Source: Rebecca billardiae RCC1528 (taxonomy: Eukaryota; Protista; Haptophyta). Taken from it: 64,000 nucleotides of DNA. The DNA is taken from positions 124,001-188,000 of the forward strand of contig OZ251249.1 of assembly GCA_965240325.2 (NCBI GenBank), read 5' to 3'. The translations under genes were made by a program, and so were the position numbers. The notes beneath the pieces were generated by a model. It was not told the origin of the DNA. It saw nothing but the letters and a program-made list of their open reading frames with translations, and made no database searches. This document shows, in pieces, positions 1 through 64,000 of the stretch (positions are counted from its first letter, which is position 1; each line of letters opens with the position of its first letter).

Positions 1-1419
1 CACAGCGCGAAGCTGCACCGCCCGCCGGCGGAGGCTGTGCCCACCCTCGTCGCGCGGTACAGCAAGATCCTGTGGTCCGTCCAACCCCAGTGACCCGTCC
101 CCCACATCCGCGAGCAGCAGCACGCGGCGATCTTCGGGAGGCTGCTCACGCGCGTCGCAGCGCACTACCGAGCCGTGGACGCGACCAAGCGGACCGATAT
201 CCAGGTCGAGGCCAGCGCGCTCGACGTCACTGCCATCGGCCTCGTTGCTGAGGACCGCCAGTGTGTTGGCTGCGCGAGCTCGAGCTCCTATCTCATGTGC
301 CGCTTGCCGCTCTGCGGCGCCGGCTGAGACTTCTTCGCGATCGCGTCTCTCACGGCGATCAAGCAAGGGCACGTGCTCGGCAGCTGGCGAGAGCAACACA
401 GCGTCCGCGAGGTCAGCTGGGTTCTAGCTGCCAACGGCTTGCGCCCGCGCAACACCTGACCGCAACGAGCGTCTGCCGGCACGCCGGTGTGGACGCTCGA
501 CTTCCAGCACCATTTCAGATGCCATCAAGTCTAGGGAGCAGGCCGTGTGTAGCGAGTGCTAGAATAAGGCAGACCGCTAGCTGCACTGCGCCCAGCCGCG
601 AGCGCAGTGGTGCCCGTACGCGGCGCTGCGGCACGCACGCGGTGTGCGCGAGCGCTGCGCGGGCCACCAGCGTGGCCCCGCTGCCCGGGCCGTCCACTCG
701 GCCGCGTGGCGCGCCGCACCCGGCCGTCGCATGGACCCGGCGAGTGCCAGAGCCGGCGAGCAGTCGTCTACGCTACATCACGGGCCAAGCAGTGGGTAGT
801 CGCGAGCACGATGGACCAAGACGATCTTGCGATGTGGGCGCAGCGACGGCAACCTCACTTGGCACGCATCGGCGGCCTGAGCCGCCGGAGTGAACAAAGT
901 CACAGACAAGGGGATGCGTGCGCGGATGCGTGCGTTGGGCTCGGTGCATTCGCGCGTACATTCTGACACCCACGCCAGCTTCCTCTTCTCCTCCGGCGCA
1001 CACTGCTTGGGCAGCGCGGGCGCCGTGTGGCGCGAGCACCACGAGCTCACAGTCTGGCTGACTCGCGCGGCGTCGTGCCGTCTGCACGCACATGTGGCGC
1101 ACACTACCTCGGGCGGTTCGAGCAATCCATGCGCGCACGCGAATACGCCATGGACGCCGCGTCTCTCCCCCGCCCGTTCGGCCCCCGCGCGGCCCTGACT
1201 CGACTCGCACCCGTCCGCCGAGACCCAGCCCACTGCCCGCCGACTACCGAGGCTTTGGCAGCGGCTCTCGCGCCGGGGCGCCCTTTGCCGGGACGCTCCT
1301 TGTGGAACGCGAAGGTCGAGGGGTAGGTGAATAGGGCGGGCGGAGGTGATTCGAGGAATTGAAGGAACGACTTCATCAAGTGCCACTAATGATTTGCACC
1401 CGCGCGAAATACGTACTCA

Positions 1420-2162
1420 CATTACTCCGACGGTACCGGTGCAACAGGCCAGGCCGGCGCTCGGGGAGTCCAACTACCGCCTGGTCCTGCCCCCCGGCGC
1501 CGCGGCAGCCGGCAAGCGCGCGGCGACCGAGCCGTCCACGCCGGCGGAGGAGGATGGGCCCTCCTCCGCTGGCGGGAGCGACGCCAAGCCGGCCAAGCAG
1601 GCTCGCACCGCGTCCCTCGGCGACCCCCCCCGTGACCTGGCTGCCGCCGCGCCGCAGTCGCTGGCGTAGAGCCGCGCGCGGCGCTGGCGCGCCAGACGCG
1701 CCCGGTTGGGCAGCGCAGGCACCCTCAGCGGCCAGGACGACGACTTCCTCAACGGCAAGGGCGACGACTTCCTCTGCGGCCAGGGCGACGACTTCCTCAA
1801 CGGCAAGGACGACGACTTCCTCAACGGCAAGGGCGACTACTCCCTCAACTCGGCAAGGCCACTAGGCCGCGCACACCGGCCCGGGCGACCACATCCACTA
1901 CCTGCACTACGGCATCAACTTGAACAGCCTCGGACGACGACGACACGGGCAACTACATGATGACCAAGGCCGACGACGACTGCAAAACAGCGGCATCCCC
2001 GGGCGCCTACTACCTCAGTGACCGTGTGATCAGCATCGGTTACGACGACTCCCTCACCCGCGGCCAACGCGCTCCGACATCCTCCATTAACTCCATTCAG
2101 TACTTCGACAGACGAATCAGGAGAGCTGCGCCCTCGTGCCTGTGTCTTTAAATCATAGAATT
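1420..2162 (+). mobile_element. 3' remnant of a LINE related to the 45-54 kb element
   Basis: 2108-2162 is identical over 55 bp to 53947-54001. Upstream patches (GAGTCCAACTAC at ~1466, CAACGCGCTC, TGACCAAG) also match the LINE 3' UTR. The left boundary is uncertain. Confidence 0.6.
1731..1858 (+). repeat. ~5 imperfect 24-bp tandem repeats (GACGACTTCCTCAACGGCAAGGGC)
   Basis: Seen directly in the sequence. Confidence 0.85.
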
Positions 2163-2427
<265 letters not shown>

Positions 2428-3115
2428 GTAAACGCGAGCTCCGAGCGTCTCGAGCCCTGCTAAAAGCTCACCGGCACGTCCTCGGGCGCGTCGTCGGTGA
2501 CGCCCACGAAGGCAATCTCGACCCTCGCTCCTCTGACGAGCGAAGCTAACCTCCCGCCGAGCTCTTTTCGGCTCCGGCGGGGTGACCCGGCGTTTGCTGG
2601 CCCGGCTCGGGGAATCTCAATGATTCCGAGCCGCACGCCCCGTGCGTCAACCAATCACAGGTGTTCCCGACGCACCGCCGTAACTGCTGGTCGCACACGG
2701 TTTCTGGATCCGTGTACCCGTTGAATCCGGACGTCCTCGTCCGTGATGAATTTCTGGATGAAACGGTCGTGTTTGCGTTCTCGAGAACTCCAACACGCTT
2801 CCACGATGGCGGCCGGGCCATGCCCGTGCGACGTCACCGTGCCGCGCTGCGCCGGGCCGTACCGCCCGCGCACGCGCCGCGTCCGTGTCGCTCCGCGTCC
2901 GCGCTGCCGCGTCCGCGCTCCGCGTCCACGTCGATCCGCGCCAGCGCTGCTGCGCTCGCGCTCCTGCCGCCGCGCGCGCCGCGCGCGCGCGCCGCCAGAG
3001 CCAGCCACTGCTCCGTAGCTGATGCCGCCGGCCCGCCTGGTGCGGCGCCGGCCCTGACGTCCCAGCGGCGACGCCATCTGCTGAGATGCGCGCCCCAGGC
3101 TGCGTCAGCTCAACA

Positions 3116-3147
<32 letters not shown>

Positions 3148-4339
3148 CCTCCTGCATGAAGAGCGAAGCAATGTCTCCAAGTAGCATCGCCTATAGATAT
3201 GCCGATGATGTATAATCGAGGTTGGGATTTGTTCCGGGCTGAACGGGGAGAGCGACTGAGCCGCCGGTGCCACAGCGATTGCATGTGGTGGCAAGGGGCC
3301 CTGGCTCAGGCGAGCGCAGCACAGACTGCAGGTCCCTGACAAGCTCAGACAACTGAGATACGGAGGCTGCAGGGGCGGATGGTGGGTTTCGCGCAAAGAA
3401 GCACGACGGGAGGCGATGGATCCTCTTTGTGCTTTGCTGCGCGGATGAGCAGGGGGCCTGAGGATGCCCAAGTGGCTCTGCTCGATAGCAGGTCGTAGTT
3501 ACTAGAAGCGGCCACAACGATAATGAGCTTGGGGCTGGCCGCTTGCTTGACGAATGAGAAGCTGCCTGGATGCTGATGGAGAAGCTCCCAAGAGATCGAT
3601 CTCAGCACATGCTATCTCGAGAGCCGCCAAATAAATAGACACGAGCGAGCCGTTTAGAAGAGTTGGACATGAGGCCATAAAGGAGGTGCTGCCATGAGTG
3701 GTGATGAAGAACGTACATCATGATGATAGTAAAGATCTTGTCAAACATACTCCCTGGTGTTGTCTGTTGAAGGGTCGGTCGAGATGGTGGAGCAGCAATT
3801 TCTCGGAAACGTGAGCAGCCGGCACCATTGGGTACCAGCAGTCACCACCTGCAGGATCACGCACTCGTGGCAGATGATGGATTAAGCCCTTGGTCGCAAG
3901 CGGCACGCCTGCATCGCCTCCTTCTAGCCTCCGGACACACTCGGTTATAGCTGCGCTATAACGCCACGTGTCCTCCTGCATGAAGAGCGAAGCTGTCTCC
4001 AAGTAGCATCGCCTATAGATATGCTGATGATGTATAATCGAGGTTGGGATTTGTTCCGGGCTGAACGGGGAGAGCGACTGAGCCGCCGGTGCCACAGCGA
4101 TTGCATGTGGTGGCAAGGTCCCGTTAATGAGCAGGAGTGATCCCGTAGATGGCATTGGTGCAGAAGAAGACGATGCGGCTGCGAGTACATGAGCGTGACG
4201 CGAAAGAGGCGGCACACGACGCTGAGCAGCAAATGCATGGCTCGAATGCAATGCCGCTTTTGGGGGGGGGGGGGGGGGGGGATGAGCGAGTTTGGGGCAG
4301 GGGGCGGGTGGGAGGGGACCTACAAGGGTCCGGCCCGCA

Positions 4340-4697
4340 AGGGCTGTGCCTACAAAGGCTGTGCCTACAAAGGCTGTGCCTACAAAGGCTGTGCCTACAA
4401 AGGCTGTGCCTACAAAGGTCACTGGTGTGCCTACAAAGGCTGTGCCTACAAAGGTCACGGGTGTGCCGACAAAGGCTGTGCCTACAAAGGTCACTGGTGT
4501 GCCTACAAAGGCTGTGCCTACAAAGGTCACGGGTGTGCCTACAAAGGCTGTGCCTACAAAGGTCACTGGTGTGCCTACAAAGGCTGTGCCTACAAAGGTC
4601 ACTGGTGTGCCTACAAAGGCTGTGCCTACAAAGGTCACGGGTGTGCCTACAAAGGCTGTGCCTACAAAGGTCACGGGTGTGCCTACAAAGGTCACAA
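4340..4697. repeat. Minisatellite of interleaved 15-bp (AAAGGCTGTGCCTAC) and 21-bp (AAAGGTCACKGGTGTGCCTAC) units in the YR element 3' region, next to a G-run at 4262-4281
   Basis: Seen directly in the sequence. Confidence 0.95.
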
Positions 4698-4718
4698 GCT
4701 GCCGGCTAACGACAGGGC

Positions 4719-7700
4719 CTACTGCGAGCCGAGGAGTGTGCTCACGCCGCCGGCGATATCGTCGTTGTCGATGGGCGGGAGGTCCGCTGCAAAGCGACTG
4801 TGCACCGGCGAGGAAGCCATCCGCAGCACTTGCTGCGCGTACATCTCGGCGGTCAGACGCGCGTAGATGCGGGGGCACTCGTCTGAACGCCACCGGCAGA
4901 TGCGCTGGATGAGGTCCCTGGAGGCGCCTCCCGAGAGAAGAGCGCAGGCGGCGCCGATGCGGAAGCTGTGCGCCGAGTACTTTCGTGCGTCAGCTGGCTG
5001 CATGATGGCGCAGAGCAGCCCGTCGACCACGCTGTCGACGAGCTGGTGCCGCAGCGGCGCGCGCGAGCCGGGCGCCGAGCAGAAGAGCGGCGTGGACGCT
5101 TGCGCGCCCTGCGCGACCGGGTCCGCTAGCACGTGCACGGCGAGAGCGCCACCGGGATCGAGCGCATCGCCGGGGAGCACGGGCAGGTAGATCGGATCGG
5201 CGCCATAGACGTCGCCAAAGGCGTCGCTTTTGGAGCACGGCGGGCGAAGCACTGCAAAATCCCCGCGCGCGCGCGCGCGCAGCTGCTGCGCGGAAGGCAT
5301 CGCGACGAGGACGCCGCCCAGCCGCCAAGTGAGCGACGCCCGCGATAGGCAGCCGGCGTGAAACGAGTCGTTGTCCGCAGTCGCGACCTCCGCCTTGCGC
5401 AGCGCGCCGAAGTAGAGCGTGACGAGCAACGCCCGCATGCCGATCCAGAATGGATCACGCCAGTCGACAATGCGCCCCGCCACGCGCGCGCCGCCGGCGC
5501 GCGCAAAGATGTCGCGGAGGTGCTGGGCCCCCAGCGGCTCCTTGCGCTGCGGGAGGAGCGCCTCAGAGCCGTGGCGACGCACGAACTCGCGCAGCATCCC
5601 CGCGAGCACGCGCTTGATGAGCGGCGCGCGCACGAGCTCGACGTTGGCTGTGTTGCGGTGGACACGGCGCACCGTCTGCACGACAGAGAAGGCGCTCTGC
5701 GGGCGCGCGCCCGGGTCGGAGTGGCGGCGCGGCCGCATGCGCTCGTACGTGTGGATGAGGAACGAGGCGAGGAGGAAACTCTCGCGCTGGAAGCCTACCG
5801 AGTCCGCGCCCGAGTTAGCAGCCGCATCGGTGCGCAGCGGCGGCGTGCCCATCAGCGCGCAGTACGCCAACCAGCGCCGCCAGTCCGTCGCGTCCTTGGC
5901 CTGCGTGTTGACTGGCGCCGCCGCCGCCGCGGCGCGCGCGAGCGAGGCGTGGAGGCGCGCCGCCGCCAGCGGTTCGGCCGGGTGGAGCGCGAGCGGCGAG
6001 GTGCCTCCGAACGGCGGCGGCGGCAGCGCCGGCAAACCGTCGGGCGAGGGCGCAGCCGGGTCGGAGGAGGGCCGCGCGGGCAGGGGCCGCAAGTCGAAGC
6101 GCGCGCTAGCAGCATACGCGCATACGACCGCCGGCGGTTGACCCGAGGGCGCGGCGCCGCCGGGGGGCCGCTGCTGCTGGCTAAGCGAGAGATGCGCACC
6201 GCGTCGCCAGAGCGCACCTGCCCGCAGAGCCGGCGCCTGCGCCGGCGCGAGGGCCAGATCCGGCCGCGAGCGCGACTGCCGAGAGAGCGCGTCGGGCGGC
6301 GGCCGCCGCCATCCTGCGTTGCGCGACTCGCGGGCTGCCGATGCCGCTGCGTCCTCGCCGCTGCGAGGGGCGCCCGCCGCGGGCGGCGCGCCACCGACTG
6401 GCTGGCGCCGCCACACCGGCCCCGGGTTGCGGGCCTCGCCCACGCGCTCACCGCGCAGCGGCATGGGCGGGTCGGCAGCGAGGACGAGCGGACGCGAGAG
6501 CAGCGCGACGAGCTCGTCAAGCAGCGCCTGCACGCGCACGATGGGCACCGCGAGCCACGTCGGGCGTAGGCCGAGCTGGGCGCACAGGCGCTCGAGGACG
6601 CCAAACTCGCCGCGGCTGGCTGCGTCCGCCAACGGGTTCATCTCAGAGAGGAGGAACTCCGAGTCGGTCAGGTCGGCGATCGCTCGCCATTCCGGGGTGT
6701 CGAGCAACGCGAGGTGCGCGTGCTGCAGCAGCGGGGAGTGCGCGGACAGGTTGTGGAGGATGTGGTCGGTGACAGAGCTGTCGGTGCGCAGCCGGATGAC
6801 GGCGCCTGCAATGCGCGGCGCGAAGATCAGCACGTTGGCGAACAGCGCGACGAACTCGAGCGCGACCACCGGCAGAGCGAGGTCCGACGCGCGCAAGGGC
6901 AGGCTCCAGCAGAGCCCGTGGGCGTAGCCCCCCAGCGACGGCACGCGCGCGCCATCCTTGGCGGCGTCCGAGAAGAGCACGAACGCAGGCGGCGCCGCGG
7001 CCGGCAGGTGCCGGCGGGTCGCGGGGCCCGGCAGCGCGTTGGAGAAGAGCACGCCCGCGGTGGAGCGCAGGAGCTTGGCCCAGCGCGCGCACGCGGCGCG
7101 GAGCGCGGCGGTGATGGGCACCGGCCGCGCGGGGTGGCGGCCGAGCTCGCTGAAGTGCGTGTACAGGCCGTAGAAGAACGTGCGGTTTGCCGGCGTGAGC
7201 GGGCGGAAGTGCTCGAGCAGACCGACGAGCGCGCGAAAGGTAGAGAAGGGCACCGGCCTGCTCGCCAGCAAGTCGTCCAGGATGACGAGAGCGCGCAGGA
7301 TCTTGGCCGGCGGCACCGCGAGGACGCCAGCGCAGACGACAAAGTCACAGCCGAGCCATAGCGCTGACTGGCCGATCTGGCGCTTCTCGGGGATGGCCAT
7401 GAGCAGGCCGAGGCTGGTGGTGACGCGGTGCCAGACGGAGAGAAAGCGCACCGTTCTGTCCACGCCGACGATGGAGAAGTTGGTGTCGTCCGTGAAGCAG
7501 TCGCCGCTGAAGAGGCGCAGCTGGGGGCGCCGCGTGGTCACCGCGAGCGCACGGCGCTGCTCGATCCAGCTGCGCACAGCAGGGGGCGTCATCGGGTCAG
7601 CGAGCATCGCCTCGAAGCGCGGCAGCTCCTCGGCGTCGAAGCACCGCGAGGCGATCTGCACGACGGTCGTGCTCAGGCGCTGCGCGATGTTACTGCTGGG

Positions 7701-8579
7701 CGAGAGCCCAAAGCCGAGGCGCGCCTCAGAGACGACGACGTGGCCGGCGGCGGCAACGCCCTCGCCGTCCGGCCGCAGCCAGAGGAGGCAGACGTTTGGC
7801 AGCTCGGCCGTTGCGACGCCGAGGTGGTTGAAGAAGTCGGCCACGTCGTCTGTGAGCGTGAGTATCGGCTCGCCAAACACGGCGGCGGCGTCGAGCAGGA
7901 TCGCGTTGTCGTGCATCTTGCCGCCGACCGTGGGCTTGGCCTCGCGCGGCCACTTGCGCGGCGGCGCGCGCGGCAGGGTTGGCGCAAGACCCGCGGCGAT
8001 CATCCGCTCGGCCGCGGCGGACGGGGCCGCTGCTGGGCGGGGCACGTCGTGCCAGCCCGCGGCCGCGTCAGCGACCTCGTCGTGGAGACCGACAGCGACG
8101 TTGAGCGGGATGACTGGCACGCCAGCTGTGTCGACGAGCGCGCGGCGGGGCGCGCCACCATCGGTCGTGCGGCGGTGCCGGTCCGGCTCGAGCTTGCGCG
8201 GCGTGGACCCCTGCGGGCTGAGCCGGCACGGGAGGAACGGGAAGTCGTCCCAGAAGCTGTACCAGCCGCGCGCCGCGAGGCGGAGGAGCTCTTTGTGCAC
8301 GGAGGAGGCGGCCGCGCCGAGGGTGGTGAGGTGCGGCAGCAGCACGAGCTGGAGAGCCACATCGGCCTTGAACCGCACACCGTGGCGCACAAAGGAGAGC
8401 AGCTCGCGGTCGGGGAAGTCGGGACCGACGGCAGCTTCGAGGGCGTCCGGCATGAGCGTGCGCGACGCGAGCGGCGCCGAGAAGTCGAGCGGCAAGTACA
8501 CGCCGTCCACCTTGCTCCGAAGGTCCCAGACGATGCCGCGGGCCTCCGGGTGGAAGAGGTCCAAGATCTTGTCAAACAT
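4719..8579 (-). CDS. DIRS/Ngaro-type polyprotein: reverse transcriptase + RNase H + tyrosine recombinase (1286 aa)
   Basis: RT: DDVADFF, FGLSPS, CFTDD. RNase H: FSDAA..LEFVA..TDSS..NPLADAASR. YR: LRKAE, KSD, HSFRIG, RWRS, YAR. Confidence 0.92.
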   Translation of the reverse strand: MFDKILDLFHPEARGIVWDLRSKVDGVYLPLDFSAPLASRTLMPDALEAAVGPDFPDRELLSFVRHGVRFKADVALQLVLLPHLTTLGAAASSVHKELLRLAARGWYSFWDDFPFLPCRLSPQGSTPRKLEPDRHRRTTDGGAPRRALVDTAGVPVIPLNVAVGLHDEVADAAAGWHDVPRPAAAPSAAAERMIAAGLAPTLPRAPPRKWPREAKPTVGGKMHDNAILLDAAAVFGEPILTLTDDVADFFNHLGVATAELPNVCLLWLRPDGEGVAAAGHVVVSEARLGFGLSPSSNIAQRLSTTVVQIASRCFDAEELPRFEAMLADPMTPPAVRSWIEQRRALAVTTRRPQLRLFSGDCFTDDTNFSIVGVDRTVRFLSVWHRVTTSLGLLMAIPEKRQIGQSALWLGCDFVVCAGVLAVPPAKILRALVILDDLLASRPVPFSTFRALVGLLEHFRPLTPANRTFFYGLYTHFSELGRHPARPVPITAALRAACARWAKLLRSTAGVLFSNALPGPATRRHLPAAAPPAFVLFSDAAKDGARVPSLGGYAHGLCWSLPLRASDLALPVVALEFVALFANVLIFAPRIAGAVIRLRTDSSVTDHILHNLSAHSPLLQHAHLALLDTPEWRAIADLTDSEFLLSEMNPLADAASRGEFGVLERLCAQLGLRPTWLAVPIVRVQALLDELVALLSRPLVLAADPPMPLRGERVGEARNPGPVWRRQPVGGAPPAAGAPRSGEDAAASAARESRNAGWRRPPPDALSRQSRSRPDLALAPAQAPALRAGALWRRGAHLSLSQQQRPPGGAAPSGQPPAVVCAYAASARFDLRPLPARPSSDPAAPSPDGLPALPPPPFGGTSPLALHPAEPLAAARLHASLARAAAAAAPVNTQAKDATDWRRWLAYCALMGTPPLRTDAAANSGADSVGFQRESFLLASFLIHTYERMRPRRHSDPGARPQSAFSVVQTVRRVHRNTANVELVRAPLIKRVLAGMLREFVRRHGSEALLPQRKEPLGAQHLRDIFARAGGARVAGRIVDWRDPFWIGMRALLVTLYFGALRKAEVATADNDSFHAGCLSRASLTWRLGGVLVAMPSAQQLRARARGDFAVLRPPCSKSDAFGDVYGADPIYLPVLPGDALDPGGALAVHVLADPVAQGAQASTPLFCSAPGSRAPLRHQLVDSVVDGLLCAIMQPADARKYSAHSFRIGAACALLSGGASRDLIQRICRWRSDECPRIYARLTAEMYAQQVLRMASSPVHSRFAADLPPIDNDDIAGGVSTLLGSQ

Positions 8580-9175
8580 ACTCCCTGGTGTTGTCTGTTG
8601 AAGGGTCGGTCGAGATGGTGGAGCAGCAATTTCTCGGAAACGTGAGCAGCCGGCACCATTGGGTACCAGCAGTCACCACCTGCAGGATCACGCACTCGTG
8701 GCAGATGATGGATTAAGCCCTTGGTCGCAAGCGGCACGCCTGCATCGCCTCCTTCTAGCCTCCGGACACACTCGGTTATAGCTGCGCTATAACGCCACAT
8801 ATATATATATACAGCTTGCTGACTCTGACGCCTGCCCGTTGCATACCTGACGTCGTTAATACGATATACTTTATAATTTATCTATTATAATGAATATATC
8901 AGATGTGTGTGTGTGTGTGTGCGTGTGTGTGTGTCGTGTGTATCATACACTGTAGTATCAATAGTCGTGTCACCGGGTCACTGCCGGTAGGCTGATGGAC
9001 CCCCTAGGCGGCCTAGCCTCAGCCCGCGGCCGCTCGGCCCGCTTGCAGCGCGGCCGGCGGGCCGTCGGGTTCGGCAGCAGCGGGCAGCGCGGCTCGGTGC
9101 CCTGCGCCAGCACTCGCACGCACGGCGCACTCAGGCATGCTTGCGCGACCAGCGCACCCACCACTGGCCACGCGC

Positions 9176-10606
9176 TCAGCGCAGCCCACAGCGCCGCATC
9201 AGGGGCGGCAGCTGCACCACGCGCTGCGGCGTCGGCTGCTCTCCGCCATCGCTGTCCACGCCCAGGCCGAGCGCGCCCGAATGTATGCCGCATGCGTGCA
9301 CGCCGCCGTCCGCGGTGGCGTAGAGCGCGTGCCAATAACCGAGTGAGCAGTCGACGACGTGTGCGTGCGCGAGGCCCTGCACCCGCTCGGGCAGCGCGCG
9401 ATCCTCTCGGTCCCCCAGCCCCAGATGGCAACAGTGGTTGTGCCCAAACGCGTACACGCTGCCGTCCGCGCACACCACCGCGCTCGTGCGACAGCCCGCG
9501 CTGGCGCGCACGGCACGCATGCCCATCAATGCGTCGACGCGCGTGGGCACTAAGCGACGCGTCTCGTCACCGTGGCCGAGCGCGCCATGAGAACCGCCTC
9601 CGAAGGAGTGCACGCCGCCCGCTGCGTCCACCACCAGGCTGTGGTCTAAGCCCGCGCTCACGTGCACGGCGCGCACGCCCACGAGCGCCTCGATGCGCCG
9701 CGGCGTGCGCCGACCCTGCCCGCCGCCGTGGCCGAGCTGGCCGGAGATGGAGTCGCCACAGGAGTACACGGCGCCGCACGCCGAGAGCAGCAGCGTATGC
9801 TCGTTGCCCGCGGCCACGCCGCCCACGCGCACGCCGTCCAGCGCCTCGATGCGCGTCGGCTGCAGCCGCTTCTTTGTGTCGCCGTGGCCGAGCCGGCCAG
9901 AGCGGTTGTAGCCCCAGCTGTGCGCCGCGCCGGCAGCCGTGAGCGCGAGGCTATGATACAAGCCAGCAGCAACGCCGACGACGAGCTCCGCACCTAGCGC
10001 CGCCACCTGCACGAACGCCCGTCGCTCAGCCGTGTCGCCCACGCCCAGCTGGCCGTGGTCGTTGCTGCCGCAGCCGTACACGGCGCCGGCGTCGCTCAGC
10101 GCGAGCAAGTGCTCGCTGCCGGCAGCCACTGCACACACGCGCACCGCATCCAGCGAGCCCACGCGCGTCGGCGAGAGCACGATCGCCTCCCCGCTGAGGT
10201 CGCGATGGCCCAATCGCGCGCCGCACGTGTGCACGCATCCGGCGCCGTCGACAAAGGCGGAGAGGCGCATCTGAAAGGATCGGCTGGCAGCGGCAGCGTG
10301 CGCGTGCGCGCACGCAAGCTCGCACACGCGCTCGCGCCCAAGCAGCTCCTCCGCCCACGTGCGCGTGCCCGCCGGCAGGGTCGGCGGCAGCGCGGCCTCG
10401 TGCCCGCGCGCGCGCGCGCGCTCGCGCAGCGCGTGCTCGAGCGGCGCGCCGCGGAAGAGGCGCGCGGCGGCGTTGGCGGCGGCGAGATCGTGCGCGCCGT
10501 CGAGGTGGATAAGGATGCGCGCGACGAGCTCGCGCGGCAGGTCGGTCAGCCGCACGGCCGCCGCTGCCAAGCGCGCCTCGCTACGCGCGCGCGTCGTCGG
10601 TGCCAT
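9176..10606 (-). CDS. F-box-like + RCC1-repeat beta-propeller protein, copy 1
   Basis: LTDLPRELVARILIHL F-box-like motif and repeated VAAGxxH...GxVYxxGxNxxGQLG RCC1 blades. Intronless, 1431 bp. Confidence 0.9.
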   Translation of the reverse strand: MAPTTRARSEARLAAAAVRLTDLPRELVARILIHLDGAHDLAAANAAARLFRGAPLEHALRERARARGHEAALPPTLPAGTRTWAEELLGRERVCELACAHAHAAAASRSFQMRLSAFVDGAGCVHTCGARLGHRDLSGEAIVLSPTRVGSLDAVRVCAVAAGSEHLLALSDAGAVYGCGSNDHGQLGVGDTAERRAFVQVAALGAELVVGVAAGLYHSLALTAAGAAHSWGYNRSGRLGHGDTKKRLQPTRIEALDGVRVGGVAAGNEHTLLLSACGAVYSCGDSISGQLGHGGGQGRRTPRRIEALVGVRAVHVSAGLDHSLVVDAAGGVHSFGGGSHGALGHGDETRRLVPTRVDALMGMRAVRASAGCRTSAVVCADGSVYAFGHNHCCHLGLGDREDRALPERVQGLAHAHVVDCSLGYWHALYATADGGVHACGIHSGALGLGVDSDGGEQPTPQRVVQLPPLMRRCGLR

Positions 10607-11064
10607 CCCGCGCTCCAGCGCCACGTCGAGGACGACGGTTGGCCAAGCCAAAGGGCAGGAAGCGAATAAATAAAAGAACTGCTCTGATCATAGAATTGGT
10701 CCGGGGCGCCGCGCATCGGACTCAACAATTTTGAATCTTCCTAATCGGCACGCTGACTCGAGATGGCAGGAAGCGCGCGCCATGTACCTTGCGGATAGAC
10801 GTTGACCGAATATATGGCGTTCGCAGACGACGCGTCAGTGGGAAGGGCCATGGGCCGCGCCCGCATCAGCCCGATCGAGCCCCTGCCCCTGCGCCCCGCG
10901 GCCGCCGGCGCAGCCGCTGCGCGCTTGCAGCGCGGTGACGGGTGAGGCCGTCGTTTTGCGGCAGCACGGGGCGGTGCGGCACAGTGCCGCCTGCGCCAGC
11001 ACTCGCATCGGCACGCCACACGTGCGTGCATGCGCGAACAGCGCACTCACTGCTGGCCGCGCGC

Positions 11065-12495
11065 TCAGCGCAGCCCACAGCGCCGCAGCAGGGGCGGCAG
11101 CTGCACCACCTGCTGCGGCGTCTGCTGCTCTCTGCCATCGTAGCCCACGCCCAGGCCGAGCGCGCCCGAACGCCTGCCGCATGCGTGCACGCCACCGTCC
11201 GCGGTGACGTAGAGGGCGTGGGATGCGCCGAACGAGCAGTCGACCACGCGCGCATGCGCGAGGCCCTCCACCCGCTCGGGCAGCGTGCGATCCATTCGGT
11301 CCCCCAGCCCCAGCTGGCCACAGTCGTTGAGCCCAAATGCGTGCACGCTGCCGTCCGCGCACACAACTGCGCTGGTGTGATCGCCCGCGCTGGCGCGCAC
11401 GGCACGCATGCCGCCCAGTGCTTGAATGCGCGTGGGCACCGAACGACGCGCCACGTCACCGTGGCCGAGCGCGCCGCCGACACCGCTTCCGAAGGAGTGC
11501 ACGCCGCCCGCTGCGTCCACCACCAGGCTGTGGTTGAAGCCCGCGCTCACGTGCACGGCGCGCACGCCCGCGAGCGCCTCGATGCGCCGCGGCGTGCGCT
11601 GCCGCTGCCCGTCACCGTGGCCAAGGCGGCCGTCGTAGGCCTCCCCGCACGAGTACACTGCGCCGCACGCCGAGAGCAGCAGCGTGTAATAGCTGCCAGC
11701 GGCAACGCCGCCCACGCGCACGCCGTCCAGCGCCTCGATGCGCGTCGGCTCGAGCCGGTGCTTCGTGTCGCCGTGGCCGAGCTGGCCATAGTAGTTGTGG
11801 CCCCAGCTGTACGCTGCGCCGGCAGCCGTGAGCGCGAGGCTGTGGTACCAACAGGCAGCAACGCCGACGACGAGCTGCGCACCTAGCGCCGCCACCTGCA
11901 CGAACGCCCGTCGCGCAGCCGTGTCGCCCACGCCCAGCTGGCCAAAGACGTTGCCGCCGCACGCATACACGGCTCCAGCGTCGCTCAGCGCGAGCAGGTA
12001 CGTGCCACCGGCAGCAACTGCACGCACACGCACGGCCGCAAGCGAGTCCACGCGCGTCGGCACGAGCACGCGGGACTTCCAGCTCAGCTCGGGATGGCCC
12101 AGCGGCACGCCGCACGTGTGCACGCCGCCGGTGCTGTCGACAAAGGCGGAAAATCGCATCTCAATCGATCGGCCGGCAGCTGCAACGTGCGCGTGCGCGC
12201 ACGCAAGCTCGAGCACGCGCTCGTGCCCAAGCAGCTCCTCCGCCCACGTGCGCGTGCCCGCCGGCAGGGTCGGCGGCAGCGCGGCCTCGTGCCCGCGCGC
12301 GCGCGCGCGCTCGCGCAGCGCGTGCTCGAGCGGCGCGCCGCGGAAGAGGCGCGCGGCGGCGTTGGCGGCGGCGAGATCGTGCACGCCGTCGAGGTGAACG
12401 AGAATGCGCGCGACGAGCTCGGGCGGCAGGTCGGTCAGCCGCACGGCCGCCGTTGCCGAGCGCGCCTCCCCACGCGCGCGCGTCGTCGGTGCCAT
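11065..12495 (-). CDS. F-box-like + RCC1-repeat protein, copy 2
   Basis: Tandem paralog, 1431 bp, same motifs. Confidence 0.9.
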   Translation of the reverse strand: MAPTTRARGEARSATAAVRLTDLPPELVARILVHLDGVHDLAAANAAARLFRGAPLEHALRERARARGHEAALPPTLPAGTRTWAEELLGHERVLELACAHAHVAAAGRSIEMRFSAFVDSTGGVHTCGVPLGHPELSWKSRVLVPTRVDSLAAVRVRAVAAGGTYLLALSDAGAVYACGGNVFGQLGVGDTAARRAFVQVAALGAQLVVGVAACWYHSLALTAAGAAYSWGHNYYGQLGHGDTKHRLEPTRIEALDGVRVGGVAAGSYYTLLLSACGAVYSCGEAYDGRLGHGDGQRQRTPRRIEALAGVRAVHVSAGFNHSLVVDAAGGVHSFGSGVGGALGHGDVARRSVPTRIQALGGMRAVRASAGDHTSAVVCADGSVHAFGLNDCGQLGLGDRMDRTLPERVEGLAHARVVDCSFGASHALYVTADGGVHACGRRSGALGLGVGYDGREQQTPQQVVQLPPLLRRCGLR

Positions 12496-12930
12496 GTGGG
12501 AAGCCCGCGCCGCGGTGAGGACGGCGGTTGGCCGCTGCGCGGCCGAAGCCCGGCACCCGGGCTTGTCAGCGTGTCCGGTCCGGGGAGGCGCCATCAGTAT
12601 CATCTTTCCTAATCATCATTGTCAACGACTGACGAGTGACTGTGACTGACGACACTCATCAGTGACGATCTGAACCGTCACCGTGCCGAGACGGCGCTGA
12701 CTAGTCGTTGCATGTCCGAATGTATGGCGTTCGCAGACGACGCGTCAGTGGGAACGGCCATTGGCGGCGCGCGGCCCGCCTCAGCCCGCTGCCGCTGCCC
12801 GCTTGCAGCGCGGCGAGGCCGTCGGGTTCGGCAGCAGTGCAGCGCGGCACAGTGCCCTGCGCCAGCACTCGCAAGCACGGCGCACTCAGGCATGCCTGCG
12901 CGGCCAGCGCACCCACCACTGGCCGCGCGC

Positions 12931-14361
12931 TCAGCGCAGCCCACAGCGCCGCATCAGGGGCGGCAGCTGCACCACGCGCTGCGGCGTCTGCTGCAGTCCG
13001 CCATCGTCGTCCACGCCCAGGCCGAGCGCGCCCGAACGTTCACCGCACGCGCCCACGCCGCCGTCCGCGGTGGCGTAGAGGGCGTGGCGATAACCGCGTG
13101 AGCAGTCGACCACGCGCGCATGCGCGAGGCCCTCCACCCGCTCGGGTAGCGTGCGATCGACTCGGTCCCGCAGCCCCAGCTGGCCGTAGTAGTTGTCCCC
13201 AAACGTGTGCACGCTGCCGTCCGCGCACACCACCGCGCTGGTGCGACAGCCCGCGCTGGCGCGCACGGCACGCACGCCCAGCAGGGCGGCGATGCGCGTG
13301 GGCATCAAGCGACGCGCCTCGTCGCCGTGTCCGAGCGAGCCATACCCACCGCCTCCGAAGGAGTGCACGCCGCCCGCCGCGTCCACCACCAGGCTGTGCT
13401 CGAAGCCCGCGCTCACGTGCACGGCGCGCACGCCAGCGAGCGCCTCGATGCGCCGCGGCGTGCGCTGCCGCTGCTTGTCACCGTGGCCAAGGCAGCCGTA
13501 CTCGGCATCCCCGCACGAGTACACGGCGCCGCACGCCGAGAGCAGTAGCGTGTGCCCGCCGCCCGCCGCAACGCCGCCCACGCGCACGCCGTCCAGCGCC
13601 TTGATGCGCGTCGGCTGCAGCCGGTGCTTCGTGTCGCCGTGGCCGAGCTGGCCAAAGTAGTTGTGGCCCCAGCTGTACGCTGCGCCGGCAGCCGTGAGCG
13701 CGAGGCTGTGGTACCAACCGGCAGCAACGCCGACGACGAGCTGCGCACCTAGCGCCGCCACCTGCACGAACGCCCGTCGCTCAGCCGTGTCGCCCACGCC
13801 CAGCTGGCCAAAGACGTTGCCGCCGCACGCATACACGGCTCCGGCGTCGCTCAGCGCGAGCAGGTACGTGCCGCCGGCAGCAACTGCACGCACACGCACG
13901 GCCGCAAGCGAGTCCACGCGCGTCGGCACGAGCACGCGGGACTCCCAGCTCAGCTCGGGATGGCCCAGCGGCACGCCGCACGTGTGCACGCCGCCGGTGC
14001 TGTCGACAAAGGCGGAAAATAGCATCTCAATCGATCGGCCGGCAGCTGCAACGTGCGCGTGCGCGCACGCAAGCTCGAGCATGCGCTCGCGCCCAAGCAG
14101 CTCCTCCGCCCACGTGCGCGTGCCCGCCGGCAGGGTCGGCGGCAGCGCGGCCTCGTGCCCGCGCGCGCGCGCGCGCTCGCGCAGCGCGTGCTCGAGCGGC
14201 GCGCCGCGGAAGAGGCGCGCGGCGGCGTTCGCGGCGGCGAGATCGTGCGCGCCGTCGAGGTGGATGAGGATGCGCGCGACGAGATCGGGCGGCAGGTCGG
14301 TCAGCCGCACGGCCGCCGCTGCCAAGCGCGCCTCGCTACGCGCGCGCGTCGTCGGTGCCAT
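12931..14361 (-). CDS. F-box-like + RCC1-repeat protein, copy 3
   Basis: Tandem paralog, 1431 bp, same motifs. Confidence 0.9.
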   Translation of the reverse strand: MAPTTRARSEARLAAAAVRLTDLPPDLVARILIHLDGAHDLAAANAAARLFRGAPLEHALRERARARGHEAALPPTLPAGTRTWAEELLGRERMLELACAHAHVAAAGRSIEMLFSAFVDSTGGVHTCGVPLGHPELSWESRVLVPTRVDSLAAVRVRAVAAGGTYLLALSDAGAVYACGGNVFGQLGVGDTAERRAFVQVAALGAQLVVGVAAGWYHSLALTAAGAAYSWGHNYFGQLGHGDTKHRLQPTRIKALDGVRVGGVAAGGGHTLLLSACGAVYSCGDAEYGCLGHGDKQRQRTPRRIEALAGVRAVHVSAGFEHSLVVDAAGGVHSFGGGGYGSLGHGDEARRLMPTRIAALLGVRAVRASAGCRTSAVVCADGSVHTFGDNYYGQLGLRDRVDRTLPERVEGLAHARVVDCSRGYRHALYATADGGVGACGERSGALGLGVDDDGGLQQTPQRVVQLPPLMRRCGLR

Positions 14362-14784
14362 GTGGGGCCCGCGCCGCGGTGAGGACGGCGGTTGGCCGCT
14401 GCGCGGCCGAAGCCCGGCACCCGGGCTTGTCAGCGTGTCCGGTCCGGGGTGGTGCCCATCCCGGGTCGGGATACGGGCCCCGCCCGGGCCGGCGCAGCAT
14501 GAGCAAGCAGCATCAGCATGAGGCTCAGTCTCCTGCTCAGTGCGCCAACGTCTGAGTGTCTGACAAGCAAGCGAACCATCGGCCACGGCGGGCACCTCGC
14601 GTACCCGCTAGGGCAAGCGTGCACTACGGTGACAGGCGACGGCATTCGATGCTGACGCGACACCGTGCATGATAAAATGGCGACGCCGGCGCGGCCGCAG
14701 CCCTCCGCCCGGCCGTACCGCTTATAGTGCGGCACTCACTGAGTGACCGCAGCTGACACCGCCGGCCAGCAATGCAGCGCGCGT

Positions 14785-15708
14785 TTAGATGATGCCAATC
14801 TTGTTTGCCACGTCGAGTGCGTCGTAGTCCGCCGTGAGCCGCACGTACGCCTTCTTGCTGCCGTCTGGCCGGATCAGCGTGTTCACCTGCGCAGCGCGGG
14901 CGGCACAGCAACGGTGCGGCGCGGCGCAGCGCGCGGGTGAGCAGCCGCGTGGTGGGCGCACCAGAGCGCGCGCAGCGCGGCGCGGGCGCACCTTGAGCGT
15001 CTCGATCTCGTAGAGCTTCTGCACCGCCTTCTTGATCTGCGTCTTGTTCGCCTCGGTGTGCACGATGAAGACCAGCGTGTTGTTGTCCTCGATCTTCTTC
15101 ATCGCAGACTCGGTCGTCAGCGGGTACCTGGCGGCAGCGGGCGGCAGCGGGCAGACAGCGGGCGGCGGCGGCAGCGGCAAGCGTCAGTGGGAGCGGGCGC
15201 GCTCCGCCGCGCACTCGGTCTGCGCCGCGGCACGCGGCCCGCTCGCCGCGCCGCGCGCCCCACGCGTCCGCCCGCGCGCGCGCGCACTTGAGGATCGTGA
15301 ACTGGTCGAGCTTGGGCAGGCGCGCGGCTGATCGGCGCGGGTACTTGGGGTCGCGCGACTGCCTGAGCGTCTTGGGGCGGAAGAAGTGCACCTTGGTGCG
15401 CACCTTCTTGAGCGTCTTCTTCGCGTTCACGCCCTTCTTCACGGCGAGCGCCGCCTTCTTCGCCTTGTCGGCCGCGGCCGAGCCGCCCTGCGCGCGCGCG
15501 GTGCGCGCACGCGGCACGCCGGCTCAGCGGCCGCCCGCCGCCGCGCGCCGAGCACCGCGCACCGCCGAGCACCGAGCTCGGAGTGGCTCGCGAGCGGGCT
15601 CGTCGAGCCGCACGCGCCCTCGCCCGCCACGCCGCCCGCGCCTGCCACGCGCGCCACCCGCGGCGCGCCCGCGCGCACCTTCTTGGGAGGCGCCTTCTTG
15701 GCTGGCAT
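14785..15708 (-). CDS. RPL23A: 60S ribosomal protein L23a (uL23); exons 15708-15679, 15487-15288, 15127-14992, 14886-14785
   Basis: [55 protein letters not shown] introns restore the reading frame. Confidence 0.97.
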
Positions 15709-16268
15709 GGCTGCGCCCGCGATCGAGCACGTGGCGGGAGCGTCCGGGAGGCGCGCCGTCGCGCTGCTGCAAGACCTGCGAGCCGGACTGGAGCATGGCC
15801 GCTCCAAAAGAATCCCGTTCGAGCACAAGGACCGATGGCTGGATTACCCACCGTTCAAGAGCTGGTTCGATGACCAAGGTTGACGAGCCCATATTCATCA
15901 CCAAGCGCCCTTTTGGCTGTCTATAAATGCCCATCGTGCATGACGAGCCAGAATGGGTACTTCTGAGCGGCCTAGCCAGGTCCGGTGTGCGCGCGGTTAG
16001 CGTGGTACCCGCGCTGATACAATCTGGCGCGCTCGAATACGCGGTGCGCCGGTACCAAAGATGAGCTCATCTACGGTTTGGGTTTGGGGCAAACCCTGAA
16101 CTTCAACCCCATACAACAAGCGACGACGAGACGCGGCAGGTGCGCGAGGTGCGCTGTGCAGCTTGAGTGCAACAGTGGCTGGTAGGGGGCATCGTCATCC
16201 ATCCTCGCCCCACACACACGGGCAGGCTACCGGCTGGGCGCCCGACGGGAGCCCCGCTGGCCGGCCGT

Positions 16269-18564
16269 ATGGTCAATGGGATGCGGCGCAACGTGAGCGA
16301 GCCCGGCACGAGCGGCCGCGACCTCGCGCGCCTCGACCGCTACCCCGCCATCGAGCCGCGCGTCTCGGTCGACTCGAACGGCGCCGCCTCGGCCGGCGTC
16401 GGCGGCGCCGGCGGCGGCGGCGTGCTCTCGATGATGCAGTCGGCGTTCGGCGGCGGCGGCGGCGGCGGCGCGTTCGGGCACGCCAAGCCGAACGGCGTCT
16501 CGCGCATGAGCAGCGCCGGCGACAAGCTCGCCGCGCAGCACGGCGCCGACCCGCGCGACCGCGCGGTGCCGTCCGAGTACCTGCAGGACCTCGTGCGCAC
16601 GCCCGAGGCGCTGGAGAACGTGTCGGGGATCTGCCTGCTCGCGGCGCGGGGGAACCTGCCCGCGCTCAAGGCCAAGGCGGGCGCGCTCAAGGGCACCGCG
16701 CTCGCCGCCGCCAAGTCGCTCGACGGCCGCACGCCGCTCCACTTTGCCGCCGCGGCCAATCAGATCGCCGTGTGCGAGTGGCTGCTGGAGCAAGGCGTGC
16801 CCGTGAACGCGGTGGACGCGTTCGGGCTGACGCCGCTGGCGGAGGCGGTGCGCTGGTCCCACCGCGAGCTCGCGCGCTCGCTCCACGCCAAGGGCGCCTG
16901 CCTGCTCATCAACGGCATGCTCGTGCGCTACCACAACTTTGACGCGCAGGTGGGTGGGGGGACCGCGCGCGCGTGTGTGTGTGTACGTGCACGTGTGTGT
17001 GTGTCGGCGTGTGTGCGTGGAGGGAGAGAGGGAGCGCCCCGCGGTGGCGGCGGATGGTGCGGCGGAGTATAGGGCTGCCCCGCCGCGCCGCACACCGCAC
17101 ACCGGCTCCATGCCGCGCTCACACCCCCGCCCGCCCCCTCCCGCCCCTAACCCTAACCCTACCCCTAACCCTAACCCTAACCCAGGTGCCCCTGCTCAAC
17201 GCGTCGATGACGGACGAGGACTGGGAGATCGACGGGGAGGAGCTCAAGCCCGACGGCATGATCGGGCAGGGCTCGTTCGGGCTGATCTACCGCGCGGCGT
17301 GGCGGGGCACGCCCGTGGCGATCAAGCAGATCCACATCAAGCACCACACCGGTGCCGGCGCCGCCCCCGCCGAGCCCGGCGGCGCGCCGGCCGCGCCGCT
17401 GCCAGACGACCCGTCGGTTGAGGCGATCGTCTCGGAGCTGCGCGAGGAGCTGTGGCTGATGAGCCGGCTGCACCACCCGCACGTGCTGCAGTTCCTCGGC
17501 GCGGTGACCAAGCCGGGGCCGCACTCGCCCGCGATCGGTGCGCGCGCGCGCGCGCGCGCGGCGGGCTGGCTGGCGGCGCGCGGCGCCCGCCAGCCCTCGG
17601 CCCGGCGCGCGCGCGCGCGCTCACGCGCCCGCCCCGGCCCCGCCGCCCCGCTGCCCCGCCGCGCCCCCGCTGCCGCAGTGATGGAGCTCGCGACGCTCAC
17701 GCTCGCGCAGCGGTACAAGAACCCGCCGCCGCTCTCCTTCGCCGAGGCCATGTCCGCCGCCATCCACGTCGCGCGCGGCGTCGCGTACCTGCACGGCCAC
17801 AAGCCAAACCCGATCATCCACCGCGACCTCAAGCCGTCCAACGTGCTGCTCACGCACACGGGCGTGTGGAAGGTGTGCGACTTTGGGCTGTCGCGGCTGC
17901 TGCCGGGGAAGGGGCCGATGTCCACCGCGTACCGACTCACCGGCGAGACCGGCTCGTACGTCTACATGGCGCCCGAGGTCTTCAAACACGAGTCGTATTC
18001 TCTCAAGGTCGACCAGTACGCGTACGCAATGATTGTCTACCAGGCGTTTGAGAGAGAGCGGCCGTTTATTCCGCTCAGGCCGATGGAGGCGGCGCGCGCC
18101 GCGTCGATGGGCAGGCGGCCGACCAAGGTGCGTGCGCCCGACCGCCGTGCGCGCGCGCCGCGCCGCACGCCCCGCCGGCGCCGCGCTCACCCGCCCTCGC
18201 GTGCCGCGCCGCGCCGCGCGGTGTGTGCGGTGTGCGCGTGCGCGCGCGTGCGGTGCAGGTGGGGCGCATGCCGCCGGTCGTGCGGCAGCTGGTGCAGAGC
18301 TGCTGGGCGGACGATGTGCGCGCACGCGCACCCCGCCCGCGCCGTCGTCCCTCCTCCCCCCGCCTCCCCTCACGCCGCCCTCCCCCGCCTCCCCCGCCTC
18401 CCTCGCTGCAGCAACAACTGCGCCCCTCCTTTGAGGAGATCGTGGACGAGCTCTCCGAGTTTGCAGCGGCGCGCGGGCTGTCGGTGGGCGCGCAGTTCAC
18501 GCGCTACTCGGGGACCTCGCGCGCGCTGCACTGCTCGCCAGGGGGCGCGTGCGCGGTGAGCTGA
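16269..18564 (+). CDS. Ankyrin-repeat TKL/Raf-like (ILK/VIK-type) protein kinase, spliced (introns ~16950-17185, ~17538-17678 and two near 18128-18410)
   Basis: Ankyrin: DGRTPLHFAA, GLTPLAEA. Kinase: GQGSFG, VAIK, HRDLKPSN, DFG, APE. Start codon uncertain. Confidence 0.9.
17145..17183 (+). repeat. Intronic telomere-like (CCCTAA)n abutting the 3' splice site
   Basis: Seen directly; AG acceptor at 17184-17185. Confidence 0.9.
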
Positions 18565-19199
18565 TCGGCCGAGGCGCACGCACACGCACACGCACGCCGC
18601 ACACGCACGCCCCGTCTGTCGCACCGCGCACACCGCCCGCCAGTCCGCCTGGCCGAGTCGCCAAGCCACCAGTCAGCAGCCGCCGTCGCCTCTAGGTCCT
18701 AGGTCCGCGTCAGTCGTCGTCACAGATGCCAGTCTCTGCACACCGTCGCCGTCCAGTGCCCGCCCGTCGTGTCGTAACACTCGTCGTCATGGCAGCCGCC
18801 GGCCGCCCGCCTCCGCGTCTCGCGGACTAAGCAACTGTCACTAGTCACAGCCGAACACCCTCGCGGTCTGGCCGCGCCATCATCACTCCGCCGGCCCCGG
18901 GCCCGACCCGCACAGCCGCGGGCCGGTGAAGCAGTCGATCGCCGCCCGCACTCCGCAGCCGTGATGGGACCGTCGTGGACCGGGCCCGTCCGACGGGCCC
19001 CGTGCCCACTACTGCTGCTGGTGGCAGTAGTGCCGGCGCCGGCCGCCCGGCGGCGCGCGCGCGACCCCGCTCACTACCCGGGCCCGCGCGGGCGCGGGCG
19101 GCCGTTCAACCGTCGGACGACGGGGCCGCCGACCGCCGCATTCCGACATGAAATAACCGCGTAGCAGTATGTAACGGTATATAGCAGCAGCGCAATGAC

Positions 19200-20465
19200 T
19201 CCTACTGCCGCGGCGTCGACGTGCGCGACATAAGTCGCTCGACGCGCGTGGGCGTGCGCACTGCGCACCCCGTGCCCAGCCGGTCGAGCCGCGGCTCGCG
19301 CCAGACCGAGCGCGGCGGGCGCGTCGCCGCACGCGCGCACCGCGCCTCCCGCCGTCGCGTACAGCGCGCGCAGCCCGCCGCCGAGCGCGCAGCCCACCAC
19401 GCGCGCGCCTCGACGAGCGCGGCGACGCGCCGCGGCTCGGGCGCGACGCGCGCGCCATCCGCGCAGCCGAGCGCGCCGTGCGCAGCATTGCCGCCGCGCG
19501 CGCGCGCGCTGCCGTCTGCGCACAGGAGCGTGCTGCTGCGGTGGCCCGCGCTGGCGGCGACGGCGCGCACGGCCTCCAGGGCGTCGATGCGCCGCGGCGC
19601 GGGGTGGCCGGCGAGGTCGGCGCGCCCGAGGCAGAGGGCAGCTGCTGCCCCCGCGCCCACACGCGTACGCGGCGCCCGCCAGCGCCAGGCGGTGCCGCTC
19701 GCCCGCGCCCACGTGCGTCCCGCGCGCGCCGGCGAGGCCGCCGCGCGCGCGCGCGCGGGCGTGTGCCGCGCTCGGTCGTCGCCGTGGCCGAGGCGTCCCT
19801 CCCAGCCGGAGCCGCGCACGGGTACACGGCGCCGTGGCCGAGGCGTCCCTCCCAGCCGGAGCCGCACGGGTACACTACACGGCGCGCCGCACGGCGCGAG
19901 CAGCAGCGTGTGCCCCCAGCCCCCGCCGCCACGCCGCCCACGCGCACGCCGTCGAGCGCCTTGATGCGCGCGCGCGCCCAGCGCTCGCGCCAGTCGCCGT
20001 GGGCCGAGCCGTCCGGCCGGCTCGGCCCACGGCGACTGGCGCGTGGCCCAGCGGGGCCGGCACGCGCGCGCGCCCGGCCGCGTCCGCCAGCCCGGCCGCG
20101 TGCCGCTCGCCGCACGTGTGCAGCGCGCCGCAGGCCGCGCCCGCTCACGCGCTCAAGAAACGCGGCCGGCACGTGCGGCGGGACGCGGGCGCACGCGACG
20201 ACGGCGGCGTGCGCGCGCGCTCGCGCGAGCACGCGCTCGCGCGCGAGCAGCTCCTCCGTCCACGTCGCCGCCGCGCCGCGCGGCAGCGCGGCGGGCAGCG
20301 CGGCGGCGTGGCCCCGCGCGCGCGCGCGCGCGCTCGCGAAGCGCGCGCCCGACCGGTGAGCGCTGGCCTGGCGCGCCGCGGAAGAGGCGGGCGGCGTTGG
20401 CGGCGGCGATGTCGCGGACGTCGTCATGCGCTCGACTCGCTCCTGTCGATCGTCGCGGACGCCAT
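19200..20465 (-). pseudogene. Frameshifted, degenerate F-box/RCC1 family member
   Basis: Family-specific peptides scattered over several frames (AAANAARLFRGAP, TWTEELLARERVL, IKALDGVRVGGVAAG, GRLGHG, ALYATAGGAVRACG). Internal ~36-bp duplication at 19780/19830. Confidence 0.8.
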
Positions 20466-20660
20466 GACGTCGTGTGCGGGCGGACCCCCATCCGCGCCCG
20501 TCCGCCCGGACTCTCTCCCCACGCCCAGCGCGCGTCCCGGACAGCAGCGCCATTGTTGCGCTGAAGGTGCCGCGTGGCCTGGGCGCCCTCCCGAGTAGCG
20601 CGTCTGCTCGGTGCGTGTGACTGGAGCGAGGCAGCCGCAGCGCGCCACTCGCCGGCAGCC

Positions 20661-21420
20661 ATGAGCGAGCAGAATGTGATGAAGGATCTCAAGATCGCCA
20701 AGCTCATCCTCAACATCTCCGTACGCGCGCGCCGCGCGCCCGGCTCGCCGCCTCGCCGCCGTCGCTGCTCCGCCGCGCCGGCGCGGCCGCGGGCGGCCGG
20801 CTCACCGCCGGCCCGCGCGCGGCGCGCGCGCGCAGGTGGGCGAGTCGGGCGATCGGCTCACGCGCGCGGCGAAGGTGCTGGAGCAGCTGTCCGGCCAGAC
20901 CCCCGTCTTCTCGCGCGCGCGGTACACCGTCCGCACCTTTGGCATCCGCCGCAACGAGAAGATCGCCGTGCACGTGACGATCCGCGGCGAGAAGGCCGAG
21001 GAGATGCTCGAGCGCGGGCTGAAGGTGAAGGAGTACGAGCTGCGCAAGGCGAACTTCGCGGAGAACGGCAACTTTGGCTTCGGCATCCAGGAGCACATCG
21101 ACCTCGGCCTCAAGTACGACCCGTCGACCGGTGCGCGCGCGCGCGGGCGGGCGCGTGCGCGGCGCGGCGTCGCGCCGCTCGGCAACGTCGGCCGGCCGCG
21201 CGCTCACCCGGCCGGCCCTCTGCGCACCGCACCCCGCCACCCCGCCTTGGCGCGCGCAGGCATCTACGGCATGGACTTCTTCGTCGTGATGAAGCGCGCG
21301 GGCGGCGGCCGCGTCGCCGTGCGCAGGAAGCAGCGCTCGCGCGTGGGCAAGCCGCACCGGCTGACCAAGGAGGGCTCTCAGAAATGGTTCATCAACAAGT
21401 ACGAGGGCATCCTGCTCTAG
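20661..21420 (+). CDS. RPL11: 60S ribosomal protein L11 (uL5); exons 20661-20720, 20836-21130, 21260-21420
   Basis: [69 protein letters not shown]. Confidence 0.98.
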
Positions 21421-22093
21421 GCCGTGTGCGCGCAGGGAGGGCCCGCGGCTGGGGCTGGAGGAGGAGGAGGCCGAGGCGTGGCGGGTTGCAGCCGCGCGCC
21501 GACGCCGGTGCGGCTCGCTCGCACAGGCCGCGACGGCGGGGCGATGGCAGCCGCCTGCAGCGGGCCGCGCGGCAGCGCCGGCGACGTGCTCCGAGCTGCG
21601 GGCCAGTGCCGGCTCGTCCCACGCGGCGAGGCGGAGTGCGAGCCGATCGGCACTCTCTCTGTGAGCGACGGGCGATGCTCGCACCGGAATGCGTCTGACT
21701 CAATTCATCAACATTGCGGCGTCGACGGTGAGACGTCGCGCGCGGCAACGGGCAAGGATCGGGCCACAGGCTGCCACGGTTAACGGAACGCGTCTTTCCG
21801 AATCAGTCGAAGATGGTCGCAGCCCGATCCGCCGTGGTACTAGATATACTGCTGACGTATGACAGCCGCATATCGTGCTATACTGTTACGGCATGATCCC
21901 ATCACCCGGCGATACATCGATGATATTCCGGCCTGCATAGTATGGGTGCTGACGAGCGTTGGCACCGTCATTGCGGCACGACCGCAGCCGCTTTCCGCCT
22001 CCGGCTTTGCGCGCTGACCGTCGACGGACTCGAGTGACGACGCGGTCCGTGTCACAGTGATTGCTGGTGCTCAGGTGCGGTCGTCGCCGCGGC

Positions 22094-23289
22094 TCAGCCC
22101 GTGGCCTCGTGCAGCGCGTACTGCACGGCGAGCATCCCCGCGAACGCCGTCCCCAGCGACGCGTACAGCTCAAAGTCCGACCCCTTCGCCTTGGCCATCT
22201 CCTCCTTGGCGTCCTGCGCGCACGCGGGCAGCGGCGGTTAGGAGCGAGCCGGGGGTTCAGGCGGAGAGGGCGCGCGAGGCGGGCGCGCGCGCGCACCCTC
22301 AGCAGGTCGAAGCACGCGACGTGCGCCATGGCCGACGCGGCGAAGCCCAGCCCGATGGGCAGCAGCCAGCCGAACTGGTGCACGAACAGGTACGCGGGCA
22401 GCGCCATCAGAGGCTGCGGCAGCGAGCTGAAGACTGCGCGCGCGCGGTCGGCGGGGGCGCGCGGGGCGGTGAGCGCGTGCGGGGGGGCAGCCAGCCCGCC
22501 GCCACGCGCGCGCGCGAGAGAGCGCGCACCCGCCCACGCCGCCGCCCGCGGCACGCTCGTCCCCTGCGGCACGAGCACGAGCGCGATCGCCAGCCCCTCC
22601 GGGATGTTGTGGATGGCGAGCGCGGTCGAGACGTACGCGCCGAAGACGGTGCGCTCCTTGAAGGAGACGCCGATGCCGACGCCCTCGGCGAAGGAGTGCG
22701 CGGTCATCACCACGAGCAGCAGCAGCGTCTTCTGCGCGCTCGCCCCGCTCATCGAGTCGAACTTGACGTCCTCGTGCCTGCGCGCGCACGGCCGGCCGGG
22801 CGGGGGCGGGGGCGGCGGCGCGTGAGCGCGGCCGCGGCGGTGCGCGGGTGCGCGAGGCCCCGGCCGCTCCCCCGCGATGCGCGCGTACCGTTCCAAGAAG
22901 CCGCGCGTCGCGACGATGAAGAGGTACCCCAGCAGCATCCCCAGCGCCACCTTGTGCCGCGACTCGCCAAAGCCCTCGATCGAGAGCGCGAGCGAGGCGG
23001 CGAGGCACATGCCCGCGGCGGCGCAGTTGGAGTAGGCGATGTTTTTGGCGCGCACGGCTCTGCTCGCGCAGAGCGGCAGCGCGCCGAGGCCCGTCGTCAT
23101 CGCCGTGATCTGCCGCCGCGCCACGCGCCGCCGCGCCGCGCCGCGTGAGCGCCGCCGCCCGCGCGCGCGCGCCGCGCGCGCCGCGCGCCGCGCCGCGCGC
23201 CGCGCGCGCACGGTGGAGTAGAAGAGGACTGTGCGCAGGCCGGCGACGGGCACGCCCATGAACATGGGCTCTGCACCGTTCGTCTCCAT
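22094..23289 (-). CDS. ZIP-family (ZupT/GufA/ZTP29-like) metal transporter, spliced
   Basis: TTGLGALP, HSFAEGVGIGVSF, HNIPEG and SSLPQP motifs, multiple TM segments, GT-AG introns. Confidence 0.9.
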
Positions 23290-23484
23290 GGCCGCGTGCA
23301 CACCCGCGTCTCGCGCCCGGTCGTCCTGCCCACGCCCACCACGCGGCACCCCTGCTTGTGCGGAGAGTGCTGCTCAACAAATCCTATGCGCCCGGCTTCG
23401 TCAGGCCGCATCGGGCCAATGGGAGGCCAGGGTGCCTCATTAAGCAGCACCGGAACCCCTTCTGCCCGAATTCCGCCGGCCGCC

Positions 23485-24492
23485 ATGCGCGCGCCGCCGC
23501 GGCGCGCGCGGCGCGCGGCGCCGCCCGCGCTGCCGCCGCTGCTGCTGCTGCTGCTCGGCGGCGCCGGCGCGCGGGCGCGCGAGGCCTTCGACACGCGCTC
23601 CGTCATGCAGACGCTCGCACCGTCCGCGCGCGGCGCCGAGCGCGACGCGGCGGCGGCGCAGCCGCTCCGCGTGATCGGCGCCGGGCTCGGCCGCACGGGC
23701 ACGTCGTCGCTGCTGCTCGCGCTGCAGCAGCTCGGGCTCAAGGCGTACCACATGAAGGAGGGCGTCGCCGCGCACGGCCACGCGCCGCACTGGGCGGAGT
23801 ACCGCGCCGCGCTGCGCAGCGGCGACGAGCCGCGGCGGCGCGCGGCGGTGACGGCGCTCGCCGACGCCATCTCACGCGCGGGCTTCAACGCGACGACGGA
23901 CTTCCCCGCGTGCCTGCTCTTCGAGGAGCTGATGGCGATGTACCCGGACGCAAAGGTCGTGCTCGGCGTGCGCTCCTCCGCCGACGCGTGGGCCGCCTCC
24001 GTCCTCGCGACCATCGGCCGGCCCGGCCCGCTGCTGCACCGCGCGCCCTTCCGTTGGCTGCCCGCCGCGCGCCTCTTCCGCGACGGCGTCAACCGGCTGG
24101 TCTGGGAGGAGATCGGCGCGCTCGACTTGGACGGCGACGCCTCCGTCCCGCTCGAGCACGCGCGCCTCGCCGCGGCGTACGAGCGCTGGCTCGCGCGCGT
24201 GCGCCGCGCGGTGCCGCCCGAGCGGCTGCTCGTGCACGCCGCGCCGGACGGCTTCGGCCCGCTCTGCGCCTTCCTCGGCGTCGAGGCGGGCGCGTGCCCG
24301 GAGGAGTACCCGCGGGCGAACGAGGGCGCCGAGCTGAAGGCGGTCTTCGACCGGCTCGACCTGTTCGCCGACTGGTGGTGGGCGCTCGCCGGCGCGCTCG
24401 CGTGCGCGGCGTACGCGGCGGCGCGCGCCGCGCGCCGCGCGTGCTGCGGCGGGCGCCGCGCCGCCGCCAAGCGCAAGGCCAAGCGCGGATGA
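23485..24492 (+). CDS. P-loop sulfotransferase-like protein with N-terminal signal-like segment and C-terminal TM
   Basis: LRVIGAGLGRTGTSSL..ALQQLG.KAYHM, DFPA, YPDAKVVL.VR..W..S, PLCAFLG..YPRAN. Intronless; divergent from the ZIP gene. Confidence 0.85.
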   Translation: MRAPPRRARRAAPPALPPLLLLLLGGAGARAREAFDTRSVMQTLAPSARGAERDAAAAQPLRVIGAGLGRTGTSSLLLALQQLGLKAYHMKEGVAAHGHAPHWAEYRAALRSGDEPRRRAAVTALADAISRAGFNATTDFPACLLFEELMAMYPDAKVVLGVRSSADAWAASVLATIGRPGPLLHRAPFRWLPAARLFRDGVNRLVWEEIGALDLDGDASVPLEHARLAAAYERWLARVRRAVPPERLLVHAAPDGFGPLCAFLGVEAGACPEEYPRANEGAELKAVFDRLDLFADWWWALAGALACAAYAAARAARRACCGGRRAAAKRKAKRG

Positions 24493-24756
24493 CGTGCTCC
24501 GGCGGGCGTGCGCCGAGCGGGGGCGTCGTGAAAGAGGCGTGGGCGGGCGCTCGCCGGGCCGCTTCGGAGTCAGAGTGGCATTTGTCGTCATCAATCAAAC
24601 GCGTCCCGGCGTCTTGAGCGAGATCTCTGAAACAAATCCGAGGCGGCGGGGTTGGTCTGAAAAAAGGTGAAAAGGGCGCGGCGCGCGCGCGCGCAACCGG
24701 AATCCTGGACCGCGCCGCGCCGCTTCGCCGCGCCAGCGCATCCGCCACTGCGATCG

Positions 24757-25227
24757 ATGGCGCCTGCGCGAGCAAAGGCCGACGCGGTGGTGGCTGCGCC
24801 GGCGGCGGCGCCGCCGCCGCCGAAGAGGGAGATCCCTAGCGCGCTCCCCAAGCTCCGCCTCGCGCTCGGCGTCGCGCTCATCATCGTCGGCATGGCGCAG
24901 GTCGTGCACGCGCCGGAGGCGTGGTACCTGGGCGGCACGCTCATGCTGCTCGGCATGAGCGAGGTGACGACGCAGGAGGTGCTGCCGCGCGCGGTGGTGA
25001 CGAGCGCGGTGCTCGTGCTCACCGGCCTGCTCGGCGCCGGCATGCTCGCGTACGGCCTCCACCTCTACTGGACCGGCGGCCCGGACGCGCGGCCGACCGC
25101 AGACCCGCTCATCATGGTGGGCTGCATGCAGCTCGTGCTGGCGTACGTCTGCTCGCGCACGCGGAACTGGGGGAAACAGGGCGGCGCGGCGCCCGCGGCG
25201 GATACGCCGCGCGCCAAGGCGGACTGA
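24757..25227 (+). CDS. Small multi-pass membrane protein of unknown function (156 aa)
   Basis: About 4 hydrophobic segments and coding-like GC3. Confidence 0.65.
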   Translation: MAPARAKADAVVAAPAAAPPPPKREIPSALPKLRLALGVALIIVGMAQVVHAPEAWYLGGTLMLLGMSEVTTQEVLPRAVVTSAVLVLTGLLGAGMLAYGLHLYWTGGPDARPTADPLIMVGCMQLVLAYVCSRTRNWGKQGGAAPAADTPRAKAD

Positions 25228-25538
25228 GCTCGCGCCCGTGGCCCTGGCGCACGCGCCACGTGAGCCGCGGCGCAGTCCGCCGTGATGCTGAGTGATCGCC
25301 GGATTGCGCGCGTTAGTAATCTTGGCATCATCGGCCGGGCCGCCGCCCCCGGGTCCAGCCCCGGCGCATGGTGATCCGTTCTCAGTCATCGGCTATATAT
25401 GCCTATACGCGTCCTGTAGTGTAGTAGTGCGCATCATATGGCGCGCGCGCGATGTAATCGGCGATGCGATGCCGCCGCCGAGGGCGAGGCTGACTCAGGC
25501 GCAATAATACACATATATATATCATATCATATATAGCG

Positions 25539-26783
25539 TTGGCGGCGGCATGGTCCTCGTCGTCTCGGCCCCCGCGCGGCTCTCGTCAGCCTCTGGCGGG
25601 GAGCCCGTGGGGGCCACGCGTCGCTGCCGCAGGCCGCTGTGATACCGACAAGGATGACGACGCGCATGCGCGCCCGCGCGGGCTCGAGTGCGCCTTCCCC
25701 TCCTGCAAGGACGGCGAGATGCTGGCACTCTCACACAAACTCTTGCTCATCTCGTCGCTCGTGCAGGCGGTGTTGGCGGATGCGGGCACGCGGCAGACGC
25801 GCGGTGCTGACGATGGCGACGATCACTACTACGACGACGACGTGCATGTGCGCCCGCGCGGGCTCGCGTGCGCCTTCCCCTCCTGCAAGGACGGCGAGAT
25901 GCTGGCACTCTCACACAAACTCTTGCTCATCTCGTCGCTCGTGCGGGCGGTGTTGGCGGATGCGGGCACGCGGCAGACGCGCGGTGCTGACGATGGCGAC
26001 GATCACTACTACGACGACGACGTGCATGCGCGCCCGCGCGGGCTCGCGTGCGCCTTCCCCTCCTGCAGGGACGGCGAGATGCTGGCACTCTCACACAAAC
26101 TCTTGCTCATCTCGTCGCTCGTGCGGGCGGTGTTGGCGGATGCGGGCACGCGGCAGACGCGCGGTGCTGACGATGGCGACGATCACTACTACGACGACGA
26201 CGTGCATGCGCGCCCGCGCGGGCTCGCGTGCGCCTTCCCCTCCTGCAGGGACGGCGAGATGCTGGCACTCTCACACAAACCCTTGCTCATCTCGTCGCTC
26301 GGGCGGGCGGTGTTGGCGGATGCGAGCGCGCCTGAGCCGGTGACACGCGTTGCTGACGACGACGCTTTCTACATTTCCCTGCAGCAGCCCGCCGGCGGGC
26401 CGGGCTGCGACGTCGACTACACCCTCATCCGCTTCATCGACCTGAGCGCGCTAGGCGGCGCGCTCACTCTCCAAGCCCCTCTTCTGCAGCTGCGCGCCGC
26501 TAGGCCGGTACGCGGCGACGTGTACTACGACCTCATCTTCATCCAGGCGCCCACGCGGGCGCCCGGGGGCGACAGCCGCGGCTGTCGCTTCCCGCAGCTG
26601 CACGCCGCTAGGTCGGCAGGCGGCGACATCGACTACGACCTCAGCCTCATCCAAGTGCTTCACCGGAAGGCGCTCGGCCGCGGCGGCATCTGCCGTCGCC
26701 GCCGCGTGCCCCAGGCCGAGGCGGTGCTCCATCCCGCCCCCGCTCCCGTAGGGGGGCAGGGCTGCGGGTGGCGCACTGCCTGA
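25539..26783 (+). CDS. Hypothetical ORF built from 60-aa tandem repeats with a BTB/POZ-like motif
   Basis: Open frame through ~3.7 x 180-bp repeats; CKDG..LSHKLLL.SS..V.AVL resembles the BTB/Skp1 N-terminus. Start codon unclear. Confidence 0.35.
   Translation: MAAAWSSSSRPPRGSRQPLAGSPWGPRVAAAGRCDTDKDDDAHARPRGLECAFPSCKDGEMLALSHKLLLISSLVQAVLADAGTRQTRGADDGDDHYYDDDVHVRPRGLACAFPSCKDGEMLALSHKLLLISSLVRAVLADAGTRQTRGADDGDDHYYDDDVHARPRGLACAFPSCRDGEMLALSHKLLLISSLVRAVLADAGTRQTRGADDGDDHYYDDDVHARPRGLACAFPSCRDGEMLALSHKPLLISSLGRAVLADASAPEPVTRVADDDAFYISLQQPAGGPGCDVDYTLIRFIDLSALGGALTLQAPLLQLRAARPVRGDVYYDLIFIQAPTRAPGGDSRGCRFPQLHAARSAGGDIDYDLSLIQVLHRKALGRGGICRRRRVPQAEAVLHPAPAPVGGQGCGWRTA
25655..26324 (+). repeat. 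~3.7 near-identical 180-bp tandem repeats
   Basis: Matching registers at 25681, 25861, 26041 and 26221. Confidence 0.97.
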
Positions 26784-26875
26784 CCTGGTCGGAAGGCGCG
26801 GACGCATTCTATATGTGTCTGCTGCACTCTGAGCCTGACGCTTGCCCGTTGCATACCACGTCGTTAAATATATAT

Positions 26876-29800
26876 CACAGCAACGACTTCTTTTTTAAAG
26901 CGGCCGTTAGCGTGTCCAGCGGCCAGACGATTAATTTTCGAAAAATTACTATGCGCTGCGCGCGCGCCCCTAGGGGGCGGCGCGCGCGCGCGGCTGGTCC
27001 CCCCTGCATGCCCGCACCGTCAGCTGCCTGATTGCCGCTACCCAGCCCCGCTACCGTCGCGCGCGACATCCGCGCCGTAAATCACCGTCACCGAGCGGTC
27101 CGGCGAGCGCGCCGCCATCAATTTGCTCCTGAGTGCCGAAAACTCCTTCTCCGGAAGCCCAGCCTCCTCGCGCAGGAGCTTGCGCGCCGTCATGCACTCC
27201 GCGATCAGGTCGATCGCGTCGGTCTCCGCCCTGCGCTGCCATTCGCGCTGCCGCTTGGCGTACTTCTTCAGCCAGAGCCGCCGCACCTTGTCGCCGAACT
27301 CCTCTGCCCACGTCGCAAGCGACACGCGGCGCACGAGCTGCGCGACCGTCGAGATGTGCGGCTCCGCCGTCGACTTCTTCCCCTCGGCGTACTCGCGGAC
27401 GAATGAGTCGAGTGACTTGCGCGCGTGCACGAGCGGCATCGCACGCTTGGTCACCTGCACGAAATGCCCCTGCACCTGCTCGTCCGCGAGCTGCACGAGG
27501 CGCCCCCGCCGCCTGAGGCGAGACGCCGTCTGCGCCCGCCTCCGTGACCGCCCAGACGTTGAAGCGGAGCGGTGGGACGTTGTGCGAGCCCTGGCCGGCG
27601 AGGCTGGCGAGGCTGACGTAAGCGCCGGTGCACGCCACGATGGCCTTCTGCTCCTCCGCGTAGTCGGCCGCCTCGGCGCCGCCGCCAAAACCGCCGCCGG
27701 CCGCGCTGCCGCCTGCCGAGGCAGTGCTGCCACCGAGGCCGCGCTGCTGCGCGCCGCCGCCGGCCGCGCCGCCGCCGGCCGCGCCGCCACCAGCCGCACC
27801 ACCACCCGCACTGTCAGCCGCGCGGCTGGCCGCGCCACATGCCGCGCCACCGGCCACGCGGACGCCAGCACCGGCTGTGCCGCTAGCCACGCCGCTGCCA
27901 CTGCCGGCCGCGCCGCCCACGCCGCCGCCCGCGCCCGCGCCCGCGCCCACGTTGCCACCCGCGCCCCCGGCCGCGCCCCCGGCCGCGCCGCCGGCCGCGC
28001 CACCGGCCGCGCGGACGCCAGCGCCAGCGGTGCCGCCAGCCACGCAGCTGCCGCTGCTGCTGCCACCAGTGCTGCTGCTGCCGCCCGCACCGGCCGCGCC
28101 GCCGCCGGCCGCGCCACCGCCGGCCGCGCCGCCGCCGGCCGCGCCGCCGCCGGCCGCGCGATCGCGAGCGCTGTCAGCCGCGCCGCTGTCCGCGCCGCCG
28201 GCCGCACCTCCGGCCGCGCCTCCAGCCGCGCGGACGCCAACGCCAGCTGTGCCGCCAGCCACGCCACTGCAGCTGCCGCCCGCGCCGCCCGCGCCGCCGC
28301 CAGCACCCGCGCCCGCGTTGCCAGCCGCGCCGCCGGCCGCGTCCGGCCGCGTCGCCGGGCGCACCGCCGCCTGGCGCGCAGTTGTCGGGCGTGCCGCCGT
28401 CGGGCGCGCCGCCACCGGGCCCGCCATCGCCCGCGCTGTCAGCCGCGCCGCCGGCCGCGCCGCCGGCCGCGCCACCGGCCGCGCGGACGCCAACGCCGGC
28501 TGTGTCGCCAGTCACGCCGCTGTCGCTGCAGCTGCCGCCGCTGCTGCCGGCCGCGCCGGCCGCGCGCGGCCGCGCCGCCGGCCGCGCCGCCGCCGGCAGT
28601 GCCGCCGCCGGCCGCGCCACCGCCCGCGCTGTCAGCCGCGCCGCTGGCCGCGCCGCCGGCCGCGCCACCGGCCGCACGGACGCCAGCGCCGACTGTGCCG
28701 CCAGCCACGCCGCTGCCGCTGCCGCTCGCGCCGGCCGCGCCGCCGCCCGTGCCCGCGGACGCGCCCGCGTTGCCAGCCGCGCCGCCCGCCGCGCCGCCGG
28801 CCGCGCCGCCGACCGCGCAACCGGCCGCGCGGACTCCAGCGCCGGCGGCACCGCCAGCTACGCCGCTACCGCTGCCGCTGCCGCCGCTGCCGCCGGCCGC
28901 GCCGCCGGCCGCGTCGCCGGCCGCGCCGCCTGCAGCGCCGCCAGCCGCGCCGCCCTGCCGCGCTGGCCACGTGCAGCGGCGGCAGCTGGCGGCGCCGGTC
29001 GCGGTGGGAGCCGGCCGCTCCGGATCACGTCATTGATCCCGTCGGCGTCCGCACTCCATAGCTCGGGCATGTCCGAGTCCGGCCGCTCCGAGATGGCGAT
29101 CGCCTCCGACGACGCGAGCGCAACACCCTCATAGTTGCGCACGATGGCGATCGTGGCCGCGCGCGAGTGCGCTGCGTTTGGCCCGTGTCCGCCGAGAGGA
29201 GGAGGACATGCGGCTGCCCGCGCGGGCGCGCGGACTTGCCGTAGTGCTCCAAGCGATCCAGCACGGCGCCCACGGCCTGCGCCCACGGCCGCGCCGCCGA
29301 CTCGCTGCCGATCATCATCACGCCCGCGCCCGCGTGCTCGCGATTGCGCAGCGCGCTCTCACGTGAGCCAGCCACCGGCGGCGGGATCGGGTGGCGCATG
29401 CCCAGGTTGAGCCACGTCGAGAACTCTCGGGCTGGCGCGAGCCCACGATGCTCAGTGTGCGGTCCTTCTCGCGCGCCTAGTGCACGACGCCCTCGTCGTC
29501 GAGCGAGGTGAAGGCATGCAAGACGAGCGCGTCTCACGAGAAGAGCCGCAGCTTGGCTACACGCAGCAGGTTGTTCTTCTTCCGCTGGGCCTTGATGGCG
29601 ACGAGGCTGTTGACGCTGCGCTTGACCTCCGCCAGGTAGTTCTCGTTCGGCATGATCGAGTGGTCCACCTCGCTCGCGGCCTCGCGCGCGCGCAGCTTGA
29701 GCATCTCGTGCGGCTGAGCGCCGCGGCCATGCGCAGCCATGCAGATGCGGCAGAGACGTGGCGCCCGATGCGTTAGGCACCTTTGCGATGCAGCTTGGGC

Positions 29801-30413
29801 TTCTTAGGCTTCGCGCAGGAACGCTTGCCCTTGCCCACGGTGAGCACAGCCGTCGCCATTGCTGCGCGCGGCGAGCGCGGTGCGGCGCGGCCGGGCCGGC
29901 CGCAGCCGCCGCAAGTTAGTCTGATGCAAATTCCCGGTCACCCATGCAAAAGTAAGCGTTCCCGCTGCGCATGTGCGTGCATCACGAGTAACCCGCCGCC
30001 TGAATAACAACTCCGCGCCCCTCCATACACTTCCTGCATCCCCGCGCGCAGCGGCGTGCGGGCGGGCGCGAATTCGCACCGTGTTACGAACAGACCTAGC
30101 AAAGTAGATCGGTGTGGCGCGTCGGGACGCGGAGCGGGTGCGGGGCAGGCGGGGGATAGGTTGGGGAACACCCGCGATTAGAGCACCGGTGGCGCAGCGG
30201 CGACGTGGACGCCGCCACACGCGCACGCACGGCGCGCGCTCGCACCGCGAGTCGAACGTCCGCTCGCCAAGCCCTGCGACGGCGTCCGTGCGACGCCGAG
30301 CGACGAACGCTCTCGGGATTTGGCCCGGACCACCAGATTCAGCCGTTAACGGCCGAAAATTCATTTGTTGGAGTTTCCTTAACGGCCGCTTTAAAAAAGA
30401 AATCGTTGCTGTG
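26876..30413. mobile_element. Non-autonomous TIR DNA transposon with CACAG termini (CMC/EnSpm-like) and probable 2-bp AT TSD
   Basis: 34-bp TIRs at 26876-26909 and 30380-30413 (CACAGCAACGAYTTCTTTTTTAAAGCGGCCGTTA, 1 mismatch), AT on both flanks, no recognisable transposase. Confidence 0.85.
27038..29790 (-). pseudogene. Fragmented coding sequence inside the TIR element, with a Gly/Ala-rich low-complexity core
   Basis: Protein-like segments in several frames (e.g. EEFGDKVRRLWLKKYAKRQREW, NENYLAEVKRSVNSL) separated by shifts; GCC/GGC-rich repeats at ~27680-28960. Confidence 0.45.
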
Positions 30414-30530
30414 ATAGATATATAGATATATATAGATACATATATAGATATATATATCATTCGATTATAATTATATATACTAATATGCATATATGCATAT
30501 ATATACATACATGTATATATATTATATATT
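30414..30530. repeat. AT-rich compound microsatellite
   Basis: Seen directly in the sequence. Confidence 0.9.
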
Positions 30531-30732
30531 TTCATCAGCGGGCCGGGCCGCGCCGAGGCCCGGCGGCGTCGTGAAGACTGAAGTTAACTGCTACGGGCGG
30601 CAGTGCAGGCCTGCAGGGCAGTGCGGCACAGTGCCCTGTGCCAGCACTCGCACGCTCGCCGCACCCGGGCATGTATGCGTGACCAGCGCAACCACCACTG
30701 GCCGCTCGCTCAGTGCAGCCCACAGCGCCGCA

Positions 30733-32145
30733 TCACCGGGGCGGCAGCTGCACCACACGCTGCGGCGTCTGTTGCACTCCGCCATCGTAGCCCACGCCCA
30801 GGCCAAGCGCGCTCGAACGTATGCCGCACGCGTGCACGCCGCCGTTGGCGGTGACGTAGAGGGCGTGCGGTGCGCCGAGTGAGCAGCCAACCACGCTCGC
30901 ATGCGCGAGGCCCGCCACCCGCCCGGGCAGCGTGCGATCCATTCGGTCCCCCAGCCCCAGCAGGCCGCTGTAGTTGTGCCCAAACGTGTGCACGCTGCCG
31001 TCCGCGCACACCACCGCGCTCGTGCACTTGCCCGCGCTGGCGCGCACGGCACGCACGCCCATCAGGGCGGCGATGCGCGTGGGCATCAGGCGACACGCCT
31101 TGTCACCGTGGCCGAGCTGGCCATACCCACCGCCTCCGAAGGAGTGCACGCCGCCCGCCGCGTCCACCACCAGGCTGTGGTCGTAGCCTGCGCTCACGCG
31201 CACGGCGCGCACGCCCACGAGCGCCTCGATGCGCCGCGGCGTGCGCTGCTGCTGCTCGTCGCCGTGGCCAAGGCAGCCGTCAGCAGCGTACCCGGACGAA
31301 TACACGGCGCCACACGCCGAGAGCAGCAGCGTGTGCCAGCGGCCCGCCGCCACGCCGCCCACGCGCACGCCGTCCAGCGCCTCGATGCGCGTCGGCTCCC
31401 ACCGCTCCTTCCTGTCGCCGTGGCCGAGCTGGCCATAGTAGTTGGAGCCCCAGCTGTACGCCGCGCCGGCAGCCGTGAGCGCGAAGCTGTGGTACAATCC
31501 GGCAGCAATGCCGACGACGAGCTCCGCGCCCAGCGCCGCCACCTGCACGAACGCCAGTCGCTCAGCCTTGTCGCCCACGCCCAGCTGGCCGTAGTCGTTG
31601 CTGCCGCATGCGTACACGGCGCCGGCGTCGCTCAGCGCGAGCAGGTGCGTGCCGCCGGCAGCCACTGATCGCACGCGCACCGCTTCCAGCGAGCCCACGC
31701 GCCTCGGCACGAGCACGCGGGACTCCCTGCTAAGCTCGGGATGGCCCAGCGGCACGCCGCACGTGTGCACGCCGCCGCCGCCGTCGACAAAGGCGGAAAA
31801 GCTCATCTGGAACGATGGGCTGGCAGCGGCAACGTGTGCGTGCGCGCGCGCAAGCTCGAGCACGCGCTCACGCCCAAGCAGCTCTTCCGCCCACGTACGC
31901 GTGCCCGCCGGCAGGGTCGGCGGCAGCGCGGCCTCGTGCCCGCGCGAGCGCGAACGCTCGCGCAGCGCGTGCTCGAGCGGCGCGCCGCGGAAGAGGCGAG
32001 CGGAGGCGTTGGCTGCGGCGAGGTCACGCGTGCCGCCGAGGTGGATGAGAATGCGCGCGACGAGCTCGGGCGGCAGGCCGGTCAGCCGCACGGCCACCGC
32101 TGCCGAGCGCGCCTCCCCACGCGCGCGCGTCGTCGGTGCCGCCAT
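30733..32145 (-). CDS. F-box-like + RCC1-repeat protein, copy 4 (C-terminal tail shortened by a 2-bp insertion)
   Basis: Same architecture; ends QLPPR* instead of QLPPLMRRCGLR*. Confidence 0.88.
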   Translation of the reverse strand: MAAPTTRARGEARSAAVAVRLTGLPPELVARILIHLGGTRDLAAANASARLFRGAPLEHALRERSRSRGHEAALPPTLPAGTRTWAEELLGRERVLELARAHAHVAAASPSFQMSFSAFVDGGGGVHTCGVPLGHPELSRESRVLVPRRVGSLEAVRVRSVAAGGTHLLALSDAGAVYACGSNDYGQLGVGDKAERLAFVQVAALGAELVVGIAAGLYHSFALTAAGAAYSWGSNYYGQLGHGDRKERWEPTRIEALDGVRVGGVAAGRWHTLLLSACGAVYSSGYAADGCLGHGDEQQQRTPRRIEALVGVRAVRVSAGYDHSLVVDAAGGVHSFGGGGYGQLGHGDKACRLMPTRIAALMGVRAVRASAGKCTSAVVCADGSVHTFGHNYSGLLGLGDRMDRTLPGRVAGLAHASVVGCSLGAPHALYVTANGGVHACGIRSSALGLGVGYDGGVQQTPQRVVQLPPR

Positions 32146-32601
32146 ATGTTCGTCGCCCGCGCCACGGTCGAGGACGACGGTTGGCCGGGGCGAAAAAGCA
32201 CATTGAATAAGCCGCGGAATGATGCTGAATTTCGTGACGCGATGAATCGATGATACGACGACACTCGTCAGCATCAGGCGCGATCTGAACCGTGCCACGA
32301 CGCCGCTGACTCGCTACCCGCCAGCCTGACGCGCGCACTGTACACAGCATGCTGCTAATCAGGCGTGGTCCGAAGATGGCGATCGCTGAAGACGCATCAT
32401 TGGGAACGGCCACGGGCCGCGCCCGCATGAGCCCGATCGAGCCCCTGCCCCAGCGGGCCGAGCTGCCCGCTTCGACGGCAGCGCGGAGAGGTCGTCGTTT
32501 TAGGCGGCAGGGCAGTGCGGCACAGTGCCATGCGCCAGCACTCACACGCACGCCGCCGGTGCATGCCCGCCCGACCAGCGCGCTCAGCACTGGCCACGCG
32601 C

Positions 32602-34035
32602 TCAGCGCAGCCCGTATCGCCGCATCAGGGGCGGCAGCTGCACCACGCGCTGCGGCGCCTGCTGCGCTCCGCCATCGTAGCCCACGCCCAGGCCAAGCGC
32701 GCCCGAATGCATGCCGCATGCGTGCACGCCGCCGTCCGCGGTGGCGTAGAGGGCGTGGCTGTCCCCGAGTGAGCAGTCGACCACGCGCGCATGCGCGAGG
32801 CCCTCCACCCGCTTGGGCAGCGTGCGATCCATTCGGCCCCCCAGCCCCAGCAGGCCGGTGCGGTTGTCCCCAAACGTGTGCACGCTGCCGTCTGCGCACA
32901 CCACCGCGCTCGTGCGATAGCCCGCGCTGGCGCGCACGGCACGCATGCCGCCCAGTGCTTGAATGCGCGTGGGCACCAAGCGACGCGTCTCGCCACCGTG
33001 GCCGAGCGCGCCGCCGATACCGCCTCCGAAGGAGTGCACGCCGCCCGCCGCGTCCACCACCAGGCTGTGGTTGAAGCCCGCGCTCACGTGCACGGCGCGC
33101 ACACCCGCGAGCGCCTCGATCCGCAGCGGAACGTGCCGCTGCTGATCGTCGCCGTGGCCAAGTTGGCCGGCAACGGCCTCCCCGCACGAATACACGGCGC
33201 CGCACGCCGAGAGCAGCAGCGTGTGCCCCCAGCCCGCCCCCGCACCGCCCACGCGCACGCCGTCCAGTGCCTCGATGCGCGTCGGCTCCAGCCGGTGCTT
33301 CGTGTCGCCGTGGCCGAGCTGGCCAGAGTAGTTGTGGCCCCAGCTGTACGCTGCGCCGGCAGCCGTGAGCGCGAGGCTGTGGTGCCAACCAGCAGCGACG
33401 CCGACGACGAGCTCCGCACCCAGCGCCACCACCTGCACGAACGCCAGTCGCGCAGCCTTGTCGCCCACGCCCAGCTGGCCGTAGTCGCTGCTGCCGCACG
33501 CGTACACGGCGCCGGCGTCGCTCAGCGCGAGCAGGTGCGTGGCCCCAGCAGCCACTGACTGCACGCGCGTCACGTGCAGTGAGCTCACGCGCGTCGGCAC
33601 GCGCACTGTCGAATCCCAGCTGAGCTCGGGATGGCCCAGCGGTGCGCCGCACGTGTGCACGCCGCCGGCGCCGTCGACAAAGGCGGAGAATCTCGTGAGG
33701 TAGGATTGATTGGCAGCGGCAGCGTGTGCGTGCGCGCGCGTAAGCTCCAACACGCGCTCACGTCCAAATAGCTCCTCCGCCCACGTACGCGTGCCCGCCG
33801 GCAGGGTCGGCGGCAGCGCGGCCTCGTGCCCGCGCGCGCGCGCGCGCTCGCGCAGCGCGTGCTCGAGCGGCGCGCCGCGGAAGAGGCGAGCGGCGGCGTT
33901 GGCGGCGGCGAGGTCGCGCGTGCCGTCGAGGTGGGTGAGAATGCGCGCGACCAGCTCGGGCGGCAGGTCGGTCAGCCTCACTGCCGCCGCTGCCGAGCGC
34001 GCCTCCCCACGCGCGCGCGTCGTCGGTGCCGCCAT
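32602..34035 (-). CDS. F-box-like + RCC1-repeat protein, copy 5
   Basis: Same architecture, 1434 bp. Confidence 0.9.
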   Translation of the reverse strand: MAAPTTRARGEARSAAAAVRLTDLPPELVARILTHLDGTRDLAAANAAARLFRGAPLEHALRERARARGHEAALPPTLPAGTRTWAEELFGRERVLELTRAHAHAAAANQSYLTRFSAFVDGAGGVHTCGAPLGHPELSWDSTVRVPTRVSSLHVTRVQSVAAGATHLLALSDAGAVYACGSSDYGQLGVGDKAARLAFVQVVALGAELVVGVAAGWHHSLALTAAGAAYSWGHNYSGQLGHGDTKHRLEPTRIEALDGVRVGGAGAGWGHTLLLSACGAVYSCGEAVAGQLGHGDDQQRHVPLRIEALAGVRAVHVSAGFNHSLVVDAAGGVHSFGGGIGGALGHGGETRRLVPTRIQALGGMRAVRASAGYRTSAVVCADGSVHTFGDNRTGLLGLGGRMDRTLPKRVEGLAHARVVDCSLGDSHALYATADGGVHACGMHSGALGLGVGYDGGAQQAPQRVVQLPPLMRRYGLR

Positions 34036-34411
34036 GCTCGTTGCCCGCGCCACGGTCGAGGACGACGGTTGGCCGGGGCGAAAAATCACATTGAAGCCGC
34101 GGAATGCTGACGATGAATTTCGTGACGCGATGAATCGATGATACGACGACACTCGTCGGCATCAGGCGCGATCTGAACCGTGCCACGATGCCGCTGACTC
34201 GCTACCCGCCAGCCTGACGCGCGCACTGTACACAGCATGCTGCTAATCAGGCGTGGTCCGAAGATGGCGATCGCTCCCGCTTCGACGGCAGCGCGGAGAG
34301 GTCGTCGTTTTAGGTGGCAGGGCAGTGCGGCACAGTGCCCTGCGCCAGCACTCGCACGCACGCCGCCGGCGCATGCCTGCCCGACCAGCGCGCTAAGCCC
34401 TGGTCGTGCGC

Positions 34412-35827
34412 TCAGCGCAGCCCATAGCGCCGCATCAGGGGCGGCAGCTGCACCACACGCTGCGGCGTCTGCTGCACTCCGCCATCGTAGCCCACGCCCA
34501 GGCCGAGCGCGGCCGAACGCAGGCCGCACGCGTACACGCCGGCATCCGCCGTCAAATAGAGGGCGTGGATATAGCCGAGTGAGCAGTCGACCACGTGCGC
34601 ATGCGCGAGCCCCCCCATCCGCCCGGGCAGCGTGTGATCCATTCGGTCCCCCGGCCCCAGCAGGCCGGTGCGGTTGTCCCCAAACGTGTGCACGCTGCCG
34701 TCCGCGCACACCACCGCGCTCGTCCAATAGCCCGCGCTGGCGCGCACGGCACGCATGCCCATCAATGCGTCGATGCGCTTGGGCACCGGGCGAGTAGCCT
34801 CATCACCGTGGCCGAGCGCGCCATGAGAACCGCGACCGAAGGAGTGCACGCCGCCCGCGCTGTAGTTGTAGCCCGCGCTCACGTGCACGGCGCGCACGCC
34901 CGCGAGCGCCTCGATGCGCCGCGGCGTGCGCTGCCGCTGCCCGTCACCGTGGCCAAGGCAGCCGTCGTAGGCCTCCCCGCACGAGTACACTGCGCCGCAC
35001 GCCGAGAGCAGCAGCGTGTGATAGCAGCCCGCGGCCACGCCACCCACGCGCACGCCGTCCAGCGCCTCAATGCGCGTTGGCTGCAGCCGGTCCTTTGTGA
35101 CGCCGTGGCCGAGCATGCCAAAGCCGCCGCGGCCCCAGCTGTACACAGCGCCGGCAGCCGTGAGCGCGAGGCTGTGGTACCAACCGACAGCAACGCCGAC
35201 GACGAGCTCCGCGCCCAGCGCCGCCACCTGCACGAACGCCCGTCGCTCAGCCGTGTCGCCCACGCCCAGCTGGCCGTACTCGTTGCTGCCGCACGCGTAC
35301 ACGGCGCCCGCCTCGCTCAGCGCGAGCAGGTGCTCGCTGCCGGCAGCCACCGCGCACACACGCACAGCCGCTAGGGAGCCGATGCGCCTCGGCAGGAGCA
35401 CGCGGGACTCCCTGCTGAGCTCGGGATGGCCCCATCGCGCGCCGCACGTGTGCACGCCGCCGGTGCTGTCGACAAAGGCGGAAAATCTCATCTCAATCGA
35501 TCGGCCGGCAGCTGCAACGTGCGCGTGCGCGCACGCGAGCTCGAACACGCGCTCGCGTCCAAATAGCTCCTCAGCCCACGTGCGCGTGCCCGCCGGCAGG
35601 GTCGGCGGCAGCGCGGCCTCGTGCCCGCGCGCACGCGAACGCTCGCGCAGCGCGTGCTCGAGCGGCGCGCCGCGGAAGAGGCGAGCGGCGGCGTTGGCGG
35701 CGGCGAGGTCACGCGCGCCGTTGAGGTGGACCAAAATGCGCGCGACGAGATCGGGCGGCAGGTCGGTCAGCCGCACGGCCGCCGTTGCCGAGCGCGCCTT
35801 GCCACGCGCGCGCGTCGTCGGTGCCAT
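34412..35827 (-). CDS. F-box-like + RCC1-repeat protein, copy 6 (in-frame ~5-codon deletion in one blade)
   Basis: Same architecture; SAGYNYSAGGV lacks LVVDA. Confidence 0.88.
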   Translation of the reverse strand: MAPTTRARGKARSATAAVRLTDLPPDLVARILVHLNGARDLAAANAAARLFRGAPLEHALRERSRARGHEAALPPTLPAGTRTWAEELFGRERVFELACAHAHVAAAGRSIEMRFSAFVDSTGGVHTCGARWGHPELSRESRVLLPRRIGSLAAVRVCAVAAGSEHLLALSEAGAVYACGSNEYGQLGVGDTAERRAFVQVAALGAELVVGVAVGWYHSLALTAAGAVYSWGRGGFGMLGHGVTKDRLQPTRIEALDGVRVGGVAAGCYHTLLLSACGAVYSCGEAYDGCLGHGDGQRQRTPRRIEALAGVRAVHVSAGYNYSAGGVHSFGRGSHGALGHGDEATRPVPKRIDALMGMRAVRASAGYWTSAVVCADGSVHTFGDNRTGLLGPGDRMDHTLPGRMGGLAHAHVVDCSLGYIHALYLTADAGVYACGLRSAALGLGVGYDGGVQQTPQRVVQLPPLMRRYGLR

Positions 35828-36594
35828 GCCGGAGAGCGTGCGCGTGGGAGCGGGCGATGGGTGCGGTGGCCCCGATCCGGGCTTTTGTCAAGCGGCCGGA
35901 CCATACGAACCAGATTCAGCCCTTGAGTATTTCCCTACCCCCATGGCTGAGAGTCTGAATAGTAATCAACGACGCGACGAACGATGTAGCGCCCCCTACC
36001 TAACGAGATGCTATTGAGCTGCTCACGCTAAGTGCCATTAGCGCGTGCCTTGATTGCGCGATGAAAACATAGAGGCCGTTCATCGATTGGTGGCAGGCGC
36101 TCTGGCCGTTCTGGCCTCGCGCTGGTTTGGCACGGGCATGTCGTTCATCTCATTGACGTGATGACCCACCCATGCTGCGCCTCGGCCAATCACCAGCCCG
36201 ACATGGCGCAAGGTTTTGGCTAAAGGCTTCTCCAAGCTTATGCGGCTTCGTCGCGGTGAGAAGCGCGTCAATGAGCAAGCGTTCGCCAATCTTTTCCCTC
36301 GCCAGAACCGGCTTCGAGGCCGCTCAGCGAACGCGTGCGAGGCGGCTGATGAGACTCGACCGGCGTGGCGGCCAATCACAGCCTACAATCTCGCTCGAAG
36401 GCAGCGGTTCGGCCCAACCGCTTCTCAGACCTTTCGCGCTAACGAACCCTGGCCAAAAAACCCGCTCGCTGCGCTGCCGCGCTCAACAACGACGTCATTT
36501 CAGCAGACGCTCGCCCGTCTCTCTCCCCCCCCCGCCGGCGAGAGAGCCCCCGTCCAAACCGACCCACAAACACACCCCGCACGCGCGCACCGCC

Positions 36595-39357
36595 ATGGCG
36601 ACCTCCGTCCTCGGGCGCGCGCCCAAGCCGCCGAAGGAGCCGATGCCCATCCTCGAGCCCTCGCAGGACGCGCGCGACCTCCTCGGCCTCTTCCCGACCG
36701 CGCCGGCGCGCAACATCCTCGAGGAGTTCCACGTCGGCCTGCCGGTCATCCTGTGCAGCGTGACGATCTACGCGTGCATGCTCGCCGGCACGTTCGCCGG
36801 GCTGGCGGAGCACAAGGCGCAGCTCCTCCCGCTCGAGCGCACCGCCGCGCTCGCCGCGGGCACCGTCCTCCTCGCGTCCGCGCTCGCGCGCGTCGGCTTC
36901 CTCGTGCGCAACCGCAAGACGCTCAAGCCGACGATGGCGGACATGGCGATGCTGGCGGCGAACACGATGGCGGCGTCGGCGAACCTGATCATGGGCACCG
37001 TCGGCACGCCCATCCTCGTCGACCCGATCACCGGCACCTCCGAGTACATGGTCCGCTGGTGCGAGTGGGGCACGCTCGGCTTCCTGATGACGTTCACCGT
37101 CGAGGCCGTCTCGGCGCGCGCGCTGTCCGGGCCGCTCTCGCTGGGCGTGCTGATGGGCACGGCGTGCGTCGCCGGGTACGTCTTCCCGTTCTGCTCCAAC
37201 ATCTACGTGTGGGGCGCCGCGATGGTCTACGCCTTCGCCGCGTACTCGCACATCTTCCCGCGCTACCTCAAGCGGCGGCGCACGCACCAGGCGGCGTACG
37301 ACAAGTGCGCGTCGCCGTCGGACGTGGCGCAGCTCGTGGCGGAGAAGGTGGCGCACCAGCTGATGGTGTGCTGCCTCGTCATGTGGACCATCATCACCGC
37401 CGACTACTGCGTCACCGCCGCCCTCGCCTACCGCCTCGGCGACGCGTACGGCACGGGCGGCGCGCGGCCGCAGTGGCCGTTTGTGCTCGACTGCTGCCTC
37501 GACGTGGTGGCCAAGCTGTGCTACGCGGCGGTGGTGTCGAGCGCGCACGCGCACGTGCCGGTCGAGGCGGAGAAGCAGCAGACGCGCTGGATCCGCGAGG
37601 CCATGGACACCGTCTGGTCCGGCGCGCGCGACGCCGTGCTCCTCTCTGAGCTGCGCGGCAACGGCACGGTGCGCACGATCGCGTCCGACTCGCTCTCCAA
37701 CGTGGTGCCCAAGGCGGCGGCGCGGCGGTGGACGACGTGGCACGCGCACTACGTGGGCGGCGCCGCGTCGTGGGAGGGCTCCGAGGACACCCTCTCCTCG
37801 CACGGCTCCGTCTCCTCCGCCTCCACCGCCAAGTCGTCCGTGCTCGACGCCCAGGAGGCGCTCGAGACGCTCATCTCGTCGGCGTGGCACCAGTCGATCG
37901 CGGCGGCGCGGCAGGCGGCGAGCCGCAAGGCGGCGGAGGACGAGTTCGGCGCGGAGCTGTACGACGAGGGCGAGAAGCCGGAGCCGCCGCCCGCGCCCGC
38001 CGAGACCATCACGATGCGCTGGGAGCCGCCGCACCGCGCCGGCGCCGCCGAGGGCACGCTGTGCGAGGTGCAGGCGACGCGCTGCACGCGGCGCGTGCCC
38101 GGCCAGGCCAAGCCGGCCAACTTTCTGATCGTGGTGATCCGCGACATCACGGAGCGCGTGCGCACGATCGAGCTGGAGCGCAAGCTGGCCGAGTCGATGG
38201 CGGAGAAGCGGCTGCTCGCCGAGCAGCTCGGCCGCCGGTGCGACGACCACGCCGCGCGCTTCACGCAGCAGGAGGCGCGCTCGGGCGTGCTCTCCGCGCT
38301 CGCGCAGTGCGAGGCGCTCATCGAGTTCCACGTGCAGACGGAGGCGTCGTTCAAGCAGATGAAGGAGGGCAACATGGAGGACGGGCTGCGCGACCTCGCG
38401 GCGAAGCTGCAGCGCACGCTCGGCACCGTCAACTCGGCGGGCATGGCCAAGCACCTCGCCAACGGCACCTACGAGCCCCACGCGCAGGAGCGCGTGGACG
38501 TGGCCGCGCTCCTGTCCGAGTCGCTGGGCCGGCCGCCGCGCTTCTCGCTCCGCGCCGAGCCGAGCGCGCCGTCCGTGTTCGTCGACCCGCAGCTGCTCGT
38601 GTGCGTGCACCGCAACGCGATCGCCAACGCGCTCGAGTTCGGCTGCCGCGAGTCGCCCATCGCCACCTCCGTCCGGCTGCGCGCCAACGGCATGCTCGTC
38701 CTCCGCGTGACCAACGCGCCCGGCCCCGGCCACGAGAAGCTCATGGCCGACGGCGGCGCGGTGTCCAAGCACGTCTTCGAGCGCGGCGCGACGCTGCACG
38801 GCGCGAGCGCGCGCTCGGAGGACGGGCCGAAGGGCGACGGCGGCTGGATCATGCGGCTCTGCGCCGACGCGCTCGGCGGCAAGTGCTCCATCGCCTTCGA
38901 GCCGGACGGCACCGTGTTCGAGCTCAGCTGCCCGGTCGGCGTCGACGGCCCGCCGCCGCGCCGCGCGCCGCCCGCGCGCGCCGCGGGCGTGTGCGACGCG
39001 CTCTCGGAGACGACGTCCGACGACCACCCGGGCTCGCGGTCGGAGCACGCCGAGCTCGAGGAGATCCAGCTCGACGTGCGCCGCGCCGTCGGCCGCCTCA
39101 CGCACGACATCTCCTCCACCGACATGCCGTGGGCGGACGCCAAGCGCGCGCTCGGCACCATCAAGGCGGAGGTCGCCTCGCTGCACGCCGTGTTTGGCGT
39201 GCCAGAGGAGCGCGCCGCCGACGTGGGCGCGCGCGTCGACGCGCTGCTCGAGCTGCGCGACGCGCCGTACGACTTCCGGCGCAGCCCGGCCTGGCTCGAG
39301 CTGCTCGCCTCCGTCCACAAGGCGCTCGGCCCCGCCGCGCCGCGCGACGACGCCTGA
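36595..39357 (+). CDS. Microbial rhodopsin - PAS-like - histidine-kinase-like (HisKA/HATPase) - Hpt-like fusion protein, intronless
   Basis: Helix C YMVRWCEW (37045-37068), helix G LDVVAK with retinal Lys (37513), VIRDITER PAS end, N-box RNAIANA, NAPGPG, VFERG, KGDGGWIM..CA.ALGG. Confidence 0.85.
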   Translation: MATSVLGRAPKPPKEPMPILEPSQDARDLLGLFPTAPARNILEEFHVGLPVILCSVTIYACMLAGTFAGLAEHKAQLLPLERTAALAAGTVLLASALARVGFLVRNRKTLKPTMADMAMLAANTMAASANLIMGTVGTPILVDPITGTSEYMVRWCEWGTLGFLMTFTVEAVSARALSGPLSLGVLMGTACVAGYVFPFCSNIYVWGAAMVYAFAAYSHIFPRYLKRRRTHQAAYDKCASPSDVAQLVAEKVAHQLMVCCLVMWTIITADYCVTAALAYRLGDAYGTGGARPQWPFVLDCCLDVVAKLCYAAVVSSAHAHVPVEAEKQQTRWIREAMDTVWSGARDAVLLSELRGNGTVRTIASDSLSNVVPKAAARRWTTWHAHYVGGAASWEGSEDTLSSHGSVSSASTAKSSVLDAQEALETLISSAWHQSIAAARQAASRKAAEDEFGAELYDEGEKPEPPPAPAETITMRWEPPHRAGAAEGTLCEVQATRCTRRVPGQAKPANFLIVVIRDITERVRTIELERKLAESMAEKRLLAEQLGRRCDDHAARFTQQEARSGVLSALAQCEALIEFHVQTEASFKQMKEGNMEDGLRDLAAKLQRTLGTVNSAGMAKHLANGTYEPHAQERVDVAALLSESLGRPPRFSLRAEPSAPSVFVDPQLLVCVHRNAIANALEFGCRESPIATSVRLRANGMLVLRVTNAPGPGHEKLMADGGAVSKHVFERGATLHGASARSEDGPKGDGGWIMRLCADALGGKCSIAFEPDGTVFELSCPVGVDGPPPRRAPPARAAGVCDALSETTSDDHPGSRSEHAELEEIQLDVRRAVGRLTHDISSTDMPWADAKRALGTIKAEVASLHAVFGVPEERAADVGARVDALLELRDAPYDFRRSPAWLELLASVHKALGPAAPRDDA

Positions 39358-40047
39358 GCGCGCTGCCAGTGCACGCGCACAGCGCGACGATGCGCATCAG
39401 TGTGAGCATGCCGCCCACCGGCTGCCTGCGGGCTCCCGTCTCTCCAAGAGCCTGGGCCTTCCCGAACAGTAGCAGTCTGAGCGTGCTGAATGGCCGCGCC
39501 GGCGCGGTCTGCACCCGAGCATGACTATCAGCATATGATCATCATCAGCATCATCGATCATCGGATATATCATGCGCGTGTCGTAGCGCTAGGCTGTCGT
39601 AAGTGTAGGCGCGGCGGCCTGCCAGTGCCGCGCGGCGGGGCCGCGGCCGGCGCGGGCCCGGGCCGCCGCGCGGCCGCGGAGCGGCCGTAGTGCTGTAGCA
39701 GTGACGACGACTACATATGCGCGCACTGCGCTGTGCCGAGCTTAAGTAGTACTGCGCTATATAAATAATGGTACTTATATATGCATGTATTGGCTGATGA
39801 CGACAGATGATGCTGATGATGACGCGATGATCTGCTTATTGGATCGATCGGCGGCCAGCGCGGGCCGGGGCCGCGGAGGGCCCGGCTGGCGCGGCGGAGG
39901 CCGCGCCTGCCGCCAAGACGGCCAAGAGTTCCAGCCGATCGATCGGACGCACTTGCTGTAGAGAGTTTGCGGCGCGCGCGGGGCACCGGCCACGCGCGCC
40001 GCCCACCGCCGCGCCGCCGCACAGCGCCGTGGCCTCCCGTGGCCCGC

Positions 40048-41109
40048 CTACTCGGAGGCGCGCGCCGCCGGCTCGTCCCGCGCGCCGCGCGAGCGCAGCC
40101 CCTCGCCCATCCGCCGCAGCGTCGCAAAGTCGGCCGAGTGGCGCGCGGCCAGGTCGGCGAGGCGCGGCGCGGCGGTGAGCAGCGTGAGCGGCGCGCGCAC
40201 GGGCGGGTGGTTGACGATGCGCTCGGGCTCGTCGTACCGCACGACGCGCACCACCGCCTCCGCCGTCTCCCACGCCTCCGAGCCGCCCGACGCTGCCAGC
40301 TCCGCCGCCTGCAGCCCGCTCGAGATTGCAATCTCGAGCCCCATCCCGGTGTCGGTGACGAATCCGGGCGCGACGTGGTGGACGGAGACGGGCCCGCGCT
40401 CGGTCTTCTGCTCGGCGCGGAGCGCGGCAGTGAAGCCCGCGAGGCCGTGCTTCGACGCGGCGTACGCCGTCGCGTACGGCACGCCCGCCTTCCCCGCGAT
40501 CGAGCCCACGTTCACCACGTGCCCGCGCGAGCGGCGCAGCTGCGGCCAGAGCGCGGCGGTGAGCTCGATCGGCGCATGCAGGTTCACGCCGAGCTGGAGC
40601 GCGACGTCGGCGGGGGTCTGCACGTCGAAGGGCTTCCACCGCTCGACGCCCGCGTTGTTCACCAGCAGCAGCGGGCACGCCGCGTCGAAGCCCGCCGCCG
40701 CCGCCGCGGCGAGCGCCGCGCGGTCGGCGGCCGACGCGACGTCCGCGCGGACGGCCGTGACGCTCACCGCCGGGTGCGCGGCGCGGATGTCGGCGGCGAC
40801 GGCCTCGAGCTTGTCGAGCTGGCGCGCGGCAACGATGAGCTTCGACACGCCCTCGCGCGCCAGCGTGCGCGCGATCACCGCGCCGATCCCGCCGGACGCG
40901 CCGGTGACGAGCGCGCACGCGCCCGCCACGTCCGCGACCGGCGGCAGCGTCGCCGCCTCGAGCGCGGCGAAGGCGACGAGCGCGAGCGCGAGCCAGCCGA
41001 GCGAGAGCGGGACGGGGCTCGCGTTGAAGCGCAGCCGCGTGCGCAGCGCCCACGTCGCGAGCACCACGCCCACCGCGAGCGCGATCGGGCGCGCGCCCGC
41101 GCCCTCCAT
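40048..41109 (-). CDS. Short-chain dehydrogenase/reductase with N-terminal membrane anchor
   Basis: TGASGGIG, LVNNAG, GSIAG, YAASK. Confidence 0.93.
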   Translation of the reverse strand: MEGAGARPIALAVGVVLATWALRTRLRFNASPVPLSLGWLALALVAFAALEAATLPPVADVAGACALVTGASGGIGAVIARTLAREGVSKLIVAARQLDKLEAVAADIRAAHPAVSVTAVRADVASAADRAALAAAAAAGFDAACPLLLVNNAGVERWKPFDVQTPADVALQLGVNLHAPIELTAALWPQLRRSRGHVVNVGSIAGKAGVPYATAYAASKHGLAGFTAALRAEQKTERGPVSVHHVAPGFVTDTGMGLEIAISSGLQAAELAASGGSEAWETAEAVVRVVRYDEPERIVNHPPVRAPLTLLTAAPRLADLAARHSADFATLRRMGEGLRSRGARDEPAARASE

Positions 41110-41434
41110 CGCGATGTCAGTTGCTTCCGAGGGCGCAATCTGCCAATCTCGTCTCGACTCTCTCGCGACAGGTCGACTGCGTGCCCGCTCATCAAGTCGT
41201 TACATGATCTCGTAGAGCGCCCGCACTAGTACTTGTACGATAACGGGCGGCGCGTAGCTACGGAAGCTACCCCCGTGCCATCAAAGCTGACGAACCCGCG
41301 CGGGGAATTGAGCGAGGATTGTTGCAGATTGCTCGGCTCGGGCGGAAAGGCCTGACGCCGCACCAGCGCGCAAAGGCCCACCCGCAGCTGGCGGACGGGG
41401 TCCGCGGCCGAGCGCAGGCGCGCGCACTGAGCAC

Positions 41435-42836
41435 ATGGCCGCGATCGCGGCCCCCGAGGCATTGCCACCGTCGGCCGCGCAGCCTGAGCCCGCCGCCGAG
41501 AGCGACGCGCAGGTGCGCCGCCCCGCGCCGCCGCGCGCGCGCTCGTCTGATCATCACAGCCGTTTGCAGACGCCCGCCGCGCCGCGCGTGCGCGCCGCAC
41601 TCCGCGCGCCGCTCGGCCGCGCGCTCACGCAAACGCCCAGCCCCCTCGCCCGCCCCGCGCCCCGCCGCCAGGCCGACTTCGCCGCCGCCGAGGCCGCGCT
41701 CGTGAGCAAGTACGGCGGCCTGCCCAAGGCCAACCCCATCTTTGCGCACGCCGTCAAGAAGGAGAAGCACTACTTCGACTCGGGCGACTGGCAGCTGCAG
41801 CAGCAGGGCGGGATGGGGCAGGCCGGTGCGCGCGCGCGCGCGCGCGCCGCCGCGCGCAGCCGCCGCCCTCGCCCGCGCGGCACGCCACCGGCGGCGCGCG
41901 CGCGGCCGCGCGGCCGCGCGCACGCGGCCGTTCGCGCGAGCCGCCGCGCCGTGCGCACGGCGCGCCTGCCGCGTCGCTCGCCCTCCCGCGCTCCACGCGC
42001 GCCCGCCCGCCCCGCCCGCGCGGCGCAGGCCTGCCCAACTTTGGCGAGGACACGGCGCGCCGCCCGCTCGCGTACGACCACCACCATCCGACGGAGGCGG
42101 CGGAGGCGTCCCGGCTGGGCACGCAGCAGCCGCCCAAGCTGGAGAAGAGGCCCCCCGGTGAGAGCGCGGGCGAGGGGCGCGCGGCGCCCAAGCTGGAGAA
42201 GAGGCCCCCCGGTGAGAGCGCGGGCGAGGGGCGCGCGGAGGGGGCGCGGGCGCTCGGGCCGGAGCGGCGCCCCCGCGGTGAGCGAGGGCGAGGGCTGGCT
42301 GCGCCTAGGTTAGGGTTAGGGTTAGGGTTAGGGTTAGGTTAGAGCGAGGGCGAGGGCTGGCTGCGCGGCGGGCGCGCGCGGCGGAGGAGGGCGGAGGGCC
42401 GCGCGCGGGGCGTGCGTGGGCGGCGGGCCTAGGTTAGGGTTAGGGTTAGGGTTAGTACCTCCGCGCGCGGGGCGTGCGTGGGCGGCGGGCCCCGCGCGCT
42501 GGCGGGGCGGCGCGCCTGCCGCGGGGCCGAGCGCACCCGCGGGCGCGGGCGGCGCGCGCGCGCGCGTCCGCACGCGCGCACTCGGCGCGCTGAGCCGCTT
42601 TCCGCGCCGCGCCGCCGGCCCCGCGCCCCGCGCCCCGCACGCACGCAGGCCAACCGCCGCGCAGCTCGTCAATTGGCGGCAAGAGCGGAGGGTCGAGCGG
42701 AATGTCGCCGCGCGGCTCGGGCGCGGCGCAGCACGCCGCCGCGATGGCTGCGGCCGCCGCCGCAGTCGGCGAGACCCGCGGCCCGGGCGCCGGCGCGGAC
42801 GAGCCCGGACCAACGGCCGACGCGTCCGGCGCGTAG
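41435..42836 (+). CDS. Endosulfine/ARPP19/Igo1-family PP2A inhibitor; exons ~41435-41512, 41672-41826, 42029-42157, 42649-42836
   Basis: SKYGGLP..KKEKHYFDSGDW matches the endosulfine FDSGD motif; GT-AG introns give a continuous frame. Confidence 0.8.
42306..42455 (+). repeat. Two intronic (TTAGGG)n tracts
   Basis: Seen at 42306-42342 and 42430-42455. Confidence 0.92.
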
Positions 42837-43473
42837 GCGCGGTGCGCGCGGCCGGCGCGGCACGGCCGCCGGCGCGTGACGCGCGCGGGGCGGGGGCGCG
42901 CGGTGCTGCGCCTCGACGACGCCGCTCCCTCGCTCTCGGCCGCGCCGCCCTCCGGCACACCGTGGCACGGCGTTGCCACAGCGCGGCCGGCGGCGGCAGC
43001 AGCACACTGCGCGAGTACGCCTCCGAACGGCTGGCCGTCGGCGCGGTGCCGGGCGCGCCGTCGGGCGCCGCCCTGCCTCCCTCCGCCCCGCGAGTCCTTC
43101 GGCGCAGCGGCCGCTGCTGCGTGTGGCCTCTTGGGGCGCAGGACCGCCGCGACCGCCGCGCTCTGGCGGCTGCGCGTTTTCCATGGTCCTCCAGGGTCGG
43201 ATGACTGATGACTGATGCGAGCTCGTAACGTACTGTTACTAGACGACGCAGACACTTAGTCTTACTAGACGACGCAGACACTCAGACAGTCAGTCCGCCA
43301 CCTGATCAGCATGATCGACGTCATCATTCATCAAGCCGCGCCAAAATGTTCGACGAGAGACTCGACGGAGAGCCTCGGCGTCTGGAGGTCGTCTCGAGCG
43401 GCGAGCGGAATTCGCGCGCGGCATTTGGAGTGGCGCAGACGACCAAGCACTTGGTCATCCGCCGCCGAGCACG

Positions 43474-44666
43474 ATGGCCGACGCGCGCGTGCGCCGGCGC
43501 GGCGATGGCGCCGACGCGCTACTGCCGTACCTCCCGCGCATGACGCCGCGCGTGTACACCGGGCTGGTCGGCTGGGTCCTCTGCGTCTACCTCCTCCTCG
43601 CCGCCACGCCGCCCGCCACGCCGCCCGAGCGCCTCGACCGCTACCGCGAGCTCATGTCGTTTGCGTCGACTGACCCGGGCTTCCACGAGCTCGAGCGCGA
43701 GATGCTCGGGCTGCTGCGCGAGCAGGACGAGCACAAGGTGCTCTTCTGGTCGTGGCGCTCGCCGTACAAGGAGCGCGTGCGCGAGAAGCAGGCGCAGATC
43801 GACGAGCTCGCGCCGCGGTACGACGCAATGGTGGCAGACCGCGAGGCGACGCGCGTGCAGGCGCGGCAGCAGGTGGGGCTGTGGAGCGAGGTGGGCGTGG
43901 GCGAGATGCGCGCGCTCTTCTGGAAGAGCTGGCAGGAGGGCAAGGACTTTGCCAAGCGCATGACCTTCTGGTGCGCGCCGCCGCCCGCCGCGCGCGCCGC
44001 GCGCTGCGGGCGCGCGCGCTGCCGCGCGCGCCGCGCGCGCCGCGCCCTGCGCGCCAACCGCCCCGCTGCGCACGCACACACCGGCGCCGCGCGCGGCCGG
44101 CCGGGCGCAGGGACCTCATGTTCGCCACGTCGCGGCGCGAGGAGACCATCGTCACCGTGCTGGTGCGCATGCTCTCCACCTTCCTCATGAACCTCTCGGT
44201 GGGTAACCCTAACCCTACCCCCTAACCCTAACGCCCGCCCTGCGCACGCCCTGCGCACGCCCGCGCGGCGCCGGCTGCGGGCTCGAGCGCGCGCGCGCGC
44301 GCGCCGTCGGGCGCGGCCGCAGCGGCTGACGGCTGGCCGCCCCTTCCGCCGCGCCGCCGCCGCGCGCGCGCGCGCGGACAGGTGGGGCTGTGCGCGGCGG
44401 TGTTCTGGTTCAGCGGGCGCGTGATCTCGCTCATCTTCTCGTACCAGCCGCCGCTCTACTCGGGCGCGGCCTTCGGGCTCGTGGCGGTGCTGGGCGCGGC
44501 CGGCACTGTCTTTCTGTTCATGGGCCTCTTGTACGGGCTGGCGGTCGGCGGCGCGTACGTGGCGCTCAAGTCGGCGGCGGAGAACAACCGGCGGGTGCAG
44601 CACGAGCGCGCGCAGCAGCAGGCGTACCTGCGCGGCGGGGCGCAGAGGCGCGCGCACTACGACTAG
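43474..44666 (+). CDS. Hypothetical membrane protein with coiled coil, spliced (introns ~43971-44110, ~44199-44381)
   Basis: Coding-like exons with TM segments and GT-AG introns; the second intron carries (CCCTAA)n. Confidence 0.7.
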
Positions 44667-45026
44667 CCGGCTGCATGAGGCGCAGCCTGACGCCCGCGCG
44701 GCCTGGGCCGCGCCGCGCCACGCAAGGCCAGGCGCCGAGCGGGCGGCCGGGCGCCGGGACCGCGTAGTGCAGTTGCGCTGCCACTGGCACGTAGTATACT
44801 GCATGCCCGCAGTGCCTTGGTGAGGCGGGGAGCAGCACGTACTACGGATAGCTGCCGCGTTGTTTGTGCTTGATGCGCGCGACTCTCAGCGAGGCGCTGT
44901 CGGGCTATCCGAGCTGCTGGCTCGTAACCAGGCGCGAGCGCCGGTCCCGGGACCCGGCAAACCGCCGGCCAAAATATCCGGCCATCCGCCTGCTCCAGCA
45001 GCGGCAGATTTCACGCGGCGTCCACG

Positions 45027-46595
45027 ATGGAACACGCCTTCCCCAGGCTCTACGACGACGTCTCTCTCCAGCGGACCCTTAGGGGCCTCGCGTGGAACGC
45101 ATCAAACAACGCACCACTTACGCAAACGCAGCGCATAATCCGCATCAATAGGGTGTTCACGCCCAGCGCGCATCTCTCGCGAAAACAAGCACGAGAACAG
45201 CACCGCTACCGCAACATGAAACGCACTTCGACAGCACCTCTTGGCCCTCGGGCGCAAGCGCACACATCGGCAACGAGATCTCGGCAGAGAGGAGCGGTGA
45301 GACAGCATTACCAGAAGCACCCCCCCTCCCAGCGAACAGCGCACCTCAACACACATGCGCCCTCCCAACAGGAGCAGCAACTCCAGACCAACCACGTGCC
45401 CGACACCGACCCGCCGCCAGAGGACGACCTTCCAGGCGCAGAGGGAGAGCGATGGGTGCTAGTGCGCAGCGGCTCCCGGCACGACACGGTGCGTCGCACA
45501 CACATACCCCCCGCGACATGCCCCGCCGTCTCTCCCATTGGGGACTTAGCCGCGCCGGGCGAGCGTAAATCGCGCGTGGGCGGCCGTTTCGCGCCATTAG
45601 CGGCTTTTGCGCCAGAAACGCTCACCGCTAACCCGGACGGGCCGGCGAAATGCGCGGACGAAAGTCCGGAGCACCGGGCGCGCGCGCCGGATTTGCCGGG
45701 CCGGGCGGAGGCGAGGCGTAAAAACCCACTGCCGGTCGCGGGCGTCGCCAGAACGACGATGGCTGCGACGCAACCGCGACGCCCTGCGCCCGAGGCACTG
45801 GCCCGCGGAATGGCTGGCTCGACCGACGGGCCTACCGAGCAGGCGGGGACCGTGCGGCCGCGAGAGATGGGGATGGAGAGAGCGCAACCGCAGGCGCAGC
45901 GGCAGCGCGTAGACGGCCAGCACGCTGGCGGCTCGACGGAAGATGCGCCGCGCGGGGCGGTGAAGCTCGAGGACGCTGTGAACAGGAACAACCGCTCAAA
46001 GCCCCCCGGGACATGGCAGGCAGCTGCCCGGGGTCCCAGCTGTCTGAAAGTGCCGAACCGGCCCAGCAGTACCAGGACAGCTGGGAACTACTGCCCTGGC
46101 TGGACGCAGCCCCGCAAACACACCCGTGCGCTCAGGTTCGTACTAATGTGCAGCACCAGAGCACGTTCACGCGCCTGCCCTGCGCATCTGCGACGGGCCG
46201 GACGACTGCGAAAAGGCAGCACTAGTAGTAGTAGGAGGAAGAGTAGGAGGAAGACTAGCAGGCATCGAAATCGTCACATCGCCCAAGCCCGGCCGGCACC
46301 AGGTGCATCGGTCGATCCATCAAGATTGCCCAGGCAGCGGCCTAAGGGCAACACAGCACCACCAACAGCAAGGCATGTGCCACTGCGCCGCACTATGTCC
46401 TACCACCGGACAGCACTGCCGGTAACCAGGCGTACAGTGCTGGCCTATGGGCGCAAGCTTCTGCAGCACGCCGCCAGCAGGGTAGCAGTGCTCTCACAGC
46501 CCAGCAGACCAGGCCACGCGGACGCGCAGTGCGCCCAGCCCCCATACCACAACAGTGATCGGCAGCAGCCCACACCCCGACCGGTGCCAAAATGA
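45027..46595 (+). CDS. LINE ORF1-like protein (522 aa, largely low complexity)
   Basis: Lies upstream of ORF2; WVLVR and GRFAPL motifs recall ORF1 proteins; stop overlaps the ORF2 start (ATGA). Confidence 0.55.
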   Translation: MEHAFPRLYDDVSLQRTLRGLAWNASNNAPLTQTQRIIRINRVFTPSAHLSRKQAREQHRYRNMKRTSTAPLGPRAQAHTSATRSRQRGAVRQHYQKHPPSQRTAHLNTHAPSQQEQQLQTNHVPDTDPPPEDDLPGAEGERWVLVRSGSRHDTVRRTHIPPATCPAVSPIGDLAAPGERKSRVGGRFAPLAAFAPETLTANPDGPAKCADESPEHRARAPDLPGRAEARRKNPLPVAGVARTTMAATQPRRPAPEALARGMAGSTDGPTEQAGTVRPREMGMERAQPQAQRQRVDGQHAGGSTEDAPRGAVKLEDAVNRNNRSKPPGTWQAAARGPSCLKVPNRPSSTRTAGNYCPGWTQPRKHTRALRFVLMCSTRARSRACPAHLRRAGRLRKGSTSSSRRKSRRKTSRHRNRHIAQARPAPGASVDPSRLPRQRPKGNTAPPTARHVPLRRTMSYHRTALPVTRRTVLAYGRKLLQHAASRVAVLSQPSRPGHADAQCAQPPYHNSDRQQPTPRPVPK

Positions 46596-49500
46596 TTCAG
46601 GGGCATCGCCAGGCTGGCACTGCCAGGCAGACAAGTGAGCAGGCTGCAGCGGGAAGGCCACAGGCGAGGGGCTCAGGCAACAGGGCTGAGGAACGTTCGC
46701 TCACAATCGCCTGTGGGAACGTAGGGGGCATGGCAGGCTTGACACGCAGGGCAAGACTGCAGAGCATCCTGGACACCAAGCGCTGGGACATCGTTCTGCT
46801 CCAAGAGACCGCACTCACTAGAGACAAAGCCACTCAGGACATCCTTAGTGGCTATACGACCTACCACGACCCAATGCCCCCCAACTCGTGCTCAGGCAGA
46901 GGAGTGGCAATAGCAGTGCGGAAGGATGGCAGGCTGCCTCTCTCCAGGCTGGAGGTGACCCGAAGCGGCACTGAAGGCGGCCAGGACACTGCCGGATACA
47001 TGCTCCAGGGGCGCCTGGTCTTCACCACCGCCAGGGGTACCAGCTTTGTGGTGGAGGCCACATCCTTCTACATCCCCCCTAACAGTAACCGCAACAGAGC
47101 AACTATACTGCCATGGGTAACAGAAGTCCTCCGCACGGGCACCCCGCTACACACGGGCCGACAAGATCTCCTCAGGCTTGCAGGAGGGGACGCCAATGGC
47201 ACTTGGGAGGTCGGCGAGGCACTTAGGCGGCTCGACACAACACGCGCGTTCACCGCTCACCGACCAGGGGATTTCAAAGCGGCCATGGAGACAGTGACTG
47301 ACCTTCACAACATGAAACCAACCGGCAGTTTCAACCCTGCCACCGAATACACCCACTCGAGTGGCAACACCCTGGCCCGACTGGACTACATATTCACCAA
47401 CATGGCAGAGCTAACGCAACACTTTTGGCACTCGGACCCTCTCCTGGAGGACGCATGCATCCCTGCGCTCCCCAACGGGGACGGGAGCACCCACCATTTT
47501 ATCCAGGGTAGAATCCCACTGCACAAGCTGCGGGGGGCCACCAGGCCTGTGGTCCACGAGCTCTACAGGCCATACAGGTTCTACATAAACCTGGCACACG
47601 GAGAGACGGTCAAGGAACTCAAAGCCGCATTATCCGACCCCGTAGAGAGCGACATCAGGCGGCTGGACGACGTCCACACCCATGCACACCTGTTCGCAGC
47701 CCCAGTTGCGACGATTACTGCAGCTCCGCCACAAGTGGTGAGCGACATGGAGGAAGCCCTCCCTGCCGTCCTGGAGTGGCTCGCCTCCGTAGCAACTGAC
47801 AGAGTCACGTCTGCACTCGACTCCAGCCAGCAGCCACGGGAGACCACAGTAGCCCCTGGCAGGCGGGCCCCCAAAGCGATCGCGCCGAATGCCCTCAGGG
47901 ATTTCAAACTGGGGAATGCGTACCGCCGCCAGGTCGCAGTGATCACCAGGCTGCAGCAAATCCGCCCAGGTGCTAGCGAGCAGCACGGGGAAGTGCACAC
48001 AGGCTTCAGGTACAGCAGCCACAGCAGGCATGGGCGACTTGCGGAGCCGGTGCGCCTGGCAAAAGCACTGGACAGTTATGAATCGGCACTGACTACCGCA
48101 AACGCCCCCCCTGAGGGTATGCCCCAGCTGCTCGGCTTGCCTTTCCCCACCCTGGAGGCCATCTACCAGGCTGGGCCCGCCTCGACAGCACAGTGGCTGT
48201 CGGAACTGAAAGCACGACAAGCCTTGCACCAAAATGAATACGAGCTCCTGCAGCGCGAGCACGAGGACACTCTTGCCAAGGACAGGACGAGAAAAATCCA
48301 AGACGACATGCGGAGGAAATGCACCCGCCACTTTCGCAAAATGCTCTTCCCCAAATCAAACCATGCTGGATTCGAGATGATGATGCTCAATGACCTGGAC
48401 GCTGGCAGTGGGAAAATTACCTCCGACCCAAGCAAAATCAAACGATACGCAGAGGCGCACACGGCGAACAACGTGGGGACAGCGCCGAGCTGCAGGCAGG
48501 GGCCTGCCATAGAGGATACAAATGAAGCAGTCTGGGAAGAGATCCAAAGCAGATGGACTCCGGCCCAGCGAGCGCTGGAAAGCTCCCTGCTGGACCTGGA
48601 AGGCCTGCGCTCCCTCCTGGCAAAAGCTGACTCGAACGCTGCCCCTGGTTTGGACGGGATCCAAGTATGCGCCTTGAAACTCTTGATAAAGATCAACAAA
48701 GCCTTTGAAGGCATCTTGGTCAACATCGTCAACACAATCCTCCGCGCAGCGGCTGTACCAGCCCACCTCAAAGACGCAGAGCTTGCCTACTTCTACAAAG
48801 GCAAAGGGGACCCTCACGATCTGAACAATTATAGGGGAGTGGCACTCCAAAGCACTGTGTACAAACTGGCGGCAGCACACAGGGCGAGATGCATCCAGTC
48901 GATCTGTGACCAGCTGGGTCTGATCTCGCCGGAACAAGCAGCAGCGAGCAAGCACGGGCAGCCGGAGCTCCAAGTGGCGGCACTGGTGGCAGCCATGACC
49001 CATGCCAAGGCCAGTTCTGCCGAGATCCACGTCACTACATGTGATATAAGCAAGGCCTTTGACAGAGTGCCCCATGAGTCGCTGAGGAAGGCCCTTCTCC
49101 TGCACGGCTTCTCCGCCCAACTAATTGATGAACTTGACCGACTGGACGCTCACTCTGTGGCCACCACCAGGACCCCCTATGGCCACACTGACAAAGTGCC
49201 GATACTGCGTGGGTGCAAGCAAGGCTGCCCGCTAAGTCCCATAAAATTCTGTCTCTTCATGAACATGTTCATTGCATCCTACTCAGCCAGCCACCCTGAC
49301 CATGGATACTCGTTTCCAGCCGCCAGGCATGACGCTGGCGCAGGAGACTCCCTGAAGGTGCGCATCTTGGGGTACATGGACGACATAGCTTTCCTTGCAG
49401 AGTCAGAGACGGACAGCGCCGCCCAAGTGCGCGCACTGGGACTATTCCTCAGCGCTCACTGCATGGCACTCAACCCCTCGAAGTGTGTGCACGCAAAGAA

Positions 49501-52500
49501 AGGAAGGGGCAGAGGGGCGCACGGCGCGCCTCCTCTGCCCCCCCTCCGCGTTGAGATAGCCGGTGAGCAGGCCACTGTCCCCTCCATCGGACCAGACACC
49601 CACTTTGAGTACCTCGGATACGTCCTCACCCTCCACCTCGATTGGTCAAGGCACGCCGCAAAACTGGAGACAAAGCTGCGCGCGGCCTCCTGGAAAGTGG
49701 CAGTAGCGGCCAGGGACCCGGCCTGCCACACTGTGACCACAGGCACTCTCCTCCAGCATGATGTGGTCTCTGTGGCAGGCTACTACCTGGCTGCGAGCGA
49801 TGTGCGCCGCTACGGCATCACAGACAAAATGCGCGCCATCGTGATGGACATCGTGTGGGGCAGAGCTGGTCTCCCGCCCTCCGCGGCCCGCATAGCAGGC
49901 AGTGGGCCAGCCCCCAGCATGGGGATAGGCCCGGAGGAGCCGAGCGCCCTGCAGGCCGGGGTGCAAGCGGCTGCCCTCCTTCGGACTGCCAACAGCCCCA
50001 CACAAGTGGGCCTGCTCACCAGGACCTGCCTGGAGGCACACCGACAACAACCGGCCAACGGAACACTGGCGCCCCCTGCAGTGAGAGGCGGAATGGAGGC
50101 CCTGTCGCTCGCGCCCAGGGGCACAGAGCCATGGCTGCTGGCCTGCTCCGCAACACTGGCCAACCTGACCCTGCGAGAGGCCTGCAGGTCCCCCCTCATC
50201 CCTAGCAGGGCCTCTGATCAGGAGAGACTCGTGGAGCTGTTAGCGGACTGGGACGCGCGGGACTACGCAGCCCTGGGCGACACCCCCATGGGCACCCTGC
50301 TGCAGGCTGCAAGTGCAGGGGGAGACGGCCAGCCTAGCCTGATGGAGCGCAGCATCCTGAGCGATAATGGCACGTCCATGGAACGCCTGCTCAACGCACA
50401 GGGCACCCCAGCTCTCAGCCATCTCACACACACTGGCAGCAGCATGGTGTGGACGGCTGTGCAGCACCACGCAGGAGCTGCGGAAGCAATGGCAGGCCTC
50501 ATTGTCCGCACTGCGGTAAAACTGGCCACGAGCCCCGCAAATTTCCTGTACACCGCCCATCTGCAGGAAGCCAGAACGGCCGCCTATGAGGCAGATGTGC
50601 CCACTGCACCAGCAGACGTGACCCAGGCAGCAGCCACCGTCACAGCGGGGGTAGATGGGTCGTACAAGCCAGACACAGCCACAGGGGCCGCTGGGGCCGC
50701 CTACATTGTACATGCCCGTGGCACAGGCCGGCTGCGAGACCAGGAGTGCGTGCGCCTGGCAAGTGCCACATACCACGGGCAGCAGACTGCAGCCAACTCG
50801 GAGGTGGCATCTGCCACACTCCTCACCAAACTCCTGGCTGGCCTACCAGGTAGCACCATTCATGTCAGCTGGGACTGCGACGATGCACTCAAGCACCTCC
50901 TCTGGGCCAGGCCAGCGTTGGACTCCGCAGCAGGGGGCCAGGCAGCCCAGCCAAATACCACCCGCCCCCCAGGCTGGGAGCCCAGAATGAGCAAGAATCA
51001 GGCCCACAACCCGCACATGTCCAGGCTCCTGCATGTGATTGACGAGTGCTCTCGCGGCACCACCTGGATGTACTACCCCCAAATGAGCGGCCACTCACGC
51101 GGAAGGGGTGGACCATCACTGGACGATATGGTGCGCGAAATTCTCCAGCCGGAACCGGACGCGTCGGGCGGCACCTACACAGTGCCCCCTCCCCAGCTGG
51201 CATCGCTGCGCAGAGCCACCAGGGCCTTCGTGGGCACCGAACCTTCCTCCGAAGACGTGGACCGCACTGTATGCAACCTGTGTGCGGACTGGGCAGCCAA
51301 GCGAGTGGCTGTAGATGGCATGGACCCATCACACATGCTAGGAAAGAACGTCTGGCTCCCTGCAGCATATGGGCTGGTGGACACTGCAGGGGCTCTCCTG
51401 CAGTCAGGGCCCCTCCCCGTCAGGAGGCTGGTAATAGAGCGCGCCCGCAGAGCAGCCCTGGAGGCGCGCCTGGATCCCACCCCTGGCAACGACGAGTCCC
51501 CCGAACAGGCGGCAGAGAGGCAGCGCAGGAGCGCCAAGTACGCCATCAAGATGGGGGACGACTCCCTACACACCCAGGAATCCACCCTCTCGCTGCGGAA
51601 CCAGTTCACCAAGCCAGAGCGCCTCACCAAGTTCGTCCTCAGGTGCTGCGTCGGGGCGCTGGAGTATAATCAAGATGCTGCAGGGGCCAACCCAGGATTG
51701 GATGCAGTCCCATATAGCCAGCAATGGCCGGACTGCACGCTGGGCACCGACTGTCTGTTCTGCCTCGAGGCAGGATCGGACGCCCCTGGGCCGGACTCTG
51801 CCACGCACGTCTTCTGTGACTGCCCCCACGCCGACGCCAGGAGCATGGCACAGCATAGCATCATCCGGATGCTTGACAAGCGCACTGGCGGCAGGATGCC
51901 GATGCAAGACAGGCAAGACCTGGCAGAGCAGGCTACAGCCCACCGGCACTACTATGCGGGCCAGATCCCCAAGGCAGTAGTGGCAGCCGCCCAGGAGAGC
52001 GCAAAACAGTACCCCTGGCGGACCGCGCGGGACGGGGGAGACAGTAACAGCGCCTCTGCCGATGCAGACCAGTCAGACGAGCAGGATGGCCAGCCAGCCG
52101 GGCGGGACGGCAGCTACAAGGTGGGAAGCTTACACTCTACCATCGTCAGCGTCACCACCCACATCCACCACAAGCGCCTCGAGCTAGCTACAGCTGGGAC
52201 GGAGGGCCGCCAGCGCCGGTACGACCTCGCGCACTTCCTCACCGCTCTCCGCCGCGGCCGCCTCACAGGGGGAGCGAGCCCCAGAGATGGGCAGACCCAG
52301 GGATCGTCCGCCAGCGGCCCAAGACTCACACCCTCCCCTGACCGAACACAGGGCCCCCGACCCCCATCAAGCAGCCAGGAGGGCCCAGCAGGGGGGCGCC
52401 AGCCCCCGGCCGGCAGCAGGGCCCCTCCACCCCCTGGCCCACTGGCCCAGCAGGAACCTGGCCAACAGGCCCTCAATGCCTACTATGCAGCAGCTGAACT

Positions 52501-53071
52501 GCAGGATGCTGACGTCGATGGCACTGGTGCCAACTGCGGGTTCCTTGCGGTACTGGGCGTCACCCGCGCAGGGGCCCGCGAAGACCCAGCAGGGGCAACC
52601 AGGAGCGCCCAGGCACTGAGGCAAGCCACCGTACAGCACGCCCTGTCCCTGAGTGCGCAGCACCAGGGGGTCCTGGCGGCCGCAGTGGCCCTCCAGCCGG
52701 CCCACCTCGAGCCCGATGGGAGCGCACAGAGGGCAGCAGCAGCGGCTGCCACCCTGGGCACGGTTCGAGAGGCTGGCACCCCGTTGGCAGATGCACTCCT
52801 CCCCTGTGTGGCAGCAGGGGCGAACACCACAGTCGTCCTGGTCACCAGAGACCCTCACACCGGCGCCCCTCTTCGTATGGTCCAGGTCTTCCACAGCCCA
52901 GGCTCCCCCCAGTACAACCGGCACGACCCGCTGCACATTGAGGTGCTACCCTGGCCCCAAGTGGCCACCAGGCTGGCAGCGGGCGCACTCGGACAGACCA
53001 GGGTCATCTCTCACTGGAGAGGCCATTACAGGACCACAGTCCCAAGGGCACTGCCAGGTCAGGCCCACTGA
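46592..53071 (+). CDS. LINE ORF2: APE endonuclease + RT + RNase H + Cys/His knuckle + OTU-like domain (2159 aa)
   Basis: APE: GNVGG, LLQET, GGDAN, RLDYIF. RT: APGLDG, NYRGVAL, DISKAFD, QGCPLSP, YMDD. RNase H: VDGS..E..WDC..H..N..AD..AK. Knuckle: CLFC..H.FCDC. Confidence 0.95.
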   Translation: MIQGHRQAGTARQTSEQAAAGRPQARGSGNRAEERSLTIACGNVGGMAGLTRRARLQSILDTKRWDIVLLQETALTRDKATQDILSGYTTYHDPMPPNSCSGRGVAIAVRKDGRLPLSRLEVTRSGTEGGQDTAGYMLQGRLVFTTARGTSFVVEATSFYIPPNSNRNRATILPWVTEVLRTGTPLHTGRQDLLRLAGGDANGTWEVGEALRRLDTTRAFTAHRPGDFKAAMETVTDLHNMKPTGSFNPATEYTHSSGNTLARLDYIFTNMAELTQHFWHSDPLLEDACIPALPNGDGSTHHFIQGRIPLHKLRGATRPVVHELYRPYRFYINLAHGETVKELKAALSDPVESDIRRLDDVHTHAHLFAAPVATITAAPPQVVSDMEEALPAVLEWLASVATDRVTSALDSSQQPRETTVAPGRRAPKAIAPNALRDFKLGNAYRRQVAVITRLQQIRPGASEQHGEVHTGFRYSSHSRHGRLAEPVRLAKALDSYESALTTANAPPEGMPQLLGLPFPTLEAIYQAGPASTAQWLSELKARQALHQNEYELLQREHEDTLAKDRTRKIQDDMRRKCTRHFRKMLFPKSNHAGFEMMMLNDLDAGSGKITSDPSKIKRYAEAHTANNVGTAPSCRQGPAIEDTNEAVWEEIQSRWTPAQRALESSLLDLEGLRSLLAKADSNAAPGLDGIQVCALKLLIKINKAFEGILVNIVNTILRAAAVPAHLKDAELAYFYKGKGDPHDLNNYRGVALQSTVYKLAAAHRARCIQSICDQLGLISPEQAAASKHGQPELQVAALVAAMTHAKASSAEIHVTTCDISKAFDRVPHESLRKALLLHGFSAQLIDELDRLDAHSVATTRTPYGHTDKVPILRGCKQGCPLSPIKFCLFMNMFIASYSASHPDHGYSFPAARHDAGAGDSLKVRILGYMDDIAFLAESETDSAAQVRALGLFLSAHCMALNPSKCVHAKKGRGRGAHGAPPLPPLRVEIAGEQATVPSIGPDTHFEYLGYVLTLHLDWSRHAAKLETKLRAASWKVAVAARDPACHTVTTGTLLQHDVVSVAGYYLAASDVRRYGITDKMRAIVMDIVWGRAGLPPSAARIAGSGPAPSMGIGPEEPSALQAGVQAAALLRTANSPTQVGLLTRTCLEAHRQQPANGTLAPPAVRGGMEALSLAPRGTEPWLLACSATLANLTLREACRSPLIPSRASDQERLVELLADWDARDYAALGDTPMGTLLQAASAGGDGQPSLMERSILSDNGTSMERLLNAQGTPALSHLTHTGSSMVWTAVQHHAGAAEAMAGLIVRTAVKLATSPANFLYTAHLQEARTAAYEADVPTAPADVTQAAATVTAGVDGSYKPDTATGAAGAAYIVHARGTGRLRDQECVRLASATYHGQQTAANSEVASATLLTKLLAGLPGSTIHVSWDCDDALKHLLWARPALDSAAGGQAAQPNTTRPPGWEPRMSKNQAHNPHMSRLLHVIDECSRGTTWMYYPQMSGHSRGRGGPSLDDMVREILQPEPDASGGTYTVPPPQLASLRRATRAFVGTEPSSEDVDRTVCNLCADWAAKRVAVDGMDPSHMLGKNVWLPAAYGLVDTAGALLQSGPLPVRRLVIERARRAALEARLDPTPGNDESPEQAAERQRRSAKYAIKMGDDSLHTQESTLSLRNQFTKPERLTKFVLRCCVGALEYNQDAAGANPGLDAVPYSQQWPDCTLGTDCLFCLEAGSDAPGPDSATHVFCDCPHADARSMAQHSIIRMLDKRTGGRMPMQDRQDLAEQATAHRHYYAGQIPKAVVAAAQESAKQYPWRTARDGGDSNSASADADQSDEQDGQPAGRDGSYKVGSLHSTIVSVTTHIHHKRLELATAGTEGRQRRYDLAHFLTALRRGRLTGGASPRDGQTQGSSASGPRLTPSPDRTQGPRPPSSSQEGPAGGRQPPAGSRAPPPPGPLAQQEPGQQALNAYYAAAELQDADVDGTGANCGFLAVLGVTRAGAREDPAGATRSAQALRQATVQHALSLSAQHQGVLAAAVALQPAHLEPDGSAQRAAAAAATLGTVREAGTPLADALLPCVAAGANTTVVLVTRDPHTGAPLRMVQVFHSPGSPQYNRHDPLHIEVLPWPQVATRLAAGALGQTRVISHWRGHYRTTVPRALPGQAH

Positions 53072-53143
53072 GGCCACGGGCCCGCAGGCAGAACTCAGGC
53101 TGGCCAGAGGCCCCTGCTGGGGAGGGTGGGGGAACTGCCCAAG

Positions 53144-53174
<31 letters not shown>

Positions 53175-53254
53175 AGGAGGACGAGCTCAACCAGAACCAC
53201 CAGGCCCAGCAGAGACACGACCATCCCCCACAAGTACCGGAACCAGTCCCCGAC

Positions 53255-53662
53255 GGCGAGTCCAACTACTACTAACTTCGGCGAGTCCAACTACTACAAA
53301 CTTCGGCGAGTCCAACTACTACTAACTTCGGCGAGTCCAACTACTACTAACCTCGGTGAGTCCAACTACTACTACTAACTTCGGCGAGTCCAACTACTAC
53401 TAACTTCGGCGAGTCCAACTACTACTAACTTCGGCGAGTCCAACTACTACTAACTTCGGCGAGTCCAACTACGACTACTAACTTCGGCGAGTCCAACTAC
53501 TACTAACTTCGGCGAGTCCAACTACTACTAACTTCGGCGAGTCCAACTACTACTAACTCAGGCGAGTCCAACTACTACTAACTTCGGCGAGTCCAACTAC
53601 TACCAACTTCGGCGAGTCCAACTACTACTAACTCAGGCGAGTCCAACTACTATTAACTTCGG
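53255..53662 (+). repeat. ~16 tandem 25-bp units (AACTTCGGCGAGTCCAACTACTACT) in the LINE 3' UTR
   Basis: Seen directly; head-to-tail with no spacers. Confidence 0.95.
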
Positions 53663-54051
53663 CCACAACATCACCCACCAGCTGCTGACCAAGAACAGGC
53701 TACACCATCGTCCACCATGACCTGCCACTGACCAAGTAGGCGACGACATCATCCGCACCAGCTGCTGACCAAGTAGGGGACGGCCTGGCCGACGCCAACA
53801 TGCTCACTCGCCTTTGATTTCGTACCCATGCACTTCCTGGTGGGCCTGACGACGTCCGGACGACGACAACAACGACATCCGCCATGGGGACCAACATCAA
53901 CGCGCTCACACCACTGCCACTGCTGCAAGCTTCGACCAGTACCACTACAGACGAATCAGGAGAGCTGCGCCCTCGTGCCTGTGTCTTTAAATCATAGAAT
54001 TAGTCCAGACGTGAACGTCTCCGCCCACACACGGCGTTTGGCCCGACGACG

Positions 54052-54357
54052 ATGGCGCGCTCGTTCATCGAGGAGACGTTCTGCCCGAACAGGCTCTCGC
54101 AGGCGCTCTGGCTGCTCGGCGCCGTGATGGTCATCACCGGCGCAAGCATCCTCATCGCGGCGGCCAGCGGCCACACGTGGCAGCAGCACCGCGCAACCGA
54201 CCAGAACGTCGGCTGGACGCTGCTGCTCGTGCCCACCGGGCTGTTCGTGGCTGGTGGGCTGCTGGTGGGCTCGAACAAGTGCTGGGATGCGTACAGGGCG
54301 GCGCGCGAGCGCCCGCCCAGGCAGCAGCCCAAGCAGCCGCCGCCGACCGCAGTATGA
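54052..54357 (+). CDS. Small two-TM hypothetical protein (may continue by splicing)
   Basis: Two hydrophobic helices; possible GT donor at ~54352 and acceptor at ~54453. Confidence 0.45.
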   Translation: MARSFIEETFCPNRLSQALWLLGAVMVITGASILIAAASGHTWQQHRATDQNVGWTLLLVPTGLFVAGGLLVGSNKCWDAYRAARERPPRQQPKQPPPTAV

Positions 54358-57300
54358 CGCGCAGGCTGCGTGCGCGGCCTGCCCGTGGGAGCGAGCGCAC
54401 GCGTGGGCGGCCTTGGCCCGAACGCAGCTCGCCCCTTCCCATGCGCTCCGCAGGCCCGTGCGGGTCACTGCCCCATCATGCCAGCTGTCGGTCCGAATCG
54501 CCGCCCGTGGCTCTGCGGCCGCCGCCGGCCACCGCCAGTGACGCCCGGCGGCCCTGGGCCCGCCGGTGGCGCCTGAGCCGGGACCGGCGCCGGTTGTCAC
54601 GCCGCCACTCTCGCGGGCCGCGGCCCCGGTGATGGCGGCGGACGCGAGCGCCGTCGCCTACCGGGCCGCGCCGCCGGACGGCCCTGCCGTCTGGCAGGCA
54701 CCGTATGCTGCGGCACCAGTATACGCGGAGTCTGTGTCGGGGGCTCCGACGCTGACGCACTTCATTCAGGTGCCTCTAGCACGAGCGGTGGCTCGCGGCG
54801 CAGCAGTGCCTGACAGCGCCCGCCAACAGTGTCACAAGCGCGCTTATCACTACTACGACGACTTACGCCGGCTCCATCAGTCAGCTATATACCGTATAGT
54901 GCTGACTACTAATGACCGGACTGTCGTATACGGTATCACAGTGAACAGATGGACCTCAAAATGTGTACTTCAGAAGCCCGCCTTGAGCGGCCACGAAGGG
55001 CACAATGGCGGATTGCGGCGGCCCGCCGCCATCCCTCAGTGCCCGCCCATCAGGTGTCCATGACCGACGTCACACTCGATCTCGAGAGAGCAGACCAAGA
55101 CGGCGAGGCGGGTGACACGACCCACTGCATCCCCGAACTCGGTCGAGAAGACGAAGCGGCGCTACAACGCGCGTGGCAGCAAGCTGCTGACGATGCCCGC
55201 GGTGAGCGGCTGTCATGCCACCTCGCACGCGCAGATGCGCGGCATCCCGAAAACCTTCGGTCGATGTCTCGCGAAAGGGGACGAATGGGAGGGCGACACA
55301 TGCGCGCATCCTCCCTTGAAGTTCTGATCGCTATCGACCGGCCAATCTCGCGCGATGTCCCCTGCTGCGCACCCTCTCCCGCGCGCTCGCGCAGAGGTGA
55401 TATGGTGCAGTTGCCGCAACTCAAGCTGAAGCACCAGCAGGAGGCGCCGAAGGCCGCGGCGGGTGACAGAACGCTGCCGGAGCAGTACCAGGTGCGATAC
55501 GAGGCCGCGCCGTTCGCTCGGCAGTGCAGCTCTCTCTTCTCTTTCGTTGCGCGCCGGATCAATCTGAGGGTGGGCGCGTGGTGAGCAGCGCAGCTCGACA
55601 CTGGCCAGTGCTCGCAGAGCACCAGATCCCGAGGATGGACAGCGGCGTGGCGGCGAAGCTGATGGCAGCGATCAGCGCCCCACCGGGCTACATCGTACCG
55701 CCGGGGTGAGCGTCGGGAGTGATGCGCTCTCTGATGTGGGCGATCGCGAGCGCGCATTCTGATGTGCGCTCGTGGATGCAGCTCGAGGCGGGGAGGGCCA
55801 TCGGCATCAGCTGGTGTGACCCTCAGCCGTGTGGCTCGGCCACACAGTGGTGCGCGTATGCGCGCGAGCTCGAGCGGTGGACGAGCACGGTCGCGTGCTA
55901 CCCGCACGTGGTCGTCACCATCGCCCCTCGCGCCATCGTGCGACTCGGCAGCGCGCTGCACCGCGCGAGCACACAAGCGTCGGAGCACGACGGCAAGATC
56001 ATCGGCAACACGTTCCGCGACCGCACGTGCCGGGCGGGCGGGCTGAGCTCGAACAGACGCGGCACGAGCATGCCGCGAGCTGGCCGCGTCGAGCAGGCCG
56101 CCAAGCAGGTGATCGTGGGCAAGATCATGAAGAAGCGCACCAACACCGTCGACAAGAACGGCCGGCTGCGACTGCTTGCAGCAAAGACGGTGCAGCCGGG
56201 CGCATCCAGTGGCAGCGGGCCTGCGAGCGAGGTGCGTCTGCGCGAGATCGTCCATGCGCGTCGCACCGCATCTCCACCTCCGCCATCTGACGCCTGCGCA
56301 CCGCATGCGCGCGCGGCCGCCCGGTCGCGCGACGCACTGGCGATTGAGATGACATTCGCGCGTGTCGCGGGCAGTAACAGACGAAAAGACGAGGTGGCAG
56401 GGGCTGGTGAGCGGTGTCTGAAGCATGTATTGGGTGGTTGCGCACCTGCCAGTGCCCGTCCGCGCCGGCTCAGGGTTCTTACTAGGCCGCCGGCCCGCGT
56501 CGCGCCGGCGGCACCCTAAAGTGGACATTTGGCCGCCATTCTGTTCACCGTGTATAGTGAGTGCAGTCACAGCGGCGCGGCGGCTCGGACCCGGGCCCGC
56601 GGGGCGGCGGGGCACCTCGGATTGATCGGCGCGGGCGCGCTATATATAGTAGTCACACTAGTCACGACGTCGTCTCGGCGGAACTTAAGGCGACCGACGA
56701 GTCGTCGTCGGTCTACTGCGCATGCGCTATATGTGGGGTTATTGGCACAATAACTGATTGTCTAAGAGGACGGTGGGAGCGCAATGCGCCGTATGGTATC
56801 AACACCTGCCTGCCAATCGGCCCGAGGCAGGCGGCCGAGCGCAAGTCCGGCTGCCATCTTGGCCACCCTCTTCTCGTGCCAAGAGGGTCTTTCGAGCCTG
56901 CTCTGTGCTCGCGCACAACGGCCCAGAACTAGCTAACTCGTTGTGCTGCTCCTGAGCTTTGAGCGGGTTGGCATGGTGGCTCTGGACAGCCAATTGGTGG
57001 CCTGGATTCTTTCATCTGGCGCCGAGCCGACCGACGCGGCCCTGTGTCTCTCTCGCTCACGCAGCGGACGACGCCCTTCGTTTCGGAAGCGCCCACTGTC
57101 CTGATGGCTGCAGCTGTTCTGGGCCTGCATCTTTCAGGGCGCCCGCCTCTGCACGATGGTGCCTCGTGCCTCGCTCTCGTGCGGCTTGGCGGCTCTCGAG
57201 CTGCATCTTCCAAGCTGCCCGCCCGCCCGCCCATGCTGTTGCCAGCTGCTTGTTGCCTGGCACTTCTGCTGCTGAGTCGGCGCTGTGCGCCCTCCGTCCT

Positions 57301-59421
57301 CATGCTGTTCCTCGGTTCGGCTTGCTGCTCGCTCTCTCAGTCTGCGTGCCGGCGCGCGGGGATCCATCTCACACCGCGCGTCTGTCGGCGTCGAGCGGCC
57401 AGTCCTGCCGCGCACTCGGCCTGAGCGGCTGCCGCTCGCACTTTGTTTCCGAGGAACAAAAAAAAATCCCTTATTCAATGTATAGAGTCTGGTATCTCGC
57501 AGCGTGGCTCCGCCCTGCCCGGCGTGTGCCTCGCCTCCTCGCTGCATCTGGATGGCGCAGGCGCTTCGAGGACGGCTAGACATATATATATACAGACTAC
57601 GCAGTAGCTAGTCGTCGTATGCGTAGCGGTATATGTATATATATATAGTATACGCGCGAGAGACGCGGAAAGTGCCTGCCATAGCATGACTAGCAGCGCT
57701 AACTGCGCTCAGACTGCGCGCCGAGTCAGAGTCAGACGGCTATAACGCCCGCCGTAGGCTGCGCCAAGGGTTGATATGCCGTGGCCCGCGTGGCCGTTCC
57801 GGCGCGCTGGCGATCGCTCGCCCGCTCACGGATATATCGTCGCCATCGGCGCCGTACGTGACGACTCACTTGTCGTGAGCCTGGCCTGGGCCGAGCAACT
57901 AACTTATTGTCTTATATATATTATAATAAGTGGCGACGCCGACTGGCGAGGCAGGCGGCGGAGGCATTCATGATATGACACGCAGGACCCGGGGCCTGTC
58001 CTCGTCGCCCCGCACTATATATACTGAACAAAGACTCAAGCAGACTGTACGTAAGCATCATCAATATTCCGTACAGCTCGGGTCCTCGACCCCAACAATT
58101 GAATCCGCGACGGACACTGACGATTTTATTTGCTGACGACTACGCACGCGGCTGCTGTAACGATGTGAGATGGGCCAGAGGCTCACAGTAGCGCAGTATG
58201 ACAGTAGCGCCATGATGGACCTAGTACTCCTCGGATGACGGCAGGATGTAGTGGTTGCAGTGAGCGGCGCGCTCAGCGTGTGGCCAGGGCTGGCTTGGAT
58301 GTACAGCTCAACCGACTAGCGTTTGGCTCTGAGCAGTGTGAACAGGTCCACGGAGCCCCCGCTGGTGGTCGCATGCCTGCGCTAAACCATTCGTATCTGG
58401 CGCACGGTTGCATTTCGGACGGCGGGCGCGGGCTCAGGTGCGCGCACTGGTGGGCCTCCAGCGTTCGCTGTGGGTAGTGGGGCCGACTGTAGCCCTTGCC
58501 CGCACGGCCAGAGCCGATCGATGGGCTGTGCAGCAGCTGTGCACAAAGAGAGGTGCGCAACTGGTAGGCGGCTGGACCGATCGCGTCACTGGCCGTACGT
58601 ATTATATAATACTCGTCGGGTGTAACTAGCGCCTACGCCCGGGCTTGCCCAGGGCCGTGTCGAGCGCCATGTCGTCATAGTTCGACTGCGACGACCATGC
58701 GCCACGTATTATAATAATATCTGTGCGGCGGTCTTGATGAGTAAGCGGGCTGCCGGGCTGCTCAGTGCGCTGGCTACTCCTGCCAGATCGATCGACCGCC
58801 CGGATATGCTGCGCCGATAAGCCATACGAGCTCACTGGCACGGCTGCCGTTCACTCACGGCCCTCGGCTCGCCGGGTAACCAGCCGCTTAATTGTGCCGC
58901 GACTACTGTCCCGGAACCGCTTGACGACGACCCACCGTATCCTCAGAGGGGCGTACGTTGCCGTGCGAACGCGGGCGGCGGCTGCCCGGCTATATGCGCG
59001 GTCGCAGATGATGACTACGACGGACCCAGCGGACCTAAAGTAGTGATGGCGGGGTGCACACCGAGATATATAGTGATGACGCACCGTACTCCGGAGCCGA
59101 GCCGAGAGTGGCACCGGTGTGAGCCACTGTCCGATTGAGTCCGGCGGGCCCGGGGCCGGCCTGCCGTAAATGTAATATATAATAATATAATAATCGTCGG
59201 ACGCGATGTTCCCGGCGGGGACGAGACTCCTCGATATGCACTGCTGCTGCTATACAGAACGACAGTAGATAGCAGCATTAAGCAGCCATCGTATTTCAGC
59301 GCTGGCCGACCGCTGGACACCTGGCGACCGTGACTCGGTGTGCGCGCTGTCTGCTGACGCTCGAGTGGCCTCCGTCACTTCCCGCGGAGTGAGCGGCACA
59401 GGGGCCGCTGCTGCCGGCACG

Positions 59422-62400
59422 TCAGCTCGGCTGCGCGGGCGGCTCGCCGAGAAGGCCGAGGACCAGCGCGAGGCCTCGCGCGCGCAGCGCGGCCGCCTCC
59501 GCCTCGGCGCGCGCCGCCGCGCCGCTGCCGTCCGCGCCGCCCTCGGCCGCAGCGGGCGCGCCGTGCGGCGCGAGCGGCGCCGCCCAGTCCGCCTCCGCGC
59601 CGGCGGCCGCCTCGATCGCGCGCAGCGCCGCGCTGAACGCGCGCTGGATCTGGCCGATGCGGTAGCAGTTGCGCCCGATGTTGTTGTCTGCGGGCGTGCG
59701 CGCGCGCGCACGCGCGCGGGAGGCGGCCGTCGCGTGTGGTCGCGGGCGGTCCGGCGGCGCGAAGCCCGCGCGCGCGCGTGCGTGCATGCGGCGCGGGCGC
59801 GCGGGCGGGCCTGCGTGTGGGGCACCGCGTCAACGGCCCAGCCCCGGCCCCCCGCCCTCCCCCCGCCCTTCCACCCGCCCCCACGCGCGCTCTGCTCCCC
59901 CCGGCACGCGCCGCGCGTCGCACCGATGTGCGCCGGGTCGATCAGCACGAGCGAGTCGCAGCGAAAGTGGTCGAGGTGGGCGGACGCGCGCCTGCGCAGC
60001 CAGCCGGCCGCGGGCGCGCCGTAGCCGTAGCCGCCGTACGCGCCGCCGCCCAGCCCGGGATAGTCGTTGATCGATACGCCCTGGCGAGACGCGGGGGCGG
60101 GGGCGGGGGGGGGGGAGGGTTGGGCGGAGGGTTGGGCGTAGGGTTGGGCGTAGGGTTGGGGGTAGGGTTGGGCGGAGGGGGCAAGGTCGGGGTTGGCGGT
60201 GGTGTTGGGAGCAGGGCGGCGCGTGGGCGGCGCGCCGAGCGCCGCACCTCCTGCTCGGGCGAGAAGGAACGTTCCGAGAACCTTCCGAGGAAGTGGGTAA
60301 GCACGCAGCCCAGGTTGGTGTACCGCAGCAGCTCGCTCGACGGCGGCGGCGGCGGCGGCAGCGCGGGCGCCACCGTGCCCGCCAGCAGCGCGGCGCTCAC
60401 CGCCCTGCGCTCCGCCGCGTCCTCGTCGCCAATCGTGATCCCGCCGGCGGTGACGGCGGCAGCGACGGCGGCGGCGCCGAGCGGCGGCGCGGGCGGCGCG
60501 GGCGGGAGCGGCACGCCGACCGCGGCGGCGTGCAGCTTCTGCGCGATCGCGGCGAGCGGCGTCACCGACGCGTGCGGCGGCGTCGCCGCGGCCGCGCCGA
60601 GCAGCGGAGACGTCACGGCGGTGAGCAGGGGGCTCTGCGCACCGAACGCGGCGGCGGCGGCGGCGGCTGCGGCCGCGCTCGCGGCCGGGAGGAGGCCCGT
60701 GGCGAGGGCGGCGGGCGGCAGCGCGGCACCGCCGCCGCCGCCGCCGCCCAGCGCCCCCAGCGTCGGCGACGATGTCGCGGAAGTGCCGCCAGAGCGCGGG
60801 CCGCCGCCGCCGGCAGACGCGGCACCGGCGGTGGCGGCGGCGGTGGCCGCGGCGGCGGCACCGCCAACGCCGGCGGTGGCGGCTGTGGCGCCGATCGGGC
60901 CGCCCGCCGCGTGCGCCGCGTGCGCCGCGGCGATCTGCGCGGCCGGCAGCGGCGGCGGCAGCAGCACGGCCGTGGCGCCCGCCTCCGCTTGGGGGTGCTG
61001 CGGTGGCGGCGGCTGCGCGGGCGCGGCCGCGTCCGTGCGATGCGGCGGCGGCGGCGGCGGCGGCGCGGGCGCGACGAGCGGCGTGCTCGCCGCCGCCTGC
61101 TGCGCCGCGGCGGCGGACATGGCAGCGCGCACCTCCGCCGCCTCGCGGCCCGCCGCCTCCGTCGCCTGCTCGGCCAGCAGCCTGCGCCGCGTGCGCGCGC
61201 GACCGCCAACGCGCGGGGCGCAGGCTGCGTGAGCGGCGCGGCCCTCGCGCGCGCGTGCCGCCGTGCTGCCCACAGCCGCCGCGCGGCGCGTCGCCGCGAA
61301 GCCCTCCGCACAGCCACGCACACACACACACACTCCACACTGGTGCACACACACACACACACGCACACCCCACTAGTGCACACACACCTGTACTCGTCCC
61401 GCAGGATGCGCACCGCCATGATCACCACGCCGTACGACGAGAGCCCGCCCGTGAACGGCCTGTTCAGGTGCACCGCCTTGAGCAGCGCCTTGACGAACAG
61501 CACGAGCGGGATCAGCGGGGGCGAGGCGACGACGAGGTGGCGCATCACCTCCATCGTGCGCAGCCCTGCACACGCGCACGCGCACGCGCACGCGCGCGGG
61601 GGCAAGCACGAGTCACGGAGCAGCGCGGCGCGGCGGGTGCGCGCGCGCCGGCGGGCGCGCGTCGGGCGGCGGACAGCCAGAGAGCGGGAATAAACACAGG
61701 AAACAAAAAAGGGCCGCGCGCGCACCGTGGTGCCCCGGCGCGTAGAAGCTCAGGTCGACGTTCACGACGGCGGCCGGCTCGGCGGCGCCGGGCTCGGCGG
61801 GCAGCGAGCACGCAAGCGAGACAATCGGCACGGTGCTCGACGTCACCGCCACCTCGGCGATCCACTCCGAGAACGACGACGAGCGCAGCGCCGCCGCGAC
61901 GCGCTGCACGCACTCGGCCTGCAGCGCGCGCGACGCGCCCGCCGCCTTGCACGCCTGCAGCATGGCGGCGGGCAGCCAGTCGCAGACGACGAGGTCGAGG
62001 TCGGACTCGGCGGAGGCGAGCATGCACGAGCACGAGCCGTACACCTTGAGCGTCGAGCCCGGCCACAGCGAGCGCACCGCCGCCGTCAGCCGCCGCACGA
62101 CCGCGTTGCGCTGCGGCAGCTGCCGGCGGAAGCGCGCATGCACCTGAGAAGAGCAGAGCGGCGGGGAAAAAAGGGGAAAAGGAAAACGACACAAGAAAAG
62201 AAAAGAAAAAACTCAAGACTCTGAGCGGCTCGCCCTGGCGCGCGCGAAGCGCGGCGCGGGCACGCGCGCGGGCGGGCGGCGCGGCGCGGGCGCGCGCACC
62301 TGGTCGGCATAGGCGCAGAGGCCGGCGTGCAGCGCGTCGTGGATCGAGGCGGTGTAGAACGGGCCGACGCCGCCGCCCACCGCCACGGCCGACGGCGGCG

Positions 62401-62774
62401 GCGCGCAGTCGCACGCGGCGCCGCAGCCGCCGCAGCATGCCGCGTGAACGGACGCGTGCGGCGGCGCGGCCGACGCGGCGGCGGCGCTGTCGGCGGCGGC
62501 GGCGGCGGCGGAAGCGAGCGCGTGGCGGCACGGCGGCACCGGCAGCTGCGCCGTCACGCTCGCCGCCGCCGCCGCCGCCGCCTCGTCGTCGGCGACGTCC
62601 GCAGCCGCTGCGCCGGCGCGCGCGAGCGCGCCCGCGGCGTCGGACGCCGGCGGCGCGCGCGGGCGGTCAGCGTCGTCGGCGCCCGTCGACGTGGGCACGC
62701 GCGCGGGCGAGAGCCCGGCCTCCGGCATGGCGACACCGCCCGCCGCGCCCGCGCTGCCCGCTCCTGCCTCGTGC

Positions 62775-62807
<33 letters not shown>

Positions 62808-63100
62808 AAGACGGGGGCGTACCAGGAGGTGCCGTCGACGCACCACTGCGCGTCGTCGTCGTCGTCGGGCGGGGGCACGGCGTTCGCCCACGGGATCGCG
62901 GCGCCGCCCTCCGCGCCCGCGCGGCGCGGCGCGTCGGCGGCGCCGCCGGCGCCGCCGCCGCGCGCCGCGTCGGCGCGCGCGGGCGTCGAGGGCGGCGGGC
63001 GCAGCGCGAGGAGCTGCTCGCGCGTGTACTGGTACACGGGCCCCATCGGGCCCAGCCCGCCCGCGTGCGCGGGCATGCGCTCCGCCACGCCTGATGCCAT
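59422..63100 (-). CDS. Non-canonical poly(A) polymerase / terminal nucleotidyltransferase (TRF4/PAPD5-like), about 6 exons
   Basis: VYGS..LASAESDLDLVV, VPIV, VDLSF, LVLFVK.LL...LNRPFTGGLSSY, LGCVLTHFL, LVLIDP, NNIGRNCYR..QI..AF. Confidence 0.9.
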
Positions 63101-63561
63101 CCGAGCGCGGTGCGCGGTGCCGTGCGGCGCGGCAGCGCGGGCTCGGTCGCCTGATTCAATGCGGGCGGCGGCGCGTGCCTGGGCGGCCGAGCGGAATGAT
63201 GATGACTGCGCCGGCGAACGACTGCCCACTTTCTGAAGGCGAATTAAAATCCGCCTGACGAACGCTCATGAACAGCGCTATCTATCCTGGTCGGAACGAA
63301 CCGATCCACGTGGATCTTGGGATGATCGCTCAGATTTGTAATTGTTCCATCAAATTGGATGCTCGATGACGCGACCGGATTGGGTCGTCAAAAACCCGGC
63401 TCGGAATCATATGCTCGACACGATGGCGGCGGCGCCGCCGGCGCGCGCCCTGTCTGAGGCTCGAGCCGTCGCGCCCGGTCAAGGCCGCCGCCCCCACCCG
63501 ACCTCCCCCCCACCACCGCCCATCCCCACCGTCTTGCCACATCGCACGGCTCGGCGCGCGC

Positions 63562-64000
63562 TCAGGCCCGCGCGCCCGCCGGGCGCGCGCGCCCCGCGAC
63601 CGGCGTGCCGCTCTCGCTCTCGGCCGCGCCGCCCTCCTCCGCCACGGCCGCGAGCTCGAGCTCGACGGCGGCCTGGTCGCGCTTGCGCTGGGCGCGGCCG
63701 ACGCGGCAGGCGTGCCACGCGCACAGCCCGAACGCCACCACGATGGCGCCCAGGATCGCGAGCAGCAGCCAGTTGGCCGCGAGCCACGCGCCGAGCGTCG
63801 GCGCGGACGGCGGCGGCGTCCCCGAGATTCCGGGCACGCGGCCGCCATCGTTGGCGCCCCCGGACTCGTCGTCGCCCCCCGCGGCGGCGGCGCCGTCCTG
63901 CTCGGGCGCCGCGCCGCCGCCGCCGCCCGGCGCGCCGCCGCCCGACGCCGCGAGCGCGTCCGCGCGCGCCTTGCGCGCCTCCATGCGCTCGCCCACGCCC
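63562..64000 (-). CDS. 3' part of a gene running off the window, with a C-terminal single TM segment
   Basis: WLLLAILGAIVVAFGLCAW followed by basic residues. Confidence 0.55.
   Translation of the reverse strand, partial: GVGERMEARKARADALAASGGGAPGGGGGAAPEQDGAAAAGGDDESGGANDGGRVPGISGTPPPSAPTLGAWLAANWLLLAILGAIVVAFGLCAWHACRVGRAQRKRDQAAVELELAAVAEEGGAAESESGTPVAGRARPAGARA

Follow-up and report, generated by a model that had tools for sequence, protein, structure and literature searches.

The locus lies in a stretch of 64,000 nt of contig OZ251249.1 from Rebecca billardiae RCC1528 (GCA_965240325.2), here called the window, and all positions are window coordinates. It contains six intact intronless open reading frames, all on the minus strand, which share the conserved start MAPTTRAR, have zero internal stops in the ORF calls and encode proteins of 470-477 aa. 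Pairs of copies are 79-89% identical in protein and 86-93% in DNA, and the nearest protein outside the window is only 51% identical. The genes form two tandem triplets of head-to-tail units of about 1.9 kb, with a frameshifted seventh copy in between, which gives a tandem expansion of six intact and one decayed copy within 27 kb. The span 9176-35827 is bounded by the stop codon of paralog A and the ATG of paralog F. Apart from repeats, the DNA between the two arrays holds just a kinase and a ZIP transporter.

The first triplet (all genes minus strand) consists of paralog A (9176..10606, 476 aa), with an F-box-like segment (12.2 bits), a linker and a seven-blade RCC1 propeller (Pfam RCC1 E 4e-62); paralog B (11065..12495, 476 aa), on which the AF2 model was built (pLDDT 94.2, pTM 0.91); and paralog C (12931..14361, 476 aa), which is close to identical with B across CDS nt 226-750. 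The second triplet, also on the minus strand, consists of paralog D (30733..32145, 470 aa), whose C-terminus is 7 residues shorter than in the other copies; paralog E (32602..34035, 477 aa), with the top F-box-like score among the six (16 bits, E 0.011); and paralog F (34412..35827, 471 aa), in which a 5-residue deletion (LVVDA) removes part of a conserved beta-strand and which may be impaired. Conserved glycines are altered in A and B, and these changes, together with the strand deletion in F, indicate that some relaxation of constraint is present. The decayed seventh member is a pseudogene (about 19245..20500, minus strand) that tblastn recovered piecemeal, at 34-53% identity, from frames -1, -2 and -3; its linker and blade motifs are scattered over the three reading frames, and its GC content is 0.769. 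A conserved 3' flank of about 120 nt (9053..9175, minus strand, in the unit of A) is common to all six units, with a mean JC distance of 0.26 (alignment A3). It is the probable 3' UTR, and its alignment served as the non-coding divergence yardstick.

Fold and variable surface of the propeller

All six copies match the RCC1 families of Pfam (PF00415, 203-219 bits with a cut-off of 21.7; PF25390, 228-245 bits with a cut-off of 150), with E-values of about 1e-61 to 1e-66 for Pfam RCC1 and of 1e-61 to 1e-72 for RCC1 and RLD overall. The AF2 model of B comprises 28 strands, preceded by three N-terminal helices and a long linker helix. The solved structures most like it are UVR8 (TMt 0.91, 30% identity) and the RLDs of HERC1 and HERC2 (TMt 0.85 for HERC2). 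Profile and model agree with the C-terminal RCC1-like propeller of the original prediction, and the domain as modelled is a seven-bladed RCC1-like (RLD) propeller. Identity with the Ran exchange factor RCC1 was rejected, as the family is multi-copy and variable and carries an N-terminal F-box-like module, and the match to RCC1 itself is weaker (E 1e-22, TMt 0.76-0.78). The plant UV-B photoreceptor UVR8 is the closest solved structure and has the same seven-blade RCC1 fold; unlike the algal proteins, it is without an F-box. An orthologue of UVR8 was likewise rejected, since the three GWRHT motifs are missing and the equivalent positions are one of the hypervariable loops described below. The algal proteins have no Trp triad: W-[YH]-H occurs in blade 2 only, and not in all copies, and there is no conserved Arg.

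When the blades are stacked as 52-residue repeats, the hypervariable sites fall at the same two spots per blade, positions 8-11 (loop 1, G-x-N-x-x-G) and 43-44 (loop 2, the G-x-x-H turn). Mean amino-acid diversity is 0.62-0.77 at blade positions 8, 10, 11, 43 and 44 and at most 0.20 at about three quarters of the other blade positions, and none of 20000 within-blade shuffles matched the observed profile. In blade 3 of B, for example, loop 1 reads HNYY (11788..11799, minus strand) and loop 2 reads SY (11689..11694, minus strand). Across copies A-F, loop 1 reads YNRS/HNYY/HNYF/SNYY/HNYS/RGGF in blade 3 and DSIS/EAYD/DAEY/YAAD/EAVA/EAYD in blade 4, and the G-x-x-H turn reads NE/SY/GG/RW/WG/CY in blade 3, CR/DH/CR/KC/YR/YW in blade 5 and YW/AS/YR/AP/DS/YI in blade 6. 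Every loop string quoted in the original prediction is present as written, and its claim that the same two loops vary was confirmed by the stacking; its extension to every blade was too broad, the hypervariability being pronounced in blades 3-7 and slight in blades 1-2. Positions 19-23 form a third, moderately variable patch, and position 29 varies too.

In structural terms the variable residues sit where strand 1 turns into strand 2 and at both ends of the long loop that joins strands 3 and 4. In the alignment to UVR8, loop 2 corresponds to the W/R of the GWRHT motif, loop 1 to D96 and the third patch to D107. In UVR8 these are the residues of the inter-monomer salt bridges (PMC5091643). Because the variable positions coincide in the alignment with the residues through which UVR8 monomers dimerise face to face, they are predicted to lie on one face; strand topology agrees, and both support the idea that the variable loops form a single interaction face, as the prediction had required.

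The loops also differ from the scaffold in composition. Tyr makes up 14% of loop residues versus 1.8% elsewhere and Trp 3.8% versus 0.5%, and Ser and Asn are enriched as well. The loops had been described as rich in Tyr, Trp, Phe and Arg, which holds for Tyr and Trp but not for Arg (7.3% versus 8.3%). Loop codons are AT-rich at positions 1-2 (GC1/GC2 0.49/0.47 versus 0.80/0.56 in the scaffold). This composition is not neutral. The decayed copy, by contrast, reached about 77% GC by drift and acquired frameshifts.

Exchange between copies and substitution rates

The paralogs are mosaics: the nearest-neighbour copy switches along the gene, a PHI-like test gave 0/2000 and Rm is at least 52. Loop variants are common to differing pairs of copies from blade to blade: A and F share GSH, C and D share GGY, and B and F share EAYD. 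In many loop codons the copies differ at the first two positions but have the same third base (TCT/TAT/TTT; TGT/GAT/TAT), a pattern that fits repeated single substitutions.

Rates and site models were calculated on the six sequences. Loop dN is 0.52, compared to a gene-wide dS of 0.17, a divergence of 0.24-0.26 in flanking non-coding DNA and a scaffold dN of 0.087. The scaffold, under purifying selection with omega of 0.21-0.24 (about 0.2-0.25), is conserved and not near-invariant as originally described. Bootstrap ratios of loop dN were 2.58 (2.04-3.24) to dS in the remainder of the gene, 1.73 (1.33-2.29) to flank divergence and 1.42 (1.02-2.21) to the loops' own pS; in the last comparison 1.8% of the replicates did not exceed 1. 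With the loop class given its own synonymous rate, beta/alpha was 1.3-1.65, without a significant excess over 1 (p 0.07-0.32; six genes). The synonymous rate is itself raised in and beside the loops (alpha 1.5-2.3), and 4-fold diversity is 0.18 beside the loops versus 0.09-0.13 elsewhere. The excess over gene-wide dS could therefore partly be older divergence in loops that escape homogenisation.

Given how often recombination occurs, every tree-based site model is an approximation; with five partition trees, the LRTs were 70 for M2a/M1a, 72 for M8/M7 and 65 for M8/M8a. All site models favoured a positively selected class. The class with omega above 1 comprises about 5% of codons and is concentrated in the named loops, and selected sites are enriched in the loops defined a priori (Fisher p ~1e-7). 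The original prediction of diversifying selection is therefore supported in part: it stands against the gene-wide dS, the flank, the scaffold dN and in the site models, but not significantly against the loops' own synonymous rate.

Two other origins of the loop diversity have to be weighed. In the first, the loops are unconstrained and drift neutrally as the sole parts that escape gene-conversion homogenisation, with no selection for diversity. The non-significant own-rate test and the raised synonymous rate are what such loops would give, and conversion is indeed pervasive and some copies carry possibly damaging changes; however, neutral drift in this genome raises GC, as in the decayed copy, yet the loop codons are AT-rich and encode much Tyr, Trp, Asn and Ser. 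Every point estimate of loop omega lies above 1, the comparison of M8 with M8a rejects a top class with omega = 1, and the six ORFs are intact while the nearby, truly unselected copy is frameshifted. We consider this explanation unlikely, though it survives best among the alternatives.

In the second, the diversity is mainly mutational, arising by templated micro-conversion from many divergent paralogs or pseudogenes (blade-cassette shuffling) or by clustered multi-nucleotide mutation, and not by selected point substitutions. The LRT falls from 70 to 16 once multi-nucleotide changes are allowed, as this explanation would expect, but the signal persists under that model (p 3e-4). Similarly, the high Rm, the loop variants shared by different copy pairs in different blades and the decayed copy sitting between the arrays all suit shuffling, but shuffling moves variants around and creates none, and the codons that differ at positions 1-2 fit repeated single substitutions. 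Such a process is compatible with selection keeping its products and is a complement more than an alternative; as the main source of the diversity it is improbable.

The N-terminal module

The F-box-like segment of B (LTDLPPELVARIL...ARLFRG..., residues 20-66; 12298..12438, minus strand) is present in all six copies. None of the six window copies reaches the Pfam F-box gathering score of 24.3 (PF12937, 12-16 bits), and for C and D the PF12937 match was absent in the Pfam search. When a family profile was compared with PDB, all 11 matches were F-box proteins, including FBXO22 (best, E 1.1e-3), FBXO31, FBXW7, cyclin F and GID2. In the N-terminal alignment, made of the six window copies and 14 outside homologues, 16 of the 20 members match PF12937 and 7 match PF00646 (best E 9.5e-9). 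The model of this region has helices at 25-33, 37-47 and 54-66. With VIA-align its best 19 rows were all Skp1-bound F-box proteins at modest Z-scores of 3.8-6.6, values below 8 being common for small helical domains, where generic helical packing can give them; Foldseek gave no significant match to the N-terminal model (E 1.8 or worse). The pattern LPxEL...I/L...L...DL...RLF is intact and under purifying selection, with an omega of 0.29-0.34 for the N-terminus. The predicted F-box can thus be recognised only by the family profile and a modest likeness of fold, and it lies below the Pfam threshold in every copy. The N-terminal module family has 660 cluster representatives, and every relative whose source was checked is an environmental sequence, so the family appears widespread yet undescribed.

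Homology suggests a putative role as SCF (Skp1-Cullin-F-box) adaptor. The layout resembles Fbw7 and beta-TrCP, which have the same order of F-box, helical linker and propeller; the algal N-terminal model aligns with them over F-box and linker (73-98 residues, Z 4-5.7), and as in those proteins the substrate would be expected on the top face of the propeller. The propellers differ, being of the WD40 superfamily in Fbw7 and beta-TrCP and RCC1 in the alga, and the former are single conserved genes whereas the algal genes form hypervariable arrays. Mammalian FBXO24 binds SKP1 and CUL1 in a functional SCF complex (PMC10932545). It combines F-box and RCC1 as the algal family does, a likeness known from shared domains, but is a conserved single-copy gene and not an array.

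The N-terminal helices might instead serve, for example, oligomerisation or localisation, with a propeller that binds alone or acts as an exchange factor or scaffold. The sub-threshold scores in all six copies, the Foldseek result and the commonness of low Z-scores are in keeping with this; against it stand the profile matches to F-box proteins only, the F-box-like scores of most aligned relatives, the intact pattern under purifying selection, the fit of the layout to Fbw7 and beta-TrCP and the working precedent of FBXO24. We give this explanation little probability.

Possible function of the family

On balance we favour, at somewhat better than even probability, a lineage-specific family in which a divergent F-box, a linker and a variable propeller act in SCF-adaptor-like recognition of diverse ligands. 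The domain layout would be that of an SCF substrate adaptor in which RCC1 replaces WD40. F-box, linker and beta-strand scaffold would stay similar through purifying selection together with frequent gene conversion or unequal exchange, while a few residues on one face of each blade would undergo repeated amino-acid substitution and then blade-by-blade reshuffling between copies. The outcome would be a common chassis with a repertoire of propellers whose binding surfaces, rich in Tyr, Trp, Ser and Asn, differ from each other and which could recognise many different or fast-changing protein ligands that are then ubiquitinated. Recognition of diverse or rapidly changing protein ligands for ubiquitination is the most likely function; that the proteins bind Skp1 and lead to ubiquitination, which ligands they have and whether they serve defence are matters of inference.

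We rate the family as a variation on known fast-evolving F-box adaptor families. In nematodes and plants such families have an F-box under purifying selection and a positively selected C-terminal substrate-binding domain, and recognition of foreign proteins was proposed for them (Thomas 2006, Genome Res 16:1017, as cited in PMC8665587). Lineage-specific tandem expansions are common to both. The recognition domain is FTH, FBA or kelch there and an RCC1 propeller in the algal family, in which two fixed positions of each blade are the variable ones and whose host is a very GC-rich alga. NLR/LRR arrays, lamprey VLRs and S-locus F-box arrays share with it a constant scaffold with exposed hypervariable positions that recur per repeat, a paratope-like composition rich in Tyr, Trp and Ser, and reshuffling by conversion. 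The algal diversity consists only of germline paralogs, without evidence of somatic assembly, and fold and output (probably ubiquitination) differ, so the likeness is one of mechanism and not of family membership.

Plant S-locus F-box systems are likewise typified by tandem arrays of F-box paralogs whose recognition domains have diversified, and zero viral relatives were found, but self/non-self or mating recognition in place of virus or transposon defence is very improbable, with no linked candidate ligand gene seen between the arrays. The antibody- or LRR-like immune role with viral or transposon targets in the original prediction is speculation. In its full form, the family would be a germline intracellular repertoire in which one propeller face is a combinatorial paratope of about 13 short loops, diversified by selection and recombined blade by blade by conversion, and which sends foreign proteins of giant viruses or transposons to the proteasome; we regard this as unlikely. 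If true, innate immune receptors coupled to ubiquitin would here use a fold that is not known in that role so far, and the idea of F-box families as pathogen sensors, proposed for nematodes and plants, would reach a new recognition fold and a third lineage of eukaryotes. With its regular geometry the family offers a natural experiment on how repeat proteins make variable binding surfaces, and the family could be a model for engineering RCC1-propeller binders. To our knowledge, immune-like recognition in marine algae is almost unknown despite heavy viral pressure, and a large family of ubiquitin-ligase adaptors that combine an antibody-like loop composition with a constant propeller would be a concrete, testable candidate for it.

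The gene array and exchange between its copies

The DNA of the window is eukaryotic, with a GC content of about 70%. Its minus strand carries, between 9176 and 35827, six uninterrupted open reading frames of 470-477 codons, each starting with the conserved MAPTTRAR: the F-box/RCC1 paralogs A (9176-10606), B (11065-12495), C (12931-14361), D (30733-32145), E (32602-34035) and F (34412-35827). They are arranged as two head-to-tail triplets with a unit of roughly 1.8-1.9 kb and a gap of roughly 16 kb between the triplets, and are 79-89% identical in protein and 86-93% in nucleotide sequence. Some copies may be functionally impaired despite their intact reading frames. A 3' flank of about 120 nt is common to all six units and a 5' leader of about 50 nt to five (A-E); the intergenic spacers outside these two segments are diverged and rich in indels. 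The C-terminus of D comes 7 residues early, F has an in-frame loss of 5 residues (LVVDA, alignment codons ~324-328) that takes away most of a conserved beta-strand, and A and B each have a Cys at a conserved Gly. A decayed seventh copy of the family lies between the triplets on the minus strand (~19245-20500), with linker and blade motifs over all three frames, 34-53% identity and about 77% GC. It is an example of how the gene decays here when selection does not maintain it, and could be a donor in conversion.

Pfam matches in neighbouring ORFs were only to a kinase, a ZIP transporter and a tyrosine recombinase. The last is the C-terminal part (PF00589, 23.9 bits, slightly under cut-off) of a 1286-aa ORF on the minus strand beside array 1 (4719-8579), which looks like a DIRS/Crypton-like element. 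At 17145-17183, within the protein-kinase ORF (16973-18559) or beside it, is a telomere-like interstitial repeat, (CCCTAA) x 6.5. The microsatellites (TG)18 at 8904-8941 and (AT)59 at 30414-30529 are conspicuous against DNA of 70% GC; they lie downstream of A and D, the last gene of each triplet, and may mark array boundaries. Two further repeats are a 180-bp tandem repeat at 25656-26331 (3.8 copies, 97% identity), within an ORF at 25539-26783 without Pfam match, and a 12-nt-based low-complexity repeat of about 1.2 kb and 78% GC at 27750-28960, in which several frames are open on both strands with Ala/Gly/Pro-rich translations.

The nearest relative of each copy switches along the gene. Copy B lies near C at nt 226-750 (2-4 differences per 150 nt), near F at nt 751-975 and near E around nt 976-1200, where C is in turn near D; at the 5' end, A lies near C. 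In the four-gamete test on 126 informative sites 54% of pairs fail, and compatibility is higher between neighbouring sites than after shuffling (incompatibility 0.435 vs 0.537; 0 of 2000 shuffles). The Hudson-Kaplan minimum is 52 events, a value inflated by recurrent mutation at hot sites. The same variants of the hypervariable loops are shared by different copy pairs in different blades. Exchange between paralogs therefore keeps the scaffold uniform and at the same time reshuffles the loop sets. In the youngest shared tracts, the ratio of non-synonymous to synonymous differences is already about 2.6 to 1.

Propeller fold and hypervariable positions

The RCC1 propeller is matched in all six copies (PF00415, 203-219 bits; PF25390, 228-245 bits). 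An AlphaFold2 model of B, computed from an input alignment of 55 sequences (mean pLDDT 94.2, pTM 0.91), has short helices at 25-33, 38-47 and 54-66, a long helix at 84-101, and 28 strands forming seven blades of four strands. Foldseek neighbours of its propeller were UVR8 (TMt 0.91, 30% identity), the HERC2/HERC1 RLDs, RPGR and RCC1. The identity of a UVR8 photoreceptor was rejected since the Trp triad is absent, and that of a Ran exchange factor since the family is multi-copy and has an F-box module.

The blade period is 52 residues. Mean amino-acid diversity reaches 0.70, 0.62 and 0.77 at blade positions 8, 10 and 11 (loop 1, G-x-N-x-x-G) and 0.77 and 0.70 at positions 43-44 (loop 2, the G-x-x-H turn); it is 0.2-0.5 at positions 18-24 and 29, and about three quarters of the remaining positions are at 0.20 or below. 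None of 20000 within-blade position shuffles matched this profile, which bears out the original prediction of two variable positions per blade, although the effect is strongest in blades 3-7. The loop strings quoted there were all correct against A-F. The loops had also been described as rich in Tyr, Trp and Arg; this holds for Tyr (14.1% vs 1.8% in the rest of the propeller) and Trp (3.8% vs 0.5%), but Arg has no enrichment, and Ser and Asn are enriched as well. The third base of hypervariable codons is often T or A (TCT/TAT/TTT, CAT, TGT, ATA; e.g. alignment columns 237, 340-341, 373, 393 and 442-443), in a gene whose GC3 is 0.87.

In the model of B, strands 1 and 2 of a blade are joined by a tight turn, which is loop 2, and the long strand 3-4 connection starts with loop 1 and ends with the moderately variable patch 3 (positions 19-23). 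In an antiparallel meander, the strand 1-2 and 3-4 connections are on the same side of the sheet. As independent support, a phmmer alignment to UVR8 places loop 2 on the W-R of the GWRHT motifs, position 3 of loop 1 on D96 and patch 3 on D107. These two Asp residues are the ones to which R286 makes inter-monomer salt bridges in the UVR8 dimer (PMC5091643). By strand topology and this alignment, loop 1, loop 2 and patch 3 would all match residues on a single protein-protein interaction face. Position 29, however, is in the connection from strand 4 to the next blade, on the opposite side; therefore the variation is not wholly restricted to one face.

Tests of selection on the loops, and rival readings

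All tests rest on the six genes of the window. Loop codons were fixed in advance from their place in the blade, 27 in loop 1 and 12 in loop 2. Averaged over the 15 pairs, the Nei-Gojobori method gave dN 0.52 and dS 0.33 for the loops, dN 0.087 and dS 0.17 for the propeller scaffold, and dS 0.17 for the whole gene, so that loop dN is above that of the scaffold as anticipated. A tree-free per-column minimum-change ratio was 1.59 in the loops and 0.53 in the scaffold. Non-coding divergence was 0.26 in the 3' flank and 0.24 in the 5' leader. In codon bootstraps, loop pN was 2.58 times pS of the rest of the gene (95% CI 2.04-3.24), 1.73 times the 3' flank (1.33-2.29) and 1.42 times the loops' own pS (1.02-2.21; 1.8% of replicates at or below 1).

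Site models (Goldman-Yang, F3x4 frequencies, branch lengths from M0) used one synonymous rate over all sites. On a single tree, M2a vs M1a gave LRT 133 (p 1e-29), but recombination is rampant and a single-tree test was rejected as insufficient. We therefore also used trees for separate partitions, counts that need no tree, a model that admits multi-nucleotide changes and a class test in which the synonymous rate is free. With five segment trees, M2a vs M1a gave LRT 70 (p 6e-16; top class 5% of sites, omega ~9), M8 vs M7 LRT 72 (p 2e-16) and M8 vs M8a LRT 65 (p 4e-16), both of the latter with a top class of 6.5% of sites and omega ~7. When double and triple changes were allowed, M2a vs M1a on the five trees still gave LRT 16 (p 3e-4; 5% of sites, omega ~4). 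High-posterior sites numbered 9-10 among the 39 loop codons vs 3-5 among 324 other propeller codons (Fisher p ~1e-7).

In the class test, the loops were given separate rates of synonymous (alpha) and non-synonymous (beta) change. Scaffold (0.21-0.24) and N-terminus (0.29-0.34) are clearly under purifying selection. In the loops alpha itself was raised (1.5-2.3), and beta/alpha was 1.30 with one tree (p 0.32), 1.49 with five (p 0.15) and 1.65 with nine (p 0.07). Part of the loop excess may thus be older divergence kept where homogenisation is resisted, a reading that the raised silent rate favours. The diversifying selection of the original prediction is partly supported: amino-acid change in the loops is clearly faster than all of the neutral yardsticks taken from the whole gene or the flanks, but with six genes it is not proven faster than the loops' own silent rate.

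Plain neutrality of the loops is unlikely. In the loops GC1/GC2 is 0.49/0.47 vs 0.80/0.56 in the scaffold, and the codons use a narrow residue alphabet rich in Tyr, Trp, Ser, Asn and Asp. The neutral direction of the genome is rising GC, as seen in the frameshifted copy, where GC goes up to ~77% and translations are rich in Ala, Arg, Gly and Pro; the loop codons instead stay AT-rich at positions 1-2. In many loop columns positions 1-2 change and an unusual third-base T is kept (TCT/TAT/TTT; TGT/GAT/TAT; CAT/TAT), a pattern resembling repeated single replacements. A known cause of false positives in selection tests, GC-biased gene conversion, was rejected as their source here since AT enrichment of the loops runs in the opposite direction.

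N-terminal module, wider family and interpretation

The Pfam F-box-like profile gave 12-16 bits (cut-off 24.3) and was unreported for C and D. We aligned the N-terminal module (114 residues) from the six copies and 14 outside homologues; 16 of these 20 sequences score F-box-like (best E 9.5e-9). Searched against the PDB, the module profile had 11 matches at E up to 10, every one an F-box protein, including FBXO22 (E 1.1e-3), FBXO31, FBXW7, cyclin F, GID2 and Legionella AnkB. Modelled by itself (pLDDT 82), the module had no significant Foldseek match. The top 19 VIA-align rows were all F-box proteins of Skp1 complexes, at Z 3.8-6.6 (for helical domains, values under 8 do not settle the matter), and alignments to Fbw7 and beta-TrCP continue through the linker helix. 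We therefore call the N-terminus a probable divergent F-box by family-level homology, with putative Skp1 binding; the F-box assignment thus survives at the level of the family rather than of the single-copy Pfam score.

Against 1.84 billion proteins, the module profile found 660 cluster representatives, 281 of them at E 1e-10 or better and many 470-550 aa long. All ten that were looked up are environmental sequences. The module thus defines a real, widespread, undescribed family. The A-F proteins are missing from the protein database searched. The best outside match (P0002, 51% identical) has the same F-box-like/linker/RCC1 layout; its single, seemingly intronless gene (L001 153-1703, Logan ERR14847148) is on a 5.5-kb contig with no paralog beside it. 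Pattern scans with the six-copy alignment gave no confirmed relative in viral or in metagenome contigs.

Nematode and plant F-box families under positive selection (Thomas 2006, via PMC8665587) are among the closest analogues of A-F. The closest in architecture are Fbw7, beta-TrCP and mammalian FBXO24; the last joins an F-box to an RCC1 domain and works with SKP1/CUL1 (PMC10932545). A literature search on F-box, RCC1 and selection in algae found nothing relevant, RCC1 matches being mostly Roscoff strain numbers. What is new, taking all three together, is that the variable domain is an RCC1 propeller, that its variable sites recur strictly by blade and that the host is an alga. The best-supported reading is that A-F are a repertoire of putative SCF-type substrate adaptors, in which a constant chassis of F-box, linker and propeller would carry a diversified binding face kept by selection and gene conversion. 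An immune function of this repertoire is plausible as a speculation.

What the first reader, a model, noticed from the sequence alone, without database searches (positions are those of the whole stretch)
36595..39357. Rhodopsin fused to an apparently phosphorelay-dead histidine kinase
Seen: an opsin-like block with the Schiff-base Lys (DVVAK) and a Glu at the counterion position (RWCEW), perhaps with an extra N-terminal helix, then PAS-like and HATPase motifs. The H-box position reads RFTQQEARSG (38257-38286), with Gln where the phospho-His is expected (an HE.. motif). The N-box reads NALEF rather than NAxKF/Y. Only a ~40-aa linker lies where a receiver domain could sit. The C-terminal Hpt-like helix reads LGTIKA instead of LHxLKG. 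Known: green-algal histidine-kinase rhodopsins are Rh-HK-REC(-cyclase). Inference: a light-sensing pseudokinase acting allosterically or in heterodimers; a distinct enzyme-rhodopsin architecture of optogenetic interest.
Basis: partly seen in the sequence, partly recalled or inferred. Interest (0 to 1): 0.8.

Follow-up and report, generated by a model that had tools for sequence, protein, structure and literature searches.

The report
Rhodopsin with a dead histidine kinase
This intact gene of a very GC-rich haptophyte alga joins a retinal-type light-sensor domain to a histidine-kinase signalling chain that has lost all three of its phosphate-carrying sites, so it probably signals, if at all, by shape change or partner binding rather than by phosphotransfer.

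Summary
Window 36595-39357 (+) is one uninterrupted 920-codon gene, with third-position GC near 1.00 throughout.

- **Light-sensor domain (aa 45-338).** It is an eight-helix microbial rhodopsin. The closest solved structure is rhodopsin phosphodiesterase (Z 24.1). The Arg, Glu, Trp, Asp and Schiff-base Lys positions (R154, E157, W158, D303, K307) are all kept.
- **Cytoplasmic part.** It folds as PAS-like domain, DHp hairpin, CA domain, a disordered 30-aa linker, and a four-helix tail.
- **Family.** The gene belongs to a large algal family that Pfam almost entirely misses. Its usual architecture is rhodopsin-PAS-HK-REC-Hpt. This scan had already found that family several times on other DNA of the same genome, as intact paralogs.
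- **What is lost here.**
  - The H-box His is Gln559; 68 of 72 family H-boxes have His.
  - The N-box Lys is Glu681, the only acidic residue there among 46 members (43 Lys, 2 Arg).
  - The receiver is deleted.
  - The Hpt His is Gly854.
- **Closest relatives.** They are pavlovophyte transcripts that lack the H-box and the CA domain altogether, and have Ala at the Hpt His.

So the "phosphorelay-dead" reading is supported by sequence. Retinal binding, ATP binding and the proposed allosteric, heterodimer or decoy mechanism are untested, and a decaying relic is not excluded. I rate it a new variant of a known kind, of moderate interest.

The parts
36595..39357 (+). Complete single-exon coding sequence, 920 aa plus stop
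   Evidence: ORF and translation. GC3 is 0.93-1.00 in all 90-nt bins from 36622 to the end and 0.57-0.73 in bins starting 36172-36442. The ATG sits in GCCATGG context. Homology to P0001 begins at 36619.
36727..37608 (+). Eight-helix microbial rhodopsin domain (TM0 plus helices A-G and the helix that continues from G), aa 45-338
   Evidence: AF2 model has pLDDT 94.9 and pTM 0.91. The Foldseek top 50 are all microbial rhodopsins. VIA-align gives Rh-PDE 7d7q Z 24.1 over 274 residues and SRII 1h2s Z 21.3, rmsd 2.6. The family profile hits Rh-PDE at E 3.5e-7.
37054..37068 (+). Helix C motif RWCEW: R154 (BR R82 position), E157 (counterion, BR D85 position), W158 (BR W86 position)
   Evidence: It aligns with LMRYAEW of Rh-PDE. 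Arg is invariant and Glu and Trp are at least 90% conserved in 76 sequences. Coordinates were checked.
37501..37515 (+). Helix G motif DVVAK: D303 (BR D212 position) and K307, the putative Schiff-base lysine
   Evidence: Lys is invariant in 76 sequences. It aligns with the DxxxK of ChRmine (CDIVAK) and of glycilhalorhodopsin 8xx8.
37585..38145 (+). PAS-like domain with a long inserted helix and a disordered loop, aa 331-517
   Evidence: The AF2 model (mean pLDDT 84) shows five strands plus helices. Foldseek hits to LOV-HK YF1 (4gcz), SB2F1 and WalK span sensor plus kinase. The region is conserved in P0001 and P0002.
38149..38460 (+). DHp-like helical hairpin, aa 519-622
   Evidence: Two long helices at model residues 189-255 and 264-292. 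HK853, CusS and YycG matches.
38257..38286 (+). Degenerate H-box RFTQQEARSG; Gln559 (38269-38271) stands at the phospho-His position
   Evidence: Family consensus is RFTRHEVKNG, with His in 68 of 72 recognisable H-boxes. 8 of the window's 19 mismatches at conserved columns fall in aa 549-565.
38482..38943 (+). CA (HATPase_c-like) domain, aa 630-783
   Evidence: Pfam HATPase_c E 9.3e-5, below cut-off. Alpha/beta sandwich in the model. The family profile aligns to the YycG, HprS and 9m08 kinases. 39% identity to P0134 over DHp plus CA.
38614..38643 (+). N-box NAIANALEFG: the Mg-binding Asn678 is kept; the Lys is replaced by Glu681 (38635-38637)
   Evidence: Among family members this position is Lys in 43, Arg in 2 and Glu only in the window. 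It aligns with K, R or H of solved kinases.
38944..39033 (+). 30-aa disordered linker where relatives carry a receiver-like domain
   Evidence: pLDDT is under 50 at model residues 462-483. Alignment A3 shows the family block DD...DENLD...RSANDS...PK missing here. Pfam Response_reg hits 5 of 37 family tails.
39034..39327 (+). Four-helix Hpt-like tail without His, aa 814-911; LGTIKAE at 39151-39171 with Gly854 at the His position
   Evidence: Four helices with pLDDT about 90. hhalign against the family Hpt-like profile gives probability 82%, E 1e-5, with the motif in register. Pfam Hpt hits 6 of 37 family tails, best E 7.5e-7. The tail is conserved in P0001 and P0002, which have Ala there.

Best explanation
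The gene encodes an eight-helix, enzyme-rhodopsin-type photoreceptor domain. It has all residues expected for a protonated retinal Schiff base: Lys307, counterions Glu157 and Asp303, and Arg154. A helix continuing from helix G joins it to a PAS-like domain, a DHp hairpin, a CA domain and a four-helix Hpt-like tail.

It descends from a large algal family whose normal form is a one-chain phosphorelay: rhodopsin-PAS-HK-REC-Hpt. In this copy every phosphate-carrying site is gone:
- H-box His is Gln559.
- The receiver is deleted.
- Hpt His is Gly854.
- The ATP-contacting N-box Lys is reversed to Glu681.

It therefore cannot run the His-Asp-His relay by itself.

Shown: the architecture, the homology and the losses.

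Inferred: it binds retinal, and light-driven movement of helix G is passed through the PAS and DHp coiled coil to a kinase-shaped but catalytically silent module. Its output would be protein-protein contact. The likeliest form is dimerising with, or acting as a decoy for, the many intact paralogous rhodopsin kinases of the same genome. This would resemble pseudo-Hpt AHP6 and the non-phosphorylating kinases RetS and DivL in other systems.
For: **Rhodopsin fold and key residues.**

**PAS-DHp-CA fold.**

**Collinearity with an intact relative.** The window aligns from TM0 to the end of CA with Diacronema lutheri KAG8462663.1 (P0011), which keeps FTRHEVKN and NACKYG (30% identity over 799 columns, E 2e-80).

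**Loss of catalytic motifs.**
- Gln at the His column, where 68 of 72 have His.
- Glu at the N-box Lys column, where the other 45 have Lys (43) or Arg (2).
- The window keeps 56 of 75 conserved DHp/CA columns. Of its 19 mismatches, 8 lie in the H-box and 3 in the N-box, while the G1-, F- and G2-like motifs are kept. That is the pattern of a pseudoenzyme.
- The receiver is missing and the Hpt His is replaced.

**Clade context.** The window groups with P0001, P0003 and P0008 (SH-aLRT 100), and none of them has an H-box. Neighbouring lineages are intact.

**Evidence that the clade is maintained.** The rhodopsin, PAS-like and tail parts are conserved in expressed relatives from transcriptomes. GC3 is about 1.00 across the whole ORF.

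**Possible partners.** Earlier scan notes report several intact paralogs in the same genome.
Against: - No expression data for this gene: no RNA run was listed.
- No chromophore, ATP-binding or interaction data exist.
- The nearest relatives have discarded the H-box and CA. This suggests the kinase module is dispensable in this clade and may be a relic here.
- In a 70% GC genome a long open frame is weak evidence of constraint; a 959-aa antisense ORF overlaps the gene.
- No ortholog carrying the kinase-like part was found, so selection on it could not be measured.
- The partner or decoy mechanism rests only on analogy.
Confidence: 0.6

Rival explanations
1. The kinase-like part, or the whole gene, is an evolutionary relic. 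The clade lost phosphorelay signalling, and the DHp/CA/Hpt-like modules are decaying without a function of their own. The protein would work only as a rhodopsin-PAS sensor, or not at all.
For: The closest relatives P0001 and P0002 lack the H-box helix and the whole CA domain. P0003 and P0008 show no sequence beyond the rhodopsin domain, though it is not known whether they are complete. The window has the second-lowest retention of conserved DHp/CA columns among the 38 aligned. No RNA run was listed.
Against: The mismatches cluster in catalytic motifs and are not spread over the fold. The AF2 model of DHp, CA and tail is confident, about 90 in most blocks. GC3 is about 1.00 and there is no frameshift or stop over 920 codons. 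The His-less tail is conserved across three species-level sequences, with 31 invariant columns.
Confidence: 0.2
2. It is still a phosphorylating enzyme by a non-canonical route. It might autophosphorylate on the nearby His552 (seven residues, about two helical turns, before Gln559). Its CA domain might phosphorylate the His of an intact partner in a heterodimer. It might have Ser/Thr kinase activity, as has been claimed for plant phytochromes.
For: His552 lies in the same DHp helix, at i-7 from Gln559. Mg-binding Asn678 and the G1-, F- and G2-like motifs are retained. Glu560 next to the His position is kept.
Against: The column of His552 is not conserved in the family; it is mostly Glu, Ala or Gln. 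The N-box Lys is reversed to Glu681, unique among 46 members. There is no receiver and no His-bearing Hpt to pass a phosphate on.
Confidence: 0.12
3. The membrane domain has the rhodopsin fold but does not bind retinal, so the protein is not a photoreceptor.
For: There is no Pfam Bac_rhodopsin hit for this protein, and only 2 of 76 family domains hit it. Identity to solved rhodopsins is 12-14%. Helix F reads W-x6-Y instead of WxxYP. Retinal binding was not tested.
Against: Lys307 and Arg154 are invariant. Glu157, Trp158 and Trp264 are at least 90% conserved across 76 sequences. DVVAK aligns in register with the Schiff-base lysine of ChRmine and 8xx8. Such conservation of buried charged residues is hard to explain without a chromophore.
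Confidence: 0.1

Closest known systems
Green-algal histidine kinase rhodopsins (HKR1/COP5-12, Ot-HKR, 2c-Cyclop)
   Same: A microbial rhodopsin is fused in one chain to a two-component histidine-kinase module. The output is enzymatic or sensory, not ion transport (reviews PMC12558739 and PMC8818676).
   Different: HKRs are described as Rh-HK-REC, with or without a cyclase, and with a working relay. The papers I found describe them from green algae. Here a PAS-like domain lies between rhodopsin and kinase, and the family ends in an Hpt-like domain instead of a cyclase. This copy lacks the His, the receiver and the Hpt His. Direct relatedness to HKRs was not tested.
Rhodopsin phosphodiesterase of Salpingoeca rosetta (PDB 7cj3, 7d7q)
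   Same: It is the best sequence-profile hit (E 3.5e-7) and the best structural match (Z 24.1, 274 residues). The match includes the extra N-terminal helix TM0, the RYAEW/RWCEW helix C and the helix extending from helix G.
   Different: The output domain is a phosphodiesterase, not a PAS-kinase chain. Identity is 12%.
Intact paralog family rhodopsin-PAS-HK-REC-Hpt (e.g. Diacronema lutheri KAG8462663.1)
   Same: Collinear from TM0 to the end of CA, with 30% identity over 799 columns. The H-box, N-box, G-box and tail motifs are the same kind.
   Different: The paralogs keep RHEVKN, NACKYG, a receiver-like block and LHxLKGD. The window has QQEARS, NALEFG, no receiver and LGTIKAE.
Catalytically silent two-component proteins: pseudo-Hpt AHP6 (Arabidopsis), RetS (Pseudomonas), DivL (Caulobacter), the plant phytochrome kinase-related domain
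   Same: They have a kinase or Hpt fold without the phospho-accepting His, and they act through binding or allostery. This is from my own knowledge. RetS and phytochrome A also appear among the structural matches of the model.
   Different: None of these is fused to a rhodopsin. The resemblance is functional analogy only and was not tested here.
Asp-less receiver-like domains on green-algal and viral channelrhodopsins
   Same: This is another case of a rhodopsin carrying a degenerate two-component domain that probably cannot be phosphorylated (bioRxiv 10.1101/2020.04.15.042127).
   Different: There only a receiver-like domain is present, and the rhodopsin is a channel. Here the receiver is the part that is missing.

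Membership tests
Microbial (type-1) rhodopsin | Seven-helix rhodopsin fold | tested here: met
   AF2 pLDDT 94.9. SRII Z 21.3 with rmsd 2.6 over 221 of 225 residues. The top 50 Foldseek hits are all rhodopsins.
Microbial (type-1) rhodopsin | Lys in helix G at the Schiff-base position, with the Asp four residues before it | tested here: met
   D303 and K307 align with the DxxxK of ChRmine and 8xx8. Lys is invariant in 76 sequences.
Microbial (type-1) rhodopsin | Helix C Arg, carboxylate counterion and Trp (RYxDW type) | tested here: met
   RWCEW aligns with RYAEW of Rh-PDE.
Microbial (type-1) rhodopsin | Covalent retinal binding and a photocycle | not testable with these tools
   This needs expression with retinal and spectroscopy.
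Microbial (type-1) rhodopsin | Match to the curated Pfam model Bac_rhodopsin | tested here: not met
   No hit at E <= 10 for the protein. Only 2 of 76 family domains hit.
Eight-helix enzyme rhodopsins (TM0 type) | An extra N-terminal transmembrane helix that places the N-terminus in the cytoplasm | tested here: met
   There is a helix at aa 45-69 before helix A. Rh-PDE aligns from model residue 8.
Histidine kinase rhodopsin (functional HKR) | DHp with a phospho-accepting His in the H-box | tested here: not met
   Gln559 stands at the His column, where 68 of 72 family members have His.
Histidine kinase rhodopsin (functional HKR) | CA domain with intact ATP-binding N and G boxes | tested here: inconclusive
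   The fold and Asn678 are kept, as are the G1-, F- and G2-like motifs. The N-box Lys is Glu681. ATP binding was not measured.
Histidine kinase rhodopsin (functional HKR) | Receiver domain with a phospho-accepting Asp | tested here: not met
   Only a 30-aa disordered linker lies between CA and the tail.
Algal rhodopsin-PAS-HK-REC-Hpt family (Pfam-invisible; seen earlier in this scan) | Homology across the rhodopsin, PAS-like and DHp/CA parts | tested here: met
   The profile search found 309 representatives. DHp/CA E-values reach 1e-48. The window is collinear with P0011.
Hpt domain | Four-helix bundle with the HxxKG phospho-His motif | tested here: not met
   The helices are predicted and homology to the family tail is supported (82% probability). 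The motif reads LGTIKAE, with Gly854 for His. There is no Pfam Hpt hit for the window tail.

The most novel reading that the evidence does not exclude
A light-gated pseudokinase: a retinal photoreceptor whose kinase-shaped and Hpt-shaped modules carry no phosphate. Instead they bind the DHp or receiver domains of the genome's intact rhodopsin kinases. Light would then tune those relays through a decoy or poison subunit. This would be a photoreceptor counterpart of AHP6, RetS or DivL, in a rhodopsin family that the searchable literature does not describe.
Probability: 0.3. Interest if true: 0.75.

Novelty: new variant of a known kind. Interest (0 to 1): 0.55.

Why it matters
Enzyme rhodopsins are few, and they are sought as optogenetic tools. 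This gene shows that the little-known haptophyte and other-algal rhodopsin-kinase family also produces members that have given up phosphotransfer while keeping the sensor and the kinase fold.

If the protein is functional, it would be the first rhodopsin-coupled pseudokinase. It would also give a natural handle on how a rhodopsin's movement is passed into a DHp coiled coil without catalysis.

If it is a relic, then it and its relatives document stepwise loss of a phosphorelay: first the catalytic residues, then the receiver, then the whole kinase. Either way, it is a useful negative control for biochemical work on the intact paralogs.

Tried and rejected
**Searches that gave nothing**
- Single-sequence searches of the PDB with either half of the protein.
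- The ESM Atlas feature search of the membrane domain: no usable hit.
- The word-indexed protein search restricted to aa 545-920.
- RNA evidence: no run was listed.
- The search for related loci in genome contigs confirmed no relative among 19 pattern matches. By its description that collection holds only bacteria and archaea, so it could not help.
- Profiles of the family tail against PDB sequences did not recover receiver or Hpt structures. Those labels therefore rest on motif patterns and on Pfam hits in a minority of members.
- tblastn of the N-terminal domain shared by P0001 and P0003 found no upstream exon in the window.

**Ideas rejected**
- The idea that the kinase-like stretch is an unspliced intron, raised because P0001 and P0002 lack it. 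It was rejected on GC3 of about 1.00 and on homology to family kinases.
- HisKA_2/HWE-type assignment of the H-box. The motif H-E-x-x-N fits the HisKA pattern better, but no Pfam DHp family scored.

**Literature**
- Four searches found no paper describing this family.
Full report
**Gene model.** The finding sits in one open reading frame. The ATG at 36595 lies in GCCATGG context, and the stop is at 39355-39357, giving 920 aa. The window is about 70% GC, so long open frames are common. A 959-aa antisense ORF overlaps the gene, which makes openness alone weak evidence. Codon-position composition is decisive. GC3 is 0.93-1.00 in every 90-nt bin from 36622 to the stop. Upstream it is 0.57-0.73 in the bins starting 36172-36442 and 0.90 in the bin at 36532. 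The kinase-like stretch is therefore coding and is not an intron, and the start at 36595 is plausible. Homology to relatives begins at 36619. No RNA run was listed for the locus, so expression is unknown.

**Rhodopsin domain: family and profile.** Pfam gives no Bac_rhodopsin hit. Single-sequence searches of the PDB give nothing. A word search found three relatives, including a transcript protein of the pavlovophyte Rebecca sp. RCC1486 (P0001). A profile of these against 1.84 billion representatives found 309 proteins at E <= 0.001, many of them 1000-1200 aa long. In an alignment of 76 membrane domains, the Arg of RWCEW and the Lys of DVVAK are invariant. Glu157, Trp158 and Trp264 are at least 90% conserved. 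The profile of that alignment hits only microbial rhodopsins in the PDB:
- Rhodopsin phosphodiesterase at E 3.5e-7, aligned from TM0 through helix E, with RYAEW over RWCEW.
- ChRmine and glycilhalorhodopsin, with their DxxxK over DVVAK.

**Rhodopsin domain: structure.** The AF2 model has pLDDT 94.9 and pTM 0.91. It shows eight transmembrane helices and a B-C beta hairpin. All 50 best Foldseek matches are microbial rhodopsins. VIA-align gives Rh-PDE Z 24.1 (274 residues, from model residue 8, so including TM0) and sensory rhodopsin II Z 21.3 (rmsd 2.6 over 221 of 225 residues). By helix-C register, the three pump-motif positions read Glu157, Leu161 and Thr168. That is not a known pump motif; this is my inference from the ungapped helix-C alignment. 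Retinal binding itself is untested.

**Cytoplasmic part.** The AF2 model (mean pLDDT 84) shows these parts in order:
- a PAS-like domain, aa 331-517;
- two long helices forming a DHp hairpin, aa 519-622;
- an alpha/beta CA domain, aa 630-783;
- a disordered stretch;
- four helices, aa 814-911.

Foldseek returns WalK, the LOV kinases YF1 and SB2F1, HK853, CusS and YycG. It also returns two kinase-like modules known for non-canonical signalling, plant phytochrome A and RetS.

**The family phosphorelay and what is lost here.** The DHp/CA part matches family members at E down to 1e-48. Their alignment gives the family H-box RFTRHEVKNG and N-box NAVSNACKYG.
- **H-box.** Of 72 recognisable H-boxes, 68 have His. 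The window has Gln559. P0079 also has Gln, and P0093 has Asp.
- **N-box.** At the Lys column 43 have Lys, 2 have Arg, and only the window has Glu (Glu681). That column aligns with Lys, Arg or His of solved kinases, and Asn678 aligns with their Mg-binding Asn.
- **Pattern of change.** The window keeps 56 of 75 columns that are at least 80% conserved; the median member keeps 70. Of its 19 mismatches, 8 lie in aa 549-565 and 3 in aa 677-682. The G1-, F- and G2-like motifs are kept.
- **Receiver.** After CA, family members carry a receiver-like block (DD, DENLD, RSANDS, PK) and then LHxLKGD. Pfam recognises Response_reg in 5 and Hpt in 6 of 37 tails, with best E-values of 1.1e-5 and 7.5e-7. The window has only 30 residues in place of the receiver.
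- **Tail.** The window's tail aligns with the family Hpt-like profile (hhalign probability 82%, E 1e-5) with LGTIKAE over LHxLKGD. That puts Gly854 at the His.

**Intact relative.** Diacronema lutheri KAG8462663.1 (P0011) is collinear with the window from TM0 to the end of CA and keeps all these motifs.

**Clade context.** On a tree of the rhodopsin domains, the window groups with P0001, P0003 and P0008 with SH-aLRT 100, on a long stem. None of these has an H-box. Neighbouring lineages, including P0011 and P0013, are intact.
- P0001 and P0002 keep the rhodopsin, the PAS-like part, the end of the DHp helices and the tail, with Ala at the Hpt His. They lack the H-box segment and the whole CA domain.
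- P0079 is a 799-aa protein seen in eight metagenome records. It ends right after CA and sits next to an intact relative, so it is an independent loss.

**Interpretation.** Phosphotransfer was abandoned in this pavlovophyte clade, and its modules were then lost to different degrees. The window gene is the most complete survivor. Two readings remain.

The first is that the kinase-shaped module has a new, non-catalytic role. In favour:
- Substitutions concentrate in the catalytic motifs.
- The fold prediction is confident.
- The frame is intact with extreme codon bias.
- The His-less tail is conserved.
- Earlier scan notes report several intact paralogs in the same genome that could serve as partners.

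The second is that it is a relic. The loss of CA in the sister sequences, the low retention score and the absence of expression data keep this open. I put the functional pseudokinase reading at about 0.6 and the relic at 0.2. Non-canonical phosphorylation, for example on His552 seven residues upstream, gets about 0.1. A non-retinal membrane domain gets about 0.1.

**Comparison with what is known.** The domain logic is that of histidine kinase rhodopsins. The papers found here describe these as green-algal Rh-HK-REC proteins, with or without a cyclase. This gene fails the membership tests for a functional HKR: no His and no receiver. Its family also differs in having a PAS-like insert and an Hpt-like end. 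No paper in the library describes the family. The family itself is not new to this scan. Several follow-up reports on other DNA of the same genome describe intact members. What is new here is the phosphorelay-dead variant and the graded loss within its clade.

Noticed in passing
window 38710-38736 (TNAPGPGHE) and family alignment A8: The whole family has an invariant Asn where canonical histidine kinases have the G1-box Asp. The family reads INxPG, against the DEG/DNG of YycG. One solved kinase (9m08) also shows Asn there. Whether the intact paralogs bind ATP normally deserves a test.
   Followed up: partly
P0079 (799 aa, eight metagenome or assembly records) and P0093: These are further family members without the H-box His. 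P0079 reads FARQEVRNG and ends right after the CA domain. P0093 reads FARDEVKDS. P0079 sits beside an intact relative on the tree, so the loss is independent of the window's clade.
   Followed up: partly
P0001 aa 1-156, P0003/P0004 N-termini: The closest relatives share a conserved N-terminal domain of about 150 aa before the rhodopsin, with motifs such as RHHLVIGP and SRVLP. The window gene lacks it, and tblastn did not find it anywhere in the window.
   Followed up: partly
window 38170-38200 (aa about 526-534): The helix between the PAS-like domain and the H-box carries a nine-residue insertion. Among aligned family members only P0134 shares it, and P0134 is also the best match for the kinase part. 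Nine residues would shift the coiled-coil register by about half a turn.
   Followed up: no
window 34412-35827 (-): The upstream neighbour is a 471-aa RCC1-repeat protein (RCC1-like domain, E 6e-68) with a short leucine-rich N-terminal segment.
   Followed up: partly
window 40048-41109 (-): The downstream neighbour is a 353-aa short-chain dehydrogenase/reductase (adh_short, E 5e-41) with a predicted N-terminal membrane segment. Some enzymes of this superfamily act on retinol. No link to the rhodopsin gene was tested.
   Followed up: no
window 36439-39318 (-): A 959-aa antisense ORF spans almost the whole gene. It is best explained as a by-product of about 70% GC and GC3 near 1.00 on the sense strand. 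It is a caution for ORF-based gene calling in this genome.
   Followed up: partly
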